Assembly (NCBI GenBank): GCA_041550235.1 | Contig: JBFEPE010000003.1 | Location: 1,199 to 65,198 of the forward strand | DNA length: 64,000 bases | Reading direction: 5' to 3' | DNA from: Minisyncoccia bacterium | GTDB taxonomy: Bacteria > Patescibacteriota > Minisyncoccia > UBA6257 > JAAZHW01 | Shown here: positions 1-64,000 of the stretch, piece after piece | Layout of the letters: each line of letters opens with the position of its first letter | Position numbering within the stretch: the stretch's first letter is position 1 | Translations under genes and position numbers: made by a program | The notes under the pieces: model-generated | Databases searched by the model: none | What the model was told of the DNA's origin: nothing | What the model saw: only the letters and a program-made list of their open reading frames with translations

Positions 1-5
1 AAGAA

Positions 6-1019
6 GTGAAGGCAATATATTCTACGACATGGACGGCCATCACTGAAAATGGAATTAATCGGCTAATAGATTTAATAGACAAAACAGAAGTAAATGCAAT
101 CGTTATTGATATAAAAGATTATACTGGCAAGGTGTCATTTAATACAAATTCATTGATAATAAATTCAATGGAATCAGAAAATGGAAGAATATCTAATCTA
201 ACAAATCTTATTAAAAGATTTCATAATAAAAATATATATGCCATTGCAAGAGTTGCTATTTTTCAAGATTTATTTTTGGCGGAGAAAAGACCAGATTTAG
301 CAGTTCAGAGCAAGAGGGCGATTGATGATGGAAAAGACAAAAATTCAATTGATATAATTTGGCGAGATAAAAAAGATTTGGCATGGGTTGATCCTGCCAG
401 CCAAGAAGTTTGGAATTATACAATATCAATAGCGAAAGAATTAGACCGAGTTGGTTTTGACGAGATTAATTTTGATTATATAAGATTTCCATCGGATGGA
501 GATATGAAAGATATTTCCTACCCATTTTATGACGAGAAAAAACCAAGGCAGGAAATTCTAAGTAATTTTTTTAAGTATTTATCAGACAATCTTCGTCCTT
601 TGGGAATAAAAATATCAGTAGATTTATTTGGATTAGCGACAATAAATAGAGATGATTTGGGAATAGGGCAGGTATTGGAGACAGCCATTCCTTATTTTGA
701 TTTTGTTTGTCCAATGGTTTATCCATCTCATTATGCCAAGGGATTTTTGGGTTTTAATAATCCAGCGGAACATCCCTATGAAGTTGTCAAGTATTCGTTA
801 AGGACTGCTCAAGGTAGAATAGATGATTTCAAGAAAAAAAATCCTGATATAAATTTAGCCAAGATAAGACCATGGCTACAAGATTTTGATTTAGGGGCGA
901 CTTATGATGAGAAAATGATCCGTCTTCAAAAAAAGGCGGTTTATGATGTTGGTTTAGATGCCGGCTGGCTCCTCTGGGACCCCAAGAATCAATATACGAT
1001 TAGAGCATTGGATAAGTAA
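6..1019 (+). CDS. Putative glycoside-hydrolase-like TIM-barrel protein (GHL/DUF4015-type); GTG start at the window edge, so the 5' end may be truncated
   Basis: 337-aa ORF with the motif 'GFDEINFDYIRFP' typical of GHL-type hypothetical glycosidases; stop at 1017-1019. Confidence 0.5.
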   Translation: MKAIYSTTWTAITENGINRLIDLIDKTEVNAIVIDIKDYTGKVSFNTNSLIINSMESENGRISNLTNLIKRFHNKNIYAIARVAIFQDLFLAEKRPDLAVQSKRAIDDGKDKNSIDIIWRDKKDLAWVDPASQEVWNYTISIAKELDRVGFDEINFDYIRFPSDGDMKDISYPFYDEKKPRQEILSNFFKYLSDNLRPLGIKISVDLFGLATINRDDLGIGQVLETAIPYFDFVCPMVYPSHYAKGFLGFNNPAEHPYEVVKYSLRTAQGRIDDFKKKNPDINLAKIRPWLQDFDLGATYDEKMIRLQKKAVYDVGLDAGWLLWDPKNQYTIRALDK

Positions 1020-1439
1020 TGTTGATTTGAAAATATCCAGCAGGATATTCAGTAGTTTTTGAAATATATATAATTGATATTGCACTTCTATTAAAATATT
1101 AAAAAAATAAGTTAGAATATAATCAATAAATTATGGTAAATATAAAAGCGGTTTGGAATTTTTAAAATCAAAAACAAAATAAATGGATTTATTTAGCTTG
1201 CTCTCTTCTTGTATTGTGGATAATTATATTGACAAATTTTATTATGATAATATACTAATAATGTGCTTGTGGGACGAAAGTCCTTTCTCGGACAAGGAAT
1301 TCCTAAGCCGAAAGCAGGCACAACAAAAAAGATTTCTTTTCAAGAAGTCTTTTTTGATTATTTTATATTTTCATTTTAGTGTATCCATATTTTATCATAA
1401 TCTAATAATTATTAGAATAATTATAATTTAATTCATCAA

Positions 1440-2345
1440 TTATTTTCTTAAAAAATCATATATTAATTTTTTTGCTTTGGGATAATTGCTTATCCAAATT
1501 ATATTTTGATCTCTCTTCCACCAAGTCATTTGTCTCTTTGCGAACTTCCAGCTTTCAGATAATATCTTTTCAATCATTTCTTTTTTTGTGATGATTCCTC
1601 TCAAATATCTTGAGACAAAACGATATTCTAATCCAAAATTATCAATTCTTTGCCAACTTAACCCAATTTTTTTTAAATTTTTTATCTCATCAATCATCCC
1701 TTTTTTTAGTCTTGAATTAAGACGATGCTCAATTCTTTTTTTTAATTTCTCTGGAGATCTTTTTATACCTATTTTTAAATAGTTATTTTTTGAGATAAAT
1801 TTTTCCTTCTCTTTTTTTGTATCAATATTACTCATCGCTATTTCAATAGCCCGAATTAACCTTCTTTTATTTTTTCTATCAATATTTTTTGCTCTTTTTG
1901 GGTCCATTTTTTTTAATTTATTAAATAGTTTTTCTGCTGATAATTTTTCTAATTTTTTTCTTAATTCAAGATTTGGCTTAACTGGTGATATTTGGATGTC
2001 GCCAAGAAGTGAATCTATATAAAAAGCGGTGCCACCGCAAATAATTGGCAGCTTATTTTTCCTCCATATTTTTTTTATTTCTTTTTGGGCTAACTTTTGA
2101 AATCTGTTGGCTGAGAAATTTCTTTTTGGAGAGGCGATGCTTAATAGGTGGTGGGGGATACCCCTCATTTCTTTTTTAGTGATTTTTCCACTGCCAATAT
2201 CCATTCCCTTATATACTTGTCTTGAGTCAGCGGAAATAATCTCGCCATTGAATTTTTTTGCTATTTGGACTGCTAAATCCGATTTTCCACAAGAAGTCGG
2301 TCCCAATATAATTATCATTTTTTTATCGTCTTTTGAGTTAGTCAT
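1440..2345 (-). CDS. miaA: tRNA dimethylallyltransferase MiaA; start trimmed to the internal Met (MTNSKDD...)
   Basis: P-loop 'ILGPTSCGKS', 'ISADSRQVYKGMDIGSGK'; the ORF-track N-terminal extension (2346-2498) runs through GC hairpin repeats and is not credible coding. Confidence 0.85.
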   Translation of the reverse strand: MTNSKDDKKMIIILGPTSCGKSDLAVQIAKKFNGEIISADSRQVYKGMDIGSGKITKKEMRGIPHHLLSIASPKRNFSANRFQKLAQKEIKKIWRKNKLPIICGGTAFYIDSLLGDIQISPVKPNLELRKKLEKLSAEKLFNKLKKMDPKRAKNIDRKNKRRLIRAIEIAMSNIDTKKEKEKFISKNNYLKIGIKRSPEKLKKRIEHRLNSRLKKGMIDEIKNLKKIGLSWQRIDNFGLEYRFVSRYLRGIITKKEMIEKILSESWKFAKRQMTWWKRDQNIIWISNYPKAKKLIYDFLRK

Positions 2346-2410
2346 ATTTGATATTATAGCCGATGTTTTGAAAATTTTTAAGTAGTATTTTTTATAAAAA
2401 GATTGAACAT

Positions 2411-2440
2411 CCTCCCCGCCCCTTTGGGGCGGGGAGGAGG
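2411..2440. repeat. GC-rich palindromic hairpin 'cctccccgcccctttggggcggggaggagg'; related hairpins at 2462-2480 and 2540-2570
   Basis: Perfect inverted repeat visible in an AT-rich intergenic region. Confidence 0.8.
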
Positions 2441-2731
2441 GTGCAGGCATATTAAATACTTCCCCCGCCTGTGGCGGGGGAAGTATGGGTGTATTCAAAA
2501 TTTAGAACAAATAGAGAGTAAATATAAAAAAATAATAATATCCCCCCCCCGCCCGCAAGGGCGGGGGGATTGTCTTATCTTATCATCGCGAGAAGTGAGG
2601 CAACGATACTTTTCCACAGAAAAGATATTGATTATATTTTTAAATATGTAAAATGGTTGTTGGATGGATTAAAAAATATTTTTGAGAATAAAAAATAAAA
2701 AATAACATAAACTAAAAAAGGAGAAAAAACC

Positions 2732-2920
2732 ATGAAAAGAAGACTAAAAGAAAAAAAACTGAACCTCGGAAAGAAAACTATTACGAATTTAAGCAGAGAA
2801 GAGAGGAGTCATGTGGTAGCTGGAGAAGACACCGATCACCATTGTGGTTGCCTTTGCTCTATCGATGTGGCAACAAGCCTTGGTTTTTCGTGTGATAATG
2901 ACCCACCGCTTGTCCCATAA
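2732..2920 (+). CDS. Small Cys-rich peptide ORF (62 aa), function unknown
   Basis: Strong RBS 'aaaaaaggagaaaaaacc' before the ATG; hairpin plus T-tract terminator directly downstream; 'HHCGCLCS' motif. Confidence 0.35.
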   Translation: MKRRLKEKKLNLGKKTITNLSREERSHVVAGEDTDHHCGCLCSIDVATSLGFSCDNDPPLVP

Positions 2921-2941
2921 TCCCATAATTTTTTATCAACC

Positions 2942-2979
2942 GCCCCCGAACTGAAGTTTAGTTCGGGGGTGCTTTTTTA
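2942..2979 (+). terminator. Rho-independent terminator (cccccgaact...agttcggggg then TTTTTT)
   Basis: 10-bp inverted repeat followed by a T-run. Confidence 0.7.
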
Positions 2980-3007
2980 TTTCGATTATTTTTTGTTTTT
3001 TCTATAT

Positions 3008-3113
3008 AAAAAATGGGGTATAATATATTAATATATTGAGTGATGGGATATATCCCCCCGCCTACGGCGGGGGGATATATGAATGCCTAATAAAAAATGG
3101 GGTATAATATATA
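3008..3113. repeat. GC hairpin (3050-3078, 'atatccccccgcctacggcggggggatat') flanked by a direct repeat 'aaaaaatggggtataatatat' (3008-3030 and 3091-3113)
   Basis: The direct repeat, which contains a TATAAT-like box, is duplicated on both sides of the hairpin, immediately upstream of xfp. Confidence 0.7.
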
Positions 3114-5472
3114 TATGATGAGGAGAGATGAGATAAAATCAATAAAAAAATATTTTAGATTGGCGAATTATATTACTGTCGCCCAAATTTACTTACAAAA
3201 TAATTTCTTATTAGAAAAACCACTCTCGCCTGACGACATAAAACCACGATTATTAGGACATTGGGGGACATGCCCGGGCATAAACTTTACTTATGCCCAC
3301 CTAAATTTTTTAATAAAAAAAACAGGAGCAAATATATTATTTATATTAGGACCCGGTCATGGATTCCCCGCCCTTCAAGCAAACCTTTACTTAGAGGGAA
3401 CATTAAGAAAATTTTATCCCCAAGCAAAATTTGATGAGAGCGGACTATCATATATATCAAAAAACTTCAGTTGGCCTTATGGATTCCCAAGCCATACAAA
3501 TCCCGGAACACCCGGCTCAATACTTGAAGGCGGAGAATTAGGATATTCATTATCAACTGCATTCGGAGCAGTATTAGATAATCCAAATTTAATAGCTGCT
3601 TGTTTGATTGGAGATGGAGAGGCCGAAACAGGACCATTGGCAGCAAGTTGGCATTTAAATAAATTCTTAAGCCCATCTATCGATGGAGCAGTTTTGCCAA
3701 TTCTTCATTTGAATGAATATAAAATATCAGGACCAACAATATATGGAAGAATGAGCAGAAGAGAATTAAAAAATTATTTTTGCGGATGTGGGTGGCAACC
3801 AATATTTGTGAAGGGAAATTCATTGTTTGGAGATATAAAAATGAATATTGCTCTACAAAAATGTTATTCAATAATAAGGGATATTCAAGGAGGGAAAGAT
3901 AAAAAATGGCCGATGATTATTTTGGAAACACCTAAGGGATGGACGGGGATAAAGGAATTTAATGGCAAAAAAATTGAAGGAAATTATTTATCTCATCAAG
4001 TGCCTTTAAAAAATGTTAAAGATGATAAAGAAGAAAGAAGGGCATTGGAGGATTGGCTCCTTTCTTATGGAGCAAAATCTCTTTTCTCAAATGATAAGGG
4101 TCCAATAAGAGATGTTTTGTCTATTTTGCCAGAAGAAAATAAAAGAATGGGTAGGAATATCCACACAATGGCTGAAAAAGTTTCAAAAAATTTAGAATTG
4201 CCAGATTGGACTAAGTTCGCAGAGCCACCAAAGAATATGGGAGAAATTGGCTCAAGTAATATGAGAAGAATTGGAGATTATTTAGCAGAGGTTTTCTCAT
4301 TAAATAAGGGGGAAGCAAATTTTCGGCTATTTTCACCAGATGAAACATATTCTAATAAATTAGATGCAGTTTTCAAAAAGACAAAAAGAATATTTTTGTG
4401 GCCATTGAAAAAAACGGATGAAGATTTTTCTTCAAGAAGGGGAGGGGTGATAGAAATACTCAGCGAGCATTCTTTACAGGGAATTTTACAAGGATATGTC
4501 CTCACGGGAAGGCATGGAGTATTTGCTAGTTATGAGGCATTTATTGAAATTGTATCATCAATGGCAGACCAACTTGCTAAATTCTTGAAAGCAAGCAGGG
4601 AATTTCCATGGCGAAAGGGTGTGCCGTCTTTCAATTATATCCTCACATCATCAGGGTGGCGACAAGACCATAATGGATTTTCTCATCAAAACCCAAGCTT
4701 CATTGACGGACTGCTTCAATCAGGAAATGATTTTGTTTCTGCTTATTTTCCTGTTGATGGGACAATGTCGCTGGCAGTGATAGATTATTGTTTAAGAACA
4801 AGGGATAAAATAAATATTATTTCTGCTGGAAAAACATTGGAGCCAAAATGGTTGGGGATAAATCAGGCAAAAGATATGATGGAAAAGGGGATAGATATTT
4901 GGAATGATATAAGCGATAAGAATCCTGATATTGTTTTTGTTGGCATCGGCGATTATATGACGAAAGAATGTATTTATGCGATTGATCTTATCAAAAAAGA
5001 AATTCCAAAAGTTAAGGTGAGGTTTGTAAATATTTTAGAAATAAATTCTTTTGGTTTTGGAAATTATAATTGGAGAAAAAATAATCCTGATAAAGATTTT
5101 AATTTTTATTTTACTTCTAATAAGCCAGTTATATTTAATTTTCATGGATATCCTGAAACAATAAAGGATATATTATTTGATAAATCTAAAAATCCATCAA
5201 GGTTTAAGGTTTTCGGATATATTGAGAATGGCTCCACCACCACTCCTTTTGATATGCAAATAAGGAATAAGACGAGTAGATGGCATTTGCTAATGGAGGC
5301 GGTTTTGTCTCTTGAGGAAAAGAAGAAAATAAGCTCGGCTACTGCCAAAAAAATAATTGATAAGCATAACGAGAAAATATCAAAACATAATTCTTATATT
5401 AAGAAACACGGAGTAGATCTCCCCGAAATTCAGGATTTTGGTAAGAGTGGCATCAGCGAAGAAATATTATAA
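3097..5472 (+). CDS. xfp: Xylulose-5-phosphate/fructose-6-phosphate phosphoketolase
   Basis: 'GHWGTCPGINF', 'ILGPGHG', 'EGGELGYSLSTAFGAVLDNP', 'CLIGDGEAETGPLAASWH' are hallmark phosphoketolase/TPP motifs; the true start may be a few codons downstream (MMRRDE...). Confidence 0.9.
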   Translation: MGYNIYMMRRDEIKSIKKYFRLANYITVAQIYLQNNFLLEKPLSPDDIKPRLLGHWGTCPGINFTYAHLNFLIKKTGANILFILGPGHGFPALQANLYLEGTLRKFYPQAKFDESGLSYISKNFSWPYGFPSHTNPGTPGSILEGGELGYSLSTAFGAVLDNPNLIAACLIGDGEAETGPLAASWHLNKFLSPSIDGAVLPILHLNEYKISGPTIYGRMSRRELKNYFCGCGWQPIFVKGNSLFGDIKMNIALQKCYSIIRDIQGGKDKKWPMIILETPKGWTGIKEFNGKKIEGNYLSHQVPLKNVKDDKEERRALEDWLLSYGAKSLFSNDKGPIRDVLSILPEENKRMGRNIHTMAEKVSKNLELPDWTKFAEPPKNMGEIGSSNMRRIGDYLAEVFSLNKGEANFRLFSPDETYSNKLDAVFKKTKRIFLWPLKKTDEDFSSRRGGVIEILSEHSLQGILQGYVLTGRHGVFASYEAFIEIVSSMADQLAKFLKASREFPWRKGVPSFNYILTSSGWRQDHNGFSHQNPSFIDGLLQSGNDFVSAYFPVDGTMSLAVIDYCLRTRDKINIISAGKTLEPKWLGINQAKDMMEKGIDIWNDISDKNPDIVFVGIGDYMTKECIYAIDLIKKEIPKVKVRFVNILEINSFGFGNYNWRKNNPDKDFNFYFTSNKPVIFNFHGYPETIKDILFDKSKNPSRFKVFGYIENGSTTTPFDMQIRNKTSRWHLLMEAVLSLEEKKKISSATAKKIIDKHNEKISKHNSYIKKHGVDLPEIQDFGKSGISEEIL

Positions 5473-5530
5473 TTTGTGGATAATTGCTATTGATTTTTAA
5501 TTTTATTCCTGGTAAGATAAAAACACTATG

Positions 5531-5566
5531 AGCACCGGTTCTGCCTTTGGCAAGACCGGTTTTTTT
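5531..5566 (+). terminator. Rho-independent terminator after xfp
   Basis: 'caccggttctgcc tttg gcaagaccggt' hairpin followed by a T7 run. Confidence 0.65.
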
Positions 5567-5916
5567 ATTGTATAATCAAGGTAATGAAAATAGCGGTTTA
5601 TATTGATGGGAGTAATTTTTATAAATATCTCAAAGATAAAGAAATTTCCTTGCCAAAAGGAAAAAAGTTTAATTAAGCATTCTGATTTTAGTCGGCTCTT
5701 ATCAAGGGAGGATGTTTTTAATTTTTCAGAATGAGGTGGTAATATGATAAATGTATTCATAAAAAATGTAATAATTTATGTTTTGATTTTGATAATAATT
5801 TTTCAATTTTATTTAACCATGAGGTTAAAATTTATTATTAGTAAGTAAAAATAGATGAATGCTCTTTTTTGTCTTAAATGTGATTATGTGCTATTCTGAT
5901 AATAATCAGAAACAAT

Positions 5917-8433
5917 ATGTTTAACTTTTTGAAGAAAGACTCCGCGGAGGTATTTCGAAAGAAAAACTTAAAAACAATAGAGGCAATCAATAAATTAGAG
6001 CCGGAAATTGAGAAATTGAGCGATTTTTCTCTTAGAGAAAAATCGCTAAAATTAAAGGAGCAAATAAAAAATCCATCCGATTTGGATAATTTTTTAGTAG
6101 AAGGATTTGCTCTTATAAGAGAAGCCGCTAAAAGACAATTGGGACAAAGACACCGACCTTTTGATTCTCAAATGCTTGGAGGATTAGCAATGCATCAAGG
6201 AAAAATAATAGAGATGAAAACAGGTGAAGGGAAAACATTGTCTGCCACCGCCCCAGTTTATTTAAATGCCTTACTGGGAAGAGGAGTTCATATCGTGACC
6301 GTCAATGATTATTTAGCAAAAAGAGATGCAGTTTGGATGGGGCAAATTTATTATGCATTAGGATTATCAGTGAGTTGTATTGTTTCAGGCGATGCATTTA
6401 TTTACGACCCATCAGCCAATGGAAATTCTGATGAAGCAAGAGACAAAAAAGGATTTTTTCAAATAGAGGATTCATATTTAAGGCAGGTTGAAAGAAAAGA
6501 GGCATATCAAGCGGACATCACTTATGGAGCGAATCATGAGTTTGGATTTGATTATTTAAGGGACAATTTAGTTTATAAATTAGAGGACAAAGTCCAAAGA
6601 GGAAGATTTTTCGCAATCGTAGATGAGGTTGATAGTATTTTAATTGACGAGGCAAGAACACCGCTTATCATCACATTTCCCGAAAAAGAATCAAGTAAAT
6701 ATTATTCCCTTTTTTCACAAATTGCCCCTCAATTAAAAAAAGATGAGGATTATGAAGTTGATGAAAAATATCGCTCAGTGAGTATAAATGAATCAGGAAT
6801 TTCAAAAGTAGAAAAAATTTTGGGGATAGATAATCTTTATAGTCAATCAGGTTTTAGATACATCCATTATTTAGAAGAATCATTAAAGGCATTTGCGATT
6901 TTTAAGAAAGATAAGGATTATGTAGTAAAAAACAACGAAGTTTTAATTGTAGATGAATTTACAGGAAGAATTCTTGCAGGGAGAAGATATAGTGGGGGAC
7001 TCCATCAAGCATTGGAAGCAAAAGAAAAAGTTCCTGTTCGTCAAGAAAATAGAATTATGGCAAGCATTACTTATCAAAATTATTTCCGCTCATATGAAAA
7101 ACTATCAGGGATGACTGGGACTGCCCTCACATCAGCTGAGGAATTTGATAAGGTTTATGGATTGGAAGCGGTTGCAATCCCAACCAATAAACCAATTATT
7201 AGAAAAGACTTGCCTGATTTGATTTATAAGACAGAAAAAGAAAAATGGAGTGCGATTATTGAAGAAATAAGGGAGAAAAATGAAAAAGGTCAGCCAATTT
7301 TAGTTGGGACGGCATCAATTGAAAAAAATGAAAAATTATCAGGACTTCTTTCTCGAGTTGGAATTGAGCATAATCTTTTGAATGCAAAAAATCATGAAAA
7401 AGAAGCGGGAATTATTGCTCAAGCAGGGAAAAGGGGTTCAATAACAATCGCCACCAATATGGCAGGAAGGGGTGTTGATATTGTTTTAGGTGGCTCAAAT
7501 AGTAGCCCCGAGGAAGGAGATGAGATAAGAAAGTTGGGCGGATTGGCTGTTATTGCTACTGATAGACATGAGGCAAGAAGAATTGATAATCAGTTAAGAG
7601 GGCGAGCGGGAAGAATGGGCGACCCGGGCGAATCAAGATTTTTTGTTTCATTAGAAGATGATTTGATGAGAATTTTCGGTGGCGAAAAATTAAAGGGGAT
7701 GATGGAGAGATTTAATTATCCAGAAGGGGAGCCAATAGAATCAAAGTTTATTTCAAAGGCAATAGAGTCAGCCCAAAGCAAGGTGGAGGGCATGCATTTT
7801 GATGTAAGAAAACATACTCTTGAGTATGATGATGTTTTGAATAAGCACAGAACTTCTTTTTATAAAAAAAGGAATGAGGTTTTAGAGTCATCTAATTTAG
7901 AGGAATATACATATCAGATTATTAAAAAAAATCTGGAAAGATTTGCTGATGTTCCCAGTGAGGAATTGAATAGGGTATTAAGCGAATTGGAAATTGATTC
8001 TCCTCAAAATTTTGATTCTAAATTTCAGAAAATAAAGACAAATATTGGTATTGATTTATTTGAGCCAACTCTTAAGTCATTGATTTTAAGAATTTTGGAT
8101 TCGTTATGGACGGAGCATTTGGAAGATATGGACCATCTTAGAGACTCGGTTAGATTGAGGGCTTATGGGCATCATGATCCATTAGTGGAATATAGGAATG
8201 GGGGAAAGAAACTTTTTGATGAATTTTTTATGAGATTTGAGGCGATTTTATTTGAGAACTTTTTTAGATTAAAGAAGCCAGAGTTGTCTATTTCGTCTCA
8301 TCAGCCAAAGGTTCCAGCGAATAAGCCACCGTCATCATTATCAAATCCATCGTCGTCTAATTCCAAGATTGGAAGAAATGATCAATGTCCTTGTGGTTCA
8401 GGAAAGAAATATAAGAAATGCTGCGGCTTTTGA
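5917..8433 (+). CDS. secA: Preprotein translocase ATPase SecA
   Basis: 'HQGKIIEMKTGEGKTL' Walker A, DEAD-like 'VDEVDSILIDEARTPLII', C-terminal zinc finger 'CPCGSGKKYKKCCG'. Confidence 0.95.
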   Translation: MFNFLKKDSAEVFRKKNLKTIEAINKLEPEIEKLSDFSLREKSLKLKEQIKNPSDLDNFLVEGFALIREAAKRQLGQRHRPFDSQMLGGLAMHQGKIIEMKTGEGKTLSATAPVYLNALLGRGVHIVTVNDYLAKRDAVWMGQIYYALGLSVSCIVSGDAFIYDPSANGNSDEARDKKGFFQIEDSYLRQVERKEAYQADITYGANHEFGFDYLRDNLVYKLEDKVQRGRFFAIVDEVDSILIDEARTPLIITFPEKESSKYYSLFSQIAPQLKKDEDYEVDEKYRSVSINESGISKVEKILGIDNLYSQSGFRYIHYLEESLKAFAIFKKDKDYVVKNNEVLIVDEFTGRILAGRRYSGGLHQALEAKEKVPVRQENRIMASITYQNYFRSYEKLSGMTGTALTSAEEFDKVYGLEAVAIPTNKPIIRKDLPDLIYKTEKEKWSAIIEEIREKNEKGQPILVGTASIEKNEKLSGLLSRVGIEHNLLNAKNHEKEAGIIAQAGKRGSITIATNMAGRGVDIVLGGSNSSPEEGDEIRKLGGLAVIATDRHEARRIDNQLRGRAGRMGDPGESRFFVSLEDDLMRIFGGEKLKGMMERFNYPEGEPIESKFISKAIESAQSKVEGMHFDVRKHTLEYDDVLNKHRTSFYKKRNEVLESSNLEEYTYQIIKKNLERFADVPSEELNRVLSELEIDSPQNFDSKFQKIKTNIGIDLFEPTLKSLILRILDSLWTEHLEDMDHLRDSVRLRAYGHHDPLVEYRNGGKKLFDEFFMRFEAILFENFFRLKKPELSISSHQPKVPANKPPSSLSNPSSSNSKIGRNDQCPCGSGKKYKKCCGF

Positions 8434-8467
8434 TCTTGATTTATTAATTATTTTATCTCCTTCTTGT

Positions 8468-8528
8468 CATTCCTGTCCGCCAAAGGCGGATAATACTCCA
8501 TCAGCCTGCCCGCCTTCGGCGGGGAATC
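8468..8528 (-). repeat. Inverted copy of a ~61-bp composite two-hairpin repeat (direct copies at 33637-33697 and 47198-47258)
   Basis: The reverse complement reads 'gattccccgccgaaggcgggcaggctgatggagtattatccgcctttggcggacaggaatga', about 90% identical to the other two copies. Confidence 0.75.
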
Positions 8529-8747
8529 TCTACCTTGCTATTATCACTCATTCGCCATCCTTTAGACCCCCGCCTTCGCGGGGGTGACAGAGAGAGGATG
8601 CCTCTCTTATTCCCCGCCCCCGCATAGATTTAAATTTGACATATTCTATAATCTTTGATATTATTAGATTAGAGAATAGATAATATATTTTGTCTATTCT
8701 TGAAAATTTAAGATGATAGAAAATTTAAAAAATAGGAGGAAATTAAA

Positions 8748-9434
8748 ATGACTGAAGAAAAGAAAATTAAAGAGGGGAGTTTTTCTGCTAATCCCTTTGG
8801 GGGAATTATCCCTTATAAAGAAACGGGAGAAGAGAAAATAAAAAAGTTGGAGGCGATATTTTTTTTAATGAGAAAGGAAAGAAAAAGATTGCTATCTGCT
8901 GAAAAAACAGAAAAATTAAAAAGAATGATGCTGGATGATATAAGTTCTTTATTAAATCTCTATGCGGGAATATGCAGAAAGAAAAGATTTTCTCCGAAAA
9001 CCTTGGCGAAAATTGGTGATATCAACCGCACAAATAGACAGAAGATATATGGTTGGGAAAATGAAATGAAGGCATTTGGCATTGAAGACCTTGAATATCA
9101 TAAGGCCGTTGAAACACTCACGGAAAAGGAAAAATGGGATTTGTTTTTTATGATAATTGCCTTTGTGCAAAACAAGGGTTACGGGAACTTTGTTTATCAA
9201 TACGAAGAGTCCAATAAAGAGGATGGAAAATATTGGGAAATTTATTTTAAGGAAAATTGGAGCACATTGTTGAAAAAGATATTTTCTTTGGTCTTTGGGG
9301 AAGATTTTATTAATTATCTGATAGGCCTTGAGGGGGTTGTTGCGGACTCATCTTTGGAAATTCCAATTGAAAGGATTGCTGAACGATTTAAATCATTCAG
9401 CTTCAAATGGATTAATCTTGATTATTCTAAATAA
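8748..9434 (+). CDS. Hypothetical protein (228 aa)
   Basis: Long ORF preceded by the RBS 'aataggagg'; no recognisable motifs. Confidence 0.5.
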   Translation: MTEEKKIKEGSFSANPFGGIIPYKETGEEKIKKLEAIFFLMRKERKRLLSAEKTEKLKRMMLDDISSLLNLYAGICRKKRFSPKTLAKIGDINRTNRQKIYGWENEMKAFGIEDLEYHKAVETLTEKEKWDLFFMIIAFVQNKGYGNFVYQYEESNKEDGKYWEIYFKENWSTLLKKIFSLVFGEDFINYLIGLEGVVADSSLEIPIERIAERFKSFSFKWINLDYSK

Positions 9435-9577
9435 ATAAAAAGATGTCTCCTAAAAAGACAAAGCGGTTCCGCTGACTTTCCTTATTGGGGAAGGTCGGCG
9501 GGCTATTTTTTTACTCTTGAATATATTCAGCAGTATATTCAGTAGTTCTTAAAATATAATTCGACATAATTAAGCGA

Positions 9578-9630
9578 ATAATATTTTTTGAAAATAATAA
9601 AAAATGGTGTATTATGATAATATATAATTA
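9578..9630 (+). promoter_or_regulatory. Promoter-like 52-bp element, copy 1 (TTGAAA, 16 nt, TATTAT); near-identical copy at 10377-10433
   Basis: 'aatattttttgaaaataataaaaaatggtgtattatgataatatataatta' repeated upstream of two different genes; -35/-10-like hexamers spaced 16 nt apart. Confidence 0.5.
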
Positions 9631-9642
9631 ACTTAAAAAATT

Positions 9643-9834
9643 ATGGATAATCAAAGAAATAAAAATAACTCATTAAGACAACTTAAAAAATATGTTGATA
9701 ATTTAGATAGAACAAAGAGCATCACAACAAGAGGTAATTTTGAAAAAGAATGGAGGGAATTAAAGGAAATCGTCGAAGGAGCAAAAAGAATTAATAAAGA
9801 ACAAAAATGGAAAGAGGGCAATTTGAAGAAATAA
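9643..9834 (+). CDS. Small ORF (63 aa) overlapping the start of the PIN-like gene; possible antitoxin
   Basis: Overlaps the next ORF by 28 nt; no motif support. Confidence 0.3.
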   Translation: MDNQRNKNNSLRQLKKYVDNLDRTKSITTRGNFEKEWRELKEIVEGAKRINKEQKWKEGNLKK

Positions 9835-10367
9835 TTAGGAATAAATGGGTTGTATTTGATACAAATATACTTATCAAATCTTTTACATCTGAAAATTTTG
9901 AGAAATTCAAAGTCTTTTTTGATTATTTAAAAAATAATAATTGTGAAATAGTTAATTTTGATTTAGTAGGGTTTGAATTTACGAGAAATGATTATTGCCC
10001 TTCCGATATAGCACATAAAGAAATATTTTTAAAAAAGATTGGTGCGATTTTGTTAAATTTCAATCATGCACCTGATTTATTGGAGGAGGCATTGGAAATT
10101 TCAAGAATATATTCTCATAAAGGGATTCAAAAAGGAAAAATATCTTTAGTGGATTGTTGCCTTGGGGCATTATTAAAAATATATAATAAAAATATTTTTT
10201 TAGCGACATTAAATCACAAAGATTTTCCAACTATTCTATTTGATAGAAAATTCATTTTCCCTATTGATGCTGATGATGATATTCATACAATAGCATTCTA
10301 TAGGTTTAATAATAACAAATGGGCGACATTAAAGAATGATTTTGATAAAATTCAGCAATCTCAATAG
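9807..10367 (+). CDS. PIN-domain-like protein (possible VapC-type toxin)
   Basis: N-terminal 'VVFDTNILIKSF' resembles the PIN domain first strand with the catalytic Asp; assignment is tentative. Confidence 0.4.
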   Translation: MERGQFEEIIRNKWVVFDTNILIKSFTSENFEKFKVFFDYLKNNNCEIVNFDLVGFEFTRNDYCPSDIAHKEIFLKKIGAILLNFNHAPDLLEEALEISRIYSHKGIQKGKISLVDCCLGALLKIYNKNIFLATLNHKDFPTILFDRKFIFPIDADDDIHTIAFYRFNNNKWATLKNDFDKIQQSQ

Positions 10368-10376
10368 GGGCGGGTA

Positions 10377-10433
10377 TAAATAATATTTTTTGAAAATAAT
10401 TAAAAATGGTGTATTATAATAATATATAATTAT
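10377..10433 (+). promoter_or_regulatory. Promoter-like element, copy 2, upstream of the LOG gene
   Basis: 'ataaataatattttttgaaaataattaaaaatggtgtattataataatatataatta', near-identical to 9578-9630. Confidence 0.5.
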
Positions 10434-10439
10434 TATATT

Positions 10440-11171
10440 ATGAAAAATCAAAAAAAGAGACAAAAAGAGAAGGGGGGGAAAAAAATTATAAATGTTCCAT
10501 CAGTTAAATTAAAGGTGGATTCTTTAAATAGAATAAGTTTAGAAAAAATTGTGAGTGGAAAAATAAGGCAAGTCTCAAGAGAATTAGGCAAGGGGCTAAG
10601 ATTTATTAACAGCCACCCTCGCTCAGTAACAGTTTTCGGCTCAGCTAGATTTAAAGAAGATAATATCTATTATCAAAAAGCAAGAGAAATAGGAAGTTTG
10701 ATTATTGAGAATGGTTTTGCTGTTGTCACTGGAGGTGGCCCCGGCATAATGGAAGGTGCCAATAGGGGAGCATTTGAATCACAAGGTCCATCATTAGGAC
10801 TCACAATTGAATTGCCAACCGAACAGGTTATCAACCCTTATGTTAATGGTTATGAGAATTTTGAGTTTTTCTTCACAAGAAAACTTTGTCTTTCTTTCTC
10901 AGCCGAGGCCTTTATATTTATGCCCGGTGGCTATGGCACATTAGACGAGTTTTTTGAGATGATTACTTTAATCCAAACAAAAAAGATACCAAAAATTCCC
11001 GTTTTCTTATTCGGCTCTGAATTTTGGAAGCCATTAGATGATTTCATCAAAAAGTCTCTTATAGAGAAACATAAGACGATAAGCAAGGGCGATGAGAAAA
11101 TCTACACCATCACTGACGACCCAAAGAAAATGGTAAGAATGATTAAGAAGGCAAAGATAAGAATGGGATAA
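10440..11171 (+). CDS. LOG-family protein (TIGR00730, cytokinin riboside 5'-monophosphate phosphoribohydrolase-like)
   Basis: 'VTVFGSARF', 'VVTGGGPGIMEGANRGA', 'PGGYGTLDEFFE' are signature LOG motifs. Confidence 0.85.
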   Translation: MKNQKKRQKEKGGKKIINVPSVKLKVDSLNRISLEKIVSGKIRQVSRELGKGLRFINSHPRSVTVFGSARFKEDNIYYQKAREIGSLIIENGFAVVTGGGPGIMEGANRGAFESQGPSLGLTIELPTEQVINPYVNGYENFEFFFTRKLCLSFSAEAFIFMPGGYGTLDEFFEMITLIQTKKIPKIPVFLFGSEFWKPLDDFIKKSLIEKHKTISKGDEKIYTITDDPKKMVRMIKKAKIRMG

Positions 11172-11193
11172 TTTGATTTATAAATTTTAAAAA

Positions 11194-12279
11194 ATGGATA
11201 TATTATTATTTCTTATTTTAATAATTGGGATTGCCATATTGGTGGCGATGTTTTTAATTTGGAAAAAAATATCTTCACCTGAAAAAGACACAAAAAAAAA
11301 TAGCGAATCATTTCTATTGCTTCAAAATCAAATAAATCAAATTGTAAAAGCAATTGATGAAAAACTCGGAGAAAGCCGAAGAGAAATGACAAATGCAGTT
11401 CAAACCCAATTTAGCGAATCACAAAAATTGATAAAAAATGTTTTAGAGAGTAGCAGAGACATCACTGCAAAAGTTTCTCAAGTTCAAGAATCAAGCAAGC
11501 AAGTTTTTTCTTTAGCAGAACAACTTCAAAATTTAGAGAAGGTTTTGAAAAATCAAAAGCAGAGAGGAAATTTAGGTGAAATGGGCTTGGAATTAGTCTT
11601 ATCCAATATTTTATCGGCTGATACATATAAAATTCAATATCAATTTTCTGATGGCGATACAGTTGATGCAATAATAAAAACAAAGGAAGGAATAATTCCT
11701 GTTGATGCAAAATTTTCATTAGATAATTATCAAAGGGCGGCTGATGAAAAAGATGAGGCGAAAAAAGAAATCTTAGAAAAAGATTTTAAGAATGATTTAA
11801 AAAAGAGAATTGATGAGACGGCAAAATATATCAAACCAAAAGAGGGGACACTGCCTTTTGCTTTTATGTTTATTCCCGCCGAAGGAATTTATTATGATTT
11901 AATGGTAAATGAGGTGGGGTCATTGAAGTCAAATACAAGAAATTTGATTGATTATGCTTATAGGGATAAGAATGTGATAATTGTTTCGCCAACTACTTTT
12001 GCCGCCTATCTTCAATCGGTTCTTTATGGATTTCGTGCCTTTCAAATAGAGGAGCAGACCATTGAGATTAGAAAGAATGTTGATAATTTAAGAGTTCATA
12101 TATCAAAATATGAGGAATATATGAAGAAATTAGGGAATAATCTTTCGGCAACTGTTAATAGTTATAATTTTGCCGGCAAAGAATTTAAGAAAATAGATAA
12201 GGATATTTTAAAGATAAGCGGACAATCCGCCGGAGTAGAGCCAGTGCTAATTGATAAGCCCAGAAAAGAAGATGATTAG
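11194..12279 (+). CDS. rmuC: DNA recombination protein RmuC
   Basis: N-terminal TM, coiled-coil region, then 'FMFIPAEGIYYDL' and 'IIVSPTTFAAYLQSVLYGFRAFQIEEQ' typical of RmuC. Confidence 0.85.
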   Translation: MDILLFLILIIGIAILVAMFLIWKKISSPEKDTKKNSESFLLLQNQINQIVKAIDEKLGESRREMTNAVQTQFSESQKLIKNVLESSRDITAKVSQVQESSKQVFSLAEQLQNLEKVLKNQKQRGNLGEMGLELVLSNILSADTYKIQYQFSDGDTVDAIIKTKEGIIPVDAKFSLDNYQRAADEKDEAKKEILEKDFKNDLKKRIDETAKYIKPKEGTLPFAFMFIPAEGIYYDLMVNEVGSLKSNTRNLIDYAYRDKNVIIVSPTTFAAYLQSVLYGFRAFQIEEQTIEIRKNVDNLRVHISKYEEYMKKLGNNLSATVNSYNFAGKEFKKIDKDILKISGQSAGVEPVLIDKPRKEDD

Positions 12280-12380
12280 TTTTAATAAATAAAATGATTT
12301 TAATTTAGTTTACAAGATAGAATAATTTATCACCGAACTATTTATTTGCTTACAGGGAATAATTTTATTATAATGGCATT

Positions 12381-12599
12381 ATGAAAAATAAGATTTATAA
12401 AAAAGTATCTCAATATCCAGTGATAGTTCAAGAGGATGAATTGGGCGGTTTTTGGGTTAATTGCCCTGTATTAGAAGGTTGTTATTCTCAAGGAGAAACA
12501 ATTGATGAGGCTCTTAAGAATATCAAAGAATCAATCTCTCTTTGTTTGGAAGACATTTCAGAAAATAAAATTGATGAGAGAGCACACGAAGGCAAGTGA
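12381..12599 (+). CDS. hicB: HicB-family antitoxin
   Basis: 'GGFWVNCPVLEGCYSQGETIDEALKNIKESI' matches the HicB/UPF0150 fold signature; followed by hicA. Confidence 0.75.
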   Translation: MKNKIYKKVSQYPVIVQEDELGGFWVNCPVLEGCYSQGETIDEALKNIKESISLCLEDISENKIDERAHEGK

Positions 12600-12623
12600 G
12601 CCTTCACTTTATAAAAGCTTAAT

Positions 12624-12848
12624 ATGGGTAAATTAAGAGGTTTTTCTGCAAAAGCTGTCATCAGTAAATTAGAAAAAATTGGTTATCAAATTTCTCGCAC
12701 AAAAGGGAGCCATGTTAGAATTGAGCATCCAAATAAAAGAGATTATAAATCAATCACTATCCCTAATCATAAGGAATTAAAAATCGGGTTATTATCCCAA
12801 ATAATTAGAGATGTGAAATTGTCTATTGATGAGTTTTTGAAGTTATAG
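12624..12848 (+). CDS. hicA: HicA-family mRNA interferase toxin
   Basis: 'KLEKIGYQISRTKGSHVRIEHP' is the canonical HicA (YcfA) motif. Confidence 0.8.
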   Translation: MGKLRGFSAKAVISKLEKIGYQISRTKGSHVRIEHPNKRDYKSITIPNHKELKIGLLSQIIRDVKLSIDEFLKL

Positions 12849-12948
12849 GAATTGGTCTATATAAGATTTGCGGAGTCGTTTTTGAAAAAGGACAATTATA
12901 GGAATTATCCTCTGTGCCTAAATTTTTAATGCCCTTATAAATATTGAA

Positions 12949-14538
12949 ATGGTTGATAAAATGATTTATGCTAAATACATGATATCAAAGATATTAAATC
13001 ATCAATCAAAGACTATTACCAAAGGGGCTTTTATTATAGCCATTTTTTATATCATCAACGGAGCAATGGCCTTATTAAGAAACGGGCTTTTAGCAGGAAA
13101 ATTTGGAGCCGAAAGAAATTTAGATATATATTATGCTGCTTTTAGAATCCCCGATTTCCTTTATGCAATCTTAATAGCCGGCGCCTTATCAGCTGCCCTT
13201 ATCCCATTATTTATAGAAAAATTAAATATATCCAAAGAAAAAGCATGGGAATTTAGCAGTAAGGTTTTATCAGTATTTACCCTGATATTATTATTAGGAG
13301 CAATTATCACAATAATATTCGCCCCGTTTTTAGCAAAACTCATTGCCCCAGGATTTAGTTTGGCTCATCAAAAAATGGTCGCTCATCTCACAAGAATAAT
13401 GATGATTCAGCCAATTCTATTAGGCCTTTCAAATATTGTTGTAGGAATTCTCCAAAGCTTCAAAAGATTTTTAATCACATCATTATCACCAATTTTATAT
13501 AATTTAGGAATAATTACTGGAATTATTTTTCTCTACCCACTTTTAGGAATATCAGGATTAGCAGTGGGAGTGGTTCTCGGAGCAGTTTTTCATTTTGCCA
13601 TTCAACTACCTTCTTTAAAAGGATTAGATTTTAAATTTAGATTTTTGCCAAAATTTAAAGATAAAGATATAAAAGAGGTTTTTAAATTGATGATTCCAAG
13701 GGTTGCCGGGCTAATGTCGGTTCATATAAATTTTTTAGCAATAACTATTATTGCTTCCAGTTTGGCGGTTGGCTCTTTGGCAATTTTTAACTTTGCCAAT
13801 GATTTGCAATCGCTTCCGCAAAATATTTTTGCAATTTCTTTTGCTATTGCCAGTTTCCCAATATTGGCAGGACTTTCAAAAAATAAGGAAGAATTTAATA
13901 ATGAGATTCAAAAAACAATTAAGAATATATTATTTTTTATCATTCCAGTATCATTTTTATTTTTCTTTTTGAAAAATGAGATAATAGGAATAACTTTGAA
14001 TTATGGTAGATTTGATTTTGGAGATGTCTTTTTGGTAAGCAAGGCAGTAGGAATTTTTTCATTATCATTAGTTGCACAAGGATTATTGCCACTATTGATT
14101 AGAGCATTTTTTGCTCTAAAAAATTCTATTCAGCCATTTTTGGCTGGGCTAATTGCCAATTTATTTAATATTATTTTAGGGATTATTCTTTCTAAAAAAT
14201 TTGGAATATTGGGATTGGTTTCTGCCTTTGCTATTTCATCATGGTTGAATTTGGTTGCTTTGATAATCCTTCTTTATTTTAAAAAAGGAATAAACTTATT
14301 AAAGATTTCATTATTAAAGAGTGTGGGGAGAATTTTATTGTCATCTGTTTTCTTGGGTGCCTTTTGCTTGATTGGAAAAAATATTCCCATTTGGCTTGGA
14401 TTAGATGCTTCTTCTTGGGCGATTAATTTTATTAGCTTAATTGCTGGGGGAGTATTAGGGGTTGGAATATATATTGTTTTCCTAATTTTAATATCCGCCC
14501 CGGAAATATATTTCTTAAAAAAGTATTTTGGTAAATAA
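12949..14538 (+). CDS. murJ: Lipid II flippase MurJ (MviN)
   Basis: 'DIYYAAFRIPDFLYAILIAGALSAALIPLF' is the MurJ N-terminal signature; polytopic membrane protein; the true start is probably a downstream Met. Confidence 0.85.
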   Translation: MVDKMIYAKYMISKILNHQSKTITKGAFIIAIFYIINGAMALLRNGLLAGKFGAERNLDIYYAAFRIPDFLYAILIAGALSAALIPLFIEKLNISKEKAWEFSSKVLSVFTLILLLGAIITIIFAPFLAKLIAPGFSLAHQKMVAHLTRIMMIQPILLGLSNIVVGILQSFKRFLITSLSPILYNLGIITGIIFLYPLLGISGLAVGVVLGAVFHFAIQLPSLKGLDFKFRFLPKFKDKDIKEVFKLMIPRVAGLMSVHINFLAITIIASSLAVGSLAIFNFANDLQSLPQNIFAISFAIASFPILAGLSKNKEEFNNEIQKTIKNILFFIIPVSFLFFFLKNEIIGITLNYGRFDFGDVFLVSKAVGIFSLSLVAQGLLPLLIRAFFALKNSIQPFLAGLIANLFNIILGIILSKKFGILGLVSAFAISSWLNLVALIILLYFKKGINLLKISLLKSVGRILLSSVFLGAFCLIGKNIPIWLGLDASSWAINFISLIAGGVLGVGIYIVFLILISAPEIYFLKKYFGK

Positions 14539-14623
14539 GTAGAATTTACTCAGTGGGGGTCCCGCATTTTTTTAAAAAATTTTGCTGGATTTTTGGGTTA
14601 AAATGTTTTAGAATGGTTTCAAT

Positions 14624-16057
14624 ATGGAAACAAAAATGGAAAAAATTGTCTCATTAGCCAAAAGACGAGGATTTGTCTTTCCTAATTCAGAAATATATGG
14701 GGGATTAGCAAGTGCTTATGATTATGGTCCTTTGGGGGTGGAATTAAAGAATAATATTAAAAAACTTTGGTGGAAGTTTTTTATTCAAGATAGGGAAGAT
14801 ATGGTTGGTATTGATGGAAATATAATCTCCTCGCCAAAGGTTTGGGAAGCAAGCGGACATATAGAAAATTTTAAAGATCCAATGATTGAGTGTAAAAATT
14901 GTCATGCTAGATATAGAGCCGATAAGGGCGGAAAAAAATTAAAGATTAAATTAAATAAATTAATTGAGGGCTTTGATAAAAATTTGAAGACCGGCGCTGA
15001 TATTCCCACTTATAGAGATTCAGATGTTGATTTAAGTGGAAATTGCGATTTTTGTGGGGCAAAGCCAAATGGTGAGAATTTTACACCGCCAAGAAGTTTT
15101 AGTGGGATGTTTAGAACACACTTAGGACCAGTTGAAGAGAATGCTGAAATAGTTTATCTCCGCCCTGAGACCGCTCAGAACATTTTCATAAATTATAAAA
15201 ATATTTTAAATTCGACAAATAAAAAAATACCTTTTGGGATTGGGCAGATAGGCAAGGCATTTAGAAACGAAATAACAACTGGACAATTTATTTTTAGAAC
15301 ATTTGAATTTGAGCAAATGGAAATAGAATACTTTATTCCCGACCCGGAATTAACCGGTTTTGATTGGGAGAAAAGTTTTGATGAATGGAAAGAAAAAATG
15401 AATCAATTCGCCGAGATGATTGGATTAAAAAAAGATGAGTTTGAAAATATAGAAATTTCAAAAGAAGAAAGAGCATTTTATTCAAAAAGAACAATTGATA
15501 CTGAATATAAATATCCTTTTGGGCAAGAGGAATTATGGGGATTAGCATATAGAGGGAATTATGATTTGTCTCGCCATCAGGATTATTCAAAAGAAGACTT
15601 GAGATATTTTGATGAGAAATTAGAAGGAAAAGAAAAGAAATATTTGCCTCATGTTATTGAGCCGTCATTTGGGGTTGATAGAGCATTGTTGGCAGTTTTA
15701 TGCTCCGCCTATGATGATAGCGAAAAGGAAAGAATTGTTTTGAAATTGCCACCGGTATTAGCCCCTTATAAAATTGCCGTAGCCCCTCTTTTGGGAAATA
15801 AGCCCGAACTTATAGAAAAAGCAAGAAGTGTTTTTGAATTATTAAAGAAAGAATGGCATTGTGTTTGGGATGATAGGGGAAATATAGGGAAAAGATATAA
15901 GAGTCAAGATGAGATAGGCACTCCATATTTTGTGGTGATTGATTTTGATTCATTGGAGGATGATTCGGTTACTATTAGAGATAGGGATACTATGGAGCAG
16001 AAGAGAATTAAGATAAGCGATTTAGAAAAATACTTTGAGAATAAGTTTAGTTTTTAG
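14624..16057 (+). CDS. glyQS: Glycine--tRNA ligase (dimeric class II type)
   Basis: 'RRGFVFPNSEIYGGLASAYDYGPLGVELKNNIK', 'YLRPETAQNIF', class II motifs. Confidence 0.9.
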   Translation: METKMEKIVSLAKRRGFVFPNSEIYGGLASAYDYGPLGVELKNNIKKLWWKFFIQDREDMVGIDGNIISSPKVWEASGHIENFKDPMIECKNCHARYRADKGGKKLKIKLNKLIEGFDKNLKTGADIPTYRDSDVDLSGNCDFCGAKPNGENFTPPRSFSGMFRTHLGPVEENAEIVYLRPETAQNIFINYKNILNSTNKKIPFGIGQIGKAFRNEITTGQFIFRTFEFEQMEIEYFIPDPELTGFDWEKSFDEWKEKMNQFAEMIGLKKDEFENIEISKEERAFYSKRTIDTEYKYPFGQEELWGLAYRGNYDLSRHQDYSKEDLRYFDEKLEGKEKKYLPHVIEPSFGVDRALLAVLCSAYDDSEKERIVLKLPPVLAPYKIAVAPLLGNKPELIEKARSVFELLKKEWHCVWDDRGNIGKRYKSQDEIGTPYFVVIDFDSLEDDSVTIRDRDTMEQKRIKISDLEKYFENKFSF

Positions 16058-16099
16058 CAATAAATAAATGTGTTATGGTATAGGTAATCAAATTGTAAT

Positions 16100-16444
16100 A
16101 TGCTTAAGATATTTCTAAAAGATAAAATTATTATGATTTCATTATCATCGGCAATATTAATATTTATTATCTCTATTTTGATATTGTCTTTGAATATTTC
16201 ACCCGGTGGGAATAATTTTGTCGTTCATTATAAGGCATTAGGTGGAATAGATTTATTTGGATCGCGAGGAGATGTTTATTATCCAATTTTTGCTGGAGCG
16301 ATTATTTTGATAATTAATGTATTTTTAGGTATATTATTTTGGAGCAGAATAAGAAAATTATCATACTTAGCCATAGCATCACTACCAGTTTTAGAAATAA
16401 TAATTTTAATCACTTGCTTTAATTTAGCCTATATTAATCGATAA
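16100..16444 (+). CDS. Small hypothetical membrane protein (114 aa)
   Basis: Three predicted hydrophobic helices; no motif. Confidence 0.45.
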   Translation: MLKIFLKDKIIMISLSSAILIFIISILILSLNISPGGNNFVVHYKALGGIDLFGSRGDVYYPIFAGAIILIINVFLGILFWSRIRKLSYLAIASLPVLEIIILITCFNLAYINR

Positions 16445-16450
16445 GAAAGA

Positions 16451-16495
16451 GGCGAGACTGCCCCCGCCTACGGCGGGGGGAGAGATTGTCTCGGT
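16451..16495. repeat. GC-rich hairpin 'gcgagactgcccccgcctacggcggggggagagattgtctcg'
   Basis: Inverted repeat with a C(UACG)G loop core; followed by an 'atcatcgcg' box shared with 2583-2600 and 47085-47100. Confidence 0.75.
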
Positions 16496-16561
16496 TTATC
16501 ATCGCGGGCAGGACGGTGTAAAATAATATAAATTACTTGAAACACAATAAATAATAATAAT

Positions 16562-16864
16562 TTGCTTCATATCAATAATTCAAAAAATATGCATAATATT
16601 AAATATTTAATAAAGAAAAAAATAAATCAATTAGGATTAAAGAAAAAATTTGATGAGGCGAGTATTTGTAAGATAGTGAATGAATTTATTGAAGCCCATC
16701 TGTTAGGGGCTGAGGTTCGGGCGGAGGCATATCATAATGGCTCTTTAATTATTAAGGCAAATAATGCAGTTGGAGCAAATGAGATATATTTTTTTCAGGA
16801 AGAATTAAGGTTTTTTCTAAAGCAAAATAATTTCTCAATCAGAAATATAAGGATAGTTTATTGA
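16562..16864 (+). CDS. DUF721/DciA-like small protein
   Basis: Pattern 'I..EFIEAHLLGAEV..EAYHNGSLIIKANNAVGANEIYFFQEELRFFL' resembles DUF721; tentative. Confidence 0.4.
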   Translation: MLHINNSKNMHNIKYLIKKKINQLGLKKKFDEASICKIVNEFIEAHLLGAEVRAEAYHNGSLIIKANNAVGANEIYFFQEELRFFLKQNNFSIRNIRIVY

Positions 16865-16932
16865 TTTTAAAAAAATAGGTCTTCCACACCCTGCTTGTTT
16901 TCGTCCTTTATTTTTGGTTATATTGATTGAAA

Positions 16933-16964
16933 TATCCTCGCCCCGCTTCGCGGGGCGAGGATAT
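16933..16964. repeat. GC-rich palindrome 'atatcctcgccccgcttcgcggggcgaggatat'
   Basis: Perfect inverted repeat with a UUCG loop. Confidence 0.8.
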
Positions 16965-17128
16965 GAGGCGGTTTTATTCATGGCACATCTATTATATTTT
17001 TTAAAATTTTTATTTCCTAACTAATTATCAGATATTTAAAATAGGTTTTCCACACTTTATGGTGATATTATTATTTTGAATGTCTTAAGGAGTAATATAT
17101 TATATAATTAGATTAGGAGGAAAGGAAA

Positions 17129-17281
17129 ATGATAATAAAATCTAAAATAAAAATTTTTGTGGCTACAATCATCGCCATTATTATTCTTGTGATAATTGCC
17201 ATTATAGAGGGTCCTCATTCTCTCGGTGAAATTATAGATTGGATAGTTGATGGGCTATCCAATGCAATGATTGGACCTTAA
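17129..17281 (+). CDS. Unannotated small membrane peptide (50 aa, MIIKSKIKIFVATIIAIIILVIIAIIEGPHSLGEIIDWIVDGLSNAMIGP)
   Basis: Strong RBS 'taggaggaaaggaaa' before the ATG; single hydrophobic helix; terminator downstream; below the ORF-track length cutoff. Confidence 0.4.
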   Translation: MIIKSKIKIFVATIIAIIILVIIAIIEGPHSLGEIIDWIVDGLSNAMIGP

Positions 17282-17324
17282 TCATTTGATTGTTTGCTCC
17301 ACTTACTCCATCTTATTATATTGC

Positions 17325-17372
17325 CCAATCAAATCAACCCGCATATTTATTGGCGGGTCTTTTTTAAAAATT
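17325..17372. terminator. Bidirectional hairpin terminator (acccgc...gcgggt) between the small ORF (+) and argS (-)
   Basis: 'caacccgcatatttattggcgggtctttttt' with U-runs on both strands. Confidence 0.55.
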
Positions 17373-17373
17373 A

Positions 17374-19239
17374 TTAAATCCTGTTTAGTTCCTCCATGCC
17401 AATTAATCTCATTATTTCTCTCATTATTTCTCTAATTTTTTCAAGCAAAAATAATCTAGCAATTTTGATTGATTCTTCACTCTTGATTATAGAATGCTTC
17501 TCATAATATGAATTAAAGAGGCGAGAGATATTTATTAAGTATTGAGCTAAAATATTTGGGCGAAGAGATTCAAATGCCTCTTCAATAATCTCTTCTTTTT
17601 TTGATATTTCCTTTATAATCTCCCATTCTAAATTTTCGTTTAGATTATTTATGATATTATTATCAATACTGCTTATATCAATATCATTATATTCTGCCTT
17701 TTCAAAAATACTGGAAATTCTAGCAAAAGTATATAGAACATACATACCTGTGTCGCCCTTTAAATCAATTGCTTTATTTAAATCAAAGACAATATCTTGC
17801 TGAATATCTGTCTTTATAAAATCAAATCTAATCACTCCCATCGCTATTTTATTATGAGAAATTTCTTTATTTTCAGAGCCACTCTTTATTTTTTCTATTA
17901 GCATATCAAATAAACCATCAATAGTTACGAACCATCCTTTTCGACTGGAAAAAGGCAATCTATCTTGCTTTTTTTCTTTTTCAGTGAGATTAAATTCAAA
18001 ATCAATAAGAGTTTGAGGTGTGAGATAGACAACACCATAAGCCAAGTGATGATATTTTTTATCGCCCTTTAGATATCCAAGCATTTTCAACGCCGTTTTA
18101 ACAACATTTTGAGCATATGTTTGACGATTATCAACAACGGCTATCGCCCTATCATAATTTCCAAAATCTTTTTTTTCTGATTCTTTCTTTTCTGATGATG
18201 TAGTAAAAATCCAATCTTTGTTTGATTGTTGAACTAATTTTTTATAGAAGAAGTCTCTATCTAAAAACCCAAGCTTCCAAATTGCATAGACAATATCTTT
18301 GGCGGGGTATGTTATTGTGCCATCACTTCTTATTAATATCTGATAGGGATTGCGAGTATTCTTAAACTCCTCCTCCTCTGATAAGTCTAAAATCCAGCAT
18401 CCTTTTGCTTCGCCCTTGTCGGCGAACTTAACAAAGCCCATTGATTTTAATTTTTCTATCGTTTCTTTGAAAAATCCCAGTTTCAGAATATCAGTTTCCC
18501 ATGTGACAAAGTCAAAAAAAGAATTTATTTTCCAGCATGATTCAAATTGGGCAATGGCACATCGGCGAGTATATTCTTTGTGAAGTTTTGATATTTTTAG
18601 ATTATCATTTTTTTCTATATGAGAAATAATGCTTGATATTTGTTTTTTGAAATTTTCGCCACCCTCTTCTTCTCTTTTTTTCATACTCATATAAATCTCA
18701 CCACTATAATGATCAAATTTTTTATCTGTTTTTAGGGGGTAATTGTAATACAAATGACCAACTAAATTATAACCGACATTAACTCCTGAGTCGTCCCCAT
18801 AAGTACCTGCATGAGTTTCATATCCTAAATATTTTGAGATTTTGACTAATGAATCGCCAATACAAATATTTCTTGCCTGTCCTAAATGAAGGGGCTTGTT
18901 TGGATTTGCACTTAGATATTCAATTAAAACCTTTTTATCTTTTTTTAAACTTTCTTTAATTTCATTTGGGGAAAAAATATCTTTCATCACTTCTTTTTTG
19001 TTTAGATGTATATTTAGATAAGGTCCTTTTATTTCTGTTTTTGAGATTAAATTATCCTTAATAATTTCTTTAAATTTTTCGGCGATTTTATTCGGTGATA
19101 ATTTTAATTCTTTAGAGAATTGAAAGCAGGGGAGAGAAAAATCACCCCAATCTGATTCGGGTGGAATTTCTAATTTGATATCTTTTATTCCTAATTGATT
19201 TTCTAATAGTTTTTCAATTTTTATTCTTATTTGATTCAT
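17374..19239 (-). CDS. argS: Arginine--tRNA ligase
   Basis: 'SANPNKPLHLGQARNICIGDSL' HIGH-region equivalent and a C-terminal DALR-like anticodon-binding region; long (621 aa), with insertions. Confidence 0.85.
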   Translation of the reverse strand: MNQIRIKIEKLLENQLGIKDIKLEIPPESDWGDFSLPCFQFSKELKLSPNKIAEKFKEIIKDNLISKTEIKGPYLNIHLNKKEVMKDIFSPNEIKESLKKDKKVLIEYLSANPNKPLHLGQARNICIGDSLVKISKYLGYETHAGTYGDDSGVNVGYNLVGHLYYNYPLKTDKKFDHYSGEIYMSMKKREEEGGENFKKQISSIISHIEKNDNLKISKLHKEYTRRCAIAQFESCWKINSFFDFVTWETDILKLGFFKETIEKLKSMGFVKFADKGEAKGCWILDLSEEEEFKNTRNPYQILIRSDGTITYPAKDIVYAIWKLGFLDRDFFYKKLVQQSNKDWIFTTSSEKKESEKKDFGNYDRAIAVVDNRQTYAQNVVKTALKMLGYLKGDKKYHHLAYGVVYLTPQTLIDFEFNLTEKEKKQDRLPFSSRKGWFVTIDGLFDMLIEKIKSGSENKEISHNKIAMGVIRFDFIKTDIQQDIVFDLNKAIDLKGDTGMYVLYTFARISSIFEKAEYNDIDISSIDNNIINNLNENLEWEIIKEISKKEEIIEEAFESLRPNILAQYLINISRLFNSYYEKHSIIKSEESIKIARLFLLEKIREIMREIMRLIGMEELNRI

Positions 19240-19241
19240 TT

Positions 19242-20018
19242 TTATGAATTATTATTTTCTTGCCTTAATTTCTCATACAAAATAATTCCTGCTGAAACGC
19301 TCACATTTAATGAATCAATTCCTTCTTTCATCGGAATTGATATTTTCTTATCAATTTTTTCCATAATCTTAGATGAGACTCCAACATCTTCTGCTCCGAG
19401 GATAAAGGCAGATGGTCCTTTTAATGTTTCCTTAAAATAATTTTTTCCGCTCATATCAATAGCAAAGATATTTATTCCATTTTTCTTTAATTCATTTATT
19501 GATTCAAAGATGCTCATTTCAATAATGGGTATTCTCACGATTGCCCCCATAGAAATATGAACCGTCTCTTCGTTTATTATAGAATCTCTTTTTGCTTGTG
19601 TGATAATTCCATTAACCCCTACTCCACAAGCCGTTCTAAATATCGCCCCAATATTTTGAGCATATTTTACATTATTTAAAACAATAAAGAATGGGTCTTC
19701 TCCTTTCTGATAAAGATGGTCTAATAATTTATCTAATCGCCAAAAGTTTTCTGGCGAAATTATTGCTGATATATTATCAAATCCTGATGAGTTTTTTCTT
19801 TTGGGTAATTTTTTGACAGGTAATTTTTCAATTGGTATTTTTCTTTCAGATGACATTTTTATTATTTCTTTTATTTTGTCGTCTTTATTTATATGGTCGG
19901 ACATTATTATTTTTTCAAATTTTGTATTATTCTCAAGAAGCTCCAATATAGCATTTTTATTTTTTATTTTAATTGTATGTGATGGCATATTTTTAATGTG
20001 GCATAAATCATAATTCAT
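19242..20018 (-). CDS. SpoU/TrmH-family RNA 2'-O-methyltransferase (RlmB-like)
   Basis: 'NIGAIFRTACGVGVNGII', 'ISIPMKEGIDSLNVSVSAGIILYE' SPOUT motifs; N-terminal substrate-binding-like domain. Confidence 0.8.
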   Translation of the reverse strand: MNYDLCHIKNMPSHTIKIKNKNAILELLENNTKFEKIIMSDHINKDDKIKEIIKMSSERKIPIEKLPVKKLPKRKNSSGFDNISAIISPENFWRLDKLLDHLYQKGEDPFFIVLNNVKYAQNIGAIFRTACGVGVNGIITQAKRDSIINEETVHISMGAIVRIPIIEMSIFESINELKKNGINIFAIDMSGKNYFKETLKGPSAFILGAEDVGVSSKIMEKIDKKISIPMKEGIDSLNVSVSAGIILYEKLRQENNNS

Positions 20019-20142
20019 TATGCCATAAATCCCCCTTCTTTCAAAATCAAGTCTTGGTTTAATATAAAATAAGCCATCGGCTTTATTTTTTGATTTATTT
20101 TGGTAAGATATGAGTATGATTTTAATAAAATGGGTTGTTCTA

Positions 20143-20265
20143 ATTCTCTTCTCCCGCCTACGGCGGGAGAAGAGAATGTGTGGTTTTTAAATATAAGTGA
20201 TTATTCTTAATGCCTCCTACCGCCAAAGGTGGCACATCCGCCTATGGCGGAGCGGGGGAGAGGCA
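20143..20265. repeat. Cluster of GC-rich hairpins upstream of rpmF (20143-20177 'attctcttctcccgcctacggcgggagaagagaat'; 20211-20265 nested hairpin)
   Basis: Inverted repeats; the 'ggtggcacatccgcctatggcggag' box recurs at 46870-46896. Confidence 0.75.
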
Positions 20266-20354
20266 TGATGCTATACTATAATTTAAAAATACTGGCTTGT
20301 ATTTTTTTATTTTTGTATTATTATAATTAACGAATTAAATAAATTATAATCAAT

Positions 20355-20588
20355 ATGGCAGTTCCAAAGAAACATCATACAAGTAGTAGGGTGAGACGAA
20401 GAAGATCCCATCTTGCCTTAAAAAAGAGCGACTTGACTCCTTGTCCAAGGTGTCAGACTGATAAGCCATCACATCGCTATTGTCCAAGTTGCGGATTTTA
20501 TAAAGACAAAGAAGTTGTTGATGTTTTAGCATCTCTTTCTAGGAAAGAGAAGAAGGAGAGACAGAAAGAGTTAGATAGGAAGGAATAA
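20355..20588 (+). CDS. rpmF: 50S ribosomal protein L32 with a C-terminal K/E-rich extension
   Basis: 'MAVPKKHHTSSRVRRRRSH', 'CPRCQTDKPSHRYCPSCGFY' zinc ribbon. Confidence 0.9.
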   Translation: MAVPKKHHTSSRVRRRRSHLALKKSDLTPCPRCQTDKPSHRYCPSCGFYKDKEVVDVLASLSRKEKKERQKELDRKE

Positions 20589-20598
20589 TAGAACATGC

Positions 20599-20751
20599 CT
20601 CTATACCCCCCCCGCCCTTGGCGGGGGGGGTATAGAGAAGGATTAATTTAAAATATCTATATGGCGGTTTGATTGGTTAAGTTTAATTAAAAATAGATAA
20701 AAATAATAAAATATGCCTGCATCTCTCCCCCGCCGAAGGCGGGGGAGAGAT
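20599..20751. repeat. Two GC palindromes (20599-20635 'ctctatacccccccgcccttggcgggggggtatagag'; 20721-20751 'atctctcccccgccgaaggcgggggagagat') separated by an AT-rich spacer
   Basis: Perfect inverted repeats. Confidence 0.8.
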
Positions 20752-20796
20752 ATACTAGTTTAATTAATAATAGATAAAAAAATAATAAACAAAAAT

Positions 20797-21321
20797 ATGG
20801 CAACAAGACATCTTTGTAGATCAATTATTTTACAATCCCTTTATGAATGGGACTTTTACAATAATTTTTATGCTCAGAAAAAAATGGGTGATGTTAATTT
20901 AATAGATGTTTTAGACAGGCATTTAGGTGATTGCGGAGAGATGATTGATGAACCAGACTTTGCCTACCGCATCGTTAAGAATTTAGTAGATCATTTAGAA
21001 GAGGTTGATGATTTGATAAAAAAGGCGGCTCCCACTTGGCCATTTGATCAAATAAATATTGTTGATAGGAATATTTTAAGATTAGGAATTTCAGAACTTG
21101 TTTTTGGTAATCCCGAGGAGGTACCATTTAAGGTAGCAGTCAATGAAGCAGTTGAGTTGGCAAAAACATTTGGAGGAGATTCATCCGCCCGATTTATAAA
21201 TGGAGTTTTAGGAACGATATATGACCAGTTAGCAGAGGCAAGACCTGAAGTAAAGAAGCAAGAGGTAGAATTTTTGGAAGAAAAGAAAAAGAGAAAAGAA
21301 GCAGAGAAAGATGACAAATAA
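20797..21321 (+). CDS. nusB: Transcription antitermination factor NusB
   Basis: '[19 protein letters not shown]', '[14 protein letters not shown]', '[24 protein letters not shown]'. Confidence 0.85.
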
Positions 21322-21421
21322 CTTTTTTGAGACATAACAAAATAGACTCTTTTTGGAGTTATTTTTTATTTAGTAAGACTGATTTTGGAATTAAGTTAAT
21401 AATGTTATAAGATGATATTGT

Positions 21422-22048
21422 ATGATAAAGAAGGGGTTGAAAATAAATTGGTTGGTGCTTGCTTTGGCGATAATATCTCTTATTGGTCTTATTTCAATTT
21501 CTAAATATTCAGATACAAAATATTTTCAAGGCAAGAGAGTCGCCATATTAGGCGATAGCATCACATCAGCAGAGGAAGTTTTGGTAGGTCAGAAATTTGC
21601 GAGTTTAATAGAAAAAGATTTAGGGGTAAATGTTTTTAATTTTGGAAAGAGAGGGGATACAACAAGCGATGCTCTAAGTAGGTTGAAGGATGTTGCCGAT
21701 ATTTATCCTGATGTTGTGGTGATAATATTAGGGGGAAATGACATAATAGAAGATATTCCCATCAATGAGACAAAAGAAAATTTAGAAAAAATAGTGGAAT
21801 TTTTTAAAGAAAAAGAAATGTCAATTATTATTTGTGGATTAAATAGTCAATATTTTTTTAATTATGAAAAAATGTTTAGCGGGATTGCTATCAAAAAATC
21901 AGTAAGTGCATTTGTTCCCGGATTATTAAATGATATTTTAGTAAATGTTAATTTAGCACCTGATGTCGTCCATCCAAATGGAGATGGGCATATTATTATC
22001 GCTAATCGTCTTCTGCCCCATATAAGAAAAGTGCTATTATTGGAATAA
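21422..22048 (+). CDS. SGNH/GDSL-family hydrolase (lipoprotein-like N-terminus)
   Basis: 'RVAILGDSITS' block I, 'ILGGNDI' block III, 'DVVHPNGDGH' block V. Confidence 0.75.
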   Translation: MIKKGLKINWLVLALAIISLIGLISISKYSDTKYFQGKRVAILGDSITSAEEVLVGQKFASLIEKDLGVNVFNFGKRGDTTSDALSRLKDVADIYPDVVVIILGGNDIIEDIPINETKENLEKIVEFFKEKEMSIIICGLNSQYFFNYEKMFSGIAIKKSVSAFVPGLLNDILVNVNLAPDVVHPNGDGHIIIANRLLPHIRKVLLLE

Positions 22049-22085
22049 TTTTTTATAGAGGGTATAATATAATAAAGTATTATGA

Positions 22086-22230
22086 ATCACCCCCCCCCGC
22101 CTACGGCGGGGGGGGGTGATAGAGTGGTTGGTGTTGTAATAATTTTTGAATGATGGATAAATTGCTAATCACCCCCCGCCTACGGCGGGGGGGGTGATAG
22201 AGTGGTTGGTGTTGTAATAATTTTTGAATA
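22086..22230. repeat. Tandem ~65-bp direct repeat (two copies), each containing a 14-bp-stem GC hairpin plus 'gatagagtggttggtgttgtaataatttttgaat'
   Basis: Copy 1 at about 22086-22151 and copy 2 at about 22169-22230, 17 bp apart, directly upstream of the pilin-like gene. Confidence 0.8.
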
Positions 22231-22237
22231 ACAAAAA

Positions 22238-23845
22238 TTGCTTTATAGAATAATTATGTTTAGTTTGAATAAAAAATATATAAAAGGGGTAACACTATTA
22301 GAAACACTGATATATGTTGCTATTTTTGCTGTTGTCGCTGGTGGATTGATAGGAATCTTGTCAGGCACAATAGATGTTGTAAGCAAAGAAGATGCCATAA
22401 ACGAAGTTGATGAGAACTTAAGGCAGGCGATTTCCACAATAGGCAATAGAATAAGAAATACCGATATAATTCAAAGTGCAACAGGCACAACATTAGTTTT
22501 AAGAATGGCGACAACAAGTCCTGGTGGGTTTTCTACTACAACATTTTCTGTTTCCAACGAGATGTTATATTTAACAGAGGGGGATAATGATCCAGTCGCA
22601 GTTATTTCTGATAAGGTAAAAGTTGATAGTTTGGAATTTACAAAAATTTCAATGCCGGGGGCAAAGGGCGGAGTAAGAATAAATATGGTGCTGAGTTATA
22701 ATAGCGATAAGGCATCGCTTTCATTTAGTAAATCTATTCTTTCTACTATCAATAGAGCGGTTGCAATTACATTCAATGAGGATGTTCTGCCGGGAGTAGA
22801 TAACTCATACAATATTGGCTCGTCCGGTAATTTCAGATGGAGGGATGGATATTTTTCTGGTGGATTGAGTGTTGATGGTGGGGTAACATCATCCCAATTT
22901 TGTTTATCTGATGGTTGTCAGACATCATGGGCTGGATTAGGATTATGGACAGCAAATGGCGATGATATTTATTATAATACTGGCAATGTAGGCATTGGAA
23001 CAACAACTCCTGATTTTTTACTTCACTTAGAAAAGGCGACATCCAATCCTGCCATTGTATGGGAAAGAGGAGATGGGGCGACTGGATTTGTAAATTCTAC
23101 TGCCAGTAATGTGGGCCTTGGTTCTGTTTCCAATCACGAGATTAGATTTTTAGTTGGGGCAAGTCCAAAAATGGTTATTGATACGGATGGTAATCTCGGA
23201 ATTGGAACGACTACTCCCGCATCTTTATTGAATTTATATGGTTCAGGGGGTGGTGGTAGCGGAATTATTTTTGGAAATAGTTATGATGATTTTTCTGGAT
23301 ATTTTGTTAATAATGATGACGATAGTGATTTTAGATTAACTTATTTGGGGTCAGGAGGATCGGACATAACTATTCAGGCAGATGGGGATGTTATTTTGGG
23401 GGCGGGTGGCAATGTTGGTATTGGTGATACTACTCCCAGTGAAAAGTTGGATGTGGCAGGGAATATTGGTTTAACCGGAACGGTTATCCCTGATAATGCT
23501 TGTGGTATTACTGGGGGAGTTTTCATTTATGATGCGGGTGGTGTATCCAGTGGTTTAAATTTATCTTCTGTTTATGGATATTCAATGATTTGTCCAGGGA
23601 TTGTTACCGGCATTTCGGCTAGATGTCAAACAGTAGATGCCTCTAACCATGTTGCTTTTGAAGTAAAGAAAAATAATTCTTCTCAAGATTGTGATACATT
23701 AGAAGTAGATACGGCCTATATTAGCGAAATAACATCTGGATGCAGTGTGAGTTTTTCAGCCGGAGATGCTATTAATTGTGCCGCTAAAACTGTAACAGGC
23801 ACAGTATCAACATGTAATTGTTCAATTTCAGTAAGATTTGATTAG
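22238..23845 (+). CDS. Large type IV pilin-like protein with tail-fibre-like Gly-rich repeats
   Basis: N-terminal prepilin signal 'KG|VTLLETLIYVAIFAVVAGGL' with Glu at +5; three repeats of 'GN(V/L)GIG(T/D)TTP...L'; Gly/Ser/Thr-rich C-terminus. Confidence 0.6.
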   Translation: MLYRIIMFSLNKKYIKGVTLLETLIYVAIFAVVAGGLIGILSGTIDVVSKEDAINEVDENLRQAISTIGNRIRNTDIIQSATGTTLVLRMATTSPGGFSTTTFSVSNEMLYLTEGDNDPVAVISDKVKVDSLEFTKISMPGAKGGVRINMVLSYNSDKASLSFSKSILSTINRAVAITFNEDVLPGVDNSYNIGSSGNFRWRDGYFSGGLSVDGGVTSSQFCLSDGCQTSWAGLGLWTANGDDIYYNTGNVGIGTTTPDFLLHLEKATSNPAIVWERGDGATGFVNSTASNVGLGSVSNHEIRFLVGASPKMVIDTDGNLGIGTTTPASLLNLYGSGGGGSGIIFGNSYDDFSGYFVNNDDDSDFRLTYLGSGGSDITIQADGDVILGAGGNVGIGDTTPSEKLDVAGNIGLTGTVIPDNACGITGGVFIYDAGGVSSGLNLSSVYGYSMICPGIVTGISARCQTVDASNHVAFEVKKNNSSQDCDTLEVDTAYISEITSGCSVSFSAGDAINCAAKTVTGTVSTCNCSISVRFD

Positions 23846-23864
23846 GGGTTGAAAAAAGAATTTT

Positions 23865-25331
23865 ATGATAATAAAAACAAGAAAAAAAATATTTTGGGTA
23901 TTATTTGCCTCATTTATATTGGTGGGTGGTTTTTTGGTAATGCATTCATTTGGGTATCGATTAAATGCCAAAGAATTAGAATTTGTTCAAACAGGTGGTC
24001 TTTATTTAGAGACAACACCAAGAATAACGGATATATATTTGGATGGGGAAATAATAAAAGAAAAGTCTGGATTTTTAAATAGCGGAATATTTTTATCAGG
24101 ATTAATTCCAAAAAACTATGAAATAAATATATCAAAAGATAAATATTTTCTTTGGAAAAAGAATTTAGAAATAAAACCAAGTTTAGTGAGTGGTTTAAGT
24201 CATGTAGTGATTCTACCCAAAGAAGTAAATAAAGATCTATTTTATGAGGCGGGCGATAATGAAAAAATTTTTGACTTTATTAAATTAAATAATGATTTAT
24301 TTGGATTGGAAATTATATCAAAAGAAAATGGTCTTTCTTGGCAGATATTAAAAATTATTGATTCAAATGGCGAGCAACAAGAATTATTCAGGAAAAGATT
24401 TTTTAGTTCAAAGCAGATGGGATTATTAAAGAATCTGTCTTTTAATAATAATAATTCTCAAGTAATAATTTCTTTAACTGATTTAGGAAAAAATAAATTC
24501 TATATTTGGAGCAAAAGCGATTCGGAAGATTTGATTTATTTCAACGATGTTTTAGTAAAGTATTTTCCTTCAGAAATAAAGAAGATAGATTTTCATCCAT
24601 TTAATAAAGGTCAATTTATTATTCAATCAGAAAATCGATTAGCGATTTTTGATTTAAATAAAAAAGAAGTTTCTTATCTTTCGGCCGAAAAATTAGTTGA
24701 TGCAAAAATTTCTAATTCTCATATTTTTTGGGTAGAAAATTTAGGATTAGTTTATTCATATAATTTAATATCAAAAAACACCTCGTTTTTAGGAGAAATA
24801 GAGGAGGGAAATTTAGAGGGAAGGATAAGCATTTTAAATTCTTCCAATTCGCAGTATTTAGCAATGCTTTTGAATGATGGAATGCTTGTTTTGTTCTCTG
24901 ATGACAAGGTCAAATTTATTAGCGATAGAGTTATTGATTTTAAGTTTTCTCCTGATAATAAAAAGTTGGCATATATGATGGAGGGGGTAGATGGAAAAAT
25001 AGATTTATTAGTTTATTTCTTAAAAGAAATCACATCTGATATTGAGAAGGAGCCCGGCGATGAGTCTGTTTTTAATCTGAATTATTTAAAAAATGATGAT
25101 TTGAGATTTGTTTGGTTTGATGATTCTTATCATTTGATTTTTGCCAATTCCGATGGACTCACCCAATTTTTAGAAATTGATGATAGGGATAATGTCAATA
25201 TCTTTAATTATCAGTTTGAAAGTGGAGGTTTTGTTTTGAACGGCGACGGAGATATATTCAGGGTCAATGCTGATTTAGTGGAGGATATTAATTTATTAGT
25301 GCCGAATATAGACAAAGATGTTGATGAATAA
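23865..25331 (+). CDS. Membrane-anchored PEGA-like domain protein, probably followed by a beta-propeller-like region
   Basis: N-terminal TM; 'LETTPRITDIYLDGEIIKEKSGFLNSGIFLSGLIPKNYEINISKDKYFLWKKNLEIKP' resembles a PEGA domain; lies between the pilin and pilB genes. Confidence 0.45.
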   Translation: MIIKTRKKIFWVLFASFILVGGFLVMHSFGYRLNAKELEFVQTGGLYLETTPRITDIYLDGEIIKEKSGFLNSGIFLSGLIPKNYEINISKDKYFLWKKNLEIKPSLVSGLSHVVILPKEVNKDLFYEAGDNEKIFDFIKLNNDLFGLEIISKENGLSWQILKIIDSNGEQQELFRKRFFSSKQMGLLKNLSFNNNNSQVIISLTDLGKNKFYIWSKSDSEDLIYFNDVLVKYFPSEIKKIDFHPFNKGQFIIQSENRLAIFDLNKKEVSYLSAEKLVDAKISNSHIFWVENLGLVYSYNLISKNTSFLGEIEEGNLEGRISILNSSNSQYLAMLLNDGMLVLFSDDKVKFISDRVIDFKFSPDNKKLAYMMEGVDGKIDLLVYFLKEITSDIEKEPGDESVFNLNYLKNDDLRFVWFDDSYHLIFANSDGLTQFLEIDDRDNVNIFNYQFESGGFVLNGDGDIFRVNADLVEDINLLVPNIDKDVDE

Positions 25332-25342
25332 AAATAATCACT

Positions 25343-27040
25343 ATGATTCAATTTGGAGAAGATAATAATAAAAAAAAAGAAATCAGCAAGCAATTGACAG
25401 ATATATCATTAGCCGCTCAGGAAAGAGAGGCGATGAGTTTGTCTAAAAAACTCGGCTTAGAATACCAAAATTTAACAACTGTTCCACCCCAAACTCAAGC
25501 AATTAAGTTATTAACAGAAGAAGAGGCAAGGGCTGCTTTGTGTGTCGCCTTTATTTTAAAAGGAAAAATTGTCGGATTAGCATGTAATAACCCTCAAATT
25601 TTAAATGCAAGAAAAGTGATAGAAAGACTGAAAAATATGGGGCATCAAGTGAAAATATTTATCGTTTCAAAAAATTCTTTATTAGAAGCATGGAAAAGTT
25701 ATAAATTAATAGGAGCGGACCAGAAAAAAATAACAGGAAAAATAGATGTATCAGAAAAAACAATTGAGGATCTTAGAAAAAAAATATCAAATTTAAAAGA
25801 TTTAAAAAAAGAGGTTTCTGAATTTAGTAGTCCTTTTGCATCACAACTTTTAGAAATTCTTTTGGCGGGAGCATTGATAATTGATGCTTCTGATATTCAT
25901 ATGGAAGCCGGGGAAACAATTTCTAAAATAAGATATAGGATTGATGGGGCATTGCATGATATTTCAGATGTTTCTCCAAAACTATATAATCCAGTTGTTT
26001 CAAGGGTTAAGCTTTTGGGTGGAATGAAAATAAATGTGAAGTCAGAAGCACAAGATGGAAGATTTACTATAAGGGCAGAGGGAATGAATATTGAAATTAG
26101 GGTGTCTATAATTCCAAGTTCTTATGGGGAAACCGTTGTGATGAGGGTTTTGAATCCCAAGAGCATTAAATTGGAATTAGAAAGTTTGGGCTTTAGGCCT
26201 GACGACTTAGAAATAATCAATAATCAAATTTCTCGCCCAAATGGAATTATTCTAAACACTGGCCCGACTGGGTCGGGTAAGACGACTACACTTTATGCTT
26301 TTTTAAGAAGAATATATCGTCCTGAAATAAAAATTATCACAGTTGAAGACCCTGTTGAATACCATCTTGAAGGAATTACTCAAACTCAAGTAAGCAAAGA
26401 CAAAGATTATACTTTTGCTAATGGACTTAGATCTATTTTGAGGCAAGATCCCGATGTTATTTTAGTAGGAGAAATTAGAGATGGGGAAACAGCGAGCATC
26501 GCAATGCAAGCATCATTGACCGGTCATCTCGTTTTATCTACTCTTCATACAAATTCTGCAGCCGGTGCCTTACCTCGCCTCTTGGATTTAGATGTTGAGC
26601 CGGGTATTTTGTCATCAGCTCTTAATTTGGTTATCGCCCAGCGACTTGTCCGCCGACTTTGTAAATATTGTCGAAAAGAAATCCTTTTAAATGCTGACCA
26701 ATCAGAAAAGATAAAAAAGATAGTGAATGATTTGCCTTCTCGGGTCAAGAAGCCATCTCTTGATAATAGCATAAAGATTTTTGCCCCTAATGATGGCGGT
26801 TGTGAGAAATGTAATTTTATGGGATATAGAGGGAGGGTTGCGATTATTGAACTTTTGGAAATTGATAGGGATTTACAGCAGGCAGTAAGCAGAAGAGGAA
26901 AGGAGATGACTGTTTTAGAGTTTCGTGATTTGGCGGTTCAGCAGGGTATGGTTGAGATGTTGGGTGATGGTGTATTAAAGATTTTGAGTGGGATGACTAG
27001 TGTAAATGAGGTGGAATTTGCCCTCGGCAAATTTTTGTAA
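25343..27040 (+). CDS. pilB: Type IV pilus assembly ATPase PilB (GspE family)
   Basis: N-terminal GSPII_E_N-like domain, Walker A 'GPTGSGKTTTLYA', 'LSTLHTNSAAGALPRL', C-terminal tetracysteine 'CKYC...CEKC'. Confidence 0.85.
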   Translation: MIQFGEDNNKKKEISKQLTDISLAAQEREAMSLSKKLGLEYQNLTTVPPQTQAIKLLTEEEARAALCVAFILKGKIVGLACNNPQILNARKVIERLKNMGHQVKIFIVSKNSLLEAWKSYKLIGADQKKITGKIDVSEKTIEDLRKKISNLKDLKKEVSEFSSPFASQLLEILLAGALIIDASDIHMEAGETISKIRYRIDGALHDISDVSPKLYNPVVSRVKLLGGMKINVKSEAQDGRFTIRAEGMNIEIRVSIIPSSYGETVVMRVLNPKSIKLELESLGFRPDDLEIINNQISRPNGIILNTGPTGSGKTTTLYAFLRRIYRPEIKIITVEDPVEYHLEGITQTQVSKDKDYTFANGLRSILRQDPDVILVGEIRDGETASIAMQASLTGHLVLSTLHTNSAAGALPRLLDLDVEPGILSSALNLVIAQRLVRRLCKYCRKEILLNADQSEKIKKIVNDLPSRVKKPSLDNSIKIFAPNDGGCEKCNFMGYRGRVAIIELLEIDRDLQQAVSRRGKEMTVLEFRDLAVQQGMVEMLGDGVLKILSGMTSVNEVEFALGKFL

Positions 27041-27067
27041 AAAATATAATATAATTATAATATAAAT

Positions 27068-27487
27068 ATGATTGAATTTTCTAAAGAAAAATTGAATAGT
27101 ATTGCCGAGGAATATCAATTAGCAGATATATACTTTTTTGGTTCTCAAATAACCGGATTAACTCATCCCGAAAGTGATTTTGATGTAGCAGTTCGCTTTA
27201 GAAATGGCTTGCCTGAGAAAGAAAAAAGAGGAAAAATATATGCCAATCTTTTCGCTGATTTAAGCGGCACCTTGAAAATGTCTAATTTGGATTTAGTGTT
27301 CATAGAAGAAGCACCTTTGCATATTCAATTTCAAATTATCAATAAGGGTAAATTAGTTTATTCTCATCACAGAATAAATTCTTGTGATTTTCAAGAAAAA
27401 ATAGTAAATTATTATCGTGATTATAAGTATTTCATTGATGAGTTTTTTAAAGGCGTTTTAGAATCTTCCGTGAAAAATAAGAAATAA
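27068..27487 (+). CDS. Minimal nucleotidyltransferase (MNT-type antitoxin)
   Basis: 'FFGSQITGLTHPESDFDVAV' is the Pol-beta-type NTase motif. Confidence 0.75.
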   Translation: MIEFSKEKLNSIAEEYQLADIYFFGSQITGLTHPESDFDVAVRFRNGLPEKEKRGKIYANLFADLSGTLKMSNLDLVFIEEAPLHIQFQIINKGKLVYSHHRINSCDFQEKIVNYYRDYKYFIDEFFKGVLESSVKNKK

Positions 27488-27505
27488 TAAATAATTTTAT
27501 TTAAT

Positions 27506-27946
27506 ATGTTTAATGATTTTGACAAAGAAAAAATAATAGCAAGAATTGATGATATTAAAAATTCTCATTCAGAACTCAAAAGACTTTCAGGTATTAGCAT
27601 TGATGACTTTAGAAAAAACAAAGAAAATTATCCTTTGGCTATTTATTATTTAAGAATAGCATTAGAATCAGTGCTAACTATTGCCACTCATGTTCTTTCT
27701 CGATTGCCCTCTAATGGGAAAGAAAAAGATTATACTCAATTAATCTTATCATTGGCTGATTATAAGGTTATTCCTTATGAATTTGCTCAAAAAATAAAGG
27801 GGATGGCTGGATATAGAAATAGATTAGTTCATCTCTACTGGAAAATATCGGATGAGGAAGTATTGTCTATTATTAAGGAAAATATAAATGATTTTGAGGA
27901 ATTTATTGAATATGTAAATGAATTTTTAAGAAAGAACAGCAACTAA
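27506..27946 (+). CDS. HEPN-domain protein (HepT/DUF86-type toxin)
   Basis: 'GYRNRLVHLYW' is the Rx4-6H HEPN motif; adjacent to the NTase. Confidence 0.75.
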   Translation: MFNDFDKEKIIARIDDIKNSHSELKRLSGISIDDFRKNKENYPLAIYYLRIALESVLTIATHVLSRLPSNGKEKDYTQLILSLADYKVIPYEFAQKIKGMAGYRNRLVHLYWKISDEEVLSIIKENINDFEEFIEYVNEFLRKNSN

Positions 27947-28026
27947 TATAAATTGCCAATTCAAATTTGACAAATTGATTTTTTGATGATTATATATTGA
28001 TAGGATACGAAAAAGGAGGTTTAAAA

Positions 28027-28539
28027 ATGAAGTTAAAAAATTTGATTTTAGCGATGGTATTGGTGGCAATCTTTCTCTCATCATCTTCGCTCTTTTGCCA
28101 AGAAGAGGAATTTATCATAGGATTTTTTGTTGGAGATGAACTCAATGATGTAGGGACTGATTTATCAGAAAAAATAGAGAGATGCATCAATAAAATTATA
28201 CAAGAGAGTGCTAATAAGAAAGGAGAAATCAATGATGATGCCGTTAATAATATCGTTGATAAGATTGTTAATCTGTTCGAAGAAATTTTTGGGTCAGGAG
28301 ACTTCACAAAAGGAGAATTATACAAATCTCTTTCCGAAGACTTAAGGAAAATTTACAAATTTGCCAAAGAATTTAAAAATAAAAATGGAGATGTAGGCGA
28401 AGAGGAGATTGGTGATTTTACTCAGTTAATAAATAACTTGAGACCCCTTTCGCCACTAGAAATAATCTTGATATTTTTTGTTTTGATTATTTGCTTTCTT
28501 GCTTTTATTTGTTTTATGTGCTTCCTCCTACTTAGATAA
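28027..28539 (+). CDS. Hypothetical protein with an N-terminal signal and a C-terminal TM
   Basis: RBS 'aaaggagg' 8 nt upstream of the internal Met; the ORF-track start at 27997 is less likely. Confidence 0.45.
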   Translation: MKLKNLILAMVLVAIFLSSSSLFCQEEEFIIGFFVGDELNDVGTDLSEKIERCINKIIQESANKKGEINDDAVNNIVDKIVNLFEEIFGSGDFTKGELYKSLSEDLRKIYKFAKEFKNKNGDVGEEEIGDFTQLINNLRPLSPLEIILIFFVLIICFLAFICFMCFLLLR

Positions 28540-28667
28540 CAAACTATTTGGTTGGTTAAGGATTGTATTGTCAAAAATATAATCCGCCAGCCATTTTTTA
28601 TTGATAGAAAAAATAGATTTTATGGAAAAAAAGTGATAGAATGGGAAGTGATAATTTAGATTAAGAC

Positions 28668-28704
28668 ATACCCCTCCCCCCGACTTCGTCGGGGGGAGGG
28701 GTAT
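28668..28704. repeat. GC palindrome 'atacccctccccccgacttcgtcggggggaggggtat'
   Basis: Perfect 16-bp-stem inverted repeat. Confidence 0.8.
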
Positions 28705-28745
28705 AAAAAATTATTTCATAATATAAATTAAAAATTAACAATAAC

Positions 28746-29684
28746 ATGGATAATAATAAAAAAATATATGATTTGATAATATTGGGGGCGGGACCTGCTG
28801 GGGTGGCTGCTGGAGTTTATGCTGGCAGAAAAAAAATAAATTCCGCAATTATCACAGATAGTTTTGGCGGACAGGCAGTCGTTGCAGCGAAAATTGATAA
28901 TATTCCCGGACACCCATTCTCAATATCAGGAGCACAAATGGCAAGCAATTTTAAGAGCCAATTAGAAAATAGCGGGACAGAAATAATATTAGATAGAATA
29001 TCATTAGTTGAGAAGAATGATGATAGATTTAATATAAAGGCAGAGAGTGGTAAAAATTATTTAACAAAAACAATATTAGTATGTTTGGGCAGTAAATATA
29101 AAGATTTGAAAATACCCGGGGAAGAGAAATTTAAGGGGAGGGGAATCGCCTACTGCTCAACTTGTGATGCTCCTTTGTTTTCCGGAAAAGATGTTGCTGT
29201 TGTGGGAGGAGGAAATACTGCTTTCAATAGTGCAATTGATTTATTGCCTTATGCTAATAAGATATATATTCTTATAAAAAATAATAAGCCAATAGCGGAT
29301 AAGGTTTCTGTTGAGGAAATAAAGAAAGAGGATAAGGTGGAAATAATTTTTGAAGCGGATGCGAAAGAGATTATTGGAGATGAATTAGTTTCGGGCATAA
29401 AGTACTTTGATAAAAAATATGACAAAGAGAAAGAGTTGGCGGTTGGTGGGGTTTTTGTAAATATTGGGATGGACCCCAAGACTGCTCCGATAAGTGATTT
29501 AGTTAAGATAAATGAGATGGGGCAAATTGAGACGATATCAGTTACAGGCAGAACATCTCAAGAAGGAATTTGGGCAGCTGGCGATATCACTGACCTTCCT
29601 TCAAATCAAATCATAACAGCAATGGGCGATGGAGTGAGAGCCGTCTTAGATATTTATGATTATTTAAGAAAGAGTAGTGATTAG
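28746..29684 (+). CDS. trxB: Thioredoxin reductase
   Basis: FAD motif 'ILGAGPAGVAAGVYAG', redox 'CSTCDA', NADPH 'VAVVGGGNTA'. Confidence 0.8.
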   Translation: MDNNKKIYDLIILGAGPAGVAAGVYAGRKKINSAIITDSFGGQAVVAAKIDNIPGHPFSISGAQMASNFKSQLENSGTEIILDRISLVEKNDDRFNIKAESGKNYLTKTILVCLGSKYKDLKIPGEEKFKGRGIAYCSTCDAPLFSGKDVAVVGGGNTAFNSAIDLLPYANKIYILIKNNKPIADKVSVEEIKKEDKVEIIFEADAKEIIGDELVSGIKYFDKKYDKEKELAVGGVFVNIGMDPKTAPISDLVKINEMGQIETISVTGRTSQEGIWAAGDITDLPSNQIITAMGDGVRAVLDIYDYLRKSSD

Positions 29685-29794
29685 TTTTTCAAAAGAAATG
29701 CTTCGTTCCATCTATGTTTAAATTGCGAAGCGATTTTTTATACGGCCGATATTAAATTTGTCAAAATTAAATAATAGTATTATTATATAGATAT

Positions 29795-31171
29795 ATGATT
29801 AAAGTAAAAAATAAAACTAAAAAGGGGGTTAAGAAGAGTAGCAGGAAAAAAATGGCGAAAAAGAGAGTTGTCAAAAAAGTTTCTATAAAGAAGGCAAGCA
29901 AGAAGAAGGCAAAGAGTAGGGCGGGGACAAAAAAGAGAGTTATTAAAAAAGCCCCTGTTAAAAAGACAGCCAAGAAAAAAGTTATTGCAAAAAAGAAAAC
30001 TACTAAAAAAGTTGCTAAAAAATCTATAACAAAAAAGCGAATAAAAAAAGCGCCCTCAAAAAAATCCAAGCCAAAAACAGGATTGGAAAAACTATATGAT
30101 GAGAAAATACAAAAATTAGTAAAGAAAGGCAGAGAAAGAGGATTCATCACAGAAGCCGAAATATTAACTAACTTTCCAGAAATAGAAAAAGATATTTCTC
30201 TTTTGGAGAATATTTATGAATTGTGCGATAAGGCAAAGGTAGAAGTCGTAGAATTCAAAGACCTTTTAGAATTGCCAGATGAGAAAGTATCATTGGAAGA
30301 CATAAAGCAATCAACAAAAGTTGATAATTATGAAGAGATTTCAGATTCTGTTCAGGGTTATTTAAGGGAGATTGGGCGGACCCCCCTTTTGACAGCAAGT
30401 CAAGAAAGAGAGATAGCAAAGAGAGTTGATGAAGGCGATTTGGAAGCAAGACAGCAATTAATTCAAAGCAACTTGAGGTTAGTTGTTTCTATTGCCAAAA
30501 GATATTCAAATAGAAGTAAGAATTTGACACTTCTTGATTTAATACAAGAGGGCAATATTGGATTAGCAAGAGCAGTAGAAAAATTTGACTATACAAAGGG
30601 ATTTAAATTTTCCACTTATGCTACATGGTGGATTAGACAGGCAATAACAAGAGCATTGGCAGACCAAACAAGGATTATCAGGATTCCCGTTCATATGATT
30701 GAAACATTGTCTAAATATAGTCAGACGAGGAAAAGATTAAACCAAGACTTAGGGAGAGACCCGCTACCAGAAGAAATTGCCGCTGAGTTGGGAATAGATG
30801 TGGAAAAAGTTCATTATTTATCAAGAATTGCTCAAGAAACATTATCTTTGGAAAAACCAATTGGTGACGATGATGATAATTCTTATTTAGGGGATTTTGT
30901 TGCTGACGAAAAAACATTATCTCCTGTGCAATCTGCTAGCCGAAGTTTTCTCAAAGACGAATTAAAGGAAGTTTTAATAGATTTGAATGAGAGAGAGCAG
31001 AAAATTTTGAATATGAGATTTGGTTTGGAGGACGGAATTACTCATACATTAGAGGAGGTAGGAAGTGAGTTTGATGTCACAAGGGAAAGAATAAGGCAAA
31101 TTGAGGCAAAGGCATTGGAAAAGTTGAAGTATCATTGGAGAATAAGAGAATTAGGCGAAGAGATAGAGTAG
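29795..31171 (+). CDS. rpoD: RNA polymerase sigma-70 factor with an ~90-aa lysine-rich, histone H1-like N-terminal extension
   Basis: Region 2 '[13 protein letters not shown]', region 3/4 '[24 protein letters not shown]'; N-terminal KK/AKK repeats. Confidence 0.9.
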
Positions 31172-31188
31172 GGTCATTATTAAAAATT

Positions 31189-31902
31189 ATGTCAGGACAT
31201 TCTAAGTGGTCGACAATTAAACATAAAAAAGCGGCAATGGATGCCAAAAGAAGCCAATTATTTTCCAAAATGGCTGGTTTAATTGCAATTTGTGCGAGAG
31301 ATGGAGCAGACCCAAACTTTAACCCAAAATTAAAAATGGCCATTGATAGGGCGAAGCAGATAAATATGCCTATTGCCAATATAGAAAGAGCAATTAAAAG
31401 GGGTAGTGGGCCAGGAGAGGACTCTAATTTAGAAGAATTATTAATAGAAGCATATGGTCCCAGAGGCAAGGCGATTTTGATTAAAGCCATAACTGATAAT
31501 AAAAATAGGACTATCGCAGAAATAAAAAATATATTAAATAAAAATGGCGGCAAAATGGCAGAGGGCGGAGCAGTTAAATGGCTTTTTGAAGAAAAAGGCG
31601 AGATTATTTTGAAAGAAAGTAAATTGAGTGACGAGGATGAATTGTCAATAATTGATGCTGGCTCGGAAGATATTAAAGTTGGCGGTGGTGAGATTATTGT
31701 TATCACAAATCCAATGGATTTAGATAAAGTTAAAAATAATATTGTTGAAAAGGGGATAGAGGTTGATGATTTTTCTTTATCATTTATTCCTAAAAATATG
31801 GAGGAGATATCAGAGGAAGAAAGAGCAAAATATGAGAAATTATTATCTATTTTAGACGGGCATCAAGATGTAAATGATTTATATTATAATTTTGAAATAT
31901 GA
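31189..31902 (+). CDS. yebC: YebC/PmpR-family transcriptional regulator
   Basis: 'MSGHSKWSTIKHKKAAMDAKR' canonical N-terminus; start placed at the internal Met at 31189. Confidence 0.9.
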   Translation: MSGHSKWSTIKHKKAAMDAKRSQLFSKMAGLIAICARDGADPNFNPKLKMAIDRAKQINMPIANIERAIKRGSGPGEDSNLEELLIEAYGPRGKAILIKAITDNKNRTIAEIKNILNKNGGKMAEGGAVKWLFEEKGEIILKESKLSDEDELSIIDAGSEDIKVGGGEIIVITNPMDLDKVKNNIVEKGIEVDDFSLSFIPKNMEEISEEERAKYEKLLSILDGHQDVNDLYYNFEI

Positions 31903-32390
31903 TTCGTATATTAGGAATTGATCCGGGAACAAAAAGGGTTGGATATGGATTGGTGGAAAAGAAAGATGGCAATTTTTTTCCTCTTGATTATGGTTGCCTT
32001 GAGTCGTCTCTAATTTCAGAAGGCGATATTTTAGAGGATATTTTTTGTAAAATTTCTGATATCATTAAAAAATATGAGCCAGATATTGTTTCAATAGAAA
32101 AATTATTTTTTTTCAAAAATCAAAAAACAATTATTTCAGTTTCTCAATCAAGGGGGGTAATAATTTTAGCTTGCCGAAAATTAGGCAAAAGAATTATTGA
32201 GCCGACTCCCTTGCAAATCAAAACCTGTCTCACAAGTTATGGCAGGGCAGATAAGAAGGCGGTTGCCGAGATGGTAGGGCAACTTTTGAAGTTGGATAAG
32301 TTGCCCAAATTGGATGATACGACAGATGCCCTCGCCTGCGCCCTCACTTCCTTCTATCTTATGAGGGATAATCTTTTTGACAAATGTTAA
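31899..32390 (+). CDS. ruvC: Holliday junction resolvase RuvC
   Basis: 'ILGIDPGTKRVGYGLV'; ATGA overlap with yebC. Confidence 0.9.
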   Translation: MIRILGIDPGTKRVGYGLVEKKDGNFFPLDYGCLESSLISEGDILEDIFCKISDIIKKYEPDIVSIEKLFFFKNQKTIISVSQSRGVIILACRKLGKRIIEPTPLQIKTCLTSYGRADKKAVAEMVGQLLKLDKLPKLDDTTDALACALTSFYLMRDNLFDKC

Positions 32391-32435
32391 AATATTTGTA
32401 ATATAATAGGTATCTAAATAATAAGAAAAAATAAT

Positions 32436-32882
32436 ATGTTAGCAATAAAATTAAGACCAGTTGGCAAAAAAAAGCAGATAAGTTATCGGGTGGTGGTTTC
32501 TGAAAAAAAATCAAAATTAAAGGGTAGGTTTATTGATGACCTTGGATTTTATAATCCTCATAGCAAAATGTCGGAATTAAAGGAAGATAAGATAAAATAT
32601 TGGTTATCGCAAGGAGTTAGGCCAACTGATACGGTTTACAATTTGCTTGTTTCAAAAGGAATAATTGAGGGAGAGAAGAAAAAAATCAATCTCACTCCTT
32701 CTAAGAAGGAGAAGACGGTAAAAGAAGAATTTAAAGAAGAGGTGGCTGATGAAAAGAAAGAAGAAGCAAAAGAGCCAGCCAAAGAAGAGCCAGTTGAAGA
32801 AAAAAAAGAGGAGGAGGAAATAGCGAAAGAAGAAGGGGCTGAAAAAGCCGAGGGAGAAGAAGAGAAAAAAGAGAAGGCATAA
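32436..32882 (+). CDS. rpsP: 30S ribosomal protein S16 with a C-terminal E/K-rich extension
   Basis: 'MLAIKLRPVGKKKQISYRVVV', 'DDLGFYNP'. Confidence 0.9.
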   Translation: MLAIKLRPVGKKKQISYRVVVSEKKSKLKGRFIDDLGFYNPHSKMSELKEDKIKYWLSQGVRPTDTVYNLLVSKGIIEGEKKKINLTPSKKEKTVKEEFKEEVADEKKEEAKEPAKEEPVEEKKEEEEIAKEEGAEKAEGEEEKKEKA

Positions 32883-32905
32883 TGTTGATGATATAATTAA
32901 AAAAC

Positions 32906-32938
32906 ATCCAATCTCAAAAAGTTAGGATGTTTTTTAAT
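32906..32938. terminator. Bidirectional terminator shared by rpsP (+) and rnpB (-)
   Basis: 'aaaaaacatccaatctcaaaaagttaggatgtttttt': hairpin with an A-run upstream and a T-run downstream. Confidence 0.65.
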
Positions 32939-33372
32939 TCAACAATAATAAGCCGGATTCTGTATCAACAATCATTTATCTATGAATAGTGTCGCCACTA
33001 TTCTATAGCGATCCACCTTTTCGCTTATAAAAAGCGATTTGATCTTGCACCGGATAGGGCTTGCCAGCAATGGCTTATCACTAAGCCCGCATAAGAGTAG
33101 CAATTATGAAAATCACATCTCTTATCTTTTCACCTTTCTCCAGCCCCACTTTTATTTCTAAAAGTGGGGCTGGGTAGTATTGTCTCTGTGGCGCTTTCCC
33201 TATCCAGCACCACTTTTATTTCTAAAAGTGGTGCTGGGCGGTTGGTGTTACCAACTATCCATTTTCCAATATTTATATTTAATAATAAAATAATAAATAT
33301 TTTGGGTGTCCGGACTTTCCTCTTCTTATGTTGCCGAAGCAATATAAGAAGCGATTGCTTTTGCCGAATTGC
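32936..33372 (-). ncRNA. rnpB: RNase P RNA (bacterial type)
   Basis: Minus-strand sense carries the P4 motif 'GAGGAAAGUCCGGACACC' (plus strand 33303-33320), the 3' P4 motif 'ACAGAAUCCGGCUUA' (plus strand 32948-32962), a P3 hairpin, P1/P2 pairing, and two duplicated hairpins with a compensatory C-G to A-U change. Confidence 0.75.
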
Positions 33373-33469
33373 CCATATCTTAACATAATTTAATAATAAG
33401 TCAATTTTTGATTTTTGAAAGTAAAATCAAAAATTTACTATATTTCGCCTATGATTTTAAAAGACAAGA

Positions 33470-33498
33470 ATATCCCCCCGCCTTCGGCGGGGGGATAT
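33470..33498. repeat. GC palindrome 'atatccccccgccttcggcggggggatat'
   Basis: Near-identical to the hairpin at 3050-3078 apart from the loop. Confidence 0.8.
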
Positions 33499-33636
33499 TG
33501 AATAAATTTATCACTTTTATTCTCTCTCTTGTTACCTCCGCCTGTGGCAGACATTCTGCCCGCGAAGTATTTTATATCCGCCTCTGGCGGAGCGGAGGTC
33601 TAAAAGTCACGGCAAACATGATGAATTATGTTTGAG

Positions 33637-33697
33637 ATTCCCCGCCTAAGGCGGGCAGGCTGCCGGAGTATTATCCGCCTCTGGCGGACAGGAATGA
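33637..33697 (+). repeat. ~61-bp composite two-hairpin repeat, direct copy
   Basis: 'gattccccgcctaaggcgggcaggctgccggagtattatccgcctctggcggacaggaatga'. Confidence 0.8.
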
Positions 33698-33699
33698 CA

Positions 33700-33960
33700 A
33701 AAAAGAGGGTGGAATAGCATGTTCTTATCTTTCCACACTTTTGAAATGATGATGATTTACCTCCCCCGCCCCGAAGGGGCGGGGGAGGATATTCTTATCT
33801 TTCCACAATTTTGGACAATACTATCAATCCTCCTCCGCCTGTGGCGGAGGAGGATCTTTCCACACTTTTAGATAATAATACAACTATGCCTCGCCCTGCG
33901 AAGCAGGGCAAGGCATATCATCAAATTATCATCTTTCCACACCTTTAAATAAAATAAATA
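33700..33960. repeat. Tandem array of four modules, each a distinct GC hairpin followed by a conserved 'tctttccacac(t)ttt' box
   Basis: Boxes at 33731, 33800, 33858 and 33934; hairpins at 33760-33788, 33829-33853 and 33887-33915; the same box also occurs at 16886 and 17051. Confidence 0.7.
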
Positions 33961-33978
33961 ACAATTATAATATAGATA

Positions 33979-34809
33979 ATGATAAACATTTTCAAAAATA
34001 AGAAAGCCACTTCATTTATAATTCTCTCAATTGCATTGATAATAGCAATTATTTTGATATCTAATGGTGGGGAAGAGGTGGTGATTGGAATAAATAGCGA
34101 TATAAAAAACGACCAAGAAAATAAAGCAAGCGGTTTCCAATTAGAAAGAGATGGAGAAAAATTAGGAATAATTGGAGTGAACGATTTGTCTCAATACTTA
34201 ACTACTCAATCAAAAAAAAGAAACCTCACAAGAGACTTGGCCGATAAATTATCGCTTGGTTTTGTTGAGGCAAATGAATTTAATGAAGACCCATCGCAAG
34301 GTGTTTTCACTCCTGACGGTTATAGCATAATATCCACCTCATTAGAAGACTACAGCAATGAGTTTGGTTTGAAAAAAGACTTCATTACAATAAAAGATTT
34401 AAATATTGGGGGGGATAATTCTCAAGAAGCAATTCTTTCATATTATACTCAATATAGAGATACCATAAGTGAAGAAGTTGATAAGTTGGATATTTTAAAT
34501 AGATTAAATAAATTCAATGAGAGCAAGAATTTAAGTTATATTTTTGATATAATAGATGGGTATGATTCATTAATTTCAAAAATGAAAAAAATAAAAGTTC
34601 CAAGTGATTTTATAGAACTTCATTTGGAAAATATAAATTTATATATTTCTCAAAAATCTATTTTTGGCTCATTGGCTCAAATCAATGATGACCCATTAAG
34701 GTCTCTCACTGCAATAAATTTATTAGAAGAAACAGAAGATAAGTTGAGTGATTTGGGATTGGAATTTGCTTCTGCTCTTGAAAAAAATGGATTTAAAATT
34801 ATTTATTAA
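33979..34809 (+). CDS. Hypothetical membrane-anchored protein (276 aa); first gene of the T4SS-like cluster
   Basis: N-terminal TM helix; no motif. Confidence 0.45.
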   Translation: MINIFKNKKATSFIILSIALIIAIILISNGGEEVVIGINSDIKNDQENKASGFQLERDGEKLGIIGVNDLSQYLTTQSKKRNLTRDLADKLSLGFVEANEFNEDPSQGVFTPDGYSIISTSLEDYSNEFGLKKDFITIKDLNIGGDNSQEAILSYYTQYRDTISEEVDKLDILNRLNKFNESKNLSYIFDIIDGYDSLISKMKKIKVPSDFIELHLENINLYISQKSIFGSLAQINDDPLRSLTAINLLEETEDKLSDLGLEFASALEKNGFKIIY

Positions 34810-34814
34810 ATAAT

Positions 34815-36389
34815 ATGCCATTCAAAAGAACAATTTTGCTATTCATTATTTTCACATTCGTATTTCAGGGAGTGGGAATGTCCTTTGTTTTTAAAAAAGC
34901 TCAGGCAGGCTTGCCGGTCTCAGTTATTGCATATAGCCCCTTAGCTATGGGCATAAAGGCGGTTGCTGATAAGGCAACACAAACATTCATTAAAAAAGTA
35001 GTAGAAACTTTAATAGAAATCGCGAAAGAATATTTAAGAATAAGATTATTGGATTATCTCGTTGGGCAAACAGTGGCATGGATAAATAATGGTTTTAGAG
35101 GTGGTCCATATTTTGTTACAAATTGGAAGGATTTTTTATTAGAGGCAGGAGTTAATGCAGTGGGAGATTATCTTTCTCAAAGCAAGTATAAGAGAATTTG
35201 TTCGCCCTTTAACTATGATATTAGATTGAATTTGGGTGGCTTTCAGCAAATGCCTTCAACAGCTTGCACATTGGATTGGGTAGTGAATGACATTGAAAGA
35301 TATTGGGGCGATAGAGGATTTTTTGAGGGCGGATTGGCTGCTTTTGGAGAATCTCTTAAAATGCAAAATAATATATATGGTGCAAATATGATAGCCGAAA
35401 AAGAGATGGAGATGGAAGTATTGAGAGAAATAACACTCAAAGAAGCATTTGGCTCGCAGGCTGGTTTTCAAAATACAAGAAGATGTATTGAGGCAGTCAA
35501 AGATCCCGATACTGGGAAGTCAAAATGCTTAAAGTGGCAAATCACTACTCCCGGAGGAGTAATTGCTGGAAAACTTCAAAAGGCATTGAATGTTGATATT
35601 GATAAAATTCTTAGTGCAGATGAATTTACCACTTATGCAGCTGCAATTATAGATGCTCTAATAAACCAACTGATAAAGGCAGGAATGAATGGATTATTTG
35701 GTTTGGCTGATGGCGGAGGGTCGGCTGACCCCGGCGACATCCCCGACCTTCCTCCATTGCTCTATGTTTGTAATAAAACTGCATTTGTTTGCAGACCAGT
35801 ATTTGAGGACGATAATATGTTAGAGGGGGTTAGAGAAACATATAGTACTGCTGATGAGTGTAATGAAAAATGTGTTGATGATACTGACCCAGATGAAGGG
35901 GGCAAAAAGACATATAATGACAACCTACTTGCTTGTGAGAAAGGAATATTTGTGAGAGCAAGACCGCCATCAGGTTGTGCTGATGGAATCTGTAATAGAT
36001 GCACTGGCATTGGAGGAGTATATGCATCTGAATCATGCTTTGTTTTCTGCAAGCACACAAAAGATGCAGAATGGAAATCAGGGGCAAATAATGGAAAACA
36101 ATTTAGCGAGGAAGAAGTAAATTCTGTTACTAATTTCTTTGGGTTGTCATCGCCAGCAGGTGGTTGTTTTTGCCAAACAGAAATAGGGGAGTATCCATTT
36201 TATGATTATGATGGAGTGGGGCATTTTAAATCATCATGTCTTGAATGCAATGACGAGACATTATTTGGGGCAAGATTGTGTAGAAGCACAACTTGGTGCA
36301 AGTATCAATTAAATCAATCTCCATCGCCTTCTCCAAGTCCATCGCCTTCTCCACCTCCATTGCCATCCCCATCCCCACCCGTGTTCTAA
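34815..36389 (+). CDS. Hypothetical secreted Cys-rich protein with a C-terminal (SP)n linker
   Basis: Signal/TM N-terminus, many Cys in the C-terminal third, 'SPSPSPSPSPSPPPLPSPSPP' tail. Confidence 0.5.
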   Translation: MPFKRTILLFIIFTFVFQGVGMSFVFKKAQAGLPVSVIAYSPLAMGIKAVADKATQTFIKKVVETLIEIAKEYLRIRLLDYLVGQTVAWINNGFRGGPYFVTNWKDFLLEAGVNAVGDYLSQSKYKRICSPFNYDIRLNLGGFQQMPSTACTLDWVVNDIERYWGDRGFFEGGLAAFGESLKMQNNIYGANMIAEKEMEMEVLREITLKEAFGSQAGFQNTRRCIEAVKDPDTGKSKCLKWQITTPGGVIAGKLQKALNVDIDKILSADEFTTYAAAIIDALINQLIKAGMNGLFGLADGGGSADPGDIPDLPPLLYVCNKTAFVCRPVFEDDNMLEGVRETYSTADECNEKCVDDTDPDEGGKKTYNDNLLACEKGIFVRARPPSGCADGICNRCTGIGGVYASESCFVFCKHTKDAEWKSGANNGKQFSEEEVNSVTNFFGLSSPAGGCFCQTEIGEYPFYDYDGVGHFKSSCLECNDETLFGARLCRSTTWCKYQLNQSPSPSPSPSPSPPPLPSPSPPVF

Positions 36390-36395
36390 TATATA

Positions 36396-36472
36396 ATACC
36401 CGCCTTCGTTAAAACTTCGGCGGGCGAAACCCGCCTTCACTCTAAAGAGTTTCGGCGAGGCGAAGTAAAAAA
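36396..36472 (+). promoter_or_regulatory. GC-rich structured leader upstream of the VirB6-like gene ('cccgccttcgttaaaacttcggcgggcgaaa...tttcggcgaggcgaag')
   Basis: Shares the 'cgccttcgNNNaaacttcggcg(g/a)gcgaag' box with the leaders at 43458-43500, 46792-46822 and 47449-47485. Confidence 0.5.
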
Positions 36473-39049
36473 ATGAATAATGTCGCTAAAAAAATTAAAG
36501 AATTTTTGAAAAAAACAATTTTAAACCGAAAAACAAAATTGGGTGTTTTTTCGGGGATTGCTTTAAATTCCTGTTTGATTATTAAGGCAAAAGCAGGTGT
36601 GATGTCTGCGATAGGAACGATAGGCACAGAAGTAGCTTCGTTGATTGGCTCATTAATTCTCCCTATAGGTAAATGGGTTATAAGTGAGGCAGTAAAGGGT
36701 ATTATTGCATTAGTTCAACTTATTGTCGGGCAATTAATTGCATTAGAAATTAATCTTCTATCGTGGGTAATAAGTATACAAAACTTTACAACACTTCCGA
36801 TAGTGAGATTGGGATGGAGAATCACAAGAGATTTTTCAAATATTCTCTTCATAGCAGTTTTAATATATCTTGCTTTTGCAATAATATTAAGAGTTCAAAA
36901 TTACAATGCCAGCAGTATGCTTTGGAAGGTAATTGTAATGGCAGTTCTAATAAACTTTAGCTTGATGATAGGAGGAGTTATCATTGACATAAGTCAAGTA
37001 TTTTTCTTTTACTTCTTAAGAGCTCCTTTTGGTGACAAAGTGGAATATAATCCCGCTAATACTGGGTTGGCAATTGGTGACCGATTGCAATTAAATAAGA
37101 TATTGGCGAATGATCAATCACTGGCAGGCTCAACTGGGGGAGGAGAAGAATCAAAACAAAATAGAGAACTTGGTTTGGTCGGAAGGGCTGTATTTGTCGT
37201 CATATTCTCATTTGTTTATGCATTAGTCCTCGGGGCATTAGTTCTCATTCTATTTGTTAGAAATCTTTATTTATGGATACTTCTTATTTTCTCTCCAATT
37301 GCATGGGTTGCACAGGTTATTCCAATCAAACAAATTAGTGGATTCTTTAATCAATGGTGGAGTGAATTTATGAAATGGGTTTTCGTAGCACCAATAATTG
37401 CCTTCTTTATATTCTTATCGCTTTACACGACAGAAGTAATAGATGATTTTGGAAAAGAAAGCACAAATAAAATATTAGTGGATAATTTTTATGATGATGA
37501 GAAGGCAGCTGAAAAAACAGAGCATTCAAGTCTATTTTTTGGAAGAGCACAAACGAATATATTTGGATTACATATTTTTACAAACTCTTTCTTTGTTGTA
37601 ATTTTCTTGTTGGTTGGAATGAAGGTTACTCAATCAATGGGATTTAAAATCGCTGGCTCCGCCCTGAATCTTGCCGGCCAAGCAAGAAAAATGGCGACTG
37701 ATTATGCATGGAAAAAGACAAAAGAAACTGGCAGAAGAGTTACCCAAACTGGCGCTCGTCTCTTATCGGAGGGGACAGGTATTGCAACAAGATTTATAGT
37801 TCCTGAAAAGTGGCGGACAGGACTTGGCAAATTTGTTGGTGGTGCATCAAAAGTTCCTATTGTTGGAGCTCCCTTTAAGGCAATGACAAGGGGAATTGAG
37901 AAATTATCAGCAGGTGCTCCTAAGATGAGAGAGAGTTTAGTAAAGCAGGGTGAAGAAAGAATGAAGAATATGTCAAATGATCAAATAAAGAGGAAGTTGG
38001 AATTAGGGCAATTTGATAGATATGAAAAAATTGCCGCTCAAAGAAAAATAGGTGTTGCAAATGAAAAACATTTCAAAGATTTGCAGGGTATTTATAAGGC
38101 AAATAATATGCAAGATGATTTGGCTAATCTAAAGAAAGAAAATCCTTATTGGACAGATGAATTTAAGAATTTAGCGAAAGGATATGATGATATTAAGAAG
38201 AATAGATTGGATACAAAAGCAGGTAGCGAATTGGCTAAGAAGCAAATTAGCGATGAGGAAAGAGCGATTATGAAGGCAGATCCAAAATGGAGCGATCAAG
38301 ACATATTGGCAGAATCATATAAGAGAGCTCTTGCTAATCAATTTAAGGGATTTGATGCAGATAAGATGGCTATTAATTTTGAAAAAGATGAGGCATTTAA
38401 GAATCCAGATTCTATTTCAAATCAGGCATTAGCAGTTGTTGCCTCAAAACAAAAATATGGCAGATTTGCCGACAAGGTAATTGATAAGATGAGTCCAAGT
38501 CAAGCAGGTAAGTTGATGAAGAATGTGGTTGAGGAACTTGGAGGTGGTCAAAAGGGTGTGAGTGCCGCAAATACATTGGGTTATGGTGGTTTGGGTAATG
38601 ATAAGCCAAAAGGTGGAGATTTTTCACCTGGTCTTGTTTTGACTGAAAGCACATTGAGAGATATTGCAAATGATTTGGGAGTCAAATCACCCGAACCTCA
38701 GCCAGAAGATAGAACTTCTCAATATCAAGAGGAATACAAGGAGGTAAAAGAACCATTCCAACCACCACCAGTAAAAACCCCAACTCCTCCACCAACAGGC
38801 GGCCCTACCCCAACCCCAACCCCATCTCCCGGGCAGCAAATGCCTCCGCCTCTTGATACAGCAGAATTAAAAAAGATTGAATTTGATAATATAGCTGAAA
38901 GAACGGCAAATCAAGGCAAGATAATAAACAAAGATTTGTTATACAAATTAATGGATAAGGGTGTCACCGCGAGTGATATAGAAAATAATAGATTAACATT
39001 GGAAGATGGACCATTTAATGAATGGGCAGAAAGAAAATTGAATGAATGA
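36473..39049 (+). CDS. Polytopic membrane protein, candidate VirB6/TrbL-like T4SS channel component, with a large Pro/Thr-rich hydrophilic C-terminal domain
   Basis: At least six predicted TM helices in the N-terminal 400 aa, a long charged C-terminus and a PTPPPTGGPTPTPTPSP linker; assignment by architecture only. Confidence 0.35.
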   Translation: MNNVAKKIKEFLKKTILNRKTKLGVFSGIALNSCLIIKAKAGVMSAIGTIGTEVASLIGSLILPIGKWVISEAVKGIIALVQLIVGQLIALEINLLSWVISIQNFTTLPIVRLGWRITRDFSNILFIAVLIYLAFAIILRVQNYNASSMLWKVIVMAVLINFSLMIGGVIIDISQVFFFYFLRAPFGDKVEYNPANTGLAIGDRLQLNKILANDQSLAGSTGGGEESKQNRELGLVGRAVFVVIFSFVYALVLGALVLILFVRNLYLWILLIFSPIAWVAQVIPIKQISGFFNQWWSEFMKWVFVAPIIAFFIFLSLYTTEVIDDFGKESTNKILVDNFYDDEKAAEKTEHSSLFFGRAQTNIFGLHIFTNSFFVVIFLLVGMKVTQSMGFKIAGSALNLAGQARKMATDYAWKKTKETGRRVTQTGARLLSEGTGIATRFIVPEKWRTGLGKFVGGASKVPIVGAPFKAMTRGIEKLSAGAPKMRESLVKQGEERMKNMSNDQIKRKLELGQFDRYEKIAAQRKIGVANEKHFKDLQGIYKANNMQDDLANLKKENPYWTDEFKNLAKGYDDIKKNRLDTKAGSELAKKQISDEERAIMKADPKWSDQDILAESYKRALANQFKGFDADKMAINFEKDEAFKNPDSISNQALAVVASKQKYGRFADKVIDKMSPSQAGKLMKNVVEELGGGQKGVSAANTLGYGGLGNDKPKGGDFSPGLVLTESTLRDIANDLGVKSPEPQPEDRTSQYQEEYKEVKEPFQPPPVKTPTPPPTGGPTPTPTPSPGQQMPPPLDTAELKKIEFDNIAERTANQGKIINKDLLYKLMDKGVTASDIENNRLTLEDGPFNEWAERKLNE

Positions 39050-39121
39050 TGAAATAAAAAAACAGAGTGTTTTGAAATTTCAAAACACTCTGTTTGATTA
39101 TAATAAAATTTATAATTTTTC

Positions 39122-40081
39122 TTACTTTTTTTTGAGATCGATCATTCCAGACAAATCAGCAACATATTGAAGTGGGTTTTGTGTAATCAGCGTATTGCCA
39201 TTCTCTGCGAAAGTATTGAGAATTCCTTGATTATCTTGATACCTGACGATTCCAAGGGCTTCTTTAAATGTGATTTTGAACTCTTCCATGAGGGATTTTA
39301 TCGTCTTTTCAACCGCCTTAATTTCTTCCTCTTCTCCTATTCTTTTTGCTTCGGCTTTCTCTTTAGCGACTTCTTTTTCTTTTTTTGCTTTTTCTATAGC
39401 AGTATAAGAAGCAAGAAGTGTTGGGTCTTCTGGTTCAATATTTAGTATTTTACAAACCACATCCTGTCCAAATTTTTCATCAAGGTGATTTTCAATCATC
39501 CTTGATAACTCCATCGTATCTTTAGATTTCAAATTAATCCATGTCCCATTTTCTCTAGCGAGACTTCTTATTCCCCCTTCTATTGTAAATAATAGTGTGG
39601 CATCTGGGTTATCTGTTTTGTAGGTAAAATTTCGCACATTTGATATTAGATTTTCCTTGTTTGTGCCATGAATTTGAGTCTCAATTAGCATATCAAATTT
39701 TAATGGGACATTATCTTCGCAAATTATGTCATTATAGGTCTTTGGAAAAACTTTTTTCATGAGATTGATTTCATATTTACCTAATTTCTTCACTTTTTTC
39801 TCAAGGGGGAACCATATAAAATGGGGTCCTTTTGTCAGAATCCTGGAATCTCTACCTAGAAATTGAGTAGCGACTGCTGTTTTCTCCTCAACTATCAGAA
39901 AGGCTTTTTTCAAGTAGAAGAAGGTGATTATAAGGGTTATAACTATTGAAGCAGGGAGAACAACCGATGGAAGTGGGATGAGGGACATTATCAGAAAAAG
40001 AATCAACCAAAAAACAAAAACTGCCGCAAAACCAATCAATAAATTTTTTGCTTTTCCAAATAAAGCTTTTAGAATATCCAT
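39122..40081 (-). CDS. SPFH/band-7 (stomatin/prohibitin-like) membrane protein
   Basis: N-terminal TMs, 'TKGPHFIWFP', and a C-terminal 'AKEKAEAKRIGEEEE' coiled-coil typical of HflK/C-like proteins. Confidence 0.65.
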   Translation of the reverse strand: MDILKALFGKAKNLLIGFAAVFVFWLILFLIMSLIPLPSVVLPASIVITLIITFFYLKKAFLIVEEKTAVATQFLGRDSRILTKGPHFIWFPLEKKVKKLGKYEINLMKKVFPKTYNDIICEDNVPLKFDMLIETQIHGTNKENLISNVRNFTYKTDNPDATLLFTIEGGIRSLARENGTWINLKSKDTMELSRMIENHLDEKFGQDVVCKILNIEPEDPTLLASYTAIEKAKKEKEVAKEKAEAKRIGEEEEIKAVEKTIKSLMEEFKITFKEALGIVRYQDNQGILNTFAENGNTLITQNPLQYVADLSGMIDLKKK

Positions 40082-40236
40082 TTTAATTTCTCCTTTTTTA
40101 ATCTATATTTATTTTTTAATTCTCACCGTAATTGGCTGGGTGTATTATATCACAAATAAAGAATTTGTCAATATTGATTATATTTTATAAGTTATAATGT
40201 TTGTATTGATATATTTTTCAAGAGTGAGAAGGAGAG

Positions 40237-40267
40237 ACTACCCCGCCCCTTCGGGGCGGGGTAGTCA
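40237..40267. repeat. GC palindrome 'gactaccccgccccttcggggcggggtagtc'
   Basis: Perfect inverted repeat. Confidence 0.8.
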
Positions 40268-40309
40268 AGAATTTTAAATAAAAAATGTGAGGTATAATAT
40301 AATAAATAT

Positions 40310-40579
40310 ATGACTTTATTTCAAAAATACATTCAAGCAGCCCTTCATAAGGCAAAATATAAAATAGATAAAGAAAAAAATGTCTACATTGCCTTTGTTG
40401 AGGAATTGCCAATTTGTTGGGGACAAGGAGCGACTTATGAGGATGCGAGACAAGAATTAGCCAATGTTATTGAAGGTTGGGTTCTTTTGGGTATTCAACA
40501 AGGCGACACTATCCCCCCAATCGGCGGAATTAATTTAGAGAGTATTCTTCATCCCAAGAATCAAGTTCAATATGCCTAA
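40310..40579 (+). CDS. HicB-like antitoxin (second pair)
   Basis: 'VYIAFVEELPICWGQGATYEDARQELANVIEGWV...GDTIPP' matches the HicB fold pattern. Confidence 0.6.
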   Translation: MTLFQKYIQAALHKAKYKIDKEKNVYIAFVEELPICWGQGATYEDARQELANVIEGWVLLGIQQGDTIPPIGGINLESILHPKNQVQYA

Positions 40580-40796
40580 ACTAACCCCTCTATCAAGAAA
40601 GGAATTTATTAAGAAACTTAAGGGCTTTGGGTTGCAAGGTCCTTTTCAAGGGGGAGATCATCAATTTATGTGTAATAAAAATTGTAGAATAAAAGTTCCC
40701 AATTCTCACAGCAAAAAAGATATTCCTATTTTTATTATTCAATTAACTATAAGGCAATTAGGCAAATCAAAAGATGAGTGGATAAATAAAAAATAG
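40572..40796 (+). CDS. HicA-like toxin (second pair)
   Basis: 8-nt overlap with the upstream ORF; 'KLKGFGLQGPFQGGDHQFM...KVPNSHSKKDIP' resembles YcfA/HicA. Confidence 0.55.
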   Translation: MPKLTPLSRKEFIKKLKGFGLQGPFQGGDHQFMCNKNCRIKVPNSHSKKDIPIFIIQLTIRQLGKSKDEWINKK

Positions 40797-40821
40797 GGTA
40801 TAATGTTTATATAGCAAAAAT

Positions 40822-41871
40822 ATGTTGGCAACAATTCCCACAAAAGAAAATATAATAAAAATAATGGAGGGGCTATCTCCTGAATTAAGGCAGACAATAT
40901 CAAGCCGTGAAACAGCTAAGGATATTGAAAATGCCGTCTTAATGCATAAAGTTCCAACAGAAAAAATAAAGGGACTAGTATCATCAGTCGGCTATGTTTT
41001 GCTCGGATTATATAATCACGAAGAATTTACAAAAGATTTATCTAAAGACTTAGGAATAGATCCGCTAATTGCAAGAGATTTAGCAATAGATATTGATAGA
41101 AGCATTTTTTTGCCTATTCGTGATGAAATAAAAAAAGCCCATAAGATTTTCAAAGAAGGCGGAATCAAGAAAGTTGAAAAAGTTGAAGGAATAAAAAAGA
41201 TAGAAGAAATTAAAAAAGAAACAATAATTCCAAAAGAGGAAGAAGAAAAGAAAGAAGAGGAGAAAAAATTTGAAGAAAAGAAATTTGAGAAAAAAATATT
41301 TCCAAAAAGTTTTGCTCCCAAAAAAATTGGCCCAATGGTAGATATAAAGAAGAAGGAAGAAGTCCGAAAAGAATTTAAGCCAATTTCAATTAGAGGAGAA
41401 GAAGCAAAAGTAAAGCCAACACTACAAACAAAATCTCCAATTTCAAGTGTATTTGAGCAAGTAGAAAAAAAGAAAGAAGAAGTAGTTTCAAGATTAGAAA
41501 TAAAGAAGGACGAGCCAACTAAAATAGTTAATTTTACTGCTGATAATTTATCCCCACCTCCACAAATTGAGAAAAAACCGGGGGCAGTAGAAAAAACGAC
41601 TATTCCATCGCCAAAAGAAATGGCAGATGAAGGATTGATGATGGAGAAAAAACTGGAAATGGCAGGAAAAATAATGGAAAAAAAAGTAGGGGGAATAATA
41701 GTGGAGAAAAAAGAAAAAGAAGAAAAAAAGATTGAGACAATGGCAGAAAAAGAAAAAGAAGTAGGGAAAATGGTAATTGAGAAAAAAGAAGAATTAGAGA
41801 CAAAGGCAATAGCAGAAGAAAAAACAAAAGAAAAAGAAAATATAATAAATCTAAAAAAATTAAAGTTTTAA
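40822..41871 (+). CDS. Hypothetical K/E-rich protein (349 aa)
   Basis: Structured N-terminal ~110 aa followed by low-complexity KE repeats. Confidence 0.45.
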   Translation: MLATIPTKENIIKIMEGLSPELRQTISSRETAKDIENAVLMHKVPTEKIKGLVSSVGYVLLGLYNHEEFTKDLSKDLGIDPLIARDLAIDIDRSIFLPIRDEIKKAHKIFKEGGIKKVEKVEGIKKIEEIKKETIIPKEEEEKKEEEKKFEEKKFEKKIFPKSFAPKKIGPMVDIKKKEEVRKEFKPISIRGEEAKVKPTLQTKSPISSVFEQVEKKKEEVVSRLEIKKDEPTKIVNFTADNLSPPPQIEKKPGAVEKTTIPSPKEMADEGLMMEKKLEMAGKIMEKKVGGIIVEKKEKEEKKIETMAEKEKEVGKMVIEKKEELETKAIAEEKTKEKENIINLKKLKF

Positions 41872-41872
41872 T

Positions 41873-42268
41873 ATGCCAACATTCCAAGTGCCACAATTTA
41901 TTGATATAGAGGATAAGATTATCGGGCCTCTCTCATTGAGACAATTTATAATTTTAGCAATAACTGGGGGCTTGCTATTTGCTTTATTTAAAATTTTTCA
42001 ATTTTGGTTGTTCTTTATTTTTGGAGGAATAATTGCGGCATTAGGAATGTCGTTGGCATTTGTGAAGATAAATGGGCAAAGATTTGATAAGGTTGCATTG
42101 AATGCTTTGAGATATTTTATCTCTCCGCGACTCTATGTTTGGAGAAGACCAGAAAAAAGTAAGCAATTATCAGTTGCTCCAAAGATAGAAGTAAAGAAAA
42201 AGGTTGAGGAGCAGAAGAGAATGACTCTTGAGCAATTAGAGGAATTTGCCAAAAAATTGGATAAATAG
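41873..42268 (+). CDS. VirB3/PrgI-like small two-TM protein
   Basis: 'FQVPQFIDIEDKIIGPLSLRQFIILAITGGLLF' resembles the PrgI-family N-terminal motif; lies directly upstream of VirB4-related ORFs. Confidence 0.4.
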   Translation: MPTFQVPQFIDIEDKIIGPLSLRQFIILAITGGLLFALFKIFQFWLFFIFGGIIAALGMSLAFVKINGQRFDKVALNALRYFISPRLYVWRRPEKSKQLSVAPKIEVKKKVEEQKRMTLEQLEEFAKKLDK

Positions 42269-42276
42269 CAACAAAT

Positions 42277-42936
42277 ATGCCAGCAGAAATATCAACAGAA
42301 CAATTTGTAAGTATAGAAACAATAAAGGACGATTCCGTCGTATTAAAGGACGGCTCATTAAGAGCCGTTATAATGGTTTCTGGAATAAATTTTGATTTGA
42401 AATCAGAAGACGAGCAAAATTTAATTATTGGCTCATTTCAAGGTCTTTTAAATAGATTAGATTTTTCAGTTCAATTCATTACTCATTCAAGAAAGCTAAA
42501 TATTGATAGTTATCTAAGAGATATGGGTAAGAGAAGCGAGAAAGAAGAAAATCCATTATTAAAAAATCAAACAACAGAATATATAAGTTTCATAAGCTCG
42601 CTTGTGAATGTTGCCAATGTGATGTCAAAAAGATTTTATGTCGTTGTTCCCTATAGTGTTTTGGCAGTTGAGGCAGAAGAGACAATCTCAAAATTTATTG
42701 GGTTTTTGCCTTTTGGAAAGGGAAAGTCTAACAATGAGGCAAATAAGAAAAAGGAGAATTTTGAGTCACAAAAAATTCAGTTAAAGCATAGGGTAGATTC
42801 TGTAATGGCTGGATTGAGATCAACCGGAGTGAGGAGTATTAGATTGGAGACAGAAGATTTATTGGAGCTTTATTATAATCTTTATAATCCGGAAAAGAAG
42901 GAAAAGAAGATCCCAAAAATATTTGAGGATATTTAA
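42277..42936 (+). CDS. VirB4/TrbE N-terminal-domain-like protein (219 aa), apparently the detached N-domain of the VirB4 ATPase
   Basis: 'SIETIKDDSVVLKDGSLRAVIMVSGINFDLKSEDEQ' resembles the VirB4/TraC N-terminal region; together with the 604-aa ORF it totals 823 aa, the length of a full VirB4. Confidence 0.45.
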   Translation: MPAEISTEQFVSIETIKDDSVVLKDGSLRAVIMVSGINFDLKSEDEQNLIIGSFQGLLNRLDFSVQFITHSRKLNIDSYLRDMGKRSEKEENPLLKNQTTEYISFISSLVNVANVMSKRFYVVVPYSVLAVEAEETISKFIGFLPFGKGKSNNEANKKKENFESQKIQLKHRVDSVMAGLRSTGVRSIRLETEDLLELYYNLYNPEKKEKKIPKIFEDI

Positions 42937-42940
42937 TAAA

Positions 42941-42976
42941 AAGGGGCAGGGTGTTTTTTCACCCGCCCTTTTCGGC
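42941..42976. terminator. Bidirectional terminator (gggcagggtg...cacccgccc flanked by A- and T-runs)
   Basis: 'aaaaggggcagggtgttttttcacccgcccttttcgg'. Confidence 0.6.
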
Positions 42977-42981
42977 AATAA

Positions 42982-43302
42982 CTAAAATTTTACCACGGCC
43001 GCAAGTACTGATTTCCCGTTATTAAAATCTTCGGGAGTTCCCCAATTGAGCCAGTTTCGAAAATTAATTTCTACAAGCCCTTTAGTAGGGGTAGGAATAC
43101 TATAATCCGTTTTTGGTTTGCAATTCAAGGTGCTACCGTTATTACTCTTGAGCAGAATGTTTTTTACAAATATCCCATCTCGGAATGACACTTCTTTAAT
43201 AGTCCAACCAAGATGAATAACCTCGTCTGAGTCCACAAATTCAATAGTCATTTCCTTGTTTATTCTAGCATTTGAATAAAGATCTCTTTTTTTTCTAGTC
43301 AT
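42982..43302 (-). CDS. Hypothetical protein (106 aa) inserted between the two VirB4 parts
   Basis: Strong RBS 'aataggaggaataaata' before the ATG; divergent from the promoter module. Confidence 0.45.
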   Translation of the reverse strand: MTRKKRDLYSNARINKEMTIEFVDSDEVIHLGWTIKEVSFRDGIFVKNILLKSNNGSTLNCKPKTDYSIPTPTKGLVEINFRNWLNWGTPEDFNNGKSVLAAVVKF

Positions 43303-43388
43303 TATTTATTCCTCCTATTTTTTTAATTTTTAACATCTTAACGGAAACTCAACCATCAAATTTCCCGCCAACATTATATCACAAATAA

Positions 43389-43445
43389 ATATATTTGTCA
43401 ATAGTGGGGGTTGGGTTTGACTTATAATAGTATTAATGAACATCC
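43389..43445 (+). promoter_or_regulatory. Conserved promoter-like element, copy 1 ('tgtcaatagtgggggttgggtttgacttataatag')
   Basis: Near-identical to 46727-46793; contains TATAAT at 43423-43428. Confidence 0.55.
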
Positions 43446-43579
43446 TGTCTTCGTCGACCCGCCTTCGCTAAAGCTACGGCAGGGCAGGGGACTTCGGCGG
43501 GCAAAGGAGAAACACCCCGTCCCGCCAAGAGACGAGCCACCCCTCTATAAGAGGGGAATAAGAAATAAGATAAAAAAAT
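43446..43579 (+). promoter_or_regulatory. Structured GC-rich 5' leader of virB4 with the motif 'ggagaaacaccccgtccc-hairpin-ccacccctctataagagggg'
   Basis: The motif recurs at 46826-46880 and 47383-47448. Confidence 0.5.
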
Positions 43580-45394
43580 ATGGCGATAGCAGATTTCTTA
43601 CCATTTTCAAAAAAAGGAGAAGACCAGCCGGTGGCTATTCCCGAAGTATATAAATTTGGACCGCAAACAGCGAGGGATCTTTTGATTCCCCCAGCATTAG
43701 AAGTAGAATCAAATTTTTTAAAAATTGGAAATCTTTTTGTGAAAACATTATTTATCATTGCTTATCCAAGATATCTTTCTACGGGATGGTTTTCGCCGGT
43801 TATAAATATAGACCAAACCGTTGATGTATCAATATTTGTTCATCCAGTTGATACCGGCTCTGCATTGAAAAAATTAAGAAAAAAGACCGCTCAAGTTCAA
43901 GCACAATTAGCAGAAAGACAAGAGAAGGGATTTGTGAGAGACCCCGCATTGGATATGGCATATCAAAACCTGGAAAATCTAAGAGACTCATTGCAACAAG
44001 CAACAGAAAAACTTTTCAATGTCGGTGTATACATTACAATTTATGCTGATACAATGGAAGAATTAAGCGATGTGGAAGGCAAGGTTGTCTCATTTTTGGA
44101 GGGCAGAATGATTTATGCAAAGCCCGCTCTTTTTCAACAAGCACCGGGATTAGAATCAAGTTTTCCATTGGGGTTAGATAGATTGAAAGTTCATAGTGTT
44201 TTAAATTCATCACCATTATCAAGTATGTTTCCGTTTGTTTCCGTTGATTTAACATCAGATTCTGGAATACTTTTTGGGTTAAATAGACATAATAATAGTT
44301 TAATAATTTTTGATAGATTTTCTTTGGAAAATGGAAATATGGTTATATTTGCAAAGTCAGGTAGCGGAAAATCATATTTCACAAAATTAGAAATTTTAAG
44401 GTCATTAATGATAGATACAGATGTTTTGGTTATTGACCCTGAAAATGAATATAGATATCTTTGTGATACCGTTGGCGGTTCATATATTGATATCTCCCTC
44501 ACTTCTCCTCACAATATCAATCCATTTGATTTGCCCCCTCTTATGCCCGACGAAAGTCCAGCCGAAGCATTGAAGTCTAATGTTTTAAACCTCACAAGTT
44601 TGTTGAGAATAATGCTCGGTGATTTATCATCTGAAGAAGCAGGAATATTGGATAGGGCAATCAGCGAAACTTATTCATCAAGAGACATTACCCCTGAAAG
44701 TGATTTTTCTATTATCACTCCGCCCTTAATGGAAGACTTACAAACCGTTTTGGAAAGTATGGAAGGGGGGCTTAATCTTTCTGAGAGATTATATAAATTC
44801 ACAAAAGGAAGTTTTGGTGGATTTATAAATCGCCCTACTAATATTGATATTGTAAATCGATTAGTTGTTTTTGGAATAAGAAACTTAGAAGATGAACTTC
44901 GTCCAATAGCAATGTTTATTATTCTTAATTATATTTGGAACCTTATTCGTTCTAATGTGAAGAAAAGAATATTGATAATTGATGAGGCATGGTGGATGAT
45001 GAAGTTTCCTGCGGGAGCAGATTTCTTATTTGGATTAGTGAAAAGATGCCGTAAATATTTTTTGGGAGTTACTACCATCACTCAAGATGTTGATGATTTT
45101 ATTCGCTCGCCACAAGGAATGCCTATTATCACGAACTCGGCACTTCAAATGTTGATGAAGCAATCTACTGCTTCTATTGATAATGTTGCTGAAACATTCA
45201 GTTTAACTAATTCTGAAAAGCAATTATTGGTTGAGGCGGATATTGGAGAGGGGATATTTTTTGCTGGTCTCAAGCATGCTGCTATTAAGGTCATTGCTTC
45301 TTATGCTGAGGATCAAATAATCACAACAAACCCCGCTCAATTATTAGAGATAGCAGAAGCAAAGAGAGAATTTGGCGAATCCCAAGGATTTTAA
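43580..45394 (+). CDS. virB4: VirB4/TrbE/CagE-family T4SS ATPase (middle and ATPase domains)
   Basis: Walker A 'AKSGSGKSYF', Walker B 'RILIIDEAWWMM', N-terminal 'YPRYLSTGWFSPV' region typical of VirB4. Confidence 0.8.
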   Translation: MAIADFLPFSKKGEDQPVAIPEVYKFGPQTARDLLIPPALEVESNFLKIGNLFVKTLFIIAYPRYLSTGWFSPVINIDQTVDVSIFVHPVDTGSALKKLRKKTAQVQAQLAERQEKGFVRDPALDMAYQNLENLRDSLQQATEKLFNVGVYITIYADTMEELSDVEGKVVSFLEGRMIYAKPALFQQAPGLESSFPLGLDRLKVHSVLNSSPLSSMFPFVSVDLTSDSGILFGLNRHNNSLIIFDRFSLENGNMVIFAKSGSGKSYFTKLEILRSLMIDTDVLVIDPENEYRYLCDTVGGSYIDISLTSPHNINPFDLPPLMPDESPAEALKSNVLNLTSLLRIMLGDLSSEEAGILDRAISETYSSRDITPESDFSIITPPLMEDLQTVLESMEGGLNLSERLYKFTKGSFGGFINRPTNIDIVNRLVVFGIRNLEDELRPIAMFIILNYIWNLIRSNVKKRILIIDEAWWMMKFPAGADFLFGLVKRCRKYFLGVTTITQDVDDFIRSPQGMPIITNSALQMLMKQSTASIDNVAETFSLTNSEKQLLVEADIGEGIFFAGLKHAAIKVIASYAEDQIITTNPAQLLEIAEAKREFGESQGF

Positions 45395-45474
45395 ATTTTT
45401 TGTTTTTGATTTTTTTTGAAATAAAAAAACAGCATTTGAGGATTTCTCCCCAAATGCTTTCTAATTTTTATACT

Positions 45475-46647
45475 TCATCCCATTCTGTTTTCTTCAATAA
45501 ACTGCTTTATTTTTTCGGAATGCGAGCATCTTAAATAATGTCTTATTCTTCTTGCGATTCTAGTTATTCCAATATCCTTATCTTCATCCTCATCTCCCCC
45601 TCCAGTCATCTCTTTTCCTTTCACTTCTCTTATCATTCCATCAAGATAAGAATTAGATGCCTCTTTTGATTGAATTTGCTCAAGTCGTTCAATCGTGATT
45701 TCATTTTCATCTATAAATCTTTCCATCAAATCTCGGAATGCCCACTGCTCTTTCAAGTCATTACTTGGCTCAAAGCCAAACCAAGAAATAAGATTTTCTT
45801 CCTCTGTAGAAACTCGTCCTTGATTGATCAATCCCTGCAGGTTTTCTCTTGTGAAGCCAAATTCCCCAACTTTTAACAAAAATTCAGGCGAATTTTCAAA
45901 AGGGAAGACCTTTAAAATGCTATCCCAAAATCTGTCTAGGTAGCAATCGCTAAAAGAATTTTCCCCAACAAGATATTTAAGGTTTTTTTCAAGCACTTCT
46001 GCCATTTCAAATAGAGAAAGATAAATTTTCTTTATTCCCTCAAAAATTGTTTGGCTATTTGATTTTTTCCATAATTTCCACAAGCCATCAATATAATGAC
46101 TCATTGAATGTGCCCAGTAAAAATATCTTTTTTCTTCCAATGCAAAAGCACTTAAAGCTATTTCTATTCCGCGAGAAACACATTCAACATCACCGTTTTT
46201 AAGGGCTGCCTCTAGTGAATTCATTTGCAAATAATTTTTTTTCGATGCCTCCTTCGCCCCATAGATATACCCACCAAGTTTTGCAAATCCTTTTCTTAGA
46301 TTTTGTTCTTTAAGAATAGTCAAAAACTTTTCAATATCTTTACTCGCCTGATAGTGAAAGCGGACTCTTGTTTCGGGAAAAAGATTGGGATCGCCAGAGT
46401 TATCAATCCAAACATAGTCATCAAAATTAAATCCTTTTTTTCTAAGACTCGCAATGACTTCGCTTCCGCAGACCATCCCCAAAAAAAATCCAATCAGAAT
46501 AATCTCAATGTTGTTTTCTTTTAAGAAATCAACAACCTCATCATCTGTCTTCGGGGTTAATGCAAATGTTTGGTGTCCAAGATTTTTGGCAACCTCTCTT
46601 TGTTTTTCGGTTTCATTCAGAAACCAATCAATCCATACGATATTCAT
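45475..46647 (-). CDS. Hypothetical protein (390 aa)
   Basis: RBS 'aataggaggaataaa' before the ATG; divergent from promoter module copy 2. Confidence 0.5.
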   Translation of the reverse strand: MNIVWIDWFLNETEKQREVAKNLGHQTFALTPKTDDEVVDFLKENNIEIILIGFFLGMVCGSEVIASLRKKGFNFDDYVWIDNSGDPNLFPETRVRFHYQASKDIEKFLTILKEQNLRKGFAKLGGYIYGAKEASKKNYLQMNSLEAALKNGDVECVSRGIEIALSAFALEEKRYFYWAHSMSHYIDGLWKLWKKSNSQTIFEGIKKIYLSLFEMAEVLEKNLKYLVGENSFSDCYLDRFWDSILKVFPFENSPEFLLKVGEFGFTRENLQGLINQGRVSTEEENLISWFGFEPSNDLKEQWAFRDLMERFIDENEITIERLEQIQSKEASNSYLDGMIREVKGKEMTGGGDEDEDKDIGITRIARRIRHYLRCSHSEKIKQFIEENRMG

Positions 46648-46726
46648 TTTATTCCTCCTATTCGTTTTATTTTATTATTTTATTTTTAAACATCAGGAAA
46701 TCTGACTTTCCTGATAGTATGATGTA

Positions 46727-46793
46727 ATATATTTATAAAAATGTCAATAGTAGGGGTTGGGTTTGATTTATAATGGTAAGGATGAACACCCCG
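46727..46793 (+). promoter_or_regulatory. Conserved promoter-like element, copy 2 ('tgtcaatagtaggggttgggtttgatttataatgg')
   Basis: TATAAT at 46769-46774. Confidence 0.55.
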
Positions 46794-47490
46794 CCTTCGT
46801 CGAGACTTCGGCGGGCGAAGGAGAAAACACCCCGTCCCGCCTGAGGCGGACCACCCTTCTATTAGAGGGTGGCACATCCGCCTTTGGCGGAGAATTATAA
46901 GACAAGATTAACAACTCCCAAAGAAAATCAAAATTTCGAATATATAGAGAGTAAATAGAAACAAATTAAGGAATGGGGAGCGATGATCTATATATTCAAA
47001 TGTTTGAGTTTTGCCGATTTTCAAATAGAGGCAAAACGAGTTCTTTCCAGCCAGAGGCGGATCCGCCTATGGCGGAGAATTGATCATCGCGGAGACAAGA
47101 AATAAATTGCAAAGCAATTTCTTTCTTGGCGGGAATGGATATAATTTGTCTATTTACGAACGAAATAGAGAAATTTTAGATTTTTTGGGGAGATAGAGAT
47201 TCCCCGCCGAAGGCGGGCAGGCCGCCGGAGTATTATCCGCCTCTGGCGGACGGGAATGAAAAGAAAGGACGGGCATGACAAGAAAAAAGTGGGGATAATC
47301 TAAATTGTAGCAATAATATAATGGTGGTATAATATAATCAAAGAAAATATCTCCCCGCTTTCGCGGGGATGACGACAAAGAAGGGGAGAAACACCCCGTC
47401 CCAGCCCCTGCGGACAGGGGCTGGACCACCCCTCTATAAGAGGGGAATTATACTCGCCTTCGTTGAAACTTCGGCGAGGCGAAGAAAAAT
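46794..47490 (+). other. ~700-nt non-coding GC-hairpin-dense region; candidate long structured leader or ncRNA
   Basis: No credible ORF; ORF-track hits here are Pro/Arg-rich translations of hairpins; contains the leader motif twice, the 61-bp repeat and the 'aaaatcaaaatttcgaatat' box. Confidence 0.45.
47198..47258 (+). repeat. ~61-bp composite two-hairpin repeat, direct copy
   Basis: 'gattccccgccgaaggcgggcaggccgccggagtattatccgcctctggcggacgggaatga'. Confidence 0.8.
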
Positions 47491-47952
47491 ATGGCGGAGG
47501 AGACAAAAACAAAAATTGAAAAACCATTACAAGTTCCACAGAGAAAACCTCAAATACCAACAGGCGGAGCGAGAACCATTAGACCAAAACTATCAAGATT
47601 CTTGCCGGTTGGAAGAAAAAGAGAGGGAGCATCTCAAAAAGAATCAGGAACAATAGGGAAAATAACAAAAAAGGGGACATTAATAATGGGAACTTTGATT
47701 TTTTTGCCAATTATTCTTTTGGCTGATGTAGTTGATATCTTTACATTAGCAGGTCCAGTATTAATAGTTTCATGGATATTAGATATATTATCCTTTGTTT
47801 TCCCAGCCGTATTTCTTTTGATTGCCAACAAAGGACAGGGGATTATGAGATACGGGATGGCATGCTTTGCCGAAGGAATACCAGTCGTAGAATGGGGGAC
47901 ATGGAGAATAATAGTTCTATTGATGATAATTTTTAGCTCAAAAAGCACCTAA
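47491..47952 (+). CDS. Hypothetical small membrane protein (2-3 TM helices)
   Basis: Hydrophobic C-terminal half; preceded by the leader box 'ctcgccttcgttgaaacttcggcgaggcgaag'; start uncertain. Confidence 0.4.
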   Translation: MAEETKTKIEKPLQVPQRKPQIPTGGARTIRPKLSRFLPVGRKREGASQKESGTIGKITKKGTLIMGTLIFLPIILLADVVDIFTLAGPVLIVSWILDILSFVFPAVFLLIANKGQGIMRYGMACFAEGIPVVEWGTWRIIVLLMIIFSSKST

Positions 47953-47964
47953 TCAATAATTAAT

Positions 47965-48681
47965 ATGAAAAATCATTTTATAAAATCAATATTTTTTATA
48001 TCAATTATAATATTTGCTGGATTTTTAATAACAAATATCGCTACCGCTCAAAATGGCTCCGGTTTTTTTCATCTCTCTTGGGAGGCAGACAGCAAGGCAC
48101 CAGTTGAATATTCAGGCAAGAAATTAGCAACTATGAACTCCGTCATAAAGGCAAGTATTCAAGCATTTGTTTATTCTGGCGGAGTATATTTAAATCCATC
48201 CAATTGGAATTTTAAGTGGTATTTAAATGATGAATTAATAAGCGAAGGGGCAGGGATGATTGATTTTAGATTTCGTATAGAAAATTATTTATCAGATTCA
48301 TACAATGTGAGGGTTGAGATAATTTTTCCAAACGGCTCATCATCAAGTGAGGAAATAGAAATACCAATTGTTCAGCCAAAAGTTTTAATATGGCCAGATA
48401 ATGGAGATTTTACCATCAAAGAAAACTCACTTTATACAACATCAAATGAAGTGATTTTAATGACTCAAGCATATTTTTTCAGTCAAATGGATAATAATTA
48501 TAGGGCTCAATGGTTTATTGATGGGAGGTATCAATTTGTTGAAAGAGGAGAGAATTTATTTGTTGATTTGAGTGAGAAAAAAGAAAGAAATATAAAGGTC
48601 ATTTTAAGCAGTAGCAGTGATTCTCTTATTCGAAATATAGGTGAGTTAAATGTTATTTCAACTGGTGGTGGCGGTCTATAA
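47965..48681 (+). CDS. Hypothetical secreted protein (238 aa)
   Basis: Signal peptide ending '...ITNIATAQ'. Confidence 0.45.
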   Translation: MKNHFIKSIFFISIIIFAGFLITNIATAQNGSGFFHLSWEADSKAPVEYSGKKLATMNSVIKASIQAFVYSGGVYLNPSNWNFKWYLNDELISEGAGMIDFRFRIENYLSDSYNVRVEIIFPNGSSSSEEIEIPIVQPKVLIWPDNGDFTIKENSLYTTSNEVILMTQAYFFSQMDNNYRAQWFIDGRYQFVERGENLFVDLSEKKERNIKVILSSSSDSLIRNIGELNVISTGGGGL

Positions 48682-48696
48682 ATTAATTAAAATCTT

Positions 48697-48726
48697 ATAT
48701 AGCCCCCCGCGAAGGCGGGGGGCTAT
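48697..48726. repeat. GC palindrome 'tatagccccccgcgaaggcggggggctata'
   Basis: Inverted repeat. Confidence 0.75.
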
Positions 48727-48792
48727 AGGGAAAAGTAATAAATAATAAAAAACATCCTGTTTCATAATTAAATGTAAAAAAATATAATACAT

Positions 48793-49440
48793 ATGATTAA
48801 ATTTTGGAAAATTATAATAATATTTATTTTTATCAATATATTGATTCCTTCAAGTTCTGTTTTTGCTAAAACAAATTGTGTCGGTGGTGATTTTCCATTA
48901 GAAATTCCAATTTTTGGATTGGAATGTGTCTCCGGTCCAGCCGCTTATTTATCGGGGCTTTATAAAATATCCTTGGGGGCAGGTGTTTTTATTGCAGCAG
49001 TGATTATTGTTTTTGCCGGAACAAGATATGCGGCTGCAAGAGATAATGTTAATACAAAAAAGGATGCAACTTCGCAAATTTGGAGTGCATTAGGTGGCCT
49101 TGCCCTTCTTTTCGGCTCATTCGTTCTTTTGAATACAATAAACCCCCGCCTGACGGAATTAGAGGATTTAGATATCGGCGGAGATATTTCGGAAAAAGAT
49201 TTAAGAGAGATTTGGTTGAGTCAAAATTGTTATAGGATTAATACACAATATAATAAGGTGTATTGGAATTGTGTTAATAAGTCCACGAAAGATATATTTG
49301 GCTATTTAGATTATACAATCCTTTCCAATAAAATAGATAATGGTTGTGAGCAACAGGCCTTAAATGATTTAAATTCAAGGCATAAAGGAGATGAAAGGAT
49401 ATTAGCGGGCATGTGTCTCAGTAAATATGTTCAATTTTAA
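48793..49440 (+). CDS. Signal peptide plus two-TM protein, candidate VirB2/TrbC-like pilin
   Basis: Signal peptide, then hydrophobic helices 'AGVFIAAVIIVFAG' and 'ALGGLALLFGSFVLL'; architecture only. Confidence 0.3.
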   Translation: MIKFWKIIIIFIFINILIPSSSVFAKTNCVGGDFPLEIPIFGLECVSGPAAYLSGLYKISLGAGVFIAAVIIVFAGTRYAAARDNVNTKKDATSQIWSALGGLALLFGSFVLLNTINPRLTELEDLDIGGDISEKDLREIWLSQNCYRINTQYNKVYWNCVNKSTKDIFGYLDYTILSNKIDNGCEQQALNDLNSRHKGDERILAGMCLSKYVQF

Positions 49441-49448
49441 ATAAAAAT

Positions 49449-50633
49449 ATGTCAAGACAAAATATATTTATATTATCATTCGCTGGAATAATTCTCATCT
49501 TATCCATTATCATAATTTGGTGGATTTTTAGTTCTGAGAGTGAAGTGCTGAATCCGGGGCAATTATCATCGGGATTGCCCGAGCAAGAAATAGTGCTACC
49601 ATCGGCTTTGCCACAGGCAACATTGTTGCCCGAGCAGAGGCAGCAATTAAAATTAATTGCCACTGGAGACATCACTTCTTTTTGGTCTGTAGCGACAACT
49701 ACGGTTCAATATTTCAAAGAAGGAAGTGGGTTGTGGGAGGCAGAATACTTTAACCCACAAGTCCAAGAAAGCAAAATAGAATTAGGTGTTAATTTAAAAA
49801 ATGTTTTGAGTGTTTATCCTTCGTCTTTAAATAAGATATTGATTGAATATGCTCCCGAGGGCAATAATCAATCTCTTTTTTCCGTCTTGGATTTAGAAAC
49901 AAATGACTTGAAAAATTTAGATCAAAATATTTGGGCGACATCTTGGTCGCCAAAAGGAGATGAGTTGTTGTTTTATTATTCTGATAGCCCTCTTTATTAT
50001 CAAGAAGAAGAGACTCCTGAGAGTAGATATTTAGGGATAATGAATGATGATTTATCAGGCGAAGAAACAATATTCAATTTGAAAATGGCGAGGGATTTAA
50101 TTTTATCATGGATTGCAGATGATAAGATATATATAACTCAAAAACCATCTGGTTTAATAAATCAAACTTCTTTGGTCTATGACTTCAAGACAAGAACATT
50201 TGAAAATTTTTTGACAGGTAATGGCTTAATTTTGAAATGGGATAAATTGGGAAATTATGGATTGCTTTTCTTCACTCAGGAAGAGGGTAGAAATCCTTCT
50301 TTGAAATTGATAAATAAGGATGCTGTTTCGTTGGGGACATTTCCCGACATTACCCTTCCTGAAAAATGTGTTTTCTCTAATTCAGAGCCAATTCTTTATT
50401 GTGCAATATCCCAGGATATTCCGTTAGCCGCAGTTTGGCCTGATGATTATTATCAAGGGGCTTTTAATTTAAGCGAGGCAATTTACAAAATAAATTTACA
50501 GACATTTGAGGCAGAGCCATTGATTGAGCAATCTGTTTTTGAGATAAGAGGAATTGATTTAAGTCCAGATGATGCCCATCTCCTTTTCTATGATTTAAGG
50601 TCTAAGGGGCTGTATTCATTAAATGTTGAATAA
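49449..50633 (+). CDS. Hypothetical membrane-anchored protein (394 aa), possibly a beta-propeller
   Basis: N-terminal TM; no motif. Confidence 0.45.
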   Translation: MSRQNIFILSFAGIILILSIIIIWWIFSSESEVLNPGQLSSGLPEQEIVLPSALPQATLLPEQRQQLKLIATGDITSFWSVATTTVQYFKEGSGLWEAEYFNPQVQESKIELGVNLKNVLSVYPSSLNKILIEYAPEGNNQSLFSVLDLETNDLKNLDQNIWATSWSPKGDELLFYYSDSPLYYQEEETPESRYLGIMNDDLSGEETIFNLKMARDLILSWIADDKIYITQKPSGLINQTSLVYDFKTRTFENFLTGNGLILKWDKLGNYGLLFFTQEEGRNPSLKLINKDAVSLGTFPDITLPEKCVFSNSEPILYCAISQDIPLAAVWPDDYYQGAFNLSEAIYKINLQTFEAEPLIEQSVFEIRGIDLSPDDAHLLFYDLRSKGLYSLNVE

Positions 50634-50699
50634 AAAATACCCTCACGATTGCAAGGGGATATTTTTCTTAAAGAGTTATATTAAATGTTAAAAAAATTA

Positions 50700-51182
50700 T
50701 TATTCTTCTTTCCACCATTCTTCAATTGGATCTTCTTTTTTGAAATCTAATAATAAATCTTTAAGTAATGAATAGGCAGTAGTATATACAGCAATATGAA
50801 ATACATCATTTTCATTTTTGAGTTTATCTAACAATCTTAATATAACATCATAAGGCTCAGTTCCACTCATTTCATTAGTATCAGTGTCAATTATTTCTCC
50901 CGCTTCTCCCCTTATTTGAAAAAAGTAATTTTTTAATGGTCCTTTTTTAGGTTTCATTCTCCATTCCGCCAGCACTGTTTTTGATGGGTATGGTGGGAGT
51001 ATTTTTATAACTCTCACAAATCTTTTTTTTCTTTCCCTTGATAATTCTCTCTTCACTATTTCCAAAGCATCTGTCGGTGATCTAGCATTGATAATTTGTT
51101 CACTAGTGATACTTGTGTTATTATCTTTGACTATTTTATAAAAAACACGAAAAGCAATAAATACTTTTTCTACTTTTGGCAT
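50700..51182 (-). CDS. Hypothetical protein (160 aa)
   Basis: ORF only. Confidence 0.4.
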   Translation of the reverse strand: MPKVEKVFIAFRVFYKIVKDNNTSITSEQIINARSPTDALEIVKRELSRERKKRFVRVIKILPPYPSKTVLAEWRMKPKKGPLKNYFFQIRGEAGEIIDTDTNEMSGTEPYDVILRLLDKLKNENDVFHIAVYTTAYSLLKDLLLDFKKEDPIEEWWKEE

Positions 51183-51396
51183 TTTTTCCTCCTAATTTTT
51201 ATGGCCCCTTTTTATTTTTAAAAGATTTGTTTCGGTGGCAAAATCTAATCTCAACTTATCACAAAATAAAATCATGTCAAATTTTGTTAATTTAAAGATA
51301 TCGCTTATTCGGATTTTTGACGAAAAGATAGAAGGTGAGAATTAGGAATGGAATTTGATTTATATATAGTTCCTGTAAAAATATAAAACAATGGCA

Positions 51397-51430
51397 TATA
51401 TCCCTCCCTCGCCATAGGCGAGGGAGGGAT
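51397..51430. repeat. GC palindrome 'atatccctccctcgccataggcgagggagggat'
   Basis: Perfect inverted repeat. Confidence 0.8.
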
Positions 51431-51958
51431 TAAAAATAATTTAAAGATGTGATTGTTTATCTTGTAAGAAAAGGAGGGAAAAATAGGAATTTTGCCCTCT
51501 TATATTATCATTTGAGTCTCCAAATGCGAATATGGATTTTTAATTTAGGCAATTAAATGATGATATGTTATAATGCAGATATGGATAAATACACAGCAGG
51601 GAAAAAAGAGGCTATTGATAATAAAAAACTCTCGAAATATGAGTATTTTTTGCCATCGCTTATAAATAAGGGCTTTGACATTAAAAATGATAAAATATTT
51701 ATCTATCTTGAAAATGCGGCAAGACTTTTGGGCGAATTAAATTCTTATGGAGATTTGTAATACCGCCAATAGATTGGTGTCTGATTTTGTTAATCTTGGT
51801 ATTTTGATTGAGAGGACTGGCTTTTCAAGAAATAGACTTTTTGGAATGGATAGTTATATCAAATTATTTAAAGATAAATAACCCTGAACTACGAAATATC
51901 TCCTTTTTTTGACATTTTTTTGTTTTGTGTTATTATGTTTTCAGAAAAGGAGGTAAAA

Positions 51959-52699
51959 ATGAATAATGTTAAAGAAATCTTAAAAAAAGGAAGAAAAATA
52001 TTGTTGTTAAGACTGAGGGGTTTAAATAACCCCTATCATAACAGAGAGCATATTAAGAACGTAGTTAAATACTTGAAGATTCTTTTGAAAAATTTAAAGA
52101 GTGATTTTTTGACCAAGGAAGAAATAATGTTGCTAATTGAGTGTGCATGGAGGCACGATGATGGACATTGCGGGAATACATATCGCCAAGCCGTTTTTTC
52201 TAATGAAGGAATTAGCAATGAGGAATATGCCGTCGATCTAATGGAGCGGGATCTCAAAGGAGAATTGGATAAAAAATATGTTGATTTTTTGAAAAGACAT
52301 ATTTTGGCTACTTCTTTTGGTCAAGATAATTTAGAGAAATTGCCTAATGAAAAGTGGTTTAGATCGTATAAACCCGAATCAAACAGCGAGAAATTATTAG
52401 TTCTTGCCGATGTTATGGATTTTACAAGGCGATGGACATATTGGATCAATCAAGGAGTCAAATTTTCAAAAGAATCATCTCGAAAATTTAATGGTTTGGA
52501 TGATTTCCTGAAAATGGAAATAGGATTCATTGCCTATGTTAAAAAAATAATTGGTGATGCAGAATACCTGCTTTCTGATAACTTTCTTAAAAAATTAAGA
52601 AAAAAATTGGAAAAGAAAAAGATTAAAATTGAAGAGTTGATGAATAAAAATACTTCGAACAGAAATCATCTTGCCGACAGACTGAAATTGAATAAATAA
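51959..52699 (+). CDS. Putative HD-domain-like phosphohydrolase
   Basis: RBS 'aaaggaggtaaaa'; 'YHNREHIKNV' and 'AWRHDDGH' are His/Asp metal-binding-like motifs; tentative. Confidence 0.35.
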   Translation: MNNVKEILKKGRKILLLRLRGLNNPYHNREHIKNVVKYLKILLKNLKSDFLTKEEIMLLIECAWRHDDGHCGNTYRQAVFSNEGISNEEYAVDLMERDLKGELDKKYVDFLKRHILATSFGQDNLEKLPNEKWFRSYKPESNSEKLLVLADVMDFTRRWTYWINQGVKFSKESSRKFNGLDDFLKMEIGFIAYVKKIIGDAEYLLSDNFLKKLRKKLEKKKIKIEELMNKNTSNRNHLADRLKLNK

Positions 52700-53193
52700 T
52701 ATTTTTAATCAATTCGCCTGCTAGAAATGGGGGCGGATTTTTTTGTTATAAGTTTGATTATGTGTTATTCTGATATTAATCCAAAAAATAATAATATTTA
52801 TTTTATTTCTGAAAAATTTGGGAGATCTTATTATGCAATGAGATGTGTCGCAAGCAAAAATGGCAAATTTAAATGCATTACGGGGTTTATAATAGCACCG
52901 AGATTGAGGTCTAAATATATCAATACATTGGGGGATTATATTTGTTAATAAAAAAGAAGTTGTTATTAGTCCTACAACTTCCCAAAAAGGACAGGCACAA
53001 ATATACCATAAGTATATTCCCTGTTGTCAATTGAGCAAAAAGCTCAATGACTCAGCAACATATAGTCGCAAACATATTATACCACATATTTTTGAAAATT
53101 GTGGATAAATAATAAAAAATGGCATAAAATAAGGATTAATCTGGATTTTTTATCTCTTGACACATTTTTTTAAATTTAATTTATAATAAAATT

Positions 53194-54657
53194 ATGAAAT
53201 ATAAGCCGACAATTGGATTAGAAATACATATTGAATTAAAAACCAAAACAAAGATGTTTTGTGGGTGTTTGAATGACCCTGATGAAAAACATCCGAATAT
53301 AAATATTTGCCCAATTTGCTTGGCTCATCCCGGAGCATTGCCATTAGCAAATAAAGAGGCAATAAGAAATGTTTTGAAATTGGGGATGGCCCTCAATGGT
53401 AAAATAGCAAAAATATCAAAATTTGATAGAAAAAACTATTTCTATCCTGATTTGCCAAAGGGTTATCAAATTTCCCAATTTGACCTTCCATTTATTGAAG
53501 GGGCAGAATTGATAATCCCATTGCCATTAGAGAAAGGGGAGAAATATCCAAAAACAAAGAAAATAAGAATTACGAGGGTTCATTTGGAAGAGGACACAGG
53601 AAGATTGGCTCATAGCGATGATAAGAAATTTTCATTTGTTGATTTTAATCGGGCAGGAAGACCATTAGCAGAATTAGTGACTGAGCCGGATATTGAAAAT
53701 GGATATCAGGCAAAAACATTTGCTGAGGAATTTCAAAGAATTTGCCGATATTTAAATATCTCTACTGCCAATATGGAAAAGGGAGAGATGAGATGCGAGG
53801 TCAATATCTCAATAGCAGAAGAGGGAAGTAAAAAATTAGGAACAAAAGTGGAGATTAAAAATCTAAATTCATTTAAGGCAGTAGGGGATAGCATTGATTT
53901 TGAAATAAAAAGACAAGGCGATATTTTAAATAAAGGCGAGGAGGTAATTCAGGAGACAAGAGGCTGGGATGAAAATAAGAAATTGACATTTTCTCAAAGA
54001 ATAAAGGAAGATGCTCATGATTATAGATATTTTCCTGAGCCAGATTTGCCAGTGATTGAAGTAGAAAAATTATTTGATTTAGAAAAGATATCATTGGAAG
54101 TCCCAGAATTGATTGCCGATAAAAGAAAGAGATTTATGGATGAATTTGAATTGGATTTTGAGCAAGCATTCTTGTTGAGTGATGATTTGGAATTATCCGA
54201 CTATTTTGAAAAGGTTTCTTCTGAAATGGATTCTGAAAACAAAAAGATTGCTTATAATTATTTAGTTGGTGATTTAAGGGCAATGATGATAAAAAATTCG
54301 TGGGGGATAGGGGATTTAAGATTTGGGGCAGAGGATTTTGCTTATTTGATTGATTTGGTGAATGATAATAAGATTTCGTCGGCTGGATTTAAGATTGCTC
54401 TTTCTGAAATGTTTGACACGGGGGCTAATCCGGATATAATAATAAGTGAAAGAAAACTTATGCAAGTTTCTGATGATAATAGTTTGTCGGAGTTCATTAA
54501 AAAAGCGATTGATGAGAATCCTTCTGCTGTGAGTGATTTTAAGAGTGGGAAGGAAAATGCTCTTCAATTTCTTGTTGGTAAAGTGATGGCTCTTAGCAAG
54601 GGCAGTGCCAATCCCCAAGTTTTAAGAGACAAGATACGAGATGAGATTGAGGGATAG
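53194..54657 (+). CDS. gatB: Asp/Glu-tRNA amidotransferase subunit B
   Basis: 'YKPTIGLEIHIEL', 'MFCGC', C-terminal GatB/YqeY domain. Confidence 0.9.
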   Translation: MKYKPTIGLEIHIELKTKTKMFCGCLNDPDEKHPNINICPICLAHPGALPLANKEAIRNVLKLGMALNGKIAKISKFDRKNYFYPDLPKGYQISQFDLPFIEGAELIIPLPLEKGEKYPKTKKIRITRVHLEEDTGRLAHSDDKKFSFVDFNRAGRPLAELVTEPDIENGYQAKTFAEEFQRICRYLNISTANMEKGEMRCEVNISIAEEGSKKLGTKVEIKNLNSFKAVGDSIDFEIKRQGDILNKGEEVIQETRGWDENKKLTFSQRIKEDAHDYRYFPEPDLPVIEVEKLFDLEKISLEVPELIADKRKRFMDEFELDFEQAFLLSDDLELSDYFEKVSSEMDSENKKIAYNYLVGDLRAMMIKNSWGIGDLRFGAEDFAYLIDLVNDNKISSAGFKIALSEMFDTGANPDIIISERKLMQVSDDNSLSEFIKKAIDENPSAVSDFKSGKENALQFLVGKVMALSKGSANPQVLRDKIRDEIEG

Positions 54658-54685
54658 AAAAAGAGCATTAAAATCAAAACCAAAA

Positions 54686-54869
54686 AAAATCAAAATTTCG
54701 AATATCTAGAGAGTAAATAGAAACAGAGATATAATAATATCCCTCCCCCGCCTACGGCGGGGGAGGGATTATCCCGGCTTATAAACAAAGTAAAGAAATT
54801 TTAGATTTTTTTTGAAGCCATGTTATAAAAAGACATAAATTAGCCTCCCCCCGCCTACGGCGGGGGGAG
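54686..54869. repeat. Mosaic repeat region: 'aaaatcaaaatttcgaatatctagagagtaaatagaaaca' box (also at 46921-46962; partial at 2509-2535) plus two GC hairpins (54739-54769, 54845-54869)
   Basis: Shared ~40-nt box, and the 'ataataatatccc+hairpin' junction is shared with 2530-2570. Confidence 0.7.
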
Positions 54870-54950
54870 AGAAACATGCTTCTTGACAGATTATTTTAAT
54901 TATGATATAATTGCTAGGTCGAAAAATTATGAGTTATTTTATATAAAATT

Positions 54951-55163
54951 ATGAGTTTAGAAAACATGGAAGTAGATAAAGATCCTATTGTTTCAGGTAA
55001 AACAGAGGATATTGTAAAAAGTCTTGAGGAGCAAACTAAGGATGAGAAAGAAAAAAAAGTGGAGGCAGAGACAAGAAAAATTGCCGAAGAACTTGAAGGG
55101 GAATTAGAAAATATTCCTGGTGAAGAGGATGTGGAAAAGAAGATTGGTGAAATTTTAGAATAG
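54951..55163 (+). CDS. Small acidic hypothetical protein (70 aa)
   Basis: ORF followed by a strong terminator. Confidence 0.3.
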   Translation: MSLENMEVDKDPIVSGKTEDIVKSLEEQTKDEKEKKVEAETRKIAEELEGELENIPGEEDVEKKIGEILE

Positions 55164-55193
55164 AAAATGGAGCAAGAATAAAAACATCAAATC

Positions 55194-55229
55194 CTAAAAA
55201 AACCGCCCGAAAGGGCGGTTTTTTTAATA
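55194..55229. terminator. Bidirectional terminator 'aaaaaaaccgcccgaaagggcggttttttt'
   Basis: Perfect 8-bp stem with flanking A- and T-runs. Confidence 0.8.
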
Positions 55230-55430
55230 AGAGGATTCTCTTAATCCCTTCTCTAAATCTTTTAAAAATTCATCAGTATAAATATCAGTATTCTTAAAAT
55301 CATCTACAATATCCTTGATGGGATCCTTTATTTTTGAAGTAAAAAATTGGCTGGCTAAAACCTTATAGGCACGAGCCTGCTTCTTTAATTTATCATATTC
55401 AGTTTTTGATAGAGTTATTGTCTTTTCCAT
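55224..55430 (-). CDS. Small hypothetical protein (68 aa)
   Basis: ORF only. Confidence 0.3.
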   Translation of the reverse strand: MEKTITLSKTEYDKLKKQARAYKVLASQFFTSKIKDPIKDIVDDFKNTDIYTDEFLKDLEKGLRESSY

Positions 55431-55528
55431 AATGCTTATATTTTATCATAAGATATTAAAATTCTAAAATTGATAATAAGGGGGGAATTTGGTATAATTA
55501 GATAAATTAAGGAATAGATAATAACAAT

Positions 55529-56794
55529 ATGACTTATTATAAAGGCATATCAATGCTCTTATCAATTATATTAACACTTGTTTTTTCGGGACAAGTGGTT
55601 TTTTCAGCAAATTTAAATGAGCTGCAAGAACAAATCAAAGAGAAGCAATCCGCATTAGAAAAATTAGAAAAAGAAGAGGAAAAATACAATGAGGAATTAT
55701 CAAAAACCCAAACAGAAAAAAAGACATTATCAAATGAAATATATCGAATTAGAAATGAAATAAATGGATTAAACTTTAAAATAAAAGTAAATGAGGCACA
55801 AATAGAAACATTAGGATTAGAATTGAAAAAGTTAAATATAGAATCACAAAGCACAGAGGAAAAAATAGAATTAAAAAAGGTTGTTTTGGCAGAATCATTA
55901 AGAAGTCTATATGACTTAGAAAAAACAGATACAGCAATCGGCATTATATTAACAAACGACGAATTATCTGATAAAATGCTGAGCATTGAGAATGTCTTGG
56001 GTTTTGGAAAAACAATAAAGGATGATTTGGGTGAGTTAAAAGATTTGAAAAATAGACTTGAGGAACAACAAGAGGATACAAGAAATAAAAAATCGGAGAA
56101 AGAATATACAGAAAAAAATCTTATAAACAGAAAAGAAATAACATCTAATCTTGAAAAAGAAAAAGATGTCTTATTGGTGGAGACCAAAAATCAAGAAAAA
56201 AATTATCAAAATTTATTAGATGAGATAAGCAAACTTCGTGAAGAAGTAGAATCTGAAATTATCTTATTGGAAGAAACATTAAGAGCTCAAATTGACCCAA
56301 GCATGCTTCCGATGGAAATTCCCGGAATATTAGGGTGGCCAGCAGATGGTCGATTGACTCAGGGATATGGAGAGACGAAAGATGCAAAATATTTTTATTC
56401 AAGAGGAATTTATAAAAGCCCATTTCATAATGGAATTGATGTCGCCGCTTACTTAAGCACACCAATAAGAGCGGCTGAGGCAGGAGAAGTTGTCGCAACA
56501 GGAAATCAAGATAGATATTGTTATAAGGCGGCTTATGGTAAATTCGTTGTTATTCAGCATGATAATAATCTGACTACTCTATATGCTCATTTATCATTAT
56601 CTTCGGTCAAAGTTGGTGATACCGTAGAAAGAGGGGATTTGATAGGGTATATGGGCAATTCTGGGGCTTCTACGGGCTCTCATTTACATTTTTCCGTCTA
56701 TTTTAGCCCAACATTTAGGATGACGAGCAGTAAGTATTGCGGGCTAATGCCCGCCGGTGGTCCAGTAAATCCACTGGGATATTTAAAGAGGTAG
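55529..56794 (+). CDS. M23-family peptidase with an N-terminal coiled-coil (EnvC-like)
   Basis: 'HNGIDVAA', 'GNSGASTGSHLHFSVY' LytM/M23 zinc-binding motifs. Confidence 0.85.
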   Translation: MTYYKGISMLLSIILTLVFSGQVVFSANLNELQEQIKEKQSALEKLEKEEEKYNEELSKTQTEKKTLSNEIYRIRNEINGLNFKIKVNEAQIETLGLELKKLNIESQSTEEKIELKKVVLAESLRSLYDLEKTDTAIGIILTNDELSDKMLSIENVLGFGKTIKDDLGELKDLKNRLEEQQEDTRNKKSEKEYTEKNLINRKEITSNLEKEKDVLLVETKNQEKNYQNLLDEISKLREEVESEIILLEETLRAQIDPSMLPMEIPGILGWPADGRLTQGYGETKDAKYFYSRGIYKSPFHNGIDVAAYLSTPIRAAEAGEVVATGNQDRYCYKAAYGKFVVIQHDNNLTTLYAHLSLSSVKVGDTVERGDLIGYMGNSGASTGSHLHFSVYFSPTFRMTSSKYCGLMPAGGPVNPLGYLKR

Positions 56795-56813
56795 GGACAA
56801 TAATAATAAAACT

Positions 56814-57173
56814 ATGTCAAGTATTAAAAAAATAATCTTATTATCAATAATAATTATTATGGGGTGGGGGAGTGTAGCAACTGCCTCTGTTTCTGATTGG
56901 GAAAATGTATTAGATGAGGATAATTTCAAATCTATTTTGCCAACAGATATAAAAAACTCATTAGAGAAATTTGAGAATTGGCTATCAGAAAAAACAAAAT
57001 TTATAGATGAGCAAATAAATATAAAGGATAGATTAGATGATATTAAAGATAAAATTAATTTAAATAATTTAGATATAAATTTAAAGGATTTTTTTAAGAA
57101 GATATTTGATAAGTTGGTTTTGCTATCTGGTGGCATTCTTGAATTTATAAGAAAGATATTTCCAAATTTATGA
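56814..57173 (+). CDS. Small secreted hypothetical protein (119 aa)
   Basis: Signal peptide; its 3' end is duplicated downstream. Confidence 0.4.
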   Translation: MSSIKKIILLSIIIIMGWGSVATASVSDWENVLDEDNFKSILPTDIKNSLEKFENWLSEKTKFIDEQINIKDRLDDIKDKINLNNLDINLKDFFKKIFDKLVLLSGGILEFIRKIFPNL

Positions 57174-57271
57174 AATAGTCCATAGTTATTAAGATACCCC
57201 CTCCGCCTACGGCGGAGGGGGTATCAGGAAATTATAAATTTATAAGAAAAATATTCCCAAATTTATGAATA
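57144..57271. repeat. GC hairpin (57193-57225) flanked by a ~34-bp direct duplication ('tttataagaaaGatatttccaaatttatgaaata' and 'tttataagaaaAatattcccaaatttatgaataaa')
   Basis: The first copy is the end of the upstream gene, stop included; the second copy provides the galU start codon. Confidence 0.75.
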
Positions 57272-58149
57272 AAGAATATAAAAACTTAAAGGCGATTATT
57301 GCAACCGGCGGAATGGGGACAAGATTTTTGCCGGCAACAAAAGTTATTCCAAAAGAAATATTGCCAATAGTAGATAAGCCAATTATTCAGGTATTATCAG
57401 AGGAATTAGTTGAATCCGGTGTGACGGATATAATATTAGTCACAAGAAAAGGTGGTCAATCAATTGAAAATCATTTTGATTCAAATTTTGAATTAGAATT
57501 TGAATTAGAAAAATTAGGCAAAAAGGATTTATTAGAAAAAGTATTAGAAACAAGTAAAATGGCAAATTTTATAAATCTTCGTCAGAAAAAATTTATGCCT
57601 TATGGCAATGCCACTCCTTTGAGGATAGCAAGCGAATTAGTAAAAAATGATGAGATTTTTTTCTATCTTTATGGGGATGATATCACAATGTCTGAAATTC
57701 CTGTATGCCAGCAACTTCTTGATGTCTATCAAAAAAATCCTGATATCGCAGGTGTGATTGCTGTAAAAGAAATTGATAGAAATCTTGTTGGCAAATATGG
57801 GATTGTGAAAATAATGGACGGAACAAAAAATGTATTAGAAAAGATTGTAGAGAAGCCATCAATTGAGGATGCTCCTTCTAATTTAGTTTCATTTGGCAGA
57901 TTCTTATTTACTCCAAAAATATTGCCAATAATTGAGAAGTTGAAAGAAGGGAAGAATAATGAACTTTGGTTGGTAGATGCAGTGAGTATTTTGGCTAAAG
58001 AAGAAAAGGTTTTGATTCACAATATTGAAGGAAAATGGCTCACAACTGGAGATCCATTAAATTTTCTAAAAGCTAATTTAGAATTTGCCATTAAAAGAAA
58101 AGACATCGGCGATGATTTAAGAGATTATATTAATAAATTATTAAATTAG
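57265..58149 (+). CDS. galU: UTP--glucose-1-phosphate uridylyltransferase
   Basis: 'KAIIATGGMGTRFLPATKVIPKEILPIVDKPIIQ' is the canonical GalU N-terminus. Confidence 0.85.
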   Translation: MNKEYKNLKAIIATGGMGTRFLPATKVIPKEILPIVDKPIIQVLSEELVESGVTDIILVTRKGGQSIENHFDSNFELEFELEKLGKKDLLEKVLETSKMANFINLRQKKFMPYGNATPLRIASELVKNDEIFFYLYGDDITMSEIPVCQQLLDVYQKNPDIAGVIAVKEIDRNLVGKYGIVKIMDGTKNVLEKIVEKPSIEDAPSNLVSFGRFLFTPKILPIIEKLKEGKNNELWLVDAVSILAKEEKVLIHNIEGKWLTTGDPLNFLKANLEFAIKRKDIGDDLRDYINKLLN

Positions 58150-58440
58150 GCGGGGAAGAGATGATTTCCGCTATATATTAAATAAAAAAGCATGCCTGTC
58201 GCAAAACATACATTGTGCGACAGATACAATGCCATTCCCCCTATATTAGATTATCCACATTGACAATGGATTTGTTGTGAGTATAATAAAGACATCCTTA
58301 GAAAAGATCGCGCTTCGCGGTCTTTTCCTTTTTTTCAAATCTATTATTTCTGAATTTTAAGACGGATATTCTATCTTGACGAGGGTGGATTTCGCCTCTT
58401 TGAATAATAATTCATTTATATTATTTCAATAATCAGATAA

Positions 58441-58480
58441 AAAATGAAGCCGAAAAACAATTCGGTTTCATTTTTTTATT
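58441..58480. terminator. Bidirectional terminator 'aaaaatgaagccgaaaaacaattcggtttcattttttt'
   Basis: Hairpin with flanking A- and T-runs. Confidence 0.6.
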
Positions 58481-58496
58481 AATTCTTAACACATGG

Positions 58497-58784
58497 TTAC
58501 TGATTGTAATATGCCTTTAGTAATTTCTCACTTCCAGCAGTTGCTCCCGTTACAAATCCTCGAATATATTTACCATTTTTAGATCCCATGCGATATGACC
58601 ACTGGTGGTTGTTAGAGTCAATTTTATCAGCTCGGAATGTTCGCACATAAACACGTTCGTCCCATGATTTAAAAACAACAGACAGGGTCCCTTTGTTTAA
58701 ATCGACTTTCCAAACATCCAGCACCTCTTTGACTGCGACAAAAGACATTGCTACCCTCTTTTGTTTTTTAGTATTACTAATCAA
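58497..58784 (-). CDS. Hypothetical protein (95 aa)
   Basis: ORF only. Confidence 0.4.
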   Translation of the reverse strand: MISNTKKQKRVAMSFVAVKEVLDVWKVDLNKGTLSVVFKSWDERVYVRTFRADKIDSNNHQWSYRMGSKNGKYIRGFVTGATAGSEKLLKAYYNQ

Positions 58785-58843
58785 AAATAATTACATCTTA
58801 TCTTTAAAACAATTACAACCCCACTCCCCTATCGAAATAGTTT

Positions 58844-59410
58844 TCATTCCTTTATTTCCGGCAAACCAAATCTTGATAAAAAATTAGCAAATCTTTGCGA
58901 TAAACCCTCCCTAAATAACTCATTTATACTGGCAACATAATTATTTTTTCTCTTACTATACAAATAATCCCTCGATAAGGTAAAAAAGTGTTTAAAATCT
59001 ACAACTAAATTTGGTATTTGCATTTTGCTATCTCCTTGAAGATAATAATATCTTTTCATCTCATCATTTTTTTTTAATTTTGATTGTTCCGATGCTTTAA
59101 ATTTTCTCATACTTAATCCCTCAAGATGATTCCCATCAAAAAAATTGCCGTCAAGATATGCGGGACAAATTAAGATTGTTTGTAAGTGTTTATCATTATC
59201 TAGTGAATTATATTCCCTTTCTTGAAAATCCTGCATAAGATCACAATCCTGAGTCATAACCACACAATATTCTAAAAATATTGATTCTATATTCACAGAT
59301 TCATTATCATCCATATTTGTGAATATTCTAATGTCTTTGATTATATCTCCCTGACAAATCCTTTTTTCTTCAATCTTTCTATACCTAGAATTAATTTTGC
59401 TTAAGAACAT
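58844..59410 (-). CDS. Hypothetical protein (188 aa)
   Basis: ORF; overlaps the upstream small ORF by 20 nt (operon). Confidence 0.45.
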   Translation of the reverse strand: MFLSKINSRYRKIEEKRICQGDIIKDIRIFTNMDDNESVNIESIFLEYCVVMTQDCDLMQDFQEREYNSLDNDKHLQTILICPAYLDGNFFDGNHLEGLSMRKFKASEQSKLKKNDEMKRYYYLQGDSKMQIPNLVVDFKHFFTLSRDYLYSKRKNNYVASINELFREGLSQRFANFLSRFGLPEIKE

Positions 59411-59597
59411 ATATTTTCTTTTCTATGCCTGATTTTTTTAATGGATAATCATATTTTCCCTTAAACACATTAAAATCTTTAGTATCATTTTTTTTACTTA
59501 AGTTTAGATTGATTGTTTTCGTTTTTGCGATTTTATAACTTGTGCTGGTATAATTTTTATCATCTTTTTTATTCAATTTTATTGTTTTCTTAATCAT
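59391..59597 (-). CDS. Small basic hypothetical protein (68 aa)
   Basis: ORF between the two larger genes. Confidence 0.3.
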   Translation of the reverse strand: MIKKTIKLNKKDDKNYTSTSYKIAKTKTINLNLSKKNDTKDFNVFKGKYDYPLKKSGIEKKIYVLKQN

Positions 59598-59602
59598 ATT
59601 TT

Positions 59603-60382
59603 TTATGAATTTAATAGTTTTCTAAAATCATTAGTTATACTAGCTTCAAAAAGGTCTCCAATGTATTGATTGTATTTTTTTGCCACCTCTAACAAATCTT
59701 CTGATTCAATTCCCGAAGTATTAAAACAATCAAAATCTAATATAAATTCCTTTCTATTTATTTCATTGGGAAAGTCGTTATTCCAAATTCCATATTGAAA
59801 ATTTATATCTCCTAGTTCCTCTTTAATAGCTAAATGATTCATGGCTCTTGAAACAATTTTTTTATTGTCTTTTATGAACTCTAATCCAGAAATTAAATTT
59901 TTATTCAAATATTTTGTCCAATCAAGCTGATTTTTCTCTTCAATCTTTATTTCATTGAGATATCTTAATCCTATTCTGCCTATTATTTCTATTCCATATC
60001 TATTTATAAATTTATTTACTACTTTTTCAATGTCACCAAATAATTCTTCGGAGTTTTTGTAATTTTTATAATCTATATATAAAAATTTCATGCTCACGGC
60101 TAAATCCTTTTTATTCTCCCTGCCATTAAAAATCCATGAACTGATTTCTTGATGGTGTTGCCTCGATTCATTATTGTCATTAAAAATACTAGTTAATCCT
60201 CTGTTTTCTTTCTTGTTATAGAAATAATCTTTAATTTCTTCTGAAAATTCTTTTAGATTTCCAATAGGAATGCTCTCTAAAAAATCTAATCTAAAAATAA
60301 CCCTGCTAAGAAAATTTCTTTTATAAGGTTTTTTTGTTGATATTTTTCTAGACTTTTTTTCAGTCATTGTAATGTTTTTCAA
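59603..60382 (-). CDS. Hypothetical protein (259 aa)
   Basis: ORF; first gene of a minus-strand cassette of unknown function. Confidence 0.45.
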   Translation of the reverse strand: MKNITMTEKKSRKISTKKPYKRNFLSRVIFRLDFLESIPIGNLKEFSEEIKDYFYNKKENRGLTSIFNDNNESRQHHQEISSWIFNGRENKKDLAVSMKFLYIDYKNYKNSEELFGDIEKVVNKFINRYGIEIIGRIGLRYLNEIKIEEKNQLDWTKYLNKNLISGLEFIKDNKKIVSRAMNHLAIKEELGDINFQYGIWNNDFPNEINRKEFILDFDCFNTSGIESEDLLEVAKKYNQYIGDLFEASITNDFRKLLNS

Positions 60383-60485
60383 AAAAATAAGACGACCTTT
60401 TATCTGTGGCTATGTGGGTTCTAGACCATCTTTATATATTATACTTAATTCTATCACAAATAAGTATATTTTCAAAACCAAAAAA

Positions 60486-62207
60486 CTATTCCCTAATAAC
60501 TCTGAGGACTTCTTCTATTGTGGTCATTCCTACTCTTGCCTTGCGAAGACCATCCTCAATCATAGAAACCATTCCCCTATCTCTTGCCATTCTCTTTAAA
60601 TCATCCAATGAAAAATCTGGATTATTTATAAACCTTCTAATATCTTCGTCTAAATCCAAGACCTCAAAAATACCAATTCGCCCTTGATAGCCAGTATCAC
60701 CACATGTTTGGCACCCCGCCCCTTTATAAAGTATTTTAGGTAAATCTATTTTTTTATCATCCATCGCAAAACTCATAAATTGAATTTTTAAATTTTCTAA
60801 CTCCTCTTCTGTGGGAGTATATGATTGAATGCATTCAGGACAAATCCTCCTCACCAATCTTTGAGCAATAATAGTATTCAAAACCGCTCCCACCAAAAAA
60901 GAAGGGATTCCCATATCAACCAATCTTGGAATAGATGTTGGGGCATCGTTCGTGTGGAGAGAAGACAAGAGTAAATGACCGGTGAGGGCAGAATGAACAG
61001 AAATTTCTGCAGTCTCCTCATCTCTAATTTCTCCGACCATTATAATATCCGGGTCTTGACGAAGAATAGCTCTTAACCCAGAAGCAAATGTAACACCTGA
61101 AATAGGGTTGATTTGAGTTTGATTTATATATTTAATGTCATACTCAATAGGGTCTTCAATCGTAACAATATTAACTTGGGGTTGATTTAAAATATTTAAA
61201 ATTGAATAAAGAGTAGTCGTCTTACCAGAACCAGTCGGACCAGTCACCAAAATCATTCCATAAGTTCTTTTGATTGATTGAGAGATAGTCTTTGCTGTTT
61301 CCTCAAGCATTCCCAATTCTGAAAAACTCATCGGCTTAGCGGTAGATTTCAAAAGTCGCATTTCAACTTTTTCTCCATAAAGAGTAGGCATTATAGAGAC
61401 ACGAATATCAATAACTTCCCCTAATGCCTGATATCTAAATCGCCCATCTTGTGGTTTTTGATGTTCGTCAATTTTTAATCCAGCCAAAAGTTTTACTCGG
61501 GCAACAATTGCCGGCTGGACTTCTTTTCCGATACGAATTATTTCTTGTAAAATTCCGTCAATTCTAAACCTAATTAAAATATTATCGCTAAAAATTTCAA
61601 TATGAATATCTGATGCATTTAAAGAAGATGCATAATTCAAAATATTATTAACAATATTGATAATCGATAATTCTGTTGCAATATCTTTTTCTTCCTTTTT
61701 TTGAGCTCTAATTTGAGTGCTTGCTCTAACATTTTCCTCTATTGCTTTTTTAAAATCCTCAACTACTTCCTGTCCATAGAGAGAAAATACATAATTTAAT
61801 TCCGAATCAGAAACCAAAAATGGCTTTATGCTTGCTCCCAAATATGTCTCTATAAATGATATTGTTTCTAAGTCGCTTGGGTCTTCCATTGCCAAAAAAA
61901 CTACCCCTGATGGATCTTTATCAAAAGCTACTATTTTTCGAGCTCTTGCTATTTCTTCAGGCAAAAGAGATAATATTTCTTTTTTGAGTGGCCTACCTCT
62001 TAATTTTGCTACCGGTGTTTGGAAGAAATCTGAATATATTTGAAATAGATAATCTTGGGTAATTAATTTTCTTGATATTAAAACATCAGCCAAATTTTGG
62101 CTTGTTCTTTCGGCATACTCTGATGCTTCTGAGAAATCTTTCTCATCCACCAAATGCCCATCAACGAGTATTTCCTTTAATTTAATTATTGGCAATCTTA
62201 CCGGCAT
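60486..62207 (-). CDS. Second GspE/PilB-family secretion ATPase
   Basis: GSPII_E_N-like N-terminus, Walker A 'GPTGSGKTTTLYS', 'LSSLHTNDAPTSIPRL', C-terminal tetracysteine 'CPEC...CQTC'. Confidence 0.85.
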   Translation of the reverse strand: MPVRLPIIKLKEILVDGHLVDEKDFSEASEYAERTSQNLADVLISRKLITQDYLFQIYSDFFQTPVAKLRGRPLKKEILSLLPEEIARARKIVAFDKDPSGVVFLAMEDPSDLETISFIETYLGASIKPFLVSDSELNYVFSLYGQEVVEDFKKAIEENVRASTQIRAQKKEEKDIATELSIINIVNNILNYASSLNASDIHIEIFSDNILIRFRIDGILQEIIRIGKEVQPAIVARVKLLAGLKIDEHQKPQDGRFRYQALGEVIDIRVSIMPTLYGEKVEMRLLKSTAKPMSFSELGMLEETAKTISQSIKRTYGMILVTGPTGSGKTTTLYSILNILNQPQVNIVTIEDPIEYDIKYINQTQINPISGVTFASGLRAILRQDPDIIMVGEIRDEETAEISVHSALTGHLLLSSLHTNDAPTSIPRLVDMGIPSFLVGAVLNTIIAQRLVRRICPECIQSYTPTEEELENLKIQFMSFAMDDKKIDLPKILYKGAGCQTCGDTGYQGRIGIFEVLDLDEDIRRFINNPDFSLDDLKRMARDRGMVSMIEDGLRKARVGMTTIEEVLRVIRE

Positions 62208-62262
62208 ATTTAATATTATTATAAATTATATAGTGCTTATATCATTATAAACTATTTTCAGC

Positions 62263-62289
62263 ACCCTCGTCGCCCTTGGCGACGAGGGT
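62263..62289. repeat. GC palindrome 'accctcgtcgcccttggcgacgagggt'
   Basis: Inverted repeat. Confidence 0.75.
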
Positions 62290-62412
62290 ATCTGCGACAT
62301 CTTTTCTTGATATTATCTATTATAAACTAATTTTAAAATAAATAAAAAAGGGGTTAAGGGAGTTTGGTTTATCCTCACTCCCCCACCCCATTTGGGAAAA
62401 AAGTGGAAAAGA

Positions 62413-62763
62413 TTAAAAATTTCTTTTTTTAGCATAATAATTTATGGCTTCATTCTCGCTTTCAAAAACCATCATGACTGAATAGCAAGAATTAATCACA
62501 TGAATGACATTTCCATTTTCATCAAAGAAAGATATCTTATCTTTTCCATTTCTATGATGAATGGACTCAATTTTTGTTACATTTCCACCTATTTCCTCTT
62601 TTGTAATATGCCTTTTTTTACCATCTTCTTCAGAAAAACAGGGTACCACAAACACATCATTCAATTCTGTGGTTTTGTCATCAATTTCATTAGTAGTAGT
62701 TTTGCAAACATTATAGCCATGTTTGTCTAACCATTTTTTAATTCTGCCTTCTCTCATTGTCAT
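62413..62763 (-). CDS. Hypothetical protein (116 aa)
   Basis: ORF only. Confidence 0.4.
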   Translation of the reverse strand: MTMREGRIKKWLDKHGYNVCKTTTNEIDDKTTELNDVFVVPCFSEEDGKKRHITKEEIGGNVTKIESIHHRNGKDKISFFDENGNVIHVINSCYSVMMVFESENEAINYYAKKRNF

Positions 62764-62816
62764 CTTGCACCTCCTACGGGGCAGTATAGCACATATTTTT
62801 TAAAAAGTCAAGAGGG

Positions 62817-63740
62817 CTATTTTCGTCGTCTATTATGAAAGGCGGAATGAACCTCCTTCAACTCCTTATTTGTAAGATGAGTATAAACTTGAGTGGTATT
62901 TAAATTTGAATGACCAAGCATCATTTGAACAGACCTTAAATCCGCCCCATTTTGTAAAAGGTCGGTCGCAAACATATGGCGAAGAGTATGCGGAGTCACC
63001 TTCCTCACAATTCCCGCTTTCGTAGCATAATGCTTAATCAACCTCTGAACAAGGCGAGGACTTATTCCCCCCAAAACCTTTGGATTATTTGCCTTTGAAT
63101 AACTCACAAATAATGAATCTTCTAAGTCCCCTCTTTTATCAAGATATTTCTTTATCAATTCTCTTGCGGTTTTTGAAAGAAAAACAACTCTTATTTTGCC
63201 ACCTTTTCCAAAAACACTGAACTCCCCCGTTTTTAGATTTACATTTTCTTTCTTCAATGAGCAAAGTTCTGATATTCTCATTCCTGTTGAAAATATAGTT
63301 TCTAATATCGCTTTATCTCTAATAGAAATAATATCATTGCCATCAGGGGCTGATAATAATCTTTCCAAATCAGAATAACTTATCATTTCAATTTCTCTTT
63401 CGGGCAATTTACTTAGCTCTATATTATCTGGCGACAATGATTCTTGCCCTATCTTAACTAAATATCTCAAAAATCCTCTTAATGCAATAATATAATAGTT
63501 TTGAGTTGCCTTCTTTAATCCTCCATCATTAATCCTATTTAAATAAAGACGATATTTTCTTATTATTTCTGCATCAATTTGTTTAACTGAAATATCATCT
63601 TTCTTTTTATCAAAACTTTTCTCTAAAAAATCAACCAATTTTTTTAAATATTGATTATAATTTTCTATTGTTTTTCTGCTTCTCCCCTTTTCTATTTCCA
63701 AATATTCTAAATATTGATTTATCGCCTTCATCAAATTCAT
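62817..63740 (-). CDS. Tyrosine site-specific recombinase XerC/XerD family
   Basis: 'HTLRHMFATDLLQNGADLRSVQMMLGHSNLNTTQVYTHL' C-terminal catalytic box (R..H..Y), N-terminal core-binding domain. Confidence 0.85.
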   Translation of the reverse strand: MNLMKAINQYLEYLEIEKGRSRKTIENYNQYLKKLVDFLEKSFDKKKDDISVKQIDAEIIRKYRLYLNRINDGGLKKATQNYYIIALRGFLRYLVKIGQESLSPDNIELSKLPEREIEMISYSDLERLLSAPDGNDIISIRDKAILETIFSTGMRISELCSLKKENVNLKTGEFSVFGKGGKIRVVFLSKTARELIKKYLDKRGDLEDSLFVSYSKANNPKVLGGISPRLVQRLIKHYATKAGIVRKVTPHTLRHMFATDLLQNGADLRSVQMMLGHSNLNTTQVYTHLTNKELKEVHSAFHNRRRK

Positions 63741-63764
63741 ATTTTTGTTATTTATCTAATTATA

Positions 63765-64000
63765 TTACTTCTGTATTATTTTTAAAAACAATTTTTCATC
63801 CTTTTTCTTAAAAGGGCTTATCATTGCTAATCTTAAATTTTTTGGGTTAAATAATTCCTTTGACAAAGACAAAACATCCCCTATCTTCACAGAATCAATT
63901 TCCCTCAAAACACTTGCAAGAGAAAACATCTCTCCTCTTAATAATTGATTAAATCCAAAAAATGACCCCCAATCATCAGATGTTTCTAATCCCAAAATTA
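63765..64000 (-). CDS. 3' fragment of a gene running off the window (C-terminal 76+ aa), possibly an M16-type peptidase C-terminal domain
   Basis: ORF continues to the window edge; functional guess is weak. Confidence 0.3.
   Translation of the reverse strand, partial: ILGLETSDDWGSFFGFNQLLRGEMFSLASVLREIDSVKIGDVLSLSKELFNPKNLRLAMISPFKKKDEKLFLKIIQK

What the first reader, a model, noticed from the sequence alone, without database searches (positions are those of the whole stretch)
22238..23845. 535-aa type IV pilin-like protein carrying three 'GNxGIGTTTP' repeats
The N-terminus, 'KG|VTLLETLIYVAIFAVV', is a class III prepilin-peptidase substrate with Glu+5, so this is a pilin or pseudopilin. The remaining ~500 aa are far larger than a typical pilin. 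They contain three spaced repeats, 'NTGNVGIGTTTPDFLLHL', 'DGNLGIGTTTPASLLNLY' and 'GGNVGIGDTTPSEKLDV', of a kind recalled from phage tail-fibre and beta-helical adhesin proteins, plus a Gly/Ser/Thr-rich tail. It may be a tip adhesin or large pilin, possibly mediating host-cell attachment.
Basis: partly seen in the sequence, partly recalled or inferred. Interest (0 to 1): 0.55.

Follow-up and report, generated by a model that had tools for sequence, protein, structure and literature searches.

The report
Pilin-anchored tail-fibre-like adhesin, swappable tip
This gene from an ultrasmall Patescibacteria (CPR) bacterium fuses a type IV pilin to a phage-tail-fibre-like stalk and a variable tip, so it probably sits on a pilus as the part that recognises the host cell; that role is inferred, not shown.

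Summary
The ORF is real; its likelier start is the ATG at 22256, giving 529 aa. It has a prepilin leader (MFSLNKKYIKG|VTLLE, Glu+5; Pfam N_methyl above threshold) and three GN[VL]GIG[TD]TTP motifs.

The protein has four parts:
- **Pilin module:** a confidently predicted helix plus beta-sheet.
- **Neck:** specific to this family, with no known relative.
- **Stalk:** homologous to the trimeric beta-helix of Bdellovibrio MAT fibres (Bd2133, E=1e-7) and to phage tail-fibre PHROGs.
- **Tip:** a folded, Cys-rich jelly roll resembling C1q/TNF-like domains and phage tail-fibre tips, not a disordered tail.

The gene heads an apparent operon with a PEGA/beta-propeller-like membrane protein and a PilB ATPase. 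In near-identical strains the flanks and the 5' half are 96-100% identical in DNA. The stalk and tip drop to 30-60%, with sharp boundaries, which indicates cassette exchange.

The 205-aa N-terminal module defines a large family (535 clusters at E<1e-30). Named members are nearly all Patescibacteria. Tips in the family are mosaic: S74 chaperone, tail collar, Kelch, LamG.

Best reading: a homotrimeric modular minor pilin at the pilus tip that binds the host, working like CofB but with MAT-like parts. Trimerisation, tip location and ligand are inferred. I rate it a new variant of known kinds.

The parts
22256..23845 (+). Coding sequence of the pilin-fibre protein (529 aa plus stop). An alternative TTG start at 22238 would give 535 aa.
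   Evidence: P0001 is 100% identical over 529 aa; the Met is conserved in relatives
22256..22288 (+). Class III (prepilin) leader MFSLNKKYIKG, residues 1-11. Predicted cleavage is after Gly11.
   Evidence: Pfam N_methyl at residues 7-31, 22.9 bits > GA 21.2; the motif is found only once in the window
22289..22456 (+). Alpha-1 helix of the pilin module (residues 12-67), hydrophobic at its N-terminal end, with Glu16 (= Glu+5).
   Evidence: AF2 helix 14-67, pLDDT 66-90; E16 is invariant in 140 family representatives
22457..22753 (+). [quoted passage not shown]
   Evidence: AF2 strands 69-166, pLDDT mostly 75-91; conserved across the family
22754..22960 (+). Family-specific neck (residues 167-235). 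It contains INR..ITF.ED.LP...N.Y.IG....RW.DGYFSG and a C216-x4-C221 loop. F173, P179, G188 and W195 are invariant.
   Evidence: absent from non-pilin fibre proteins; no Pfam or PDB match; AF2 monomer pLDDT <50
22961..23458 (+). Fibre stalk (residues 236-401) with three GN[VL]GIG[TD]TTPxxxL loops at nt 22982-23011, 23189-23218 and 23408-23437. It is homologous to the trimeric beta-helix of MAT and tail fibres. The part between about 23020 and 23425 is a variable cassette.
   Evidence: homology and motif; AF2 monomer pLDDT <50; nt identity to near-identical strains drops to 28-57% here
23459..23842 (+). Stalk-tip junction (GNIGLTGTVIPDNACG) followed by a Cys-rich jelly-roll tip (residues 402-529; cysteines at 416, 446, 457, 479, 496, 508, 520, 522). 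The part from about 23516 to 23845 is a second variable cassette.
   Evidence: AF2 pLDDT 80-90 for residues 441-529; Foldseek matches to C1q/TNF-like folds and phage tail-fibre tips; Cys conservation; variability
23865..25331 (+). Conserved downstream partner: a 488-aa protein with an N-terminal TM helix, then PEGA-like and beta-propeller-like regions. A 19-nt gap separates it from the pilin-fibre gene.
   Evidence: no Pfam or PDB sequence hit; one homolog is named 'PEGA domain-containing protein [Patescibacteria]' and two homologs carry beta-propeller Pfams; synteny in L002, L003, L005 and L009
25343..27040 (+). PilB/GspE-type type IV pilus assembly ATPase (565 aa), 11 nt after the previous gene.
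   Evidence: Pfam T2SSE E=2.8e-117 and MshEN; same gene order in L001, L002, L003 and L009

Best explanation
The gene encodes a modular type IV minor pilin whose cargo is a phage-tail-fibre / MAT-like receptor-binding fibre.

Proposed mechanism:
1. The 11-residue leader is removed by a prepilin peptidase. The hydrophobic alpha-1 helix with Glu5 parks the protein in the membrane.
2. Three copies associate through the neck, the intertwined beta-helical stalk (about 13 nm by scaling from Bd2133) and the C1q/TNF-like tip.
3. The three pilin heads form the cap or initiator on which the adjacent PilB ATPase polymerises a major pilin that is encoded elsewhere. The fibre therefore ends up at the distal tip of the pilus, as with the CofB homotrimer of ETEC type IVb pili.
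4. The tip binds a surface molecule, probably a glycan, on the host cell of this episymbiont.
5. Specificity is changed by recombinational replacement of the stalk and tip cassettes between conserved junctions.

Shown here by computation: the prepilin motif and pilin-like fold, stalk homology to solved trimeric fibres, the jelly-roll tip, operon linkage to PilB, cassette-like variability, and the existence of a large family with mosaic tips.

Inferred: processing, trimerisation, tip location, the ligand, and the role in host attachment.
For: **Pilin module:** Pfam N_methyl above threshold with Glu+5. AF2 gives helix 14-67 plus a sheet at 69-166, pLDDT 75-91.

**Stalk:** phmmer against PDB sequences hits Bd2133 (8ond, E=1.2e-7), Bd2439 (8ol4, E=8e-4) and another MAT fibre chain (8ojn/8onb/8onc, 'cell wall surface anchor family protein', E=0.02), aligned across the repeat loops. 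The aligned Bd2133 and Bd2439 segments are crystallised as meandering trimeric beta-helices with a recurring capping-loop motif (PMC10769870). PHROG tail-fibre family phrog_9942 scores E=4e-5.

**Indirect support for a trimer:**
- AF2 run as a monomer fails exactly on residues 170-440 (pLDDT <50), while both flanking domains are confident.
- The tip resembles folds that are obligate trimers: C1q, Cbln, adiponectin, ExsFA/BxpB and the Bd2439 tip. Foldseek probability is about 1.0, E=3.6e-3 to 5e-2, TM 0.40-0.48.
- 126 BFVD hits at E<1e-3 are dominated by phage tail-fibre, minor-tail and C1q proteins.
- Family members with the same N-terminal module end in Peptidase_S74 (the trimer-folding chaperone) or the phage tail Collar domain.

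**Pilus link:** the genes are spaced 19 and 11 nt apart in the order pilin-fibre, 488-aa protein, PilB. The same order is seen in L001, L002, L003, L005 and L009.

**Receptor-binding signature:** against L005, DNA is 98-100% identical up to about 23020. It falls to 30-57% in the stalk, rises to 87% at the loop-3 / tip junction, falls to 38-64% in the tip, and returns to 96-100% from the next gene. Protein identity by region (residues 1-166 / 167-260 / 261-400 / 401-529) is 99/99/53/52% against P0002 and 93/91/24/46% against P0003, while the neighbouring proteins are 92-98% identical.

**Precedents:** the homotrimeric tip minor pilin CofB (PMC6048534), modular pilins in general (PMC8179133), and the Saccharibacteria PilX2 tip pilin needed for host binding (PMC11623550).
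Against: - No multimer prediction could be run, so the trimer rests on homology and on indirect signs.
- No major pilin, PilC, PilM or prepilin peptidase lies in the 64-kb window, so the filament it would cap has not been identified.
- More distant family members are not next to T4P genes: L007/L008, L010 and L011.
- There is no sequence similarity to CofB or TcpB.
- The ligand and the host are unknown.
Confidence: 0.55

Rival explanations
1. Anchor-only surface fibre. The pilin module serves just as a class III signal and membrane (or very short pseudopilus) anchor. It displays the trimeric fibre directly on the cell surface, as the unrelated N-terminal domain does for Bdellovibrio MAT fibres. 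No long pilus is involved.
For: The gene is the only prepilin-type gene within ±8 kb in almost every locus examined. Distant family members are not linked to T4P genes. MAT fibres are surface-anchored through an N-terminal domain.
Against: Glu5 and a full pilin head are strictly conserved, as expected for a subunit that docks into a filament. In the closest relatives there is tight operon linkage to a PilB assembly ATPase.
Confidence: 0.25
2. Monomeric modular minor pilin. The stalk folds as a single-chain beta-solenoid and the tip as a monomeric lectin, as in ComZ or S. sanguinis PilB/PilC. One copy would sit per pilus.
For: Most characterised modular pilins are monomers. No direct oligomer evidence was obtained here.
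Against: The stalk is homologous to fibres that are intertwined trimers. The AF2 monomer cannot fold it. The tip resembles obligate-trimer folds. S74 and Collar domains occur in paralogous family members.
Confidence: 0.1
3. A phage or prophage tail-fibre gene that happens to sit in the chromosome, with a chance pilin-like N-terminus.
For: PHROG tail-fibre hits. A non-pilin protein with the same tip (P0020, about 46-50% identity over the last 150 aa) lies in an integrase-bearing element next to another tail-fibre-like gene. One family member is annotated 'tail fiber protein'.
Against: The neighbours are housekeeping and T4P genes: NusB, GDSL lipase, PilB, sigma-70, RuvC. The pilin module is conserved in at least 535 clusters. 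IMG/VR viral contigs contain no relatives of either the N-terminal module or the tip.
Confidence: 0.03
4. DNA-uptake (competence) pilus minor pilin whose C-terminal module binds DNA.
For: A weak NCBIfam hit of the N-terminus to ComGE (E=0.008, far below its cut-off). Patescibacteria are naturally competent (PMC10187176, listed).
Against: The hit covers only the generic alpha-1 segment. The tip is hypervariable between near-identical strains, which fits receptor diversity and not a constant ligand such as DNA.
Confidence: 0.04

Closest known systems
Bdellovibrio bacteriovorus MAT (mosaic adhesive trimeric) fibres, e.g. Bd2133, Bd2439 (Caulton et al. 2024, PMC10769870)
   Same: The stalk is sequence-homologous and carries the recurring GxxGxGTxxPxxxL capping-loop motif. 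C-terminal tips are mosaic and exchangeable, and include TNF-like domains and S74 chaperones. Both belong to a bacterium that must recognise other bacteria.
   Different: MAT proteins have a Sec signal peptide and a conserved ~130-aa beta-rich N-terminal anchor. Here that is replaced by a type IV prepilin leader, a pilin module and a family-specific neck. This protein is about half the size, and it sits in an operon with PilB.
CofB (ETEC CFA/III) and TcpB (V. cholerae TCP) type IVb minor pilins
   Same: An N-terminal pilin domain is followed by beta-rich C-terminal domains that homotrimerise. Together they form the initiator and tip complex of the pilus, and the distal domain is lectin-like (PMC6048534). 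This is the mechanism proposed here.
   Different: There is no detectable sequence similarity. The leader here is short (11 residues), not the long T4b type. The stalk is tail-fibre-like and the tip C1q-like, instead of a beta-repeat plus an H-type lectin. Trimerisation is not shown here.
Modular type IV pilins (Raynaud et al. 2021, PMC8179133), including the InterPro architecture IPR012902-Peptidase S74
   Same: A pilin module is fused to a functional module for display on the filament. That survey already lists pilin-S74 proteins and many CPR examples.
   Different: The survey read S74 as a 'peptidase activity'. It did not recognise a tail-fibre stalk, the conserved 205-aa module with its neck, the trimeric implication or cassette swapping. 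The protein here has no Pfam domain beyond N_methyl, so a domain-based survey would miss it.
Saccharibacteria (TM7x) minor pilins PilX1 (jelly-roll / L-type lectin-like) and PilX2 (beta-propeller) (PMC11623550)
   Same: These are Patescibacteria minor pilins with large lectin-like C-terminal domains proposed to sit at the tip. PilX2 is needed for efficient host binding. LamG-type and Kelch/RCC1-type tips also occur in the family defined here.
   Different: No tail-fibre stalk is described for PilX1 or PilX2, and they are reported to lack a predicted PilD signal.
Phage tail fibres and tailspikes with S74 intramolecular chaperone, or with C1q-like or collar tips
   Same: Same stalk repeat family (PHROG hits; weak hits in Synechococcus, Pelagibacter and Roseobacter phages). 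The tip fold is similar to Gordonia phage tail-fibre tips (rmsd 3.1-3.4 Å over about 120 residues). Evolution is mosaic.
   Different: It is chromosomal, in a T4P operon, with a pilin N-terminus in place of a virion-attachment domain. It is not found in viral contig collections.

Membership tests
Type IV pilin / pseudopilin (class III signal peptide proteins) | Short basic leader ending in Gly, followed by about 20 hydrophobic residues with Glu at +5 (Pfam PF07963 / IPR012902) | tested here: met
   MFSLNKKYIKG|VTLLETLIYVAIFAVVAGGLIG; N_methyl 22.9 bits against GA 21.2
Type IV pilin / pseudopilin (class III signal peptide proteins) | Lollipop fold: a long N-terminal helix packed on an antiparallel beta-sheet | tested here: met
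   AF2 gives helix 14-67 and strands 69-166, pLDDT 75-91. This is a prediction only; the top 50 Foldseek PDB hits listed no pilin because the tip dominated the ranking.
Type IV pilin / pseudopilin (class III signal peptide proteins) | Cleavage and N-methylation by a prepilin peptidase (PilD); incorporation into a filament | not testable with these tools
   No Peptidase_A24 gene among the ORFs of the window that were scanned. Only 64 kb of the genome is visible.
Type IV pilin / pseudopilin (class III signal peptide proteins) | Genetic association with T4P/T2SS assembly machinery | tested here: met
   A PilB (T2SSE, E=2.8e-117) lies two genes downstream with 19- and 11-nt gaps. This is conserved in five related loci but not in distant members.
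Modular pilins (sensu Raynaud et al. 2021) | N-terminal pilin module plus an additional module that is not specific to T4P biology | tested here: met
   Residues 1-166 are the pilin module. Residues 236-529 are homologous to MAT and tail fibres.
MAT fibre family (Bdellovibrio) | Beta-helical fibre region with recurring capping loops, homologous to Bd2133, Bd3182 and Bd2439 | tested here: met
   phmmer E=1.2e-7 to 8ond (Bd2133) and 8e-4 to 8ol4 (Bd2439), aligned over the GN.GIGT..P...L loops
MAT fibre family (Bdellovibrio) | Sec signal peptide followed by the conserved ~130-aa beta-rich N-terminal anchor domain present in all 21 MATs | tested here: not met
   The N-terminus is a prepilin leader plus a pilin module. 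The feature is as described in PMC10769870. No MAT N-terminal sequence was available for a direct comparison.
MAT fibre family (Bdellovibrio) | Homotrimeric, meandering assembly | not testable with these tools
   Only monomer AF2 was available. The stalk has pLDDT <50 as a monomer, which is compatible with an obligate oligomer but is not proof.
MAT fibre family (Bdellovibrio) | Variable C-terminal tip, or an S74 chaperone | tested here: met
   This protein has a C1q/TNF-like tip. Family tips include S74 (7 of 89), Collar, Kelch and LamG. This protein itself has no S74.
CofB/TcpB-type trimeric initiator minor pilins (T4bP) | Sequence or fold homology to CofB/TcpB: T4b pilin domain, beta-repeat domain, H-type lectin domain | tested here: not met
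   No CofB or TcpB chain appears among the PDB sequence hits at E<=10, nor in the top 50 Foldseek hits.
C1q/TNF-like jelly-roll domains | Compact jelly-roll beta-sandwich superimposable on C1q or TNF-family globular heads | tested here: inconclusive
Phage tail fibre (virion component) | Encoded among phage structural genes, or in viral contigs | tested here: not met
   The context is housekeeping and T4P genes. IMG/VR contains no relatives.

The most novel reading that the evidence does not exclude
Patescibacteria possess a phylum-wide family, hundreds of sequence clusters strong, of type IV pilins that carry a phage-tail-fibre-like homotrimeric receptor-binding fibre on the pilus tip. These fibres would be the primary determinants of which host cell an episymbiont can attach to. 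Their stalk and tip cassettes would be exchanged by recombination at conserved junctions, partly from the same pool as mobile-element or phage fibres, giving CPR bacteria a phage-like way of switching host range. The conserved neck would be a new adaptor that converts three helically staggered pilin heads into a threefold-symmetric fibre.
Probability: 0.35. Interest if true: 0.8.

Novelty: new variant of a known kind. Interest (0 to 1): 0.6.

Why it matters
How ultrasmall CPR/Patescibacteria find and hold their specific host cells is a central open question. Only a few Saccharibacteria pilins have been studied experimentally.

This locus points to a concrete candidate host-recognition device that can be recognised from sequence. 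A conserved 205-aa pilin-plus-neck module can be used as a search handle. The variable tips attached to it could be catalogued, matched to hosts, expressed and tested on glycan arrays.

It also connects three separately described ideas: modular pilins, trimeric tip-initiator pilins and predator MAT fibres. It suggests that tail-fibre building blocks are shared among phages, predatory bacteria and episymbionts. If the trimer-on-a-pilus geometry is confirmed, the neck would be a new structural solution for mounting a threefold fibre on a helical filament.

Tried and rejected
1. **Tip-only homolog search** (residues 400-529): returned nothing, not even the protein itself. I treat this as a word-index limitation, not as evidence of absence.
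2. **The search for related loci with the 18-sequence N-terminal alignment:** failed for lack of a conserved stretch. Repeating with 5 closer sequences gave only 3 loci.
4. **Viral origin:** IMG/VR contained no relatives of the tip or of the pilin module. Cultured phages gave only weak hits to the repeat region.
5. **Silent cassettes or DGR-type template repeats:** blastn and tblastn of the gene against the whole window found nothing, and no reverse transcriptase was seen in the ORFs scanned. DGR mutagenesis and local cassette-switching are therefore not supported. The variation looks like replacement between strains.
6. **Promoter and terminator scan:** no better than shuffled sequence.
7. 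**GC-rich hairpin upstream of the gene:** I considered a phase-variation tract, but it is a dispersed intergenic repeat found throughout the window, so it is not specific to this gene.
8. **488-aa neighbour:** Pfam and PDB sequence searches gave nothing.
9. **Pam pili of CPR** (bioRxiv 10.64898/2026.03.03.709456): checked and found unrelated. They assemble by donor-strand exchange and are not type IV pilins.
Full report
**1. Observation**

The ORF at 22238-23845 (+) is real. The TTG at 22238 gives 535 aa. The ATG at 22256 gives 529 aa, which is the public gene call (P0001, 100% identity, 68-kb NCBI contig). It also aligns with the initiator Met of the relatives.

The N-terminus MFSLNKKYIKG|VTLLETLIYVAIFAVVAGGLIG has Glu at +5. 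It passes Pfam N_methyl (22.9 bits against a gathering score of 21.2).

Three exact GN[VL]GIG[TD]TTP motifs lie at residues 243-252, 312-321 and 385-394 (nt 22982-23011, 23189-23218, 23408-23437). The motif occurs nowhere else in the six-frame translation of the window. None of 100,000 shuffles of the protein gave three hits to a looser version.

**2. Anatomy** (529-aa numbering)

AlphaFold2, run with 19 homologues, is confident for a helix at 14-67 and a beta-sheet at 69-166. That is a pilin-type lollipop, pLDDT about 75-91. It is also confident for a C-terminal beta-sandwich at about 441-529, pLDDT 80-90. It fails (pLDDT <50) on residues 170-440. A second run on the tip alone agrees.

Alignments define the following parts:
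- leader, residues 1-11
- pilin module, residues 12-166
- a strongly conserved neck, residues 167-235 (ITF.ED.LP...N.Y.IG....RW.DGYFSG, with F173, P179, G188 and W195 invariant in 140 representatives, plus a C216-x4-C221 loop)
- a stalk, residues 236-401, carrying the three loops
- a conserved junction, GNIGLTGTVIPDNACG
- a tip with eight conserved cysteines

Two of those cysteines (C457, C520) are lost together in P0020, which suggests they form a disulfide pair. So the 'Gly/Ser/Thr-rich tail' is a folded, disulfide-rich extracellular domain.

**3. What the parts resemble**

*Stalk.* Sequence search of the PDB hits the Bdellovibrio fibres Bd2133 (8ond, E=1.2e-7), Bd2439 (8ol4/8onf, E=8e-4) and another MAT fibre chain (8ojn, deposited as 'cell wall surface anchor family protein', E=0.02). 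The alignments are centred on the repeats. PHROGs gives tail-fibre families phrog_9942 (E=4e-5) and phrog_7049 (E=8e-3).

The paper describing these fibres (PMC10769870) shows that they are 'mosaic adhesive trimers'. They are meandering trimeric beta-helices with a recurring capping-loop motif. The tips are interchangeable: S74 chaperone, TNF-like, C-type lectin and novel sandwiches. A conserved ~130-aa N-terminal anchor follows a signal peptide.

*Tip.* Foldseek places the tip with C1q/TNF-like jelly rolls, all of which are trimeric: ExsFA/BxpB, C1QL1-3, Cbln1/4, adiponectin and the Bd2439 tip. Probability is about 1.0, but E is only 3.6e-3 to 5e-2 and TM 0.40-0.48.

Against predicted viral structures there are 126 hits at E<1e-3. 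They are dominated by phage tail-fibre, minor-tail, C1q and collagen-repeat proteins. Examples are the Gordonia phage GMA2 tail fibre (rmsd 3.4 Å over 121 columns) and Avazak (3.1 Å over 118).

**4. Context**

The window comes from a 33% GC genome. The nearest relatives are Candidatus Paceibacteria/Paceibacterota MAGs.

The gene follows NusB and a GDSL lipase. Then come, 19 nt later, a 488-aa membrane protein and, 11 nt after that, a PilB/GspE ATPase (T2SSE E=2.8e-117). The 488-aa protein has no Pfam or PDB sequence hit. One of its homologs is named 'PEGA domain-containing' and two carry beta-propeller Pfams.

The order pilin-fibre, (Peptidase_S26, small protein), ~480-aa protein, PilB recurs in L001, L002, L003, L005 and L009. 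More distant family members instead sit beside a divergently transcribed LepA with no T4P genes nearby.

No other prepilin-type gene, PilC, PilM or PilD lies in the window. A second PilB-like ATPase lies at 60486-62207.

**5. Cassette-like variability**

Two metagenomic contigs come from very close strains. Their 488-aa and PilB proteins are 92-98% identical to those of the window. DNA identity in 45-nt steps behaves as follows:

| Region | vs L005 | vs L002 |
|---|---|---|
| 22256 to about 23020 | 91-100% | 76-96% |
| about 23066-23425 (stalk) | 30-71% | 28-40% |
| 23426-23515 (loop 3 and junction) | 87% | 42%, then 78% (23471-23515) |
| 23516-23875 (tip) | 38-64% | 37-69% |
| from 23876 (next gene) | 96-100% | 96-100% |

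Blastn similarity ends at 23010 (L002) and 23219 (L005). These are the ends of loop motifs 1 and 2. For L005 it resumes at 23406, the start of loop 3.

Protein identities by region (residues 1-166 / 167-260 / 261-400 / 401-529) are 99/99/53/52% against P0002 and 93/91/24/46% against P0003. P0004 has a divergent N-terminus (56%) but shares stalk segments (56%).

This pattern indicates replacement of modules by recombination between conserved junctions, not gradual divergence. No silent cassette, template repeat or reverse transcriptase is present in the window.

A protein without a pilin module but with the same tip (P0020, about 46-50% identity over the last 150 aa) lies next to another tail-fibre-like gene in an integrase-bearing element. 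Neither the tip nor the pilin module has relatives in IMG/VR.

**6. A family**

A profile of the 205-aa N-terminal module, searched against 1.84 billion cluster representatives, finds 535 proteins at E<1e-30 and 3,671 at E<1e-10. The top 150 all match end to end and range from 212 to 1,930 aa.

Of 140 representatives, 138 have the prepilin motif, 130 have the neck and 119 have at least one fibre loop.

A Pfam census of 89 of them gives:
- N_methyl: 73
- Peptidase_S74: 7
- Kelch propellers: 4
- Laminin_G_3: 3
- phage tail Collar: 3
- Gly_rich_2: 2
- DUF1554: 2
- LVIVD, YadA_head, F5/8-C, Dockerin and RCC1-like: 1 each

Most tips are unannotated.

Among the members looked up that carry an organism name, all are Patescibacteria, Wolfebacteria or Paceibacterota except one bin labelled Marinimicrobia. 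Their annotations range from 'tail fiber protein' to 'type II secretion system protein'. The neck is absent from fibre proteins that lack the pilin module.

**7. Mechanism**

The best-supported reading is a modular minor pilin that works like CofB/TcpB. Three copies trimerise through their C-terminal domains and form the initiator and cap of the pilus, presenting a lectin-like head at the distal end (PMC6048534). Here the trimerising part is a MAT/tail-fibre stalk with an exchangeable receptor-binding tip.

Support for a trimer is indirect:
- homology to solved trimers
- failure of the monomer AF2 run precisely on the stalk
- a tip whose fold is an obligate trimer elsewhere
- S74 and Collar domains in sister proteins

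Support for a receptor-binding role comes from the cassette variability and from the precedent of PilX2, which is needed for host binding in Saccharibacteria (PMC11623550).

Processing, oligomeric state, location and ligand are all inferences. The main rival (confidence 0.25) is that the pilin module is only a surface anchor. Monomeric, phage-borne and DNA-uptake readings are less likely, for the reasons given under each rival.

**8. Comparison and novelty**

The protein meets the definition of a type IV pilin and of a modular pilin. It shares the MAT stalk and tip logic but fails the MAT N-terminal-anchor criterion. It shows no homology to CofB/TcpB. It works like these systems without being a member of either.

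Modular pilins, including a pilin-S74 architecture and many CPR examples, were catalogued in 2021 (PMC8179133). There, S74 was read as a peptidase activity. No tail-fibre stalk, neck, trimer or cassette exchange was noted. The present protein has no Pfam domain beyond N_methyl, so that survey would not have caught it.

Full-text searches found no paper describing pilin-anchored tail-fibre or MAT-like fibres in Patescibacteria. The recently described CPR Pam pili are unrelated.

I therefore rate it a new variant of known kinds, of moderate to good interest. It gives a concrete, searchable candidate for the host-specificity determinant of CPR episymbionts.

Noticed in passing
window 22089-22242; also 3055, 16461, 54745, 54848 and variants at 2462, 20151, 20609, 20727, 28677, 33475, 48703, 51406, 57200: A GC-rich palindrome, CCCCCGCC-TAC-GGCGGGGG with C/G runs of up to 9, is a dispersed intergenic element in this 33% GC sequence (25 strand-matches, 0 expected by chance). 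Two tandem copies of about 78 nt sit directly upstream of the pilin-fibre gene, whereas the close relative L002 has one. It may be a terminator or a REP-like element. The homopolymer lengths differ between the copies.
   Followed up: partly
window 23865-25331: A 488-aa protein (N-terminal TM helix, then PEGA-like and beta-propeller-like regions) has no Pfam or PDB sequence match. It always lies between the pilin-fibre gene and PilB in close relatives (L002, L003, L005, L009). It is possibly an uncharacterised T4P component specific to Patescibacteria.
   Followed up: partly
window 40822-50633: Genes of a monoderm-type type IV secretion (conjugation-like) system: PrgI-family protein (41873-42268) and a TraG/VirB4-like ATPase (43580-45394), flanked by several ORFs with no Pfam hit.
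   Followed up: no
window 60486-62207 (-): A second PilB/GspE-type ATPase (T2SSE E=2e-122, MshEN) with no adjacent pilin genes. The organism may run two type IV filament systems, as TM7x does.
   Followed up: no
window 27068-27946: An MNT (nucleotidyltransferase) / HepT toxin-antitoxin pair lies immediately downstream of PilB.
   Followed up: no
L002 3386-4711: In a strain about 94% identical to the window, a two-gene insertion (a 207-aa methyltransferase-like protein and a 230-aa protein, probably a restriction-modification system) separates the 488-aa gene from PilB. It is absent from the window.
   Followed up: no
L006 (JACGKY010000327.1) 6704-10911: An integrase-bearing element encodes two consecutive tail-fibre-like proteins (752 and 636 aa). 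The second, P0020, has no pilin module but carries the same Cys-rich tip as the window protein (about 46-50% identity), and it lacks two of the eight cysteines together.
   Followed up: partly
L003 7470-8215; L009 9658-10182; L007 8539-9192: A signal peptidase I (Peptidase_S26) gene lies next to the pilin-fibre gene in several relatives, and LepA is divergently transcribed upstream in distant members. Neither is adjacent to the pilin-fibre gene in the window.
   Followed up: no
window 32932-33370 (-): Bacterial RNase P RNA class A (143.9 bits). ARAGORN found no tRNA gene in the 64 kb.
   Followed up: no

Follow-up and report, generated by a model that had tools for sequence, protein, structure and literature searches.

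Introduction

Patescibacteria (CPR) are ultra-small, host-dependent bacteria. Quiñonero-Coronel et al. (2025; PMC12102498) described a Patescibacteria clade of type IV secretion systems (T4SS) in which TrsD lies beside virB4, the pilins are VirB2-like, relaxases are missing and the genes occupy a near-origin position. The T4SS is essential for epibiotic growth in Ca. Southlakia epibionticum (Wang et al. 2023, as cited in PMC12102498 and PMC12857230), and Tn-seq in Southlakia found it essential independently of comEC (summarised in PMC12857230). According to a 2026 preprint, tubular structures at a parasite-host interface may be T4SS pili. Further described systems are the MPF-FATA monoderm modules (CTn2 CD1110-type, pCF10 Prg, pGO1 Trs and C. 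perfringens pSXP-169_2), the T4SS of Mycoplasma ICEs, and the solved T4SS channel/stalk subunits R388 TrwI/VirB6 and Legionella DotA.

The T4SS-like cluster analysed here occupies positions 33979-50633 of the window, the 64-kb stretch of DNA under study, in a Paceibacteria chromosome of ~33% GC (Table 1). Like the Patescibacteria-clade systems, it is chromosomal, its VirB4 is related to MPF-FATA, a TrsD-like ORF adjoins virB4, PrgI/VirB3, VirB6 and a VirB2-like pilin lie near virB4, a relaxase is absent, and type IV pilus genes are found in the same genome (PMC12102498). Because a chromosomal, relaxase-less T4SS cluster has already been described as near-universal in Patescibacteria, the cluster is a real but already described kind of system with a few local peculiarities. 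We consider it likely that the block is a vertically inherited chromosomal Patescibacteria-clade T4SS with a Paceibacteria layout, derived from monoderm MPF-FATA conjugation machinery and used for host-contact exchange, not conjugation. The first-pass annotation, made from the sequence alone, had proposed a type IV system that does not serve conjugation, in an organism with a reduced genome and type IV pili; the chromosomal setting, synteny, the lack of a relaxase or coupling protein (T4CP) nearby and the published clade (PMC12102498) support this reading.

Table 1. Features of the cluster, its insertions and its leaders, in window coordinates
Feature	Position	Strand	Basis
276-aa protein, N-terminal membrane anchor, first conserved cluster gene	33979..34809	+	TM, synteny
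524-aa secreted Cys-rich protein	34815..36389	+	signal/TM, 20 Cys, synteny
GC-rich hairpin leader 5' of VirB6-like gene	36390..36472	+	repeat family D9
VirB6/TrbL-like polytopic channel protein, 858 aa ('extended VirB6'), predicted	36473..39049	+	fold, hydrophobic segments
SPFH/Band-7-like membrane protein, local insertion	39122..40081	-	PF01145
HicB-like (UPF0150)/HicA toxin-antitoxin pair, local insertion	40310..40796	+	PF21748, PF07927
349-aa protein, conserved gene directly 5' of PrgI	40822..41871	+	synteny
PrgI/VirB3-like protein, two-TM hairpin	41873..42268	+	PF12666
TrsD-like protein, N-terminal domain of VirB4 as its own ORF, 219 aa	42277..42936	+	NF041427
643-bp insert between trsD-like and virB4	42937..43579	.	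sequence
Terminator-like hairpin in 643-bp insert	about 42938-42972		
106-aa ORF in 643-bp insert	42982-43302	-	
Divergent promoter block in 643-bp insert	43361-43457		
GC-rich leader in 643-bp insert	43458-43558		
VirB4 ATPase, middle and C-terminal P-loop domains, 604 aa	43580..45394	+	NF045971, PF19044
390-aa ORF, strain-variable cargo	45475..46647	-	comparison with strain L001
Repeat-rich intergenic region, second divergent promoter/leader copy and other window-wide repeats	46648..47490	.	
GC-rich leader 5' of 153-aa gene	47343-47486		
153-aa membrane protein, conserved gene next after virB4	47491..47952	+	TM, synteny
238-aa secreted protein	47965..48681	+	signal/TM, synteny
VirB2-like T4SS pilin, 215 aa	48793..49440	+	signal peptide and two TM, weak pilin HMM matches
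394-aa protein, last conserved cluster gene	49449..50633	+	TM, TolB match

Conservation and chromosomal setting of the cluster

We compared the cluster with the loci of 80 related species, retained out of at least 575 confirmed genomic matches. The results showed that eleven genes are syntenic, with gene set and order kept across these loci: 276-aa, 524-aa, VirB6-like, 349-aa, PrgI/VirB3, TrsD-like, VirB4, 153-aa, 238-aa, pilin-like and TolB-like. All ORFs named in the first-pass annotation were present where it had placed them, and the PrgI/VirB3, CD1110-type VirB4 and divergent T4SS_pilin/VirB2-like protein inside the block bear out its T4SS-like cluster. Its end point at 49440 was too early; the conserved cluster extends to 50633, and the 394-aa gene therefore belongs to it. 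Six of the eleven conserved genes encode uncharacterised secreted, membrane or low-complexity proteins that correspond to no known T4SS component, and neither a VirB8-like nor a VirB1-like protein was identified.

Housekeeping genes lie on either side of the cluster in the window, and ksgA, yidC, rnpA, dnaA and dnaN flank it in the relatives. Unlike the Patescibacteria-clade T4SS and those loci of other species that extend far enough downstream, the cluster in this genome does not adjoin dnaA/dnaN; its distance from a terminus-like GC-skew switch is ~8-24 kb. This location away from the origin is a minor new point.

The queries in the search for relaxase and coupling protein genes came from an actual conjugation module of Clostridium perfringens, in which relaxase, MobC, VirD4 and SLT all lie beside PrgI-VirB4. 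Neither the window (E<=1) nor the 80 related loci (E<=1e-3, up to ±10 kb from virB4 where contigs reach) yielded a relaxase, MobC, VirD4/T4CP or SLT homologue, in agreement with the earlier report of a cluster lacking relaxase and VirD4. The only Walker-A proteins in the 64-kb window were MiaA, two PilB-like ATPases and VirB4. Since VirD4-like genes occur elsewhere in most Patescibacteria genomes (PMC12102498), the absence of a coupling protein can be claimed for the window but not for the whole genome; a T4CP or relaxase may lie elsewhere in it. Compared with the MPF-FATA modules, DUF3801 and topoisomerase III were also not found here, alongside MobC, relaxase, VirD4 (CD1115) and the SLT hydrolase, and this cluster is a conserved part of the chromosome and not of mobile DNA.

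An ordinary integrated conjugative element or remnant, with its relaxase and coupling protein just beyond the window, would fit the CD1110 type of VirB4, known from monoderm plasmids and ICEs, the PrgI-VirB4 adjacency shared with the C. perfringens module, a tyrosine recombinase gene at 62817-63740, and the TA pairs and variable cargo inside the block. However, the same eleven-gene order recurs at a fixed place beside ksgA and yidC-rnpA-dnaA-dnaN in dozens of species, a relaxase/T4CP homologue was found within ±10 kb, as far as contigs reach, in 0 of the 80 loci, GC content showed no island signature, and the recombinase is XerC/D-like and 12 kb off, with housekeeping genes between. VirB4 was 58-79% identical to other-species Paceibacteria homologues among the matches listed, whereas identity to the best plasmid VirB4s, whose hosts are all monoderm, was only 28-35%. 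We regard a conjugative element as very unlikely.

The PrgI, TrsD-like and VirB4 core

The VirB4 ORF scored above the cutoff of NCBIfam NF045971 ('VirB4-like conjugal transfer ATPase, CD1110 family'; 355.8 bits, cutoff 325, 4.6e-106), covering model positions 185-728 of 752. It also matched Pfam P-loop_TraG (PF19044, 8e-32) and contained Walker A (AKSGSGKS, nt 44351-44374) and Walker B (ILIIDE, nt 44969-44986) motifs. The VirB4 with both Walker motifs thus stands as first annotated, but not as a single complete ORF, the N-terminal domain being encoded separately at 42277-42936. This TrsD-like ORF matched NF041427 (TrsD) at 1.2e-9, under the curated cutoff, and aligned with positions 103-235 of NF045975 (2e-13) and positions 5-176 of TIGR00929 VirB4 (1e-6). 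The two-TM PrgI/VirB3-like protein, proposed earlier as such, provided a T4SS family match besides VirB4, above the PF12666 cutoff (40.8 bits, cutoff 27; 3.4e-10); it covers positions 28-121 of NF045975, a model of fused VirB3-VirB4, and was found in 77 of the 80 loci. The three proteins are co-linear with fused VirB3-VirB4 models and with a 783-aa plasmid VirB4.

The Mycoplasma ICE T4SS shows a similar order: PrgI, TrsD-like and VirB4 map one after another onto its fused Mbov_0397 (VirB3-VirB4) model, and the top NCBIfam match of the 215-aa protein was the Mbov_0395 pilin-like family; however, all these matches are under curated cutoffs, three separate ORFs here stand against one fusion there, and the ICE context is absent. 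The MPF-FATA modules share with this cluster a PrgI immediately 5' of a VirB4 of the CD1110 family, the presence of a VirB6-type channel protein and the absence of an outer-membrane core, although VirB4 identity is only ~30%. The TrsD + TrsE style split of VirB4 resembles pGO1, while the VirB2-like pilin is lacking in Gram-positive systems.

A VirB4 divided over two ORFs that are separated by 643 bp and a gene on the opposite strand, together with the interruptions by SPFH, HicAB and the 390-aa ORF, could also point to a decaying, non-functional cluster with a broken VirB4 and a disrupted operon. However, the TrsD-like ORF was found in 78 of the 80 loci and was fused to VirB4 in three of them; in the other 75 VirB4 is divided at the position seen here, a split that corresponds to the known TrsD + TrsE arrangement (PMC12102498). 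Moreover, all eleven conserved ORFs are intact, four of the five cluster proteins shared with the sister strain are 98-100% identical (amino acids), and a promoter-like element lies 5' of every interrupted unit. Decay is very unlikely.

Channel, pilin and accessory proteins

The 858-aa protein has ~7 hydrophobic segments and a long, hydrophilic, coiled, Pro/Thr-rich C-terminal half, and is predicted to be VirB6-like by fold; segments, tail and fold all match the first description of a polytopic VirB6-like protein with a Pro/Thr tail. Its identity to R388 TrwI/VirB6 and DotA was 8-13%, and unlike them it has an additional hydrophilic C-terminal half of ~450 aa that includes a Pro/Thr-rich segment; a VirB5 partner was not identified here.

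In 46 of the 80 loci an orthologue of the 276-aa gene precedes the 524-aa gene, and in 49 a 524-aa orthologue lies immediately upstream of the VirB6-like gene. The 276-aa protein has a single TM segment (residues 10-28) and no match in Pfam or PDB; TSP3-like Ca-binding repeats occurred in 20 of 47 relatives and not in the window copy. The 524-aa protein (20 Cys) carries a signal or TM segment at 7-25, a conserved N-terminal ~300 aa, a variable Cys-rich tail and a PS-rich C-terminus, with no match in Pfam, NCBIfam or PDB and a pLDDT of only 35 in its AF2 model. In the 349-aa protein (66/80 loci), a conserved N-terminal ~110 aa is followed by K/E-rich low-complexity sequence, with no TM segment and no Pfam or PDB match.

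Unlike in the Patescibacteria-clade T4SS, a peptidase or lysozyme is not directly 3' of virB4. The 153-aa protein found there (orthologues in 36-44 of the 80 loci) has a basic N-terminus, then hydrophobic segments, and no family match in Pfam or NCBIfam. The 238-aa protein (74/80 loci; signal or TM segment at 5-23) probably consists of Ig-like beta-sandwich repeats: its family profile weakly matched the Ig-like Hoc (3shs, E 0.007), and Ig_3, PKD, BiPBP_C and MG4 gave scattered matches among the scanned accessory-protein orthologues, probably the 238-aa ones. The 394-aa protein (56/80 loci) combines an N-terminal membrane anchor (TM segment 6-24) with a TolB-like beta-propeller, its family profile matching TolB structures (7mx5_A, 3.1e-6, plus 11 more).

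The signal peptide and two TM helices seen earlier in the pilin-like protein were recovered in its core (residues 1-~126), which continues into a hypervariable C-terminal domain of ~90 aa that contains four Cys. Pilin HMM matches of the window copy were weak (NF045849, 5.3e-5; PF18895, 0.048; both under curated cutoffs). In a mixed set containing 29 orthologues, PF18895 was matched by 29 members (best 2.3e-11) and TrbC by 3, so that all or nearly all of the 29 scanned orthologues appear to match PF18895. Against the PDB, the only non-low-complexity matches of the family profile were to A. tumefaciens VirB2, and these were not significant. Close relatives keep the core but differ in the tail. 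In contrast to the Patescibacteria-clade T4SS, the pilin bears this variable domain, predicted to be cysteine-paired, which is a minor new feature, and one pilin gene is present here versus an array of six in Southlakia.

Proposed mechanism and function

In the proposed mechanism, PrgI would anchor a VirB4 hexamer (TrsD-like N-domain plus ATPase chain) at the cytoplasmic membrane, with the VirB6-like protein as the membrane channel. The VirB2-like pilin would leave the cytoplasm through Sec, be cut after ...SVFA, be pulled out of the membrane by VirB4 and assemble into a tube or pilus that displays the variable, disulphide-bonded C-terminal domain on its outside. Spanning or remodelling of the wall, or binding of the host, may fall to the secreted Cys-rich, Ig-like and TolB-like proteins. 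The system would serve contact-dependent exchange with the host cell carrying the epibiont, by effector delivery and/or uptake of host macromolecules. We infer this function, and not conjugation, by analogy with the distantly related Saccharimonadia.

Of the two functions suggested at first, host-cell interaction is favoured and DNA uptake less so. A type IV system for competence, comparable to Helicobacter ComB or archaeal Ced, would take in DNA or nucleotides from the host or the environment that the cell cannot make. It would suit the reduced genome, the lack of a relaxase/T4CP nearby, the adjacency of T4SS genes to comF, recG and radA in class ABY1 (PMC12102498), and the weak, sub-threshold matches of VirB4 to the DNA-import ATPase models CedB (1.3e-9) and CedD (6.5e-5). 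However, the CD1110 conjugative-type model scored far better, and no ComEC or ComEA-type gene was found in the cluster. According to PMC12857230, comEC deletion in Southlakia abolished competence and left viability intact, though the T4SS is essential; its essential role is therefore not natural transformation. DNA uptake is thus improbable, and exchange on host contact remains the preferred function.

Local insertions and GC-rich leaders

Interruptions by SPFH, HicAB and two orphan ORFs set the cluster apart from the Patescibacteria-clade T4SS. SPFH, HicB, HicA and the 106-aa and 390-aa minus-strand ORFs were ruled out as parts of the system, as they are not conserved. These five genes interrupt the cluster, which is split into at least four transcription units in this genome, and coordinated expression is therefore uncertain. 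The SPFH-like protein scored 23.4 bits against PF01145 (cutoff 23.6), had no homologue among the 80 related loci, and its gene has its own perfect promoter (40171..40144). The HicB-like/HicA pair (PF21748, 1.5e-19; PF07927, 5e-6) was likewise not found in these loci, nor was the 390-aa ORF, which had no family match and whose position is occupied by other genes in sister strain L001. The 106-aa ORF had no match in Pfam or PADLOC. The trsD-virB4 gap is usually <~130 nt in relatives and reaches ~450-590 nt in 8 loci; this insertion hotspot is a further minor new observation.

The insertions bring their own promoters and GC-rich repeat 'leaders'. A perfect minus-strand promoter lies at 43401..43373 in the 643-bp insert, and the block 43361-43555 (divergent promoter and leader) is repeated at 46707-46869, within a second promoter/leader copy at 46707-46875. 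The leader of the VirB6-like gene is one copy of the CCCGCCTTCG...CTTCGGCGGGCGAA repeat (RNA fold z = -3.2). The shared GC-rich leaders first described are real repeats, the motif GAGAAACACCCCGTCCC occurring in 3 copies versus 0.01 expected, but they are strain-variable and do not indicate co-regulation: the leader 5' of the 153-aa gene is missing in L001 (92-97% identical), where the promoter abuts the ATG. The GC-rich leaders are mobile repeats, not conserved regulators. CCGCC-N3-GGCGG hairpins occur in 26 copies in intergenic DNA throughout the window, beyond the cluster too.

VirB4 is encoded by two adjacent ORFs

The 604-aa ATPase ORF of the cluster matched P-loop_TraG (8e-32) and, as its best NCBIfam model, the equivalog "VirB4-like conjugal transfer ATPase, CD1110 family" (355.8 bits, cutoff 325). 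Both the Walker A (AKSGSGKS) and Walker B (ILIIDE) motifs were present, bearing out the bona fide VirB4 of the first-pass annotation. The CD1110 model was matched by this ORF only from model position 185 on, and the N-terminal domain was found in a separate preceding ORF of 219 aa, so the ATPase stands but a single-ORF VirB4 does not. The 219-aa ORF matched TrsD (1.2e-9), TIGR00929 VirB4 (positions 5-176) and, at 2e-13, positions 103-235 of a model of a mycoplasma VirB3-VirB4 fusion. The PrgI/VirB3-like ORF scored above its Pfam cutoff, as expected from the first-pass annotation, and aligned weakly to positions 28-121 of the fused model. Since the three ORFs align along this model, they are co-linear with a VirB3-VirB4 fusion. 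In a 783-aa plasmid VirB4 of C. perfringens, residues 184-754 aligned to the ATPase ORF and residues 22-128 weakly to the TrsD-like ORF. The coordinates of all features are collected in the table below.

We searched the VirB4 query against one genome per GTDB species and obtained at least 575 confirmed relatives. The best 80 of these were all Patescibacteria, mostly Paceibacteria/Parcubacteria, with identities of 57-100%, and the VirB4 protein of the sister strain (locus L001) was 100% identical to that of the window. The best plasmid matches came exclusively from monoderm hosts, at 28-35% identity. These models and identities, taken over the best 80 of at least 575 relatives, suggest that the protein is related to MPF-FATA VirB4 and closest to the VirB4s of Patescibacteria.

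In the 80 related loci (DNA up to ±10 kb of virB4), a TrsD-like gene adjoined virB4 in 78, as it does in the window, where PrgI/VirB3 and VirB6-like membrane components also lie near virB4. The split was at the identical point in 75 of these 78 loci, and the two genes were fused in three (L014, L019 and L031). We considered a disrupted gene or intron-like insertion as the cause of the two-ORF structure and rejected it, since the split is kept in 75/78 relatives and equals the known TrsD plus VirB4 arrangement. The common split point indicates an ancestral arrangement and not damage, and the natural fusions confirm that both ORFs belong to a single functional unit.

Coordinates of features in the window
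Feature	Position	Strand	Remark
HicB/HicA	12381-12848		toxin-antitoxin pair
Prepilin-like protein	22238-23845
PilB-type ATPase	25343-27040
Nucleotidyltransferase gene	27055-27498
Nucleotidyltransferase/HepT pair	27068-27946		MNT-HEPN
RNase P RNA	32932-33370	minus	Rfam match, upstream of cluster
T4SS-like cluster	33979-50633
VirB6-like, 858 aa	36473-39049
SPFH	39122-40081	minus	no counterpart in 80 loci
HicB/HicA	40310-40796		toxin-antitoxin pair within cluster; no counterpart in 80 loci
PrgI/VirB3	41873-42268
TrsD-like, 219 aa	42277-42936
106-aa ORF	42982-43302	minus	no counterpart in 80 loci
Promoter block, first copy	43361-43555		about 190 nt
VirB4, 604 aa	43580-45394
390-aa ORF	45475-46647	minus	no counterpart in 80 loci
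Promoter block, second copy	46707-46869
GC-rich element	47343-47486		absent from sister strain
Pilin-like, 215 aa	48793-49440
HD-domain protein	51920-52699		PF24391 HD-CE, 4e-8
PilB-type ATPase	60486-62207	minus
XerC/D-like recombinase	62817-63740		downstream of cluster

Gene order and accessory proteins of the cluster

The 80 loci were searched by tblastn and iterated HMM. The results revealed a single conserved gene order in these loci, with the following occupancies out of 80, many of the contigs being truncated: 276 aa (46), 524 aa (49), VirB6-like (at least 51), 349 aa (66), PrgI (77), TrsD-like (78), VirB4 (80), 153 aa (36), 238 aa (74), pilin-like (64) and 394 aa (56). Because the 394-aa gene belongs to this order, the cluster ends at 50633 and not at 49440, as first annotated; its start is unchanged.

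Six of the eleven core proteins were without a known T4SS counterpart and may supply the wall-spanning or host-binding parts that are missing. The 394-aa family is a membrane-anchored TolB-like beta-propeller (PDB profile match 3.1e-6), the 238-aa family looks Ig-like, and TSP3 calcium-binding repeats were frequent in relatives of the 276-aa protein. The searches placed neither the 524-aa nor the 349-aa nor the 153-aa family. When profiles of the 276-aa, 524-aa and 349-aa families were run against PDB sequences, no match was significant, and an AF2 model of the Cys-rich 524-aa protein, built from 6 sequences, reached a mean pLDDT of 35, with no usable fold.

The VirB6-like and pilin-like proteins

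Pfam scans gave no direct match for the 858-aa protein, and its family profile retrieved coiled-coil noise only from PDB sequences. The protein is polytopic, with about seven hydrophobic segments, and VirB6-like by fold, it has a weak precomputed TrbL_3 match, and one homologue matched TrbL at 1.2e-4. These results agree with the VirB6/TrbL-like architecture originally ascribed to it.

In the 215-aa protein, a signal peptide precedes two hydrophobic helices that form a hairpin of the VirB2/TrbC type (hydrophobic segments 7-25, 59-77 and 95-113). Its matches to the Mbov_0395 pilin-like family (5.3e-5) and T4SS_pilin PF18895 (0.048; 14.2 bits against 26.6) were sub-threshold. In a scan of 118 orthologues of four families plus the window pilin, 29 members matched PF18895 (best 2.3e-11), the same number as the pilin orthologues included (n=29), the matches being a count over the set and not a member-by-member list. 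Three members of this mixed set matched TrbC/VirB2. The pilin family alignment showed a conserved core, ...GG..Y....K...I..A..GL....S.LIL.TINP.L, ending in TINPxL, a motif common to the window protein. Together, the sub-threshold matches and the motif shared with the orthologues point to a putative VirB2-like pilin (PF18895/PF04956) near virB4, consistent with the pilin-like label of the first-pass annotation. Against PDB sequences, the pilin profile matched A. tumefaciens VirB2 with E values of 1.8 and 6.6, neither of them significant.

The mature protein, of about 190 aa, is larger than a small mature pilin of about 70-100 aa. Core residues 1-126 were nearly invariant among close relatives, whereas the C-terminal ~90 aa were strongly divergent with four cysteines retained; between the window and the sister strain, the pilin was 78% identical and the neighbouring proteins 98-100%. 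Among 53 orthologues, the C-terminal extension had a median length of 173 aa and reached at least 60 aa in 47, and its cysteine count was even in 53/53, being zero in 14. Such extensions are not discussed by Quiñonero-Coronel et al. 2025 (PMC12102498).

DNA-transfer functions and chromosomal setting

No relaxase or coupling-protein domain was detected by Pfam in any window ORF, and the Walker-A proteins of the window were MiaA, the two PilB-like ATPases and VirB4 only, with no extra P-loop ATPase. As a positive control, a C. perfringens plasmid module was fetched via VirB4, and it showed the order MobC, relaxase, DUF3801, VirD4 (CD1115), two small ORFs, PrgI, VirB4 (CD1110) and SLT hydrolase. 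Of its proteins, VirB4 alone gave significant matches in the window and the 80 loci; tblastn with the relaxase, MobC and CD1115 VirD4 gave no match in either. Thus, neither the relaxase nor the type IV coupling protein of conjugative MPF-FATA systems was found within the window and the 80 loci, as the first-pass annotation had noted for the window.

The window is chromosomal DNA with a GC content of about 33%. Genes for SecA, MurJ, aminoacyl-tRNA synthetases, NusB, RpoD, YebC, RuvC and S16 lie upstream of the cluster, together with RNase P RNA, and genes for GatB, an M23 peptidase and an XerC/D-like recombinase lie downstream. Where the flanking DNA sufficed in loci of other species, ksgA typically lies on one side of the cluster and jag-yidC-rnpA-dnaA-dnaN on the other. 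In this genome the cluster is not beside dnaA, and is placed between RNase P RNA/S16 and gatB. Cumulative GC skew peaked at ~58 kb, where gene orientation switches from plus to minus, a terminus-like signature 8-24 kb from the cluster. No compositional island was seen, and the origin-proximal context was constant in relatives, a constancy incompatible with a mobile element. The housekeeping flanks, the synteny and the lack of an associated relaxase or coupling protein in the window and the 80 loci indicate a chromosomal, vertically inherited system and support the earlier non-conjugative reading; conjugation is an unlikely function. The type IV pilus locus annotated earlier was also recovered, as two PilB-type ATPases and a prepilin-like protein. 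Between the cluster and gatB lie the HD-domain gene and several small orphan ORFs, which are not conserved beside the cluster in relatives.

Relation to the published system and proposed working

VirB4 has been reported in 2,417 of 3,035 Patescibacteria genomes, and 2,425 of 2,474 VirB4 homologues formed a monophyletic clade nested in MPF-FATA (PMC12102498). The same study described TrsD homologues in Patescibacteria (1,664 adjoining virB4), PrgI/VirB3, VirB6 and VirB2-like pilins near virB4, an almost complete absence of relaxases, VirD4-like genes mostly distant from virB4, and Paceibacteria T4SS near dnaA, dnaN, rnpA and ksgA. The present locus is one further member of this system, and its first interpretation is essentially the published one. 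It represents no new kind of system; it is a clean, well-delimited Paceibacteria example with a defined eleven-gene core.

This T4SS is one of few molecular handles on the host-dependent life of a very large bacterial diversity, and is reportedly the first T4SS that its own carrier was shown to need for survival. According to a FEMS review (PMC12857230), Wang et al. 2023 found that the T4SS and pilin array of Ca. Southlakia epibionticum, a host-dependent Patescibacteria, are essential for growth on its host, and that deletion of comEC abolished competence with viability retained; a need for this system in epibiotic growth is known for Southlakia only. DNA uptake is a possible function of the present cluster, but is disfavoured by these genetics. 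Tubular structures at the host interface, which may be T4SS pili, are described in a 2026 preprint on a different cultivated bacterium that depends on a host; the preprint proposes host RNA as the food of the parasite.

We infer that PrgI would tether the VirB4 assembly (TrsD-like domain plus ATPase) to the membrane and that the extended VirB6-like protein would form the channel. The pilin would be exported by Sec and built into a tube by VirB4, and secreted and anchored accessory proteins might span the wall or attach to the host. A more speculative idea, which we consider less likely than not, is that the Paceibacteria pilin is a pilin-adhesin fusion and that, with six lineage-specific conserved proteins, it makes a new wall-spanning apparatus and not a trimmed conjugation machine. 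Under such a fusion, the conserved VirB2-like core would build the tube, and the C-terminal domain, fast-evolving and disulphide-bonded, would cover its outer surface and set host specificity; the six proteins would be those of 276, 524, 349, 153 and 238 aa and the TolB-like 394-aa protein. The variable domain is a place where host specificity might reside.

Local insertions and variable cargo

The SPFH gene, the HicB/HicA pair within the cluster, and the 106-aa and 390-aa ORFs were absent from all 80 loci and are thus local insertions. PADLOC gave no credible defence-system match for the SPFH, 106-aa, 390-aa, 160-aa and HD-domain ORFs and two small ORFs. In the sister strain (92-97% nt identity), the stretch from virB4 to the 153-aa gene carries different cargo (window 45395-47490 versus 1780-2920 in L001): another minus-strand ORF replaces the 390-aa ORF, accompanied by a 93% copy of the window nucleotidyltransferase gene.

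In eight relatives, the trsD/virB4 gap measured 450-590 nt, and in seven of them (L008, L009, L024, L032, L053, L067 and L074) it held an ORF on the plus strand, about 120-140 aa long. Read by eye, this ORF is a candidate four-helix-bundle protein similar to the 23S rRNA intervening-sequence family. The trsD/virB4 gap of locus L013 held a GxxExxY-like ORF, and the candidate four-helix-bundle family also occurred between PrgI and trsD in other loci. ORFs at these two junctions in several loci indicate recurrent insertion sites. The tolerance of the cluster for insertions and its origin-distant position bear on the proposed gene-dosage explanation of its usual location.

GC-rich leaders and repeats

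The promoter block within the cluster is present in two copies and contains a divergent promoter. On the minus side of the first copy, a perfect TTGACA-17-TATAAT promoter, preceded by TG, lies at 43401..43373. The minus-strand promoters face the 106-aa ORF in the first copy and the 390-aa ORF in the second, and it looks as if a portable promoter block arrives with or beside cargo genes. The plus side enters a GC-rich element, GAGAAACACCCCGTCCC-hairpin-CCACCCCTCTATAAGAGGGG, with three copies (43507, 46822 and 47386) against 0.01 expected. The leader hairpins fold stably (z -2.5 to -8.3), and a shorter hairpin repeat lies ahead of the VirB6-like gene.

The first-pass annotation had placed several cluster genes behind shared GC-rich leaders. 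The repeats are real, but a shared cis-regulatory RNA was set aside: one copy is missing from the sister strain, where the promoter directly adjoins the ATG of the 153-aa gene; the leader motif was not found in any of the 80 loci; and 26 related CCGCC-N3-GGCGG hairpins are scattered over the window. These three observations argue against a conserved regulatory role. Rfam searches (gathering thresholds, and E<=1) gave no RNA family for the leaders, RNase P RNA being the sole match. We read the leaders as small mobile GC-rich repeats. All but one of the 26 hairpins (for example at 3058, 16464, 20154, 22097, 33478, 47204, 54748 and 57203) are intergenic, often with a UACG/UUCG loop and flanking C/G runs, and they resemble a REP-like or terminator-like repeat family spread over the genome.

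For this species and its close relatives, public contigs with the VirB6-like gene or virB4 are broken off precisely at the gene ends. The VirB6-like homologues P0002 and P0003 lie on 2.7-kb contigs (a Logan contig for the window protein), L081 is a further case, and the L001 contig begins 54 nt into virB4. Such ends fit assembly breaks caused by multi-copy GC-rich repeats.

Follow-up and report, generated by a model that had tools for sequence, protein, structure and literature searches.

A VirB4 encoded in two pieces with an antisense gene between them can represent either a protein that is naturally made as two polypeptides or a once-continuous gene that was broken by an insertion. This question is raised by positions 42277-45394 of a 64,000-nucleotide stretch of DNA from a Minisyncoccia bacterium (contig JBFEPE010000003.1; the whole stretch is hereafter called the window), where the original prediction had allowed for both. 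In the ORF listing of the window, the coordinates of every feature described in that region were found to hold. Our best explanation, to which we assign a probability of roughly 0.8 taken as a whole, is that this is a chromosomal type IV secretion system (T4SS) locus of a Paceibacteria-type Patescibacterium, carrying the two-gene VirB4 that is normal for its lineage with accessory cargo at the junction.

The two VirB4 genes and their relatives

A gene for a PrgI/VirB3-like small membrane protein (41873-42268, + strand; PF12666 PrgI, 3.4e-10) lies directly 5′ of the N-domain gene, a position that it also has in the syntenic loci L003, L006, and L001. The N-domain gene (42277-42936, +) encodes 219 aa, and its resemblance to the VirB4/TraC N-terminal domain had been proposed from the sequence. 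In NCBIfam, this ORF matched the N-terminal positions of VirB4 models (TIGR00929, 5-176 of 792; VirB4_plasma, 103-235 of 894) and matched TrsD (NF041427) with an E-value of 1.2e-9, at 38 bits and far under the cut-off of 200. An hhalign comparison of the N family with pSK41 TrsD gave a probability of just 49% (E 1.8e-4). Precomputed annotation places PF26593 "TraC-like" on its close homologues, including one that is 97% identical (P0001); local Pfam analysis returned PF11130 alone, below threshold. Among 2242 homologues, each of the best 120 stands alone as a protein of 207-235 aa, and in fused homologues residues 1 to approximately 228 align with this ORF. The AF2 model of the protein had a pLDDT of 71, and when it was compared to the PDB with Foldseek, the best nine hits were all TrwK/VirB4 chains, although weak (E 0.02-0.17, TM 0.30-0.46). 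The proposal is borne out by these matches, and we classify the ORF as a predicted VirB4 N-terminal (TrsD/TraC-like) domain.

The 604-aa ORF (43580-45394, +) had been expected to carry the middle and ATPase domains, and this too was confirmed. It matched PF19044 in Pfam (8e-32) and the solved VirB4 C-terminal domain 4ag5 (2e-38), and its 355.8 bits exceeded the cut-off of 325 for the NCBIfam model conju_CD1110 (NF045971), of which it covered positions 185-728 of 752. The first 184 positions of the CD1110 model were left uncovered, showing that the N-terminal domain is absent from the ATPase polypeptide. Walker A (GSGKS) and Walker B (DE) are located at residues 261-265 and 468-469, respectively, and both GSGKS 261-265 and IIDEAW 466-471 are invariant in the ATPase alignment. 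The protein is also colinear with pSK41 TrsE (3e-35). The dN/dS of the N-domain gene against sister strains was 0.04-0.06, and the pN/pS of the ATPase gene against strain L102 was 0.009; both halves of VirB4 are thus under strong purifying selection and are predicted to be functional.

When aligned to fused homologues of 780-809 aa, the two proteins together covered 98-99% of the length at 53-58% identity and were contiguous without loss, with a variable linker separating the N end from the start of the conserved C core. Their TIGR00929 coordinates were likewise complementary (5-176 for N and 239-725 for C). At homologous loci, where an unsplit virB4 might have been expected, the two parts were separate ORFs, usually abutting or overlapping, in 72 of the 74 loci of related Patescibacteria species that had both parts on the contig; this figure is biased towards the split form because the 80 species loci were picked by similarity to a split-form query. 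Since the genes abut or overlap in most relatives, they are probably translationally coupled there. This coupling is lost for the ATPase gene here, where 643 bp separate the stop codon of the N-domain gene from the ATPase ORF, and no Shine-Dalgarno sequence was found at the ATPase gene start. The conserved C core starts 721 nt after the N stop codon, compared to a median of 84 nt in the species loci. Another clade has many fused forms. In the accessible part of a recent study of Patescibacteria T4SSs, TrsD homologues are the most abundant T4SS component and are mostly found beside VirB4 (1,664 of 2,272; Quinonero-Coronel et al. 2025, PMC12102498). A two-gene VirB4, composed of TrsD and an ATPase, is therefore the normal and already published state in Patescibacteria.

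Given this, we consider it extremely improbable that a bidirectional module inserted into a once-continuous virB4 and thereby created the split. The module does sit exactly between the halves, and fused homologues do exist in Patescibacteria. However, in relatives that lack any insert, the two parts are already separate at this linker, with 1-2 bp between them in L005 and L006 (whose ATPase proteins are 83 and 81% identical, respectively) and 31 bp in L003; the module therefore did not cause the split. An N-terminal extension of about 26 aa on the C part, which is conserved in split forms only, is present here too, and the content of the insert varies between strains whose flanking DNA is 94-97% identical. 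The original prediction's other option, a naturally two-part VirB4, is the one that agrees with the data. A different matter is whether "split" describes the right evolutionary direction. TrsD-like and VirB4-C genes may instead be ancestral and the 780-809-aa proteins derived fusions, to which we give somewhat less than even odds. With pSK41 TrsE as the root, a neighbor-joining tree of the C parts placed 67 fused forms in one region (together with four split forms), nested among split forms that are paraphyletic, and the outgroup, TrsD/TrsE, is likewise two-gene; this is a crude distance tree with a single distant outgroup and no support values. VirB4 families elsewhere are, moreover, mostly single-chain (TIGR00929, TrwK structures), and the four split forms inside the fused clade also speak against this direction.

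Accessory genes and promoters at the operon junctions

We next consider what lies between the VirB4 halves. A hairpin at 42940-42972, between the convergent N-domain and antisense genes, folds with -20.4 kcal/mol on the + strand (z -3.9) and -17.8 kcal/mol on the - strand (z -2.7). An A-tract precedes it and a U-tract follows it, so termination is possible in both directions, in agreement with the bidirectional intrinsic terminator that had been suggested. The inserted antisense ORFan (42982-43302, -; 106 aa) has an AGGAGG (43311-43316 in + strand coordinates) 8 nt before its ATG, consistent with the strong ribosome-binding site attributed to it. A search of 5.8 billion proteins found this ORFan alone, nothing but repeat-inflated 18-aa matches came from a full HMMER scan against 1.84 billion representatives, and there was no match in Pfam, NCBIfam, PADLOC, or PHROG. 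Its AF2 model (pLDDT 50) was unusable. A consensus sigma-70 promoter, TTGACA-17-TATAAT with a TG, reads towards this gene (43401 to 43373, -) and matches at 12 of 12 positions; it belongs to the portion of the module shared by L001, L102, and a second copy in the window.

The promoter-like element had been predicted to restart transcription into the ATPase part. That does not apply to the perfect sigma-70 promoter, which would drive the antisense gene. On the + strand, a conserved G-rich block with a -10-like TATAAT (43423-43428) at 43402-43435 is a probable promoter with a TSS near 43435, and GGGGTTGGGTTTGAYTTATAAT is kept in all module copies. No canonical -35 was found near this TATAAT on the + strand of the module. 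However, in L102 the ATG of an NTP_transf_2 gene is located 7 nt after the same -10 box, and because the box is so close to the ATG this gene would be leaderless; it is mainly for this reason that the + strand box is credible. It is thus plausible from the sequence context that the box restarts transcription into the ATPase gene, and the proposed restart may stand for the box, although the consensus promoter faces the other way.

The module was also said to reappear 3.3 kb downstream, and a second bidirectional promoter/leader copy is indeed present at 46648-46870 (75-88% identical to 43303-43555), with 75-76% identity between 43361-43555 and 46707-46869 and with its own - strand promoter (46747 to 46719). 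A 37-nt module consensus occurs at these two window sites only, where 0 would be expected by chance. This copy accompanies a second inserted antisense gene (45475-46647, -), encoding 390 aa of no known family: no credible match was found in Pfam, NCBIfam, PADLOC, or PHROGs, the best being a non-significant one to PDC-M42A in PADLOC (E 0.0095) with no stretch passing alone. At this second junction, L102 has a 142-aa antisense gene in place of the 390-aa one. The third interruption is an antisense SPFH/Band 7 gene (39122-40081, -; Pfam Band_7) with a consensus promoter (40171 to 40144, -; 12/12), accompanied by a HicB-HicA pair (40310-40796, +; UPF0150/HicB and HicA). The segment 39122-40796 is not found in the syntenic operons of L006 and L003.

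The first junction also differs between strains. There, L001 has an 85-aa antisense ORFan plus approximately 600 bp of AT-rich DNA, and L103 has a sense GIY-YIG gene, while the genes flanking the junction in these strains are those with 94-97% identical DNA. In other species, a small selfish gene is found at the N-C junction as well (L014, L072, L037, and L070), flanked by inverted repeats in the first two. The selfish genes that occupy this junction in other species are of the 23S rRNA IVS-protein, GxxExxY (PDDEXK_3), and GIY-YIG types; those are sense genes of known families, whereas the cargo here is antisense, an ORFan, and equipped with a promoter of its own. The 643-bp insert is, by these comparisons, secondary and strain-variable.

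Hairpin elements in the leader

The GC-rich 5′ leader of the ATPase gene (43436-43579, +) contains hairpins and folds with -48.8 kcal/mol (z -2.35). Within it, at 43512-43559, we identified a two-hairpin CGTC-tagged REP-like element (63.4 bits with a covariance model). Another copy (46817-46883, 51.2 bits) belongs to the second promoter/leader module and overlaps a large imperfect inverted repeat that has no ORF (46831-47254; arms 46831-46988 and 47082-47254), which resembles a REPIN/MITE-like head-to-head doublet. The region 46776-47496 folds with -272.8 kcal/mol, compared to -194.6 for shuffles (z -12.7). A third copy (47391-47448, 64.1 bits) is part of a 146-nt hairpin block (47343-47488, +) immediately 5′ of the T4SS gene that follows (ATG at 47491); the block has AAAATAT at both ends and is missing at the same site in L102. 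These three are the copies in the 64-kb window, and all are in the T4SS locus. In total, 31 instances were found, with up to five in 2.3 kb on metagenome contigs. In an alignment of 25 copies, three letters of the CGTC tag (G, T, and the final C) were invariant or nearly so, and the tag was followed by a hairpin and then (C)CA. Most stems have 4-6 bp (the longest 10) and loops have 3-4 nt; the elements also have a second hairpin, which is invariant (CCCCTCT-ATA-AGAGGGG), and an ACACC extension on the 5′ side.

Such a leader could be either a dedicated cis-regulatory RNA of the T4SS genes, similar to a riboswitch or attenuator, or selfish DNA. In favor of regulation, within T4SS loci four of five copies are sense and 19-42 nt before a start codon, the fifth (46827-46872) being in the inverted doublet; the P1 stem covaries (93.6% of cells paired vs. 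80% in shuffles, with 39 cells having double changes) and the flanking boxes are nearly invariant. Nevertheless, we regard this as unlikely. Among 4227 Rfam covariance models, none but RNase P reached its gathering threshold in the window, and 39900-47600 gave chance-level matches only at E<=1. The element was not found in 926 kb of T4SS loci from 83 other species, and strains differ in whether they have it at a given site. Copies in unrelated contigs are on both strands, some of them in frame within the coding sequence of an RM methylase; exact copies (23-mers) are common to unrelated metagenome contigs, one of which has a Bacteroidota-type secretion signal, and inverted (head-to-head) pairs were seen. 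The element also fits the definition of CGTC-REPs, in which a short palindrome is bordered on one side by the tetranucleotide CGTC and on the other by an unpaired, CCA-like tail (PMC3733652). What had been described as a GC-rich leader is therefore, as judged by these repeat features, composed of apparently mobile and selfish CGTC-tagged REP-like hairpins. A further alternative is a decaying T4SS operon with polar insertions, in which the ATPase and downstream genes are no longer properly expressed. Three antisense genes interrupt the operon, two of them followed by a terminator-like hairpin, and the ATPase gene lacks both coupling and a Shine-Dalgarno sequence. Even so, this seems very unlikely: the T4SS ORFs in the window are all intact and full length, the low pN/pS of the ATPase was obtained between insertion-bearing strains and so was that of the next gene (0.03), a promoter-like module follows each interruption, and the accessible text of PMC12102498 reports the T4SS genes of a cultivated Patescibacterium to be essential.

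A two-gene VirB4 with strain-variable cargo

Solved structures of VirB4 complexes have the N-domain in contact with VirB3 and VirB8 at the membrane, and the ATPase ring is built from the C-terminal part. The 219-aa N-domain protein and the 604-aa ATPase would presumably assemble non-covalently. In this species, the junction between their genes may have become an accessory-cargo site, with a terminator and an opposite-strand ORFan placed between the halves; the consensus promoter would drive the ORFan and the back-to-back -10 box would most likely restart transcription via the 145-nt leader. The promoter module and hairpin elements also accompany the second antisense insertion, and the operon is broken upstream by the third antisense gene together with its consensus promoter and the HicAB pair. 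The cargo differs between strains, presumably by exchange, while the promoter module is retained.

The closest known arrangement is that of TrsD (227 aa) and TrsE (672 aa) in the staphylococcal conjugative plasmids pSK41/pGO1 (MPF_FATA), where the same stand-alone VirB4-N-like gene of about 220 aa lies directly before an N-domain-less ATPase gene, with a gap of 14 bp in pSK41. That order is kept here, but the genes are farther apart, the similarity is remote (20-22% identity), and the locus is chromosomal rather than on a conjugative plasmid. Compared to single-chain VirB4 proteins (TrwK of R388, CD1110, and fused Patescibacteria forms), the ATPase matches both 4ag5 and TrwK, but there are two polypeptides here and the C part has the extra peptide. 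The gene set is that reported for Patescibacteria T4SSs, namely PrgI/VirB3-like, TrsD homologue, VirB4, and VirB2-like pilin; the accessible text of that report (PMC12102498) has no mention that we found of accessory genes breaking the TrsD-VirB4 pair or of hairpin repeats. With CGTC-tagged REPs (Di Nocera et al. 2013, PMC3733652), including Rickettsia RPE-4/6 and Neisseria dRS3, the element shares the CGTC 5′ of a short palindrome, the CCA tail, head-to-head dimers, in-frame copies in coding regions, and strain variation. Families CGTC-1 to -4 have stems of 8-9 bp and loops of 4-5 nt, in contrast to the shorter ones here, and the second hairpin and ACACC extension are extra. Patescibacteria are not among the phyla listed with CGTC REPs in that paper.

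The split itself is ordinary, and the only unusual point is the swappable accessory gene, with its own promoter, and the mobile hairpin repeats between the VirB4 halves. A split by insertion would have been a rare case of a mobile module rewiring an essential motor gene, which is not so here. On the other hand, the full-length colinearity with fused homologues is direct evidence that TrsD-like proteins are the detached VirB4 N-domain, and there is a hint that fused VirB4 forms are derived. At three junctions, strain-variable antisense cargo is tolerated in an operon that is reportedly essential in a cultivated relative, and a structured, covarying, and apparently mobile element of the CGTC-REP type is found in a phylum not previously listed as having such repeats. 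We tentatively suggest, as a possibility that we hold at well under even odds, that T4SS operon junctions in this species are sites of cargo exchange, with ORFan or accessory genes swapped between strains behind a retained back-to-back promoter module, and that a new two-hairpin CGTC-REP subfamily (ACACCCCGTC-hairpin-CCACCCCTCTATAAGAGGGGAAT) accompanies the swaps, being apparently mobile, common to unrelated genomes, in frame in genes, and flanking inserted nuclease domains. If this is true, CGTC REPs, for which no transposase is known, would gain a tractable new family, and the reduced genomes of Patescibacteria would be seen to gain genes in a cassette-like manner.

A VirB4 encoded by separate N-domain and ATPase genes

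Two VirB4 ORFs with an intervening antisense gene had been described in the original prediction, and we found the ORFs as described, with coordinates that agree: an N-domain ORF of 219 aa (42277-42936, + strand), an antisense ORF of 106 aa (42982-43302, - strand) and an ATPase ORF of 604 aa (43580-45394, + strand), with a PrgI/VirB3-like gene (41873-42268) directly 5′ of the N-domain ORF. The 604-aa ORF matched PF19044 in Pfam (8e-32), NCBIfam conju_CD1110 (355.8 bits, cut-off 325, model positions 185-728 of 752) and, among solved structures, the VirB4 C-terminal domain 4ag5 (2e-38), and it also matched TrwK residues 397-736. Judged by these matches, the predicted protein is a VirB4-type ATPase. 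The 219-aa ORF matched the N-terminal parts of three NCBIfam VirB4 models, among them VirB4_plasma (positions 103-235 of 894, 2e-13) and TIGR00929 (positions 5-176 of 792, 1e-6), and, at 38 bits against a family cut-off of 200, the NCBIfam TrsD model (1.2e-9); PF11130 in the local Pfam copy was sub-threshold (E 0.004), and PF26593 'TraC-like' is precomputed for its homologues. An AlphaFold model of its product, built with 37 homologues, had a pLDDT of 71, and the best nine matches of this model in the PDB were all TrwK/VirB4 chains, at weak scores (E 0.02-0.17); the sequence searched directly against the PDB gave chance matches only. Between sister strains, dN/dS of the N-domain gene was 0.04-0.06, and pN/pS was 0.009 for the ATPase gene and 0.03 for the next gene. 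Both halves of VirB4 are thus in use. The T4SS genes have A-rich start contexts (AAAUAUGSC; 42270-42279, 43572-43582 and 47483-47493) and no Shine-Dalgarno sequence, unlike the inserted antisense genes, which have strong AGGAGG sites. The window also contains a class A bacterial RNase P RNA (32932-33370, - strand, 143.9 bits, E 3e-44), indicating that it is chromosomal.

The first check proposed in the original prediction has a positive outcome: the two ORFs are contiguous without loss when aligned to full-length VirB4. We used as query the N-domain and ATPase proteins joined end to end, with which fused relatives should outrank separate parts at equal divergence. Fused Patescibacteria proteins of 780-809 aa covered 98-99% of this query at 53-58% identity; the end of the N-domain ORF and the start of the conserved ATPase core (GPQTARDLL) flank a short variable linker, and no conserved segment was missing from the alignment with the fused forms. 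The first ~26 residues of the ATPase ORF (MAIADFLPFSKK...PEVYKF) are conserved among split forms and have no counterpart in fused ones. This N-terminal peptide (43580-43657, 26 codons) has the consensus M..DFLPFSKK....P.V..F in split forms and may serve to dock the detached N-domain.

Either insertion of the module into a single gene or a naturally two-part VirB4 had been proposed to account for this arrangement, and a comparison of homologous loci for an unsplit virB4 decides for the latter. In two relatives, L005 and L006, whose ATPase proteins are 83% and 81% identical to that of the window, the N-domain stop codon is 1-2 bp from the ATPase start codon; in a third relative, L003, the distance is 31 bp. 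When one genome per species was scanned, 80 loci were obtained, 74 of them with both parts on the contig; VirB4 was split in 72 of the 74 and fused in two. The sampling favours split forms, as its query patterns were derived from split sequences. The median distance from the N-domain stop codon to the conserved ATPase core was 84 nt, which corresponds to the 26-codon extension plus a few bases, and it was at most 120 nt in 54 of the 72 split loci; the two largest values were those of the window (721 nt) and of the sister strain L001 (1143 nt). A search with the 219-aa family gave 2242 members, of which the best 120 were all stand-alone proteins of 207-235 aa. The idea that the insertion split VirB4 is therefore wrong, as the two genes are separate in relatives at gaps of 1-2 or 31 bp.

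The two-gene VirB4 is already in the literature under other names, as TrsD and VirB4. TrsD is described as a remote homologue of the VirB4 N-terminus and as the T4SS component found most often in Patescibacteria, with 2,272 homologues, 1,664 of which adjoin VirB4; it is listed there as essential in a cultivated Patescibacteria species (PMC12102498). A similar arrangement is seen in pSK41, where 14 bp separate TrsD (227 aa) from the downstream TrsE (672 aa). The ATPase ORF of the window is colinear with pSK41 TrsE from its start (3e-35), and profile comparison of the N-domain family with pSK41 TrsD gave a moderate match (49% probability, E 1.8e-4). In a crude distance tree of the ATPase part rooted on pSK41 TrsE, the fused forms occupied one region that is nested within the split forms and itself includes four split ones. 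There is thus a hint that fusion, not fission, may be the derived state.

Inserted genes and promoter modules in the T4SS operon

The 643 bp between the two genes contain a terminator hairpin (42940-42972) that is flanked by a preceding A-run and a following T-run and folds well on both strands. The 106-aa antisense ORF has AGGAGG 8 nt 5′ of its ATG and is faced by a minus-strand promoter (43401 to 43373) with a 12/12 consensus and a TG extension. This ORF had no credible homologue: a word-indexed search of 5.8 billion clustered proteins returned only the protein itself, and HMMER, run exhaustively against 1.84 billion representatives, added none. It also matched no protein family and no defence or phage model. 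Three giant repeat proteins from the HMMER scan were rejected as repeat-inflated, as BLASTP shows 18-aa matches repeated 8 times. The single-sequence AF2 model had a pLDDT of 50.

Back to back with the minus-strand promoter, the + strand carries a conserved G-rich block with TATAAT at 43423-43428, followed 3′ by a GC-rich leader of 145 nt. A promoter scan at this box found no + strand promoter with a proper -35, and a candidate + strand -35 box, TTGTCAATA, was discarded because it is the minus-strand promoter's own TTGACA -35 read on the opposite strand. In the sister-strain contig L102, a nucleotidyltransferase gene has its ATG 7 nt after the conserved G-rich/-10 block; that gene is then leaderless, which makes the -10 box credible. 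Of the restart promoter suggested earlier, the -10 part is thus credible, and a TSS near 43436 is a reasonable prediction. Rfam searches at the gathering threshold and at E<=1 returned no relevant match to the leader or the module.

The window and three other contigs have 94-97% DNA identity over the N-domain gene and the beginning of the ATPase gene, and the DNA between these genes differs from strain to strain. At this junction the window has the 106-aa ORFan, L001 an antisense ORFan of 85 aa together with ~600 bp of AT-rich DNA, and the sister-strain contig L103 a GIY-YIG nuclease gene in sense orientation; as L103 ends within its insert, that comparison covers the left boundary. In the comparison of the window with L001, the variable segment starts at the N-domain stop codon and stops just short of the -10 in the minus-strand promoter; both contigs share the promoter module.

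The module does recur downstream, as the original prediction stated, with a second copy at 46648-46870 that is 75-88% identical. This copy adjoins a 390-aa antisense gene that matched no known family. At the same site L102 has a 142-aa antisense gene and the nucleotidyltransferase (NTP_transf_2) gene (2530-2980), which lies inside the T4SS operon directly 3′ of the shared promoter block; its counterpart in the window, 92% identical, is elsewhere, at 27055-27506. This difference in position suggests a cassette-like relocation. PADLOC gave no match for the 106-aa, 319-aa and 85-aa proteins and a single non-significant match for the 390-aa protein (PDC-M42A, E 0.0095), and none of these four proteins had a match in PHROGs. 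A third interruption, upstream (39122-40796), consists of an antisense SPFH/Band 7 gene with its own 12/12 sigma-70 promoter (40171 to 40144) and a HicB-HicA toxin-antitoxin pair; in this region L103 has a PemK toxin gene. None of the three insertions was found in the syntenic operons of L003 and L006. Three interruptions thus occur in the T4SS operon, and in each a promoter-like module is directed at the T4SS genes downstream. We conclude that what separates the VirB4 genes is an accessory cassette, variable at the strain level, that combines a back-to-back promoter module with REP-like repeats.

A two-hairpin repeat element

The aligned copies of the repeat consist of ACACCCCGTC, a hairpin of variable sequence and (C)CACCCCTCTATAAGAGGGGAAT, the latter itself a 7-bp hairpin; across the window and 14 metagenome contigs (L088-L101) the element reads ACACCCCGTC-hairpin-CCACCCCTCTATAAGAGGGGAAT, with the first stem covarying. 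In the window, copies are located at 43512-43559 and 47391-47448, with a degenerate one at 46827-46872, and L001 carries two copies, one 5′ of the ATPase gene and another in the spacer between PrgI and the N-domain gene. The 14 contigs came from an exact 23-mer scan of metagenome contigs. When these, the window and L001 were searched with a relaxed pattern, 31 instances were counted over the two strands, with a maximum of five within 2.3 kb. Covariation is strong in the first hairpin, where three of the pairs each show three or four standard pair types, and 93.6% of cells were paired, compared to 80% in shuffles and ~50% when slid. A covariance model found three copies in the window and no more. 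Run over the T4SS loci of 83 other species (926 kb), the model found none except in the same-species L102 and one weak match of 23 bits (L052, 5191-5254). This match lies ~38 nt 5′ of the N-domain gene in a Taylorbacteria MAG and may represent a divergent form of the element from a different lineage. The element had no match in Rfam or in viral contigs.

The metagenome contigs bearing the element are not relatives of the window's organism, and one encodes a Por_Secre_tail protein, which is typical of Bacteroidota. In L095, five copies lie in frame within one restriction-modification methylase ORF (993 aa, 2779-5760; L099 is the same DNA), and an inserted DUF559 nuclease domain lies between two inverted ones (3862-3905 and 4272-4312). 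An Eco57I/MmeI-like ORF of L089, in which copies also occur, includes an IS200-like Y1 transposase domain. The presence of hairpin blocks at identical sites also varies between sister strains: one of 146 nt before the gene at 47491, with AAAATAT on both sides, is present in the window and absent from L102, and one of 160 nt between PrgI and the N-domain gene is present in L001 and absent from the window and the sister-strain contig L104. A large inverted doublet without an ORF occupies 46831-47254 (z -12.7). Short GC-rich hairpin segments in and upstream of the PrgI-N spacer of L103 match the window at 20226-20256, 54770-54813 and 58360-58398 (84-97% identity), so this genome has further hairpin repeat families.

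An identity as attC, dif or ribozyme was set aside as unlikely, as none of their core motifs is present; the formal search on this point was that of Rfam. CGTC-tagged REPs are defined by a CGTC tag, a palindrome and a CCA tail, and their superfamily, which includes Rickettsia RPE-4/6, has no known transposase (PMC3733652). The element is like them in its tag, palindrome and CCA tail, its head-to-head dimers and its intragenic copies, but differs from the four described families in having short stems and an invariant second hairpin. Given both this likeness and this misfit, we interpret the leader as selfish hairpin repeats that incidentally make up the 5′ UTR. These repeats could possibly also stabilise or modulate the mRNA.

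Small genes at T4SS operon junctions of other species

A small gene, in sense orientation, was present at the junction of the N-domain and ATPase genes in four of the 72 split species; three of the four belong to the 23S rRNA IVS-protein family and one to PDDEXK_3/GxxExxY, and in L014 and L072 inverted repeats are visible around the gene. Another five junctions (81-115 bp) contain no ORF, and three of these have inverted repeats (L051, L058 and L063). In 875 kb of these loci, 16 of 18 such IVS-protein/PDDEXK_3 genes were within the T4SS operon core, all in sense orientation: the four at the junction and 12 just upstream of PrgI. Genes of these families were noted just upstream of PrgI in 13 species, at ~4200-5200 in loci L010, L018, L036, L037, L039, L040, L043, L048, L063, L067, L068, L080 and L083. 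This concentration within the operon indicates that T4SS operon junctions attract small selfish genes more widely. The split of VirB4 is itself of low interest; the turnover of cassettes and the repeat element are of moderate interest.
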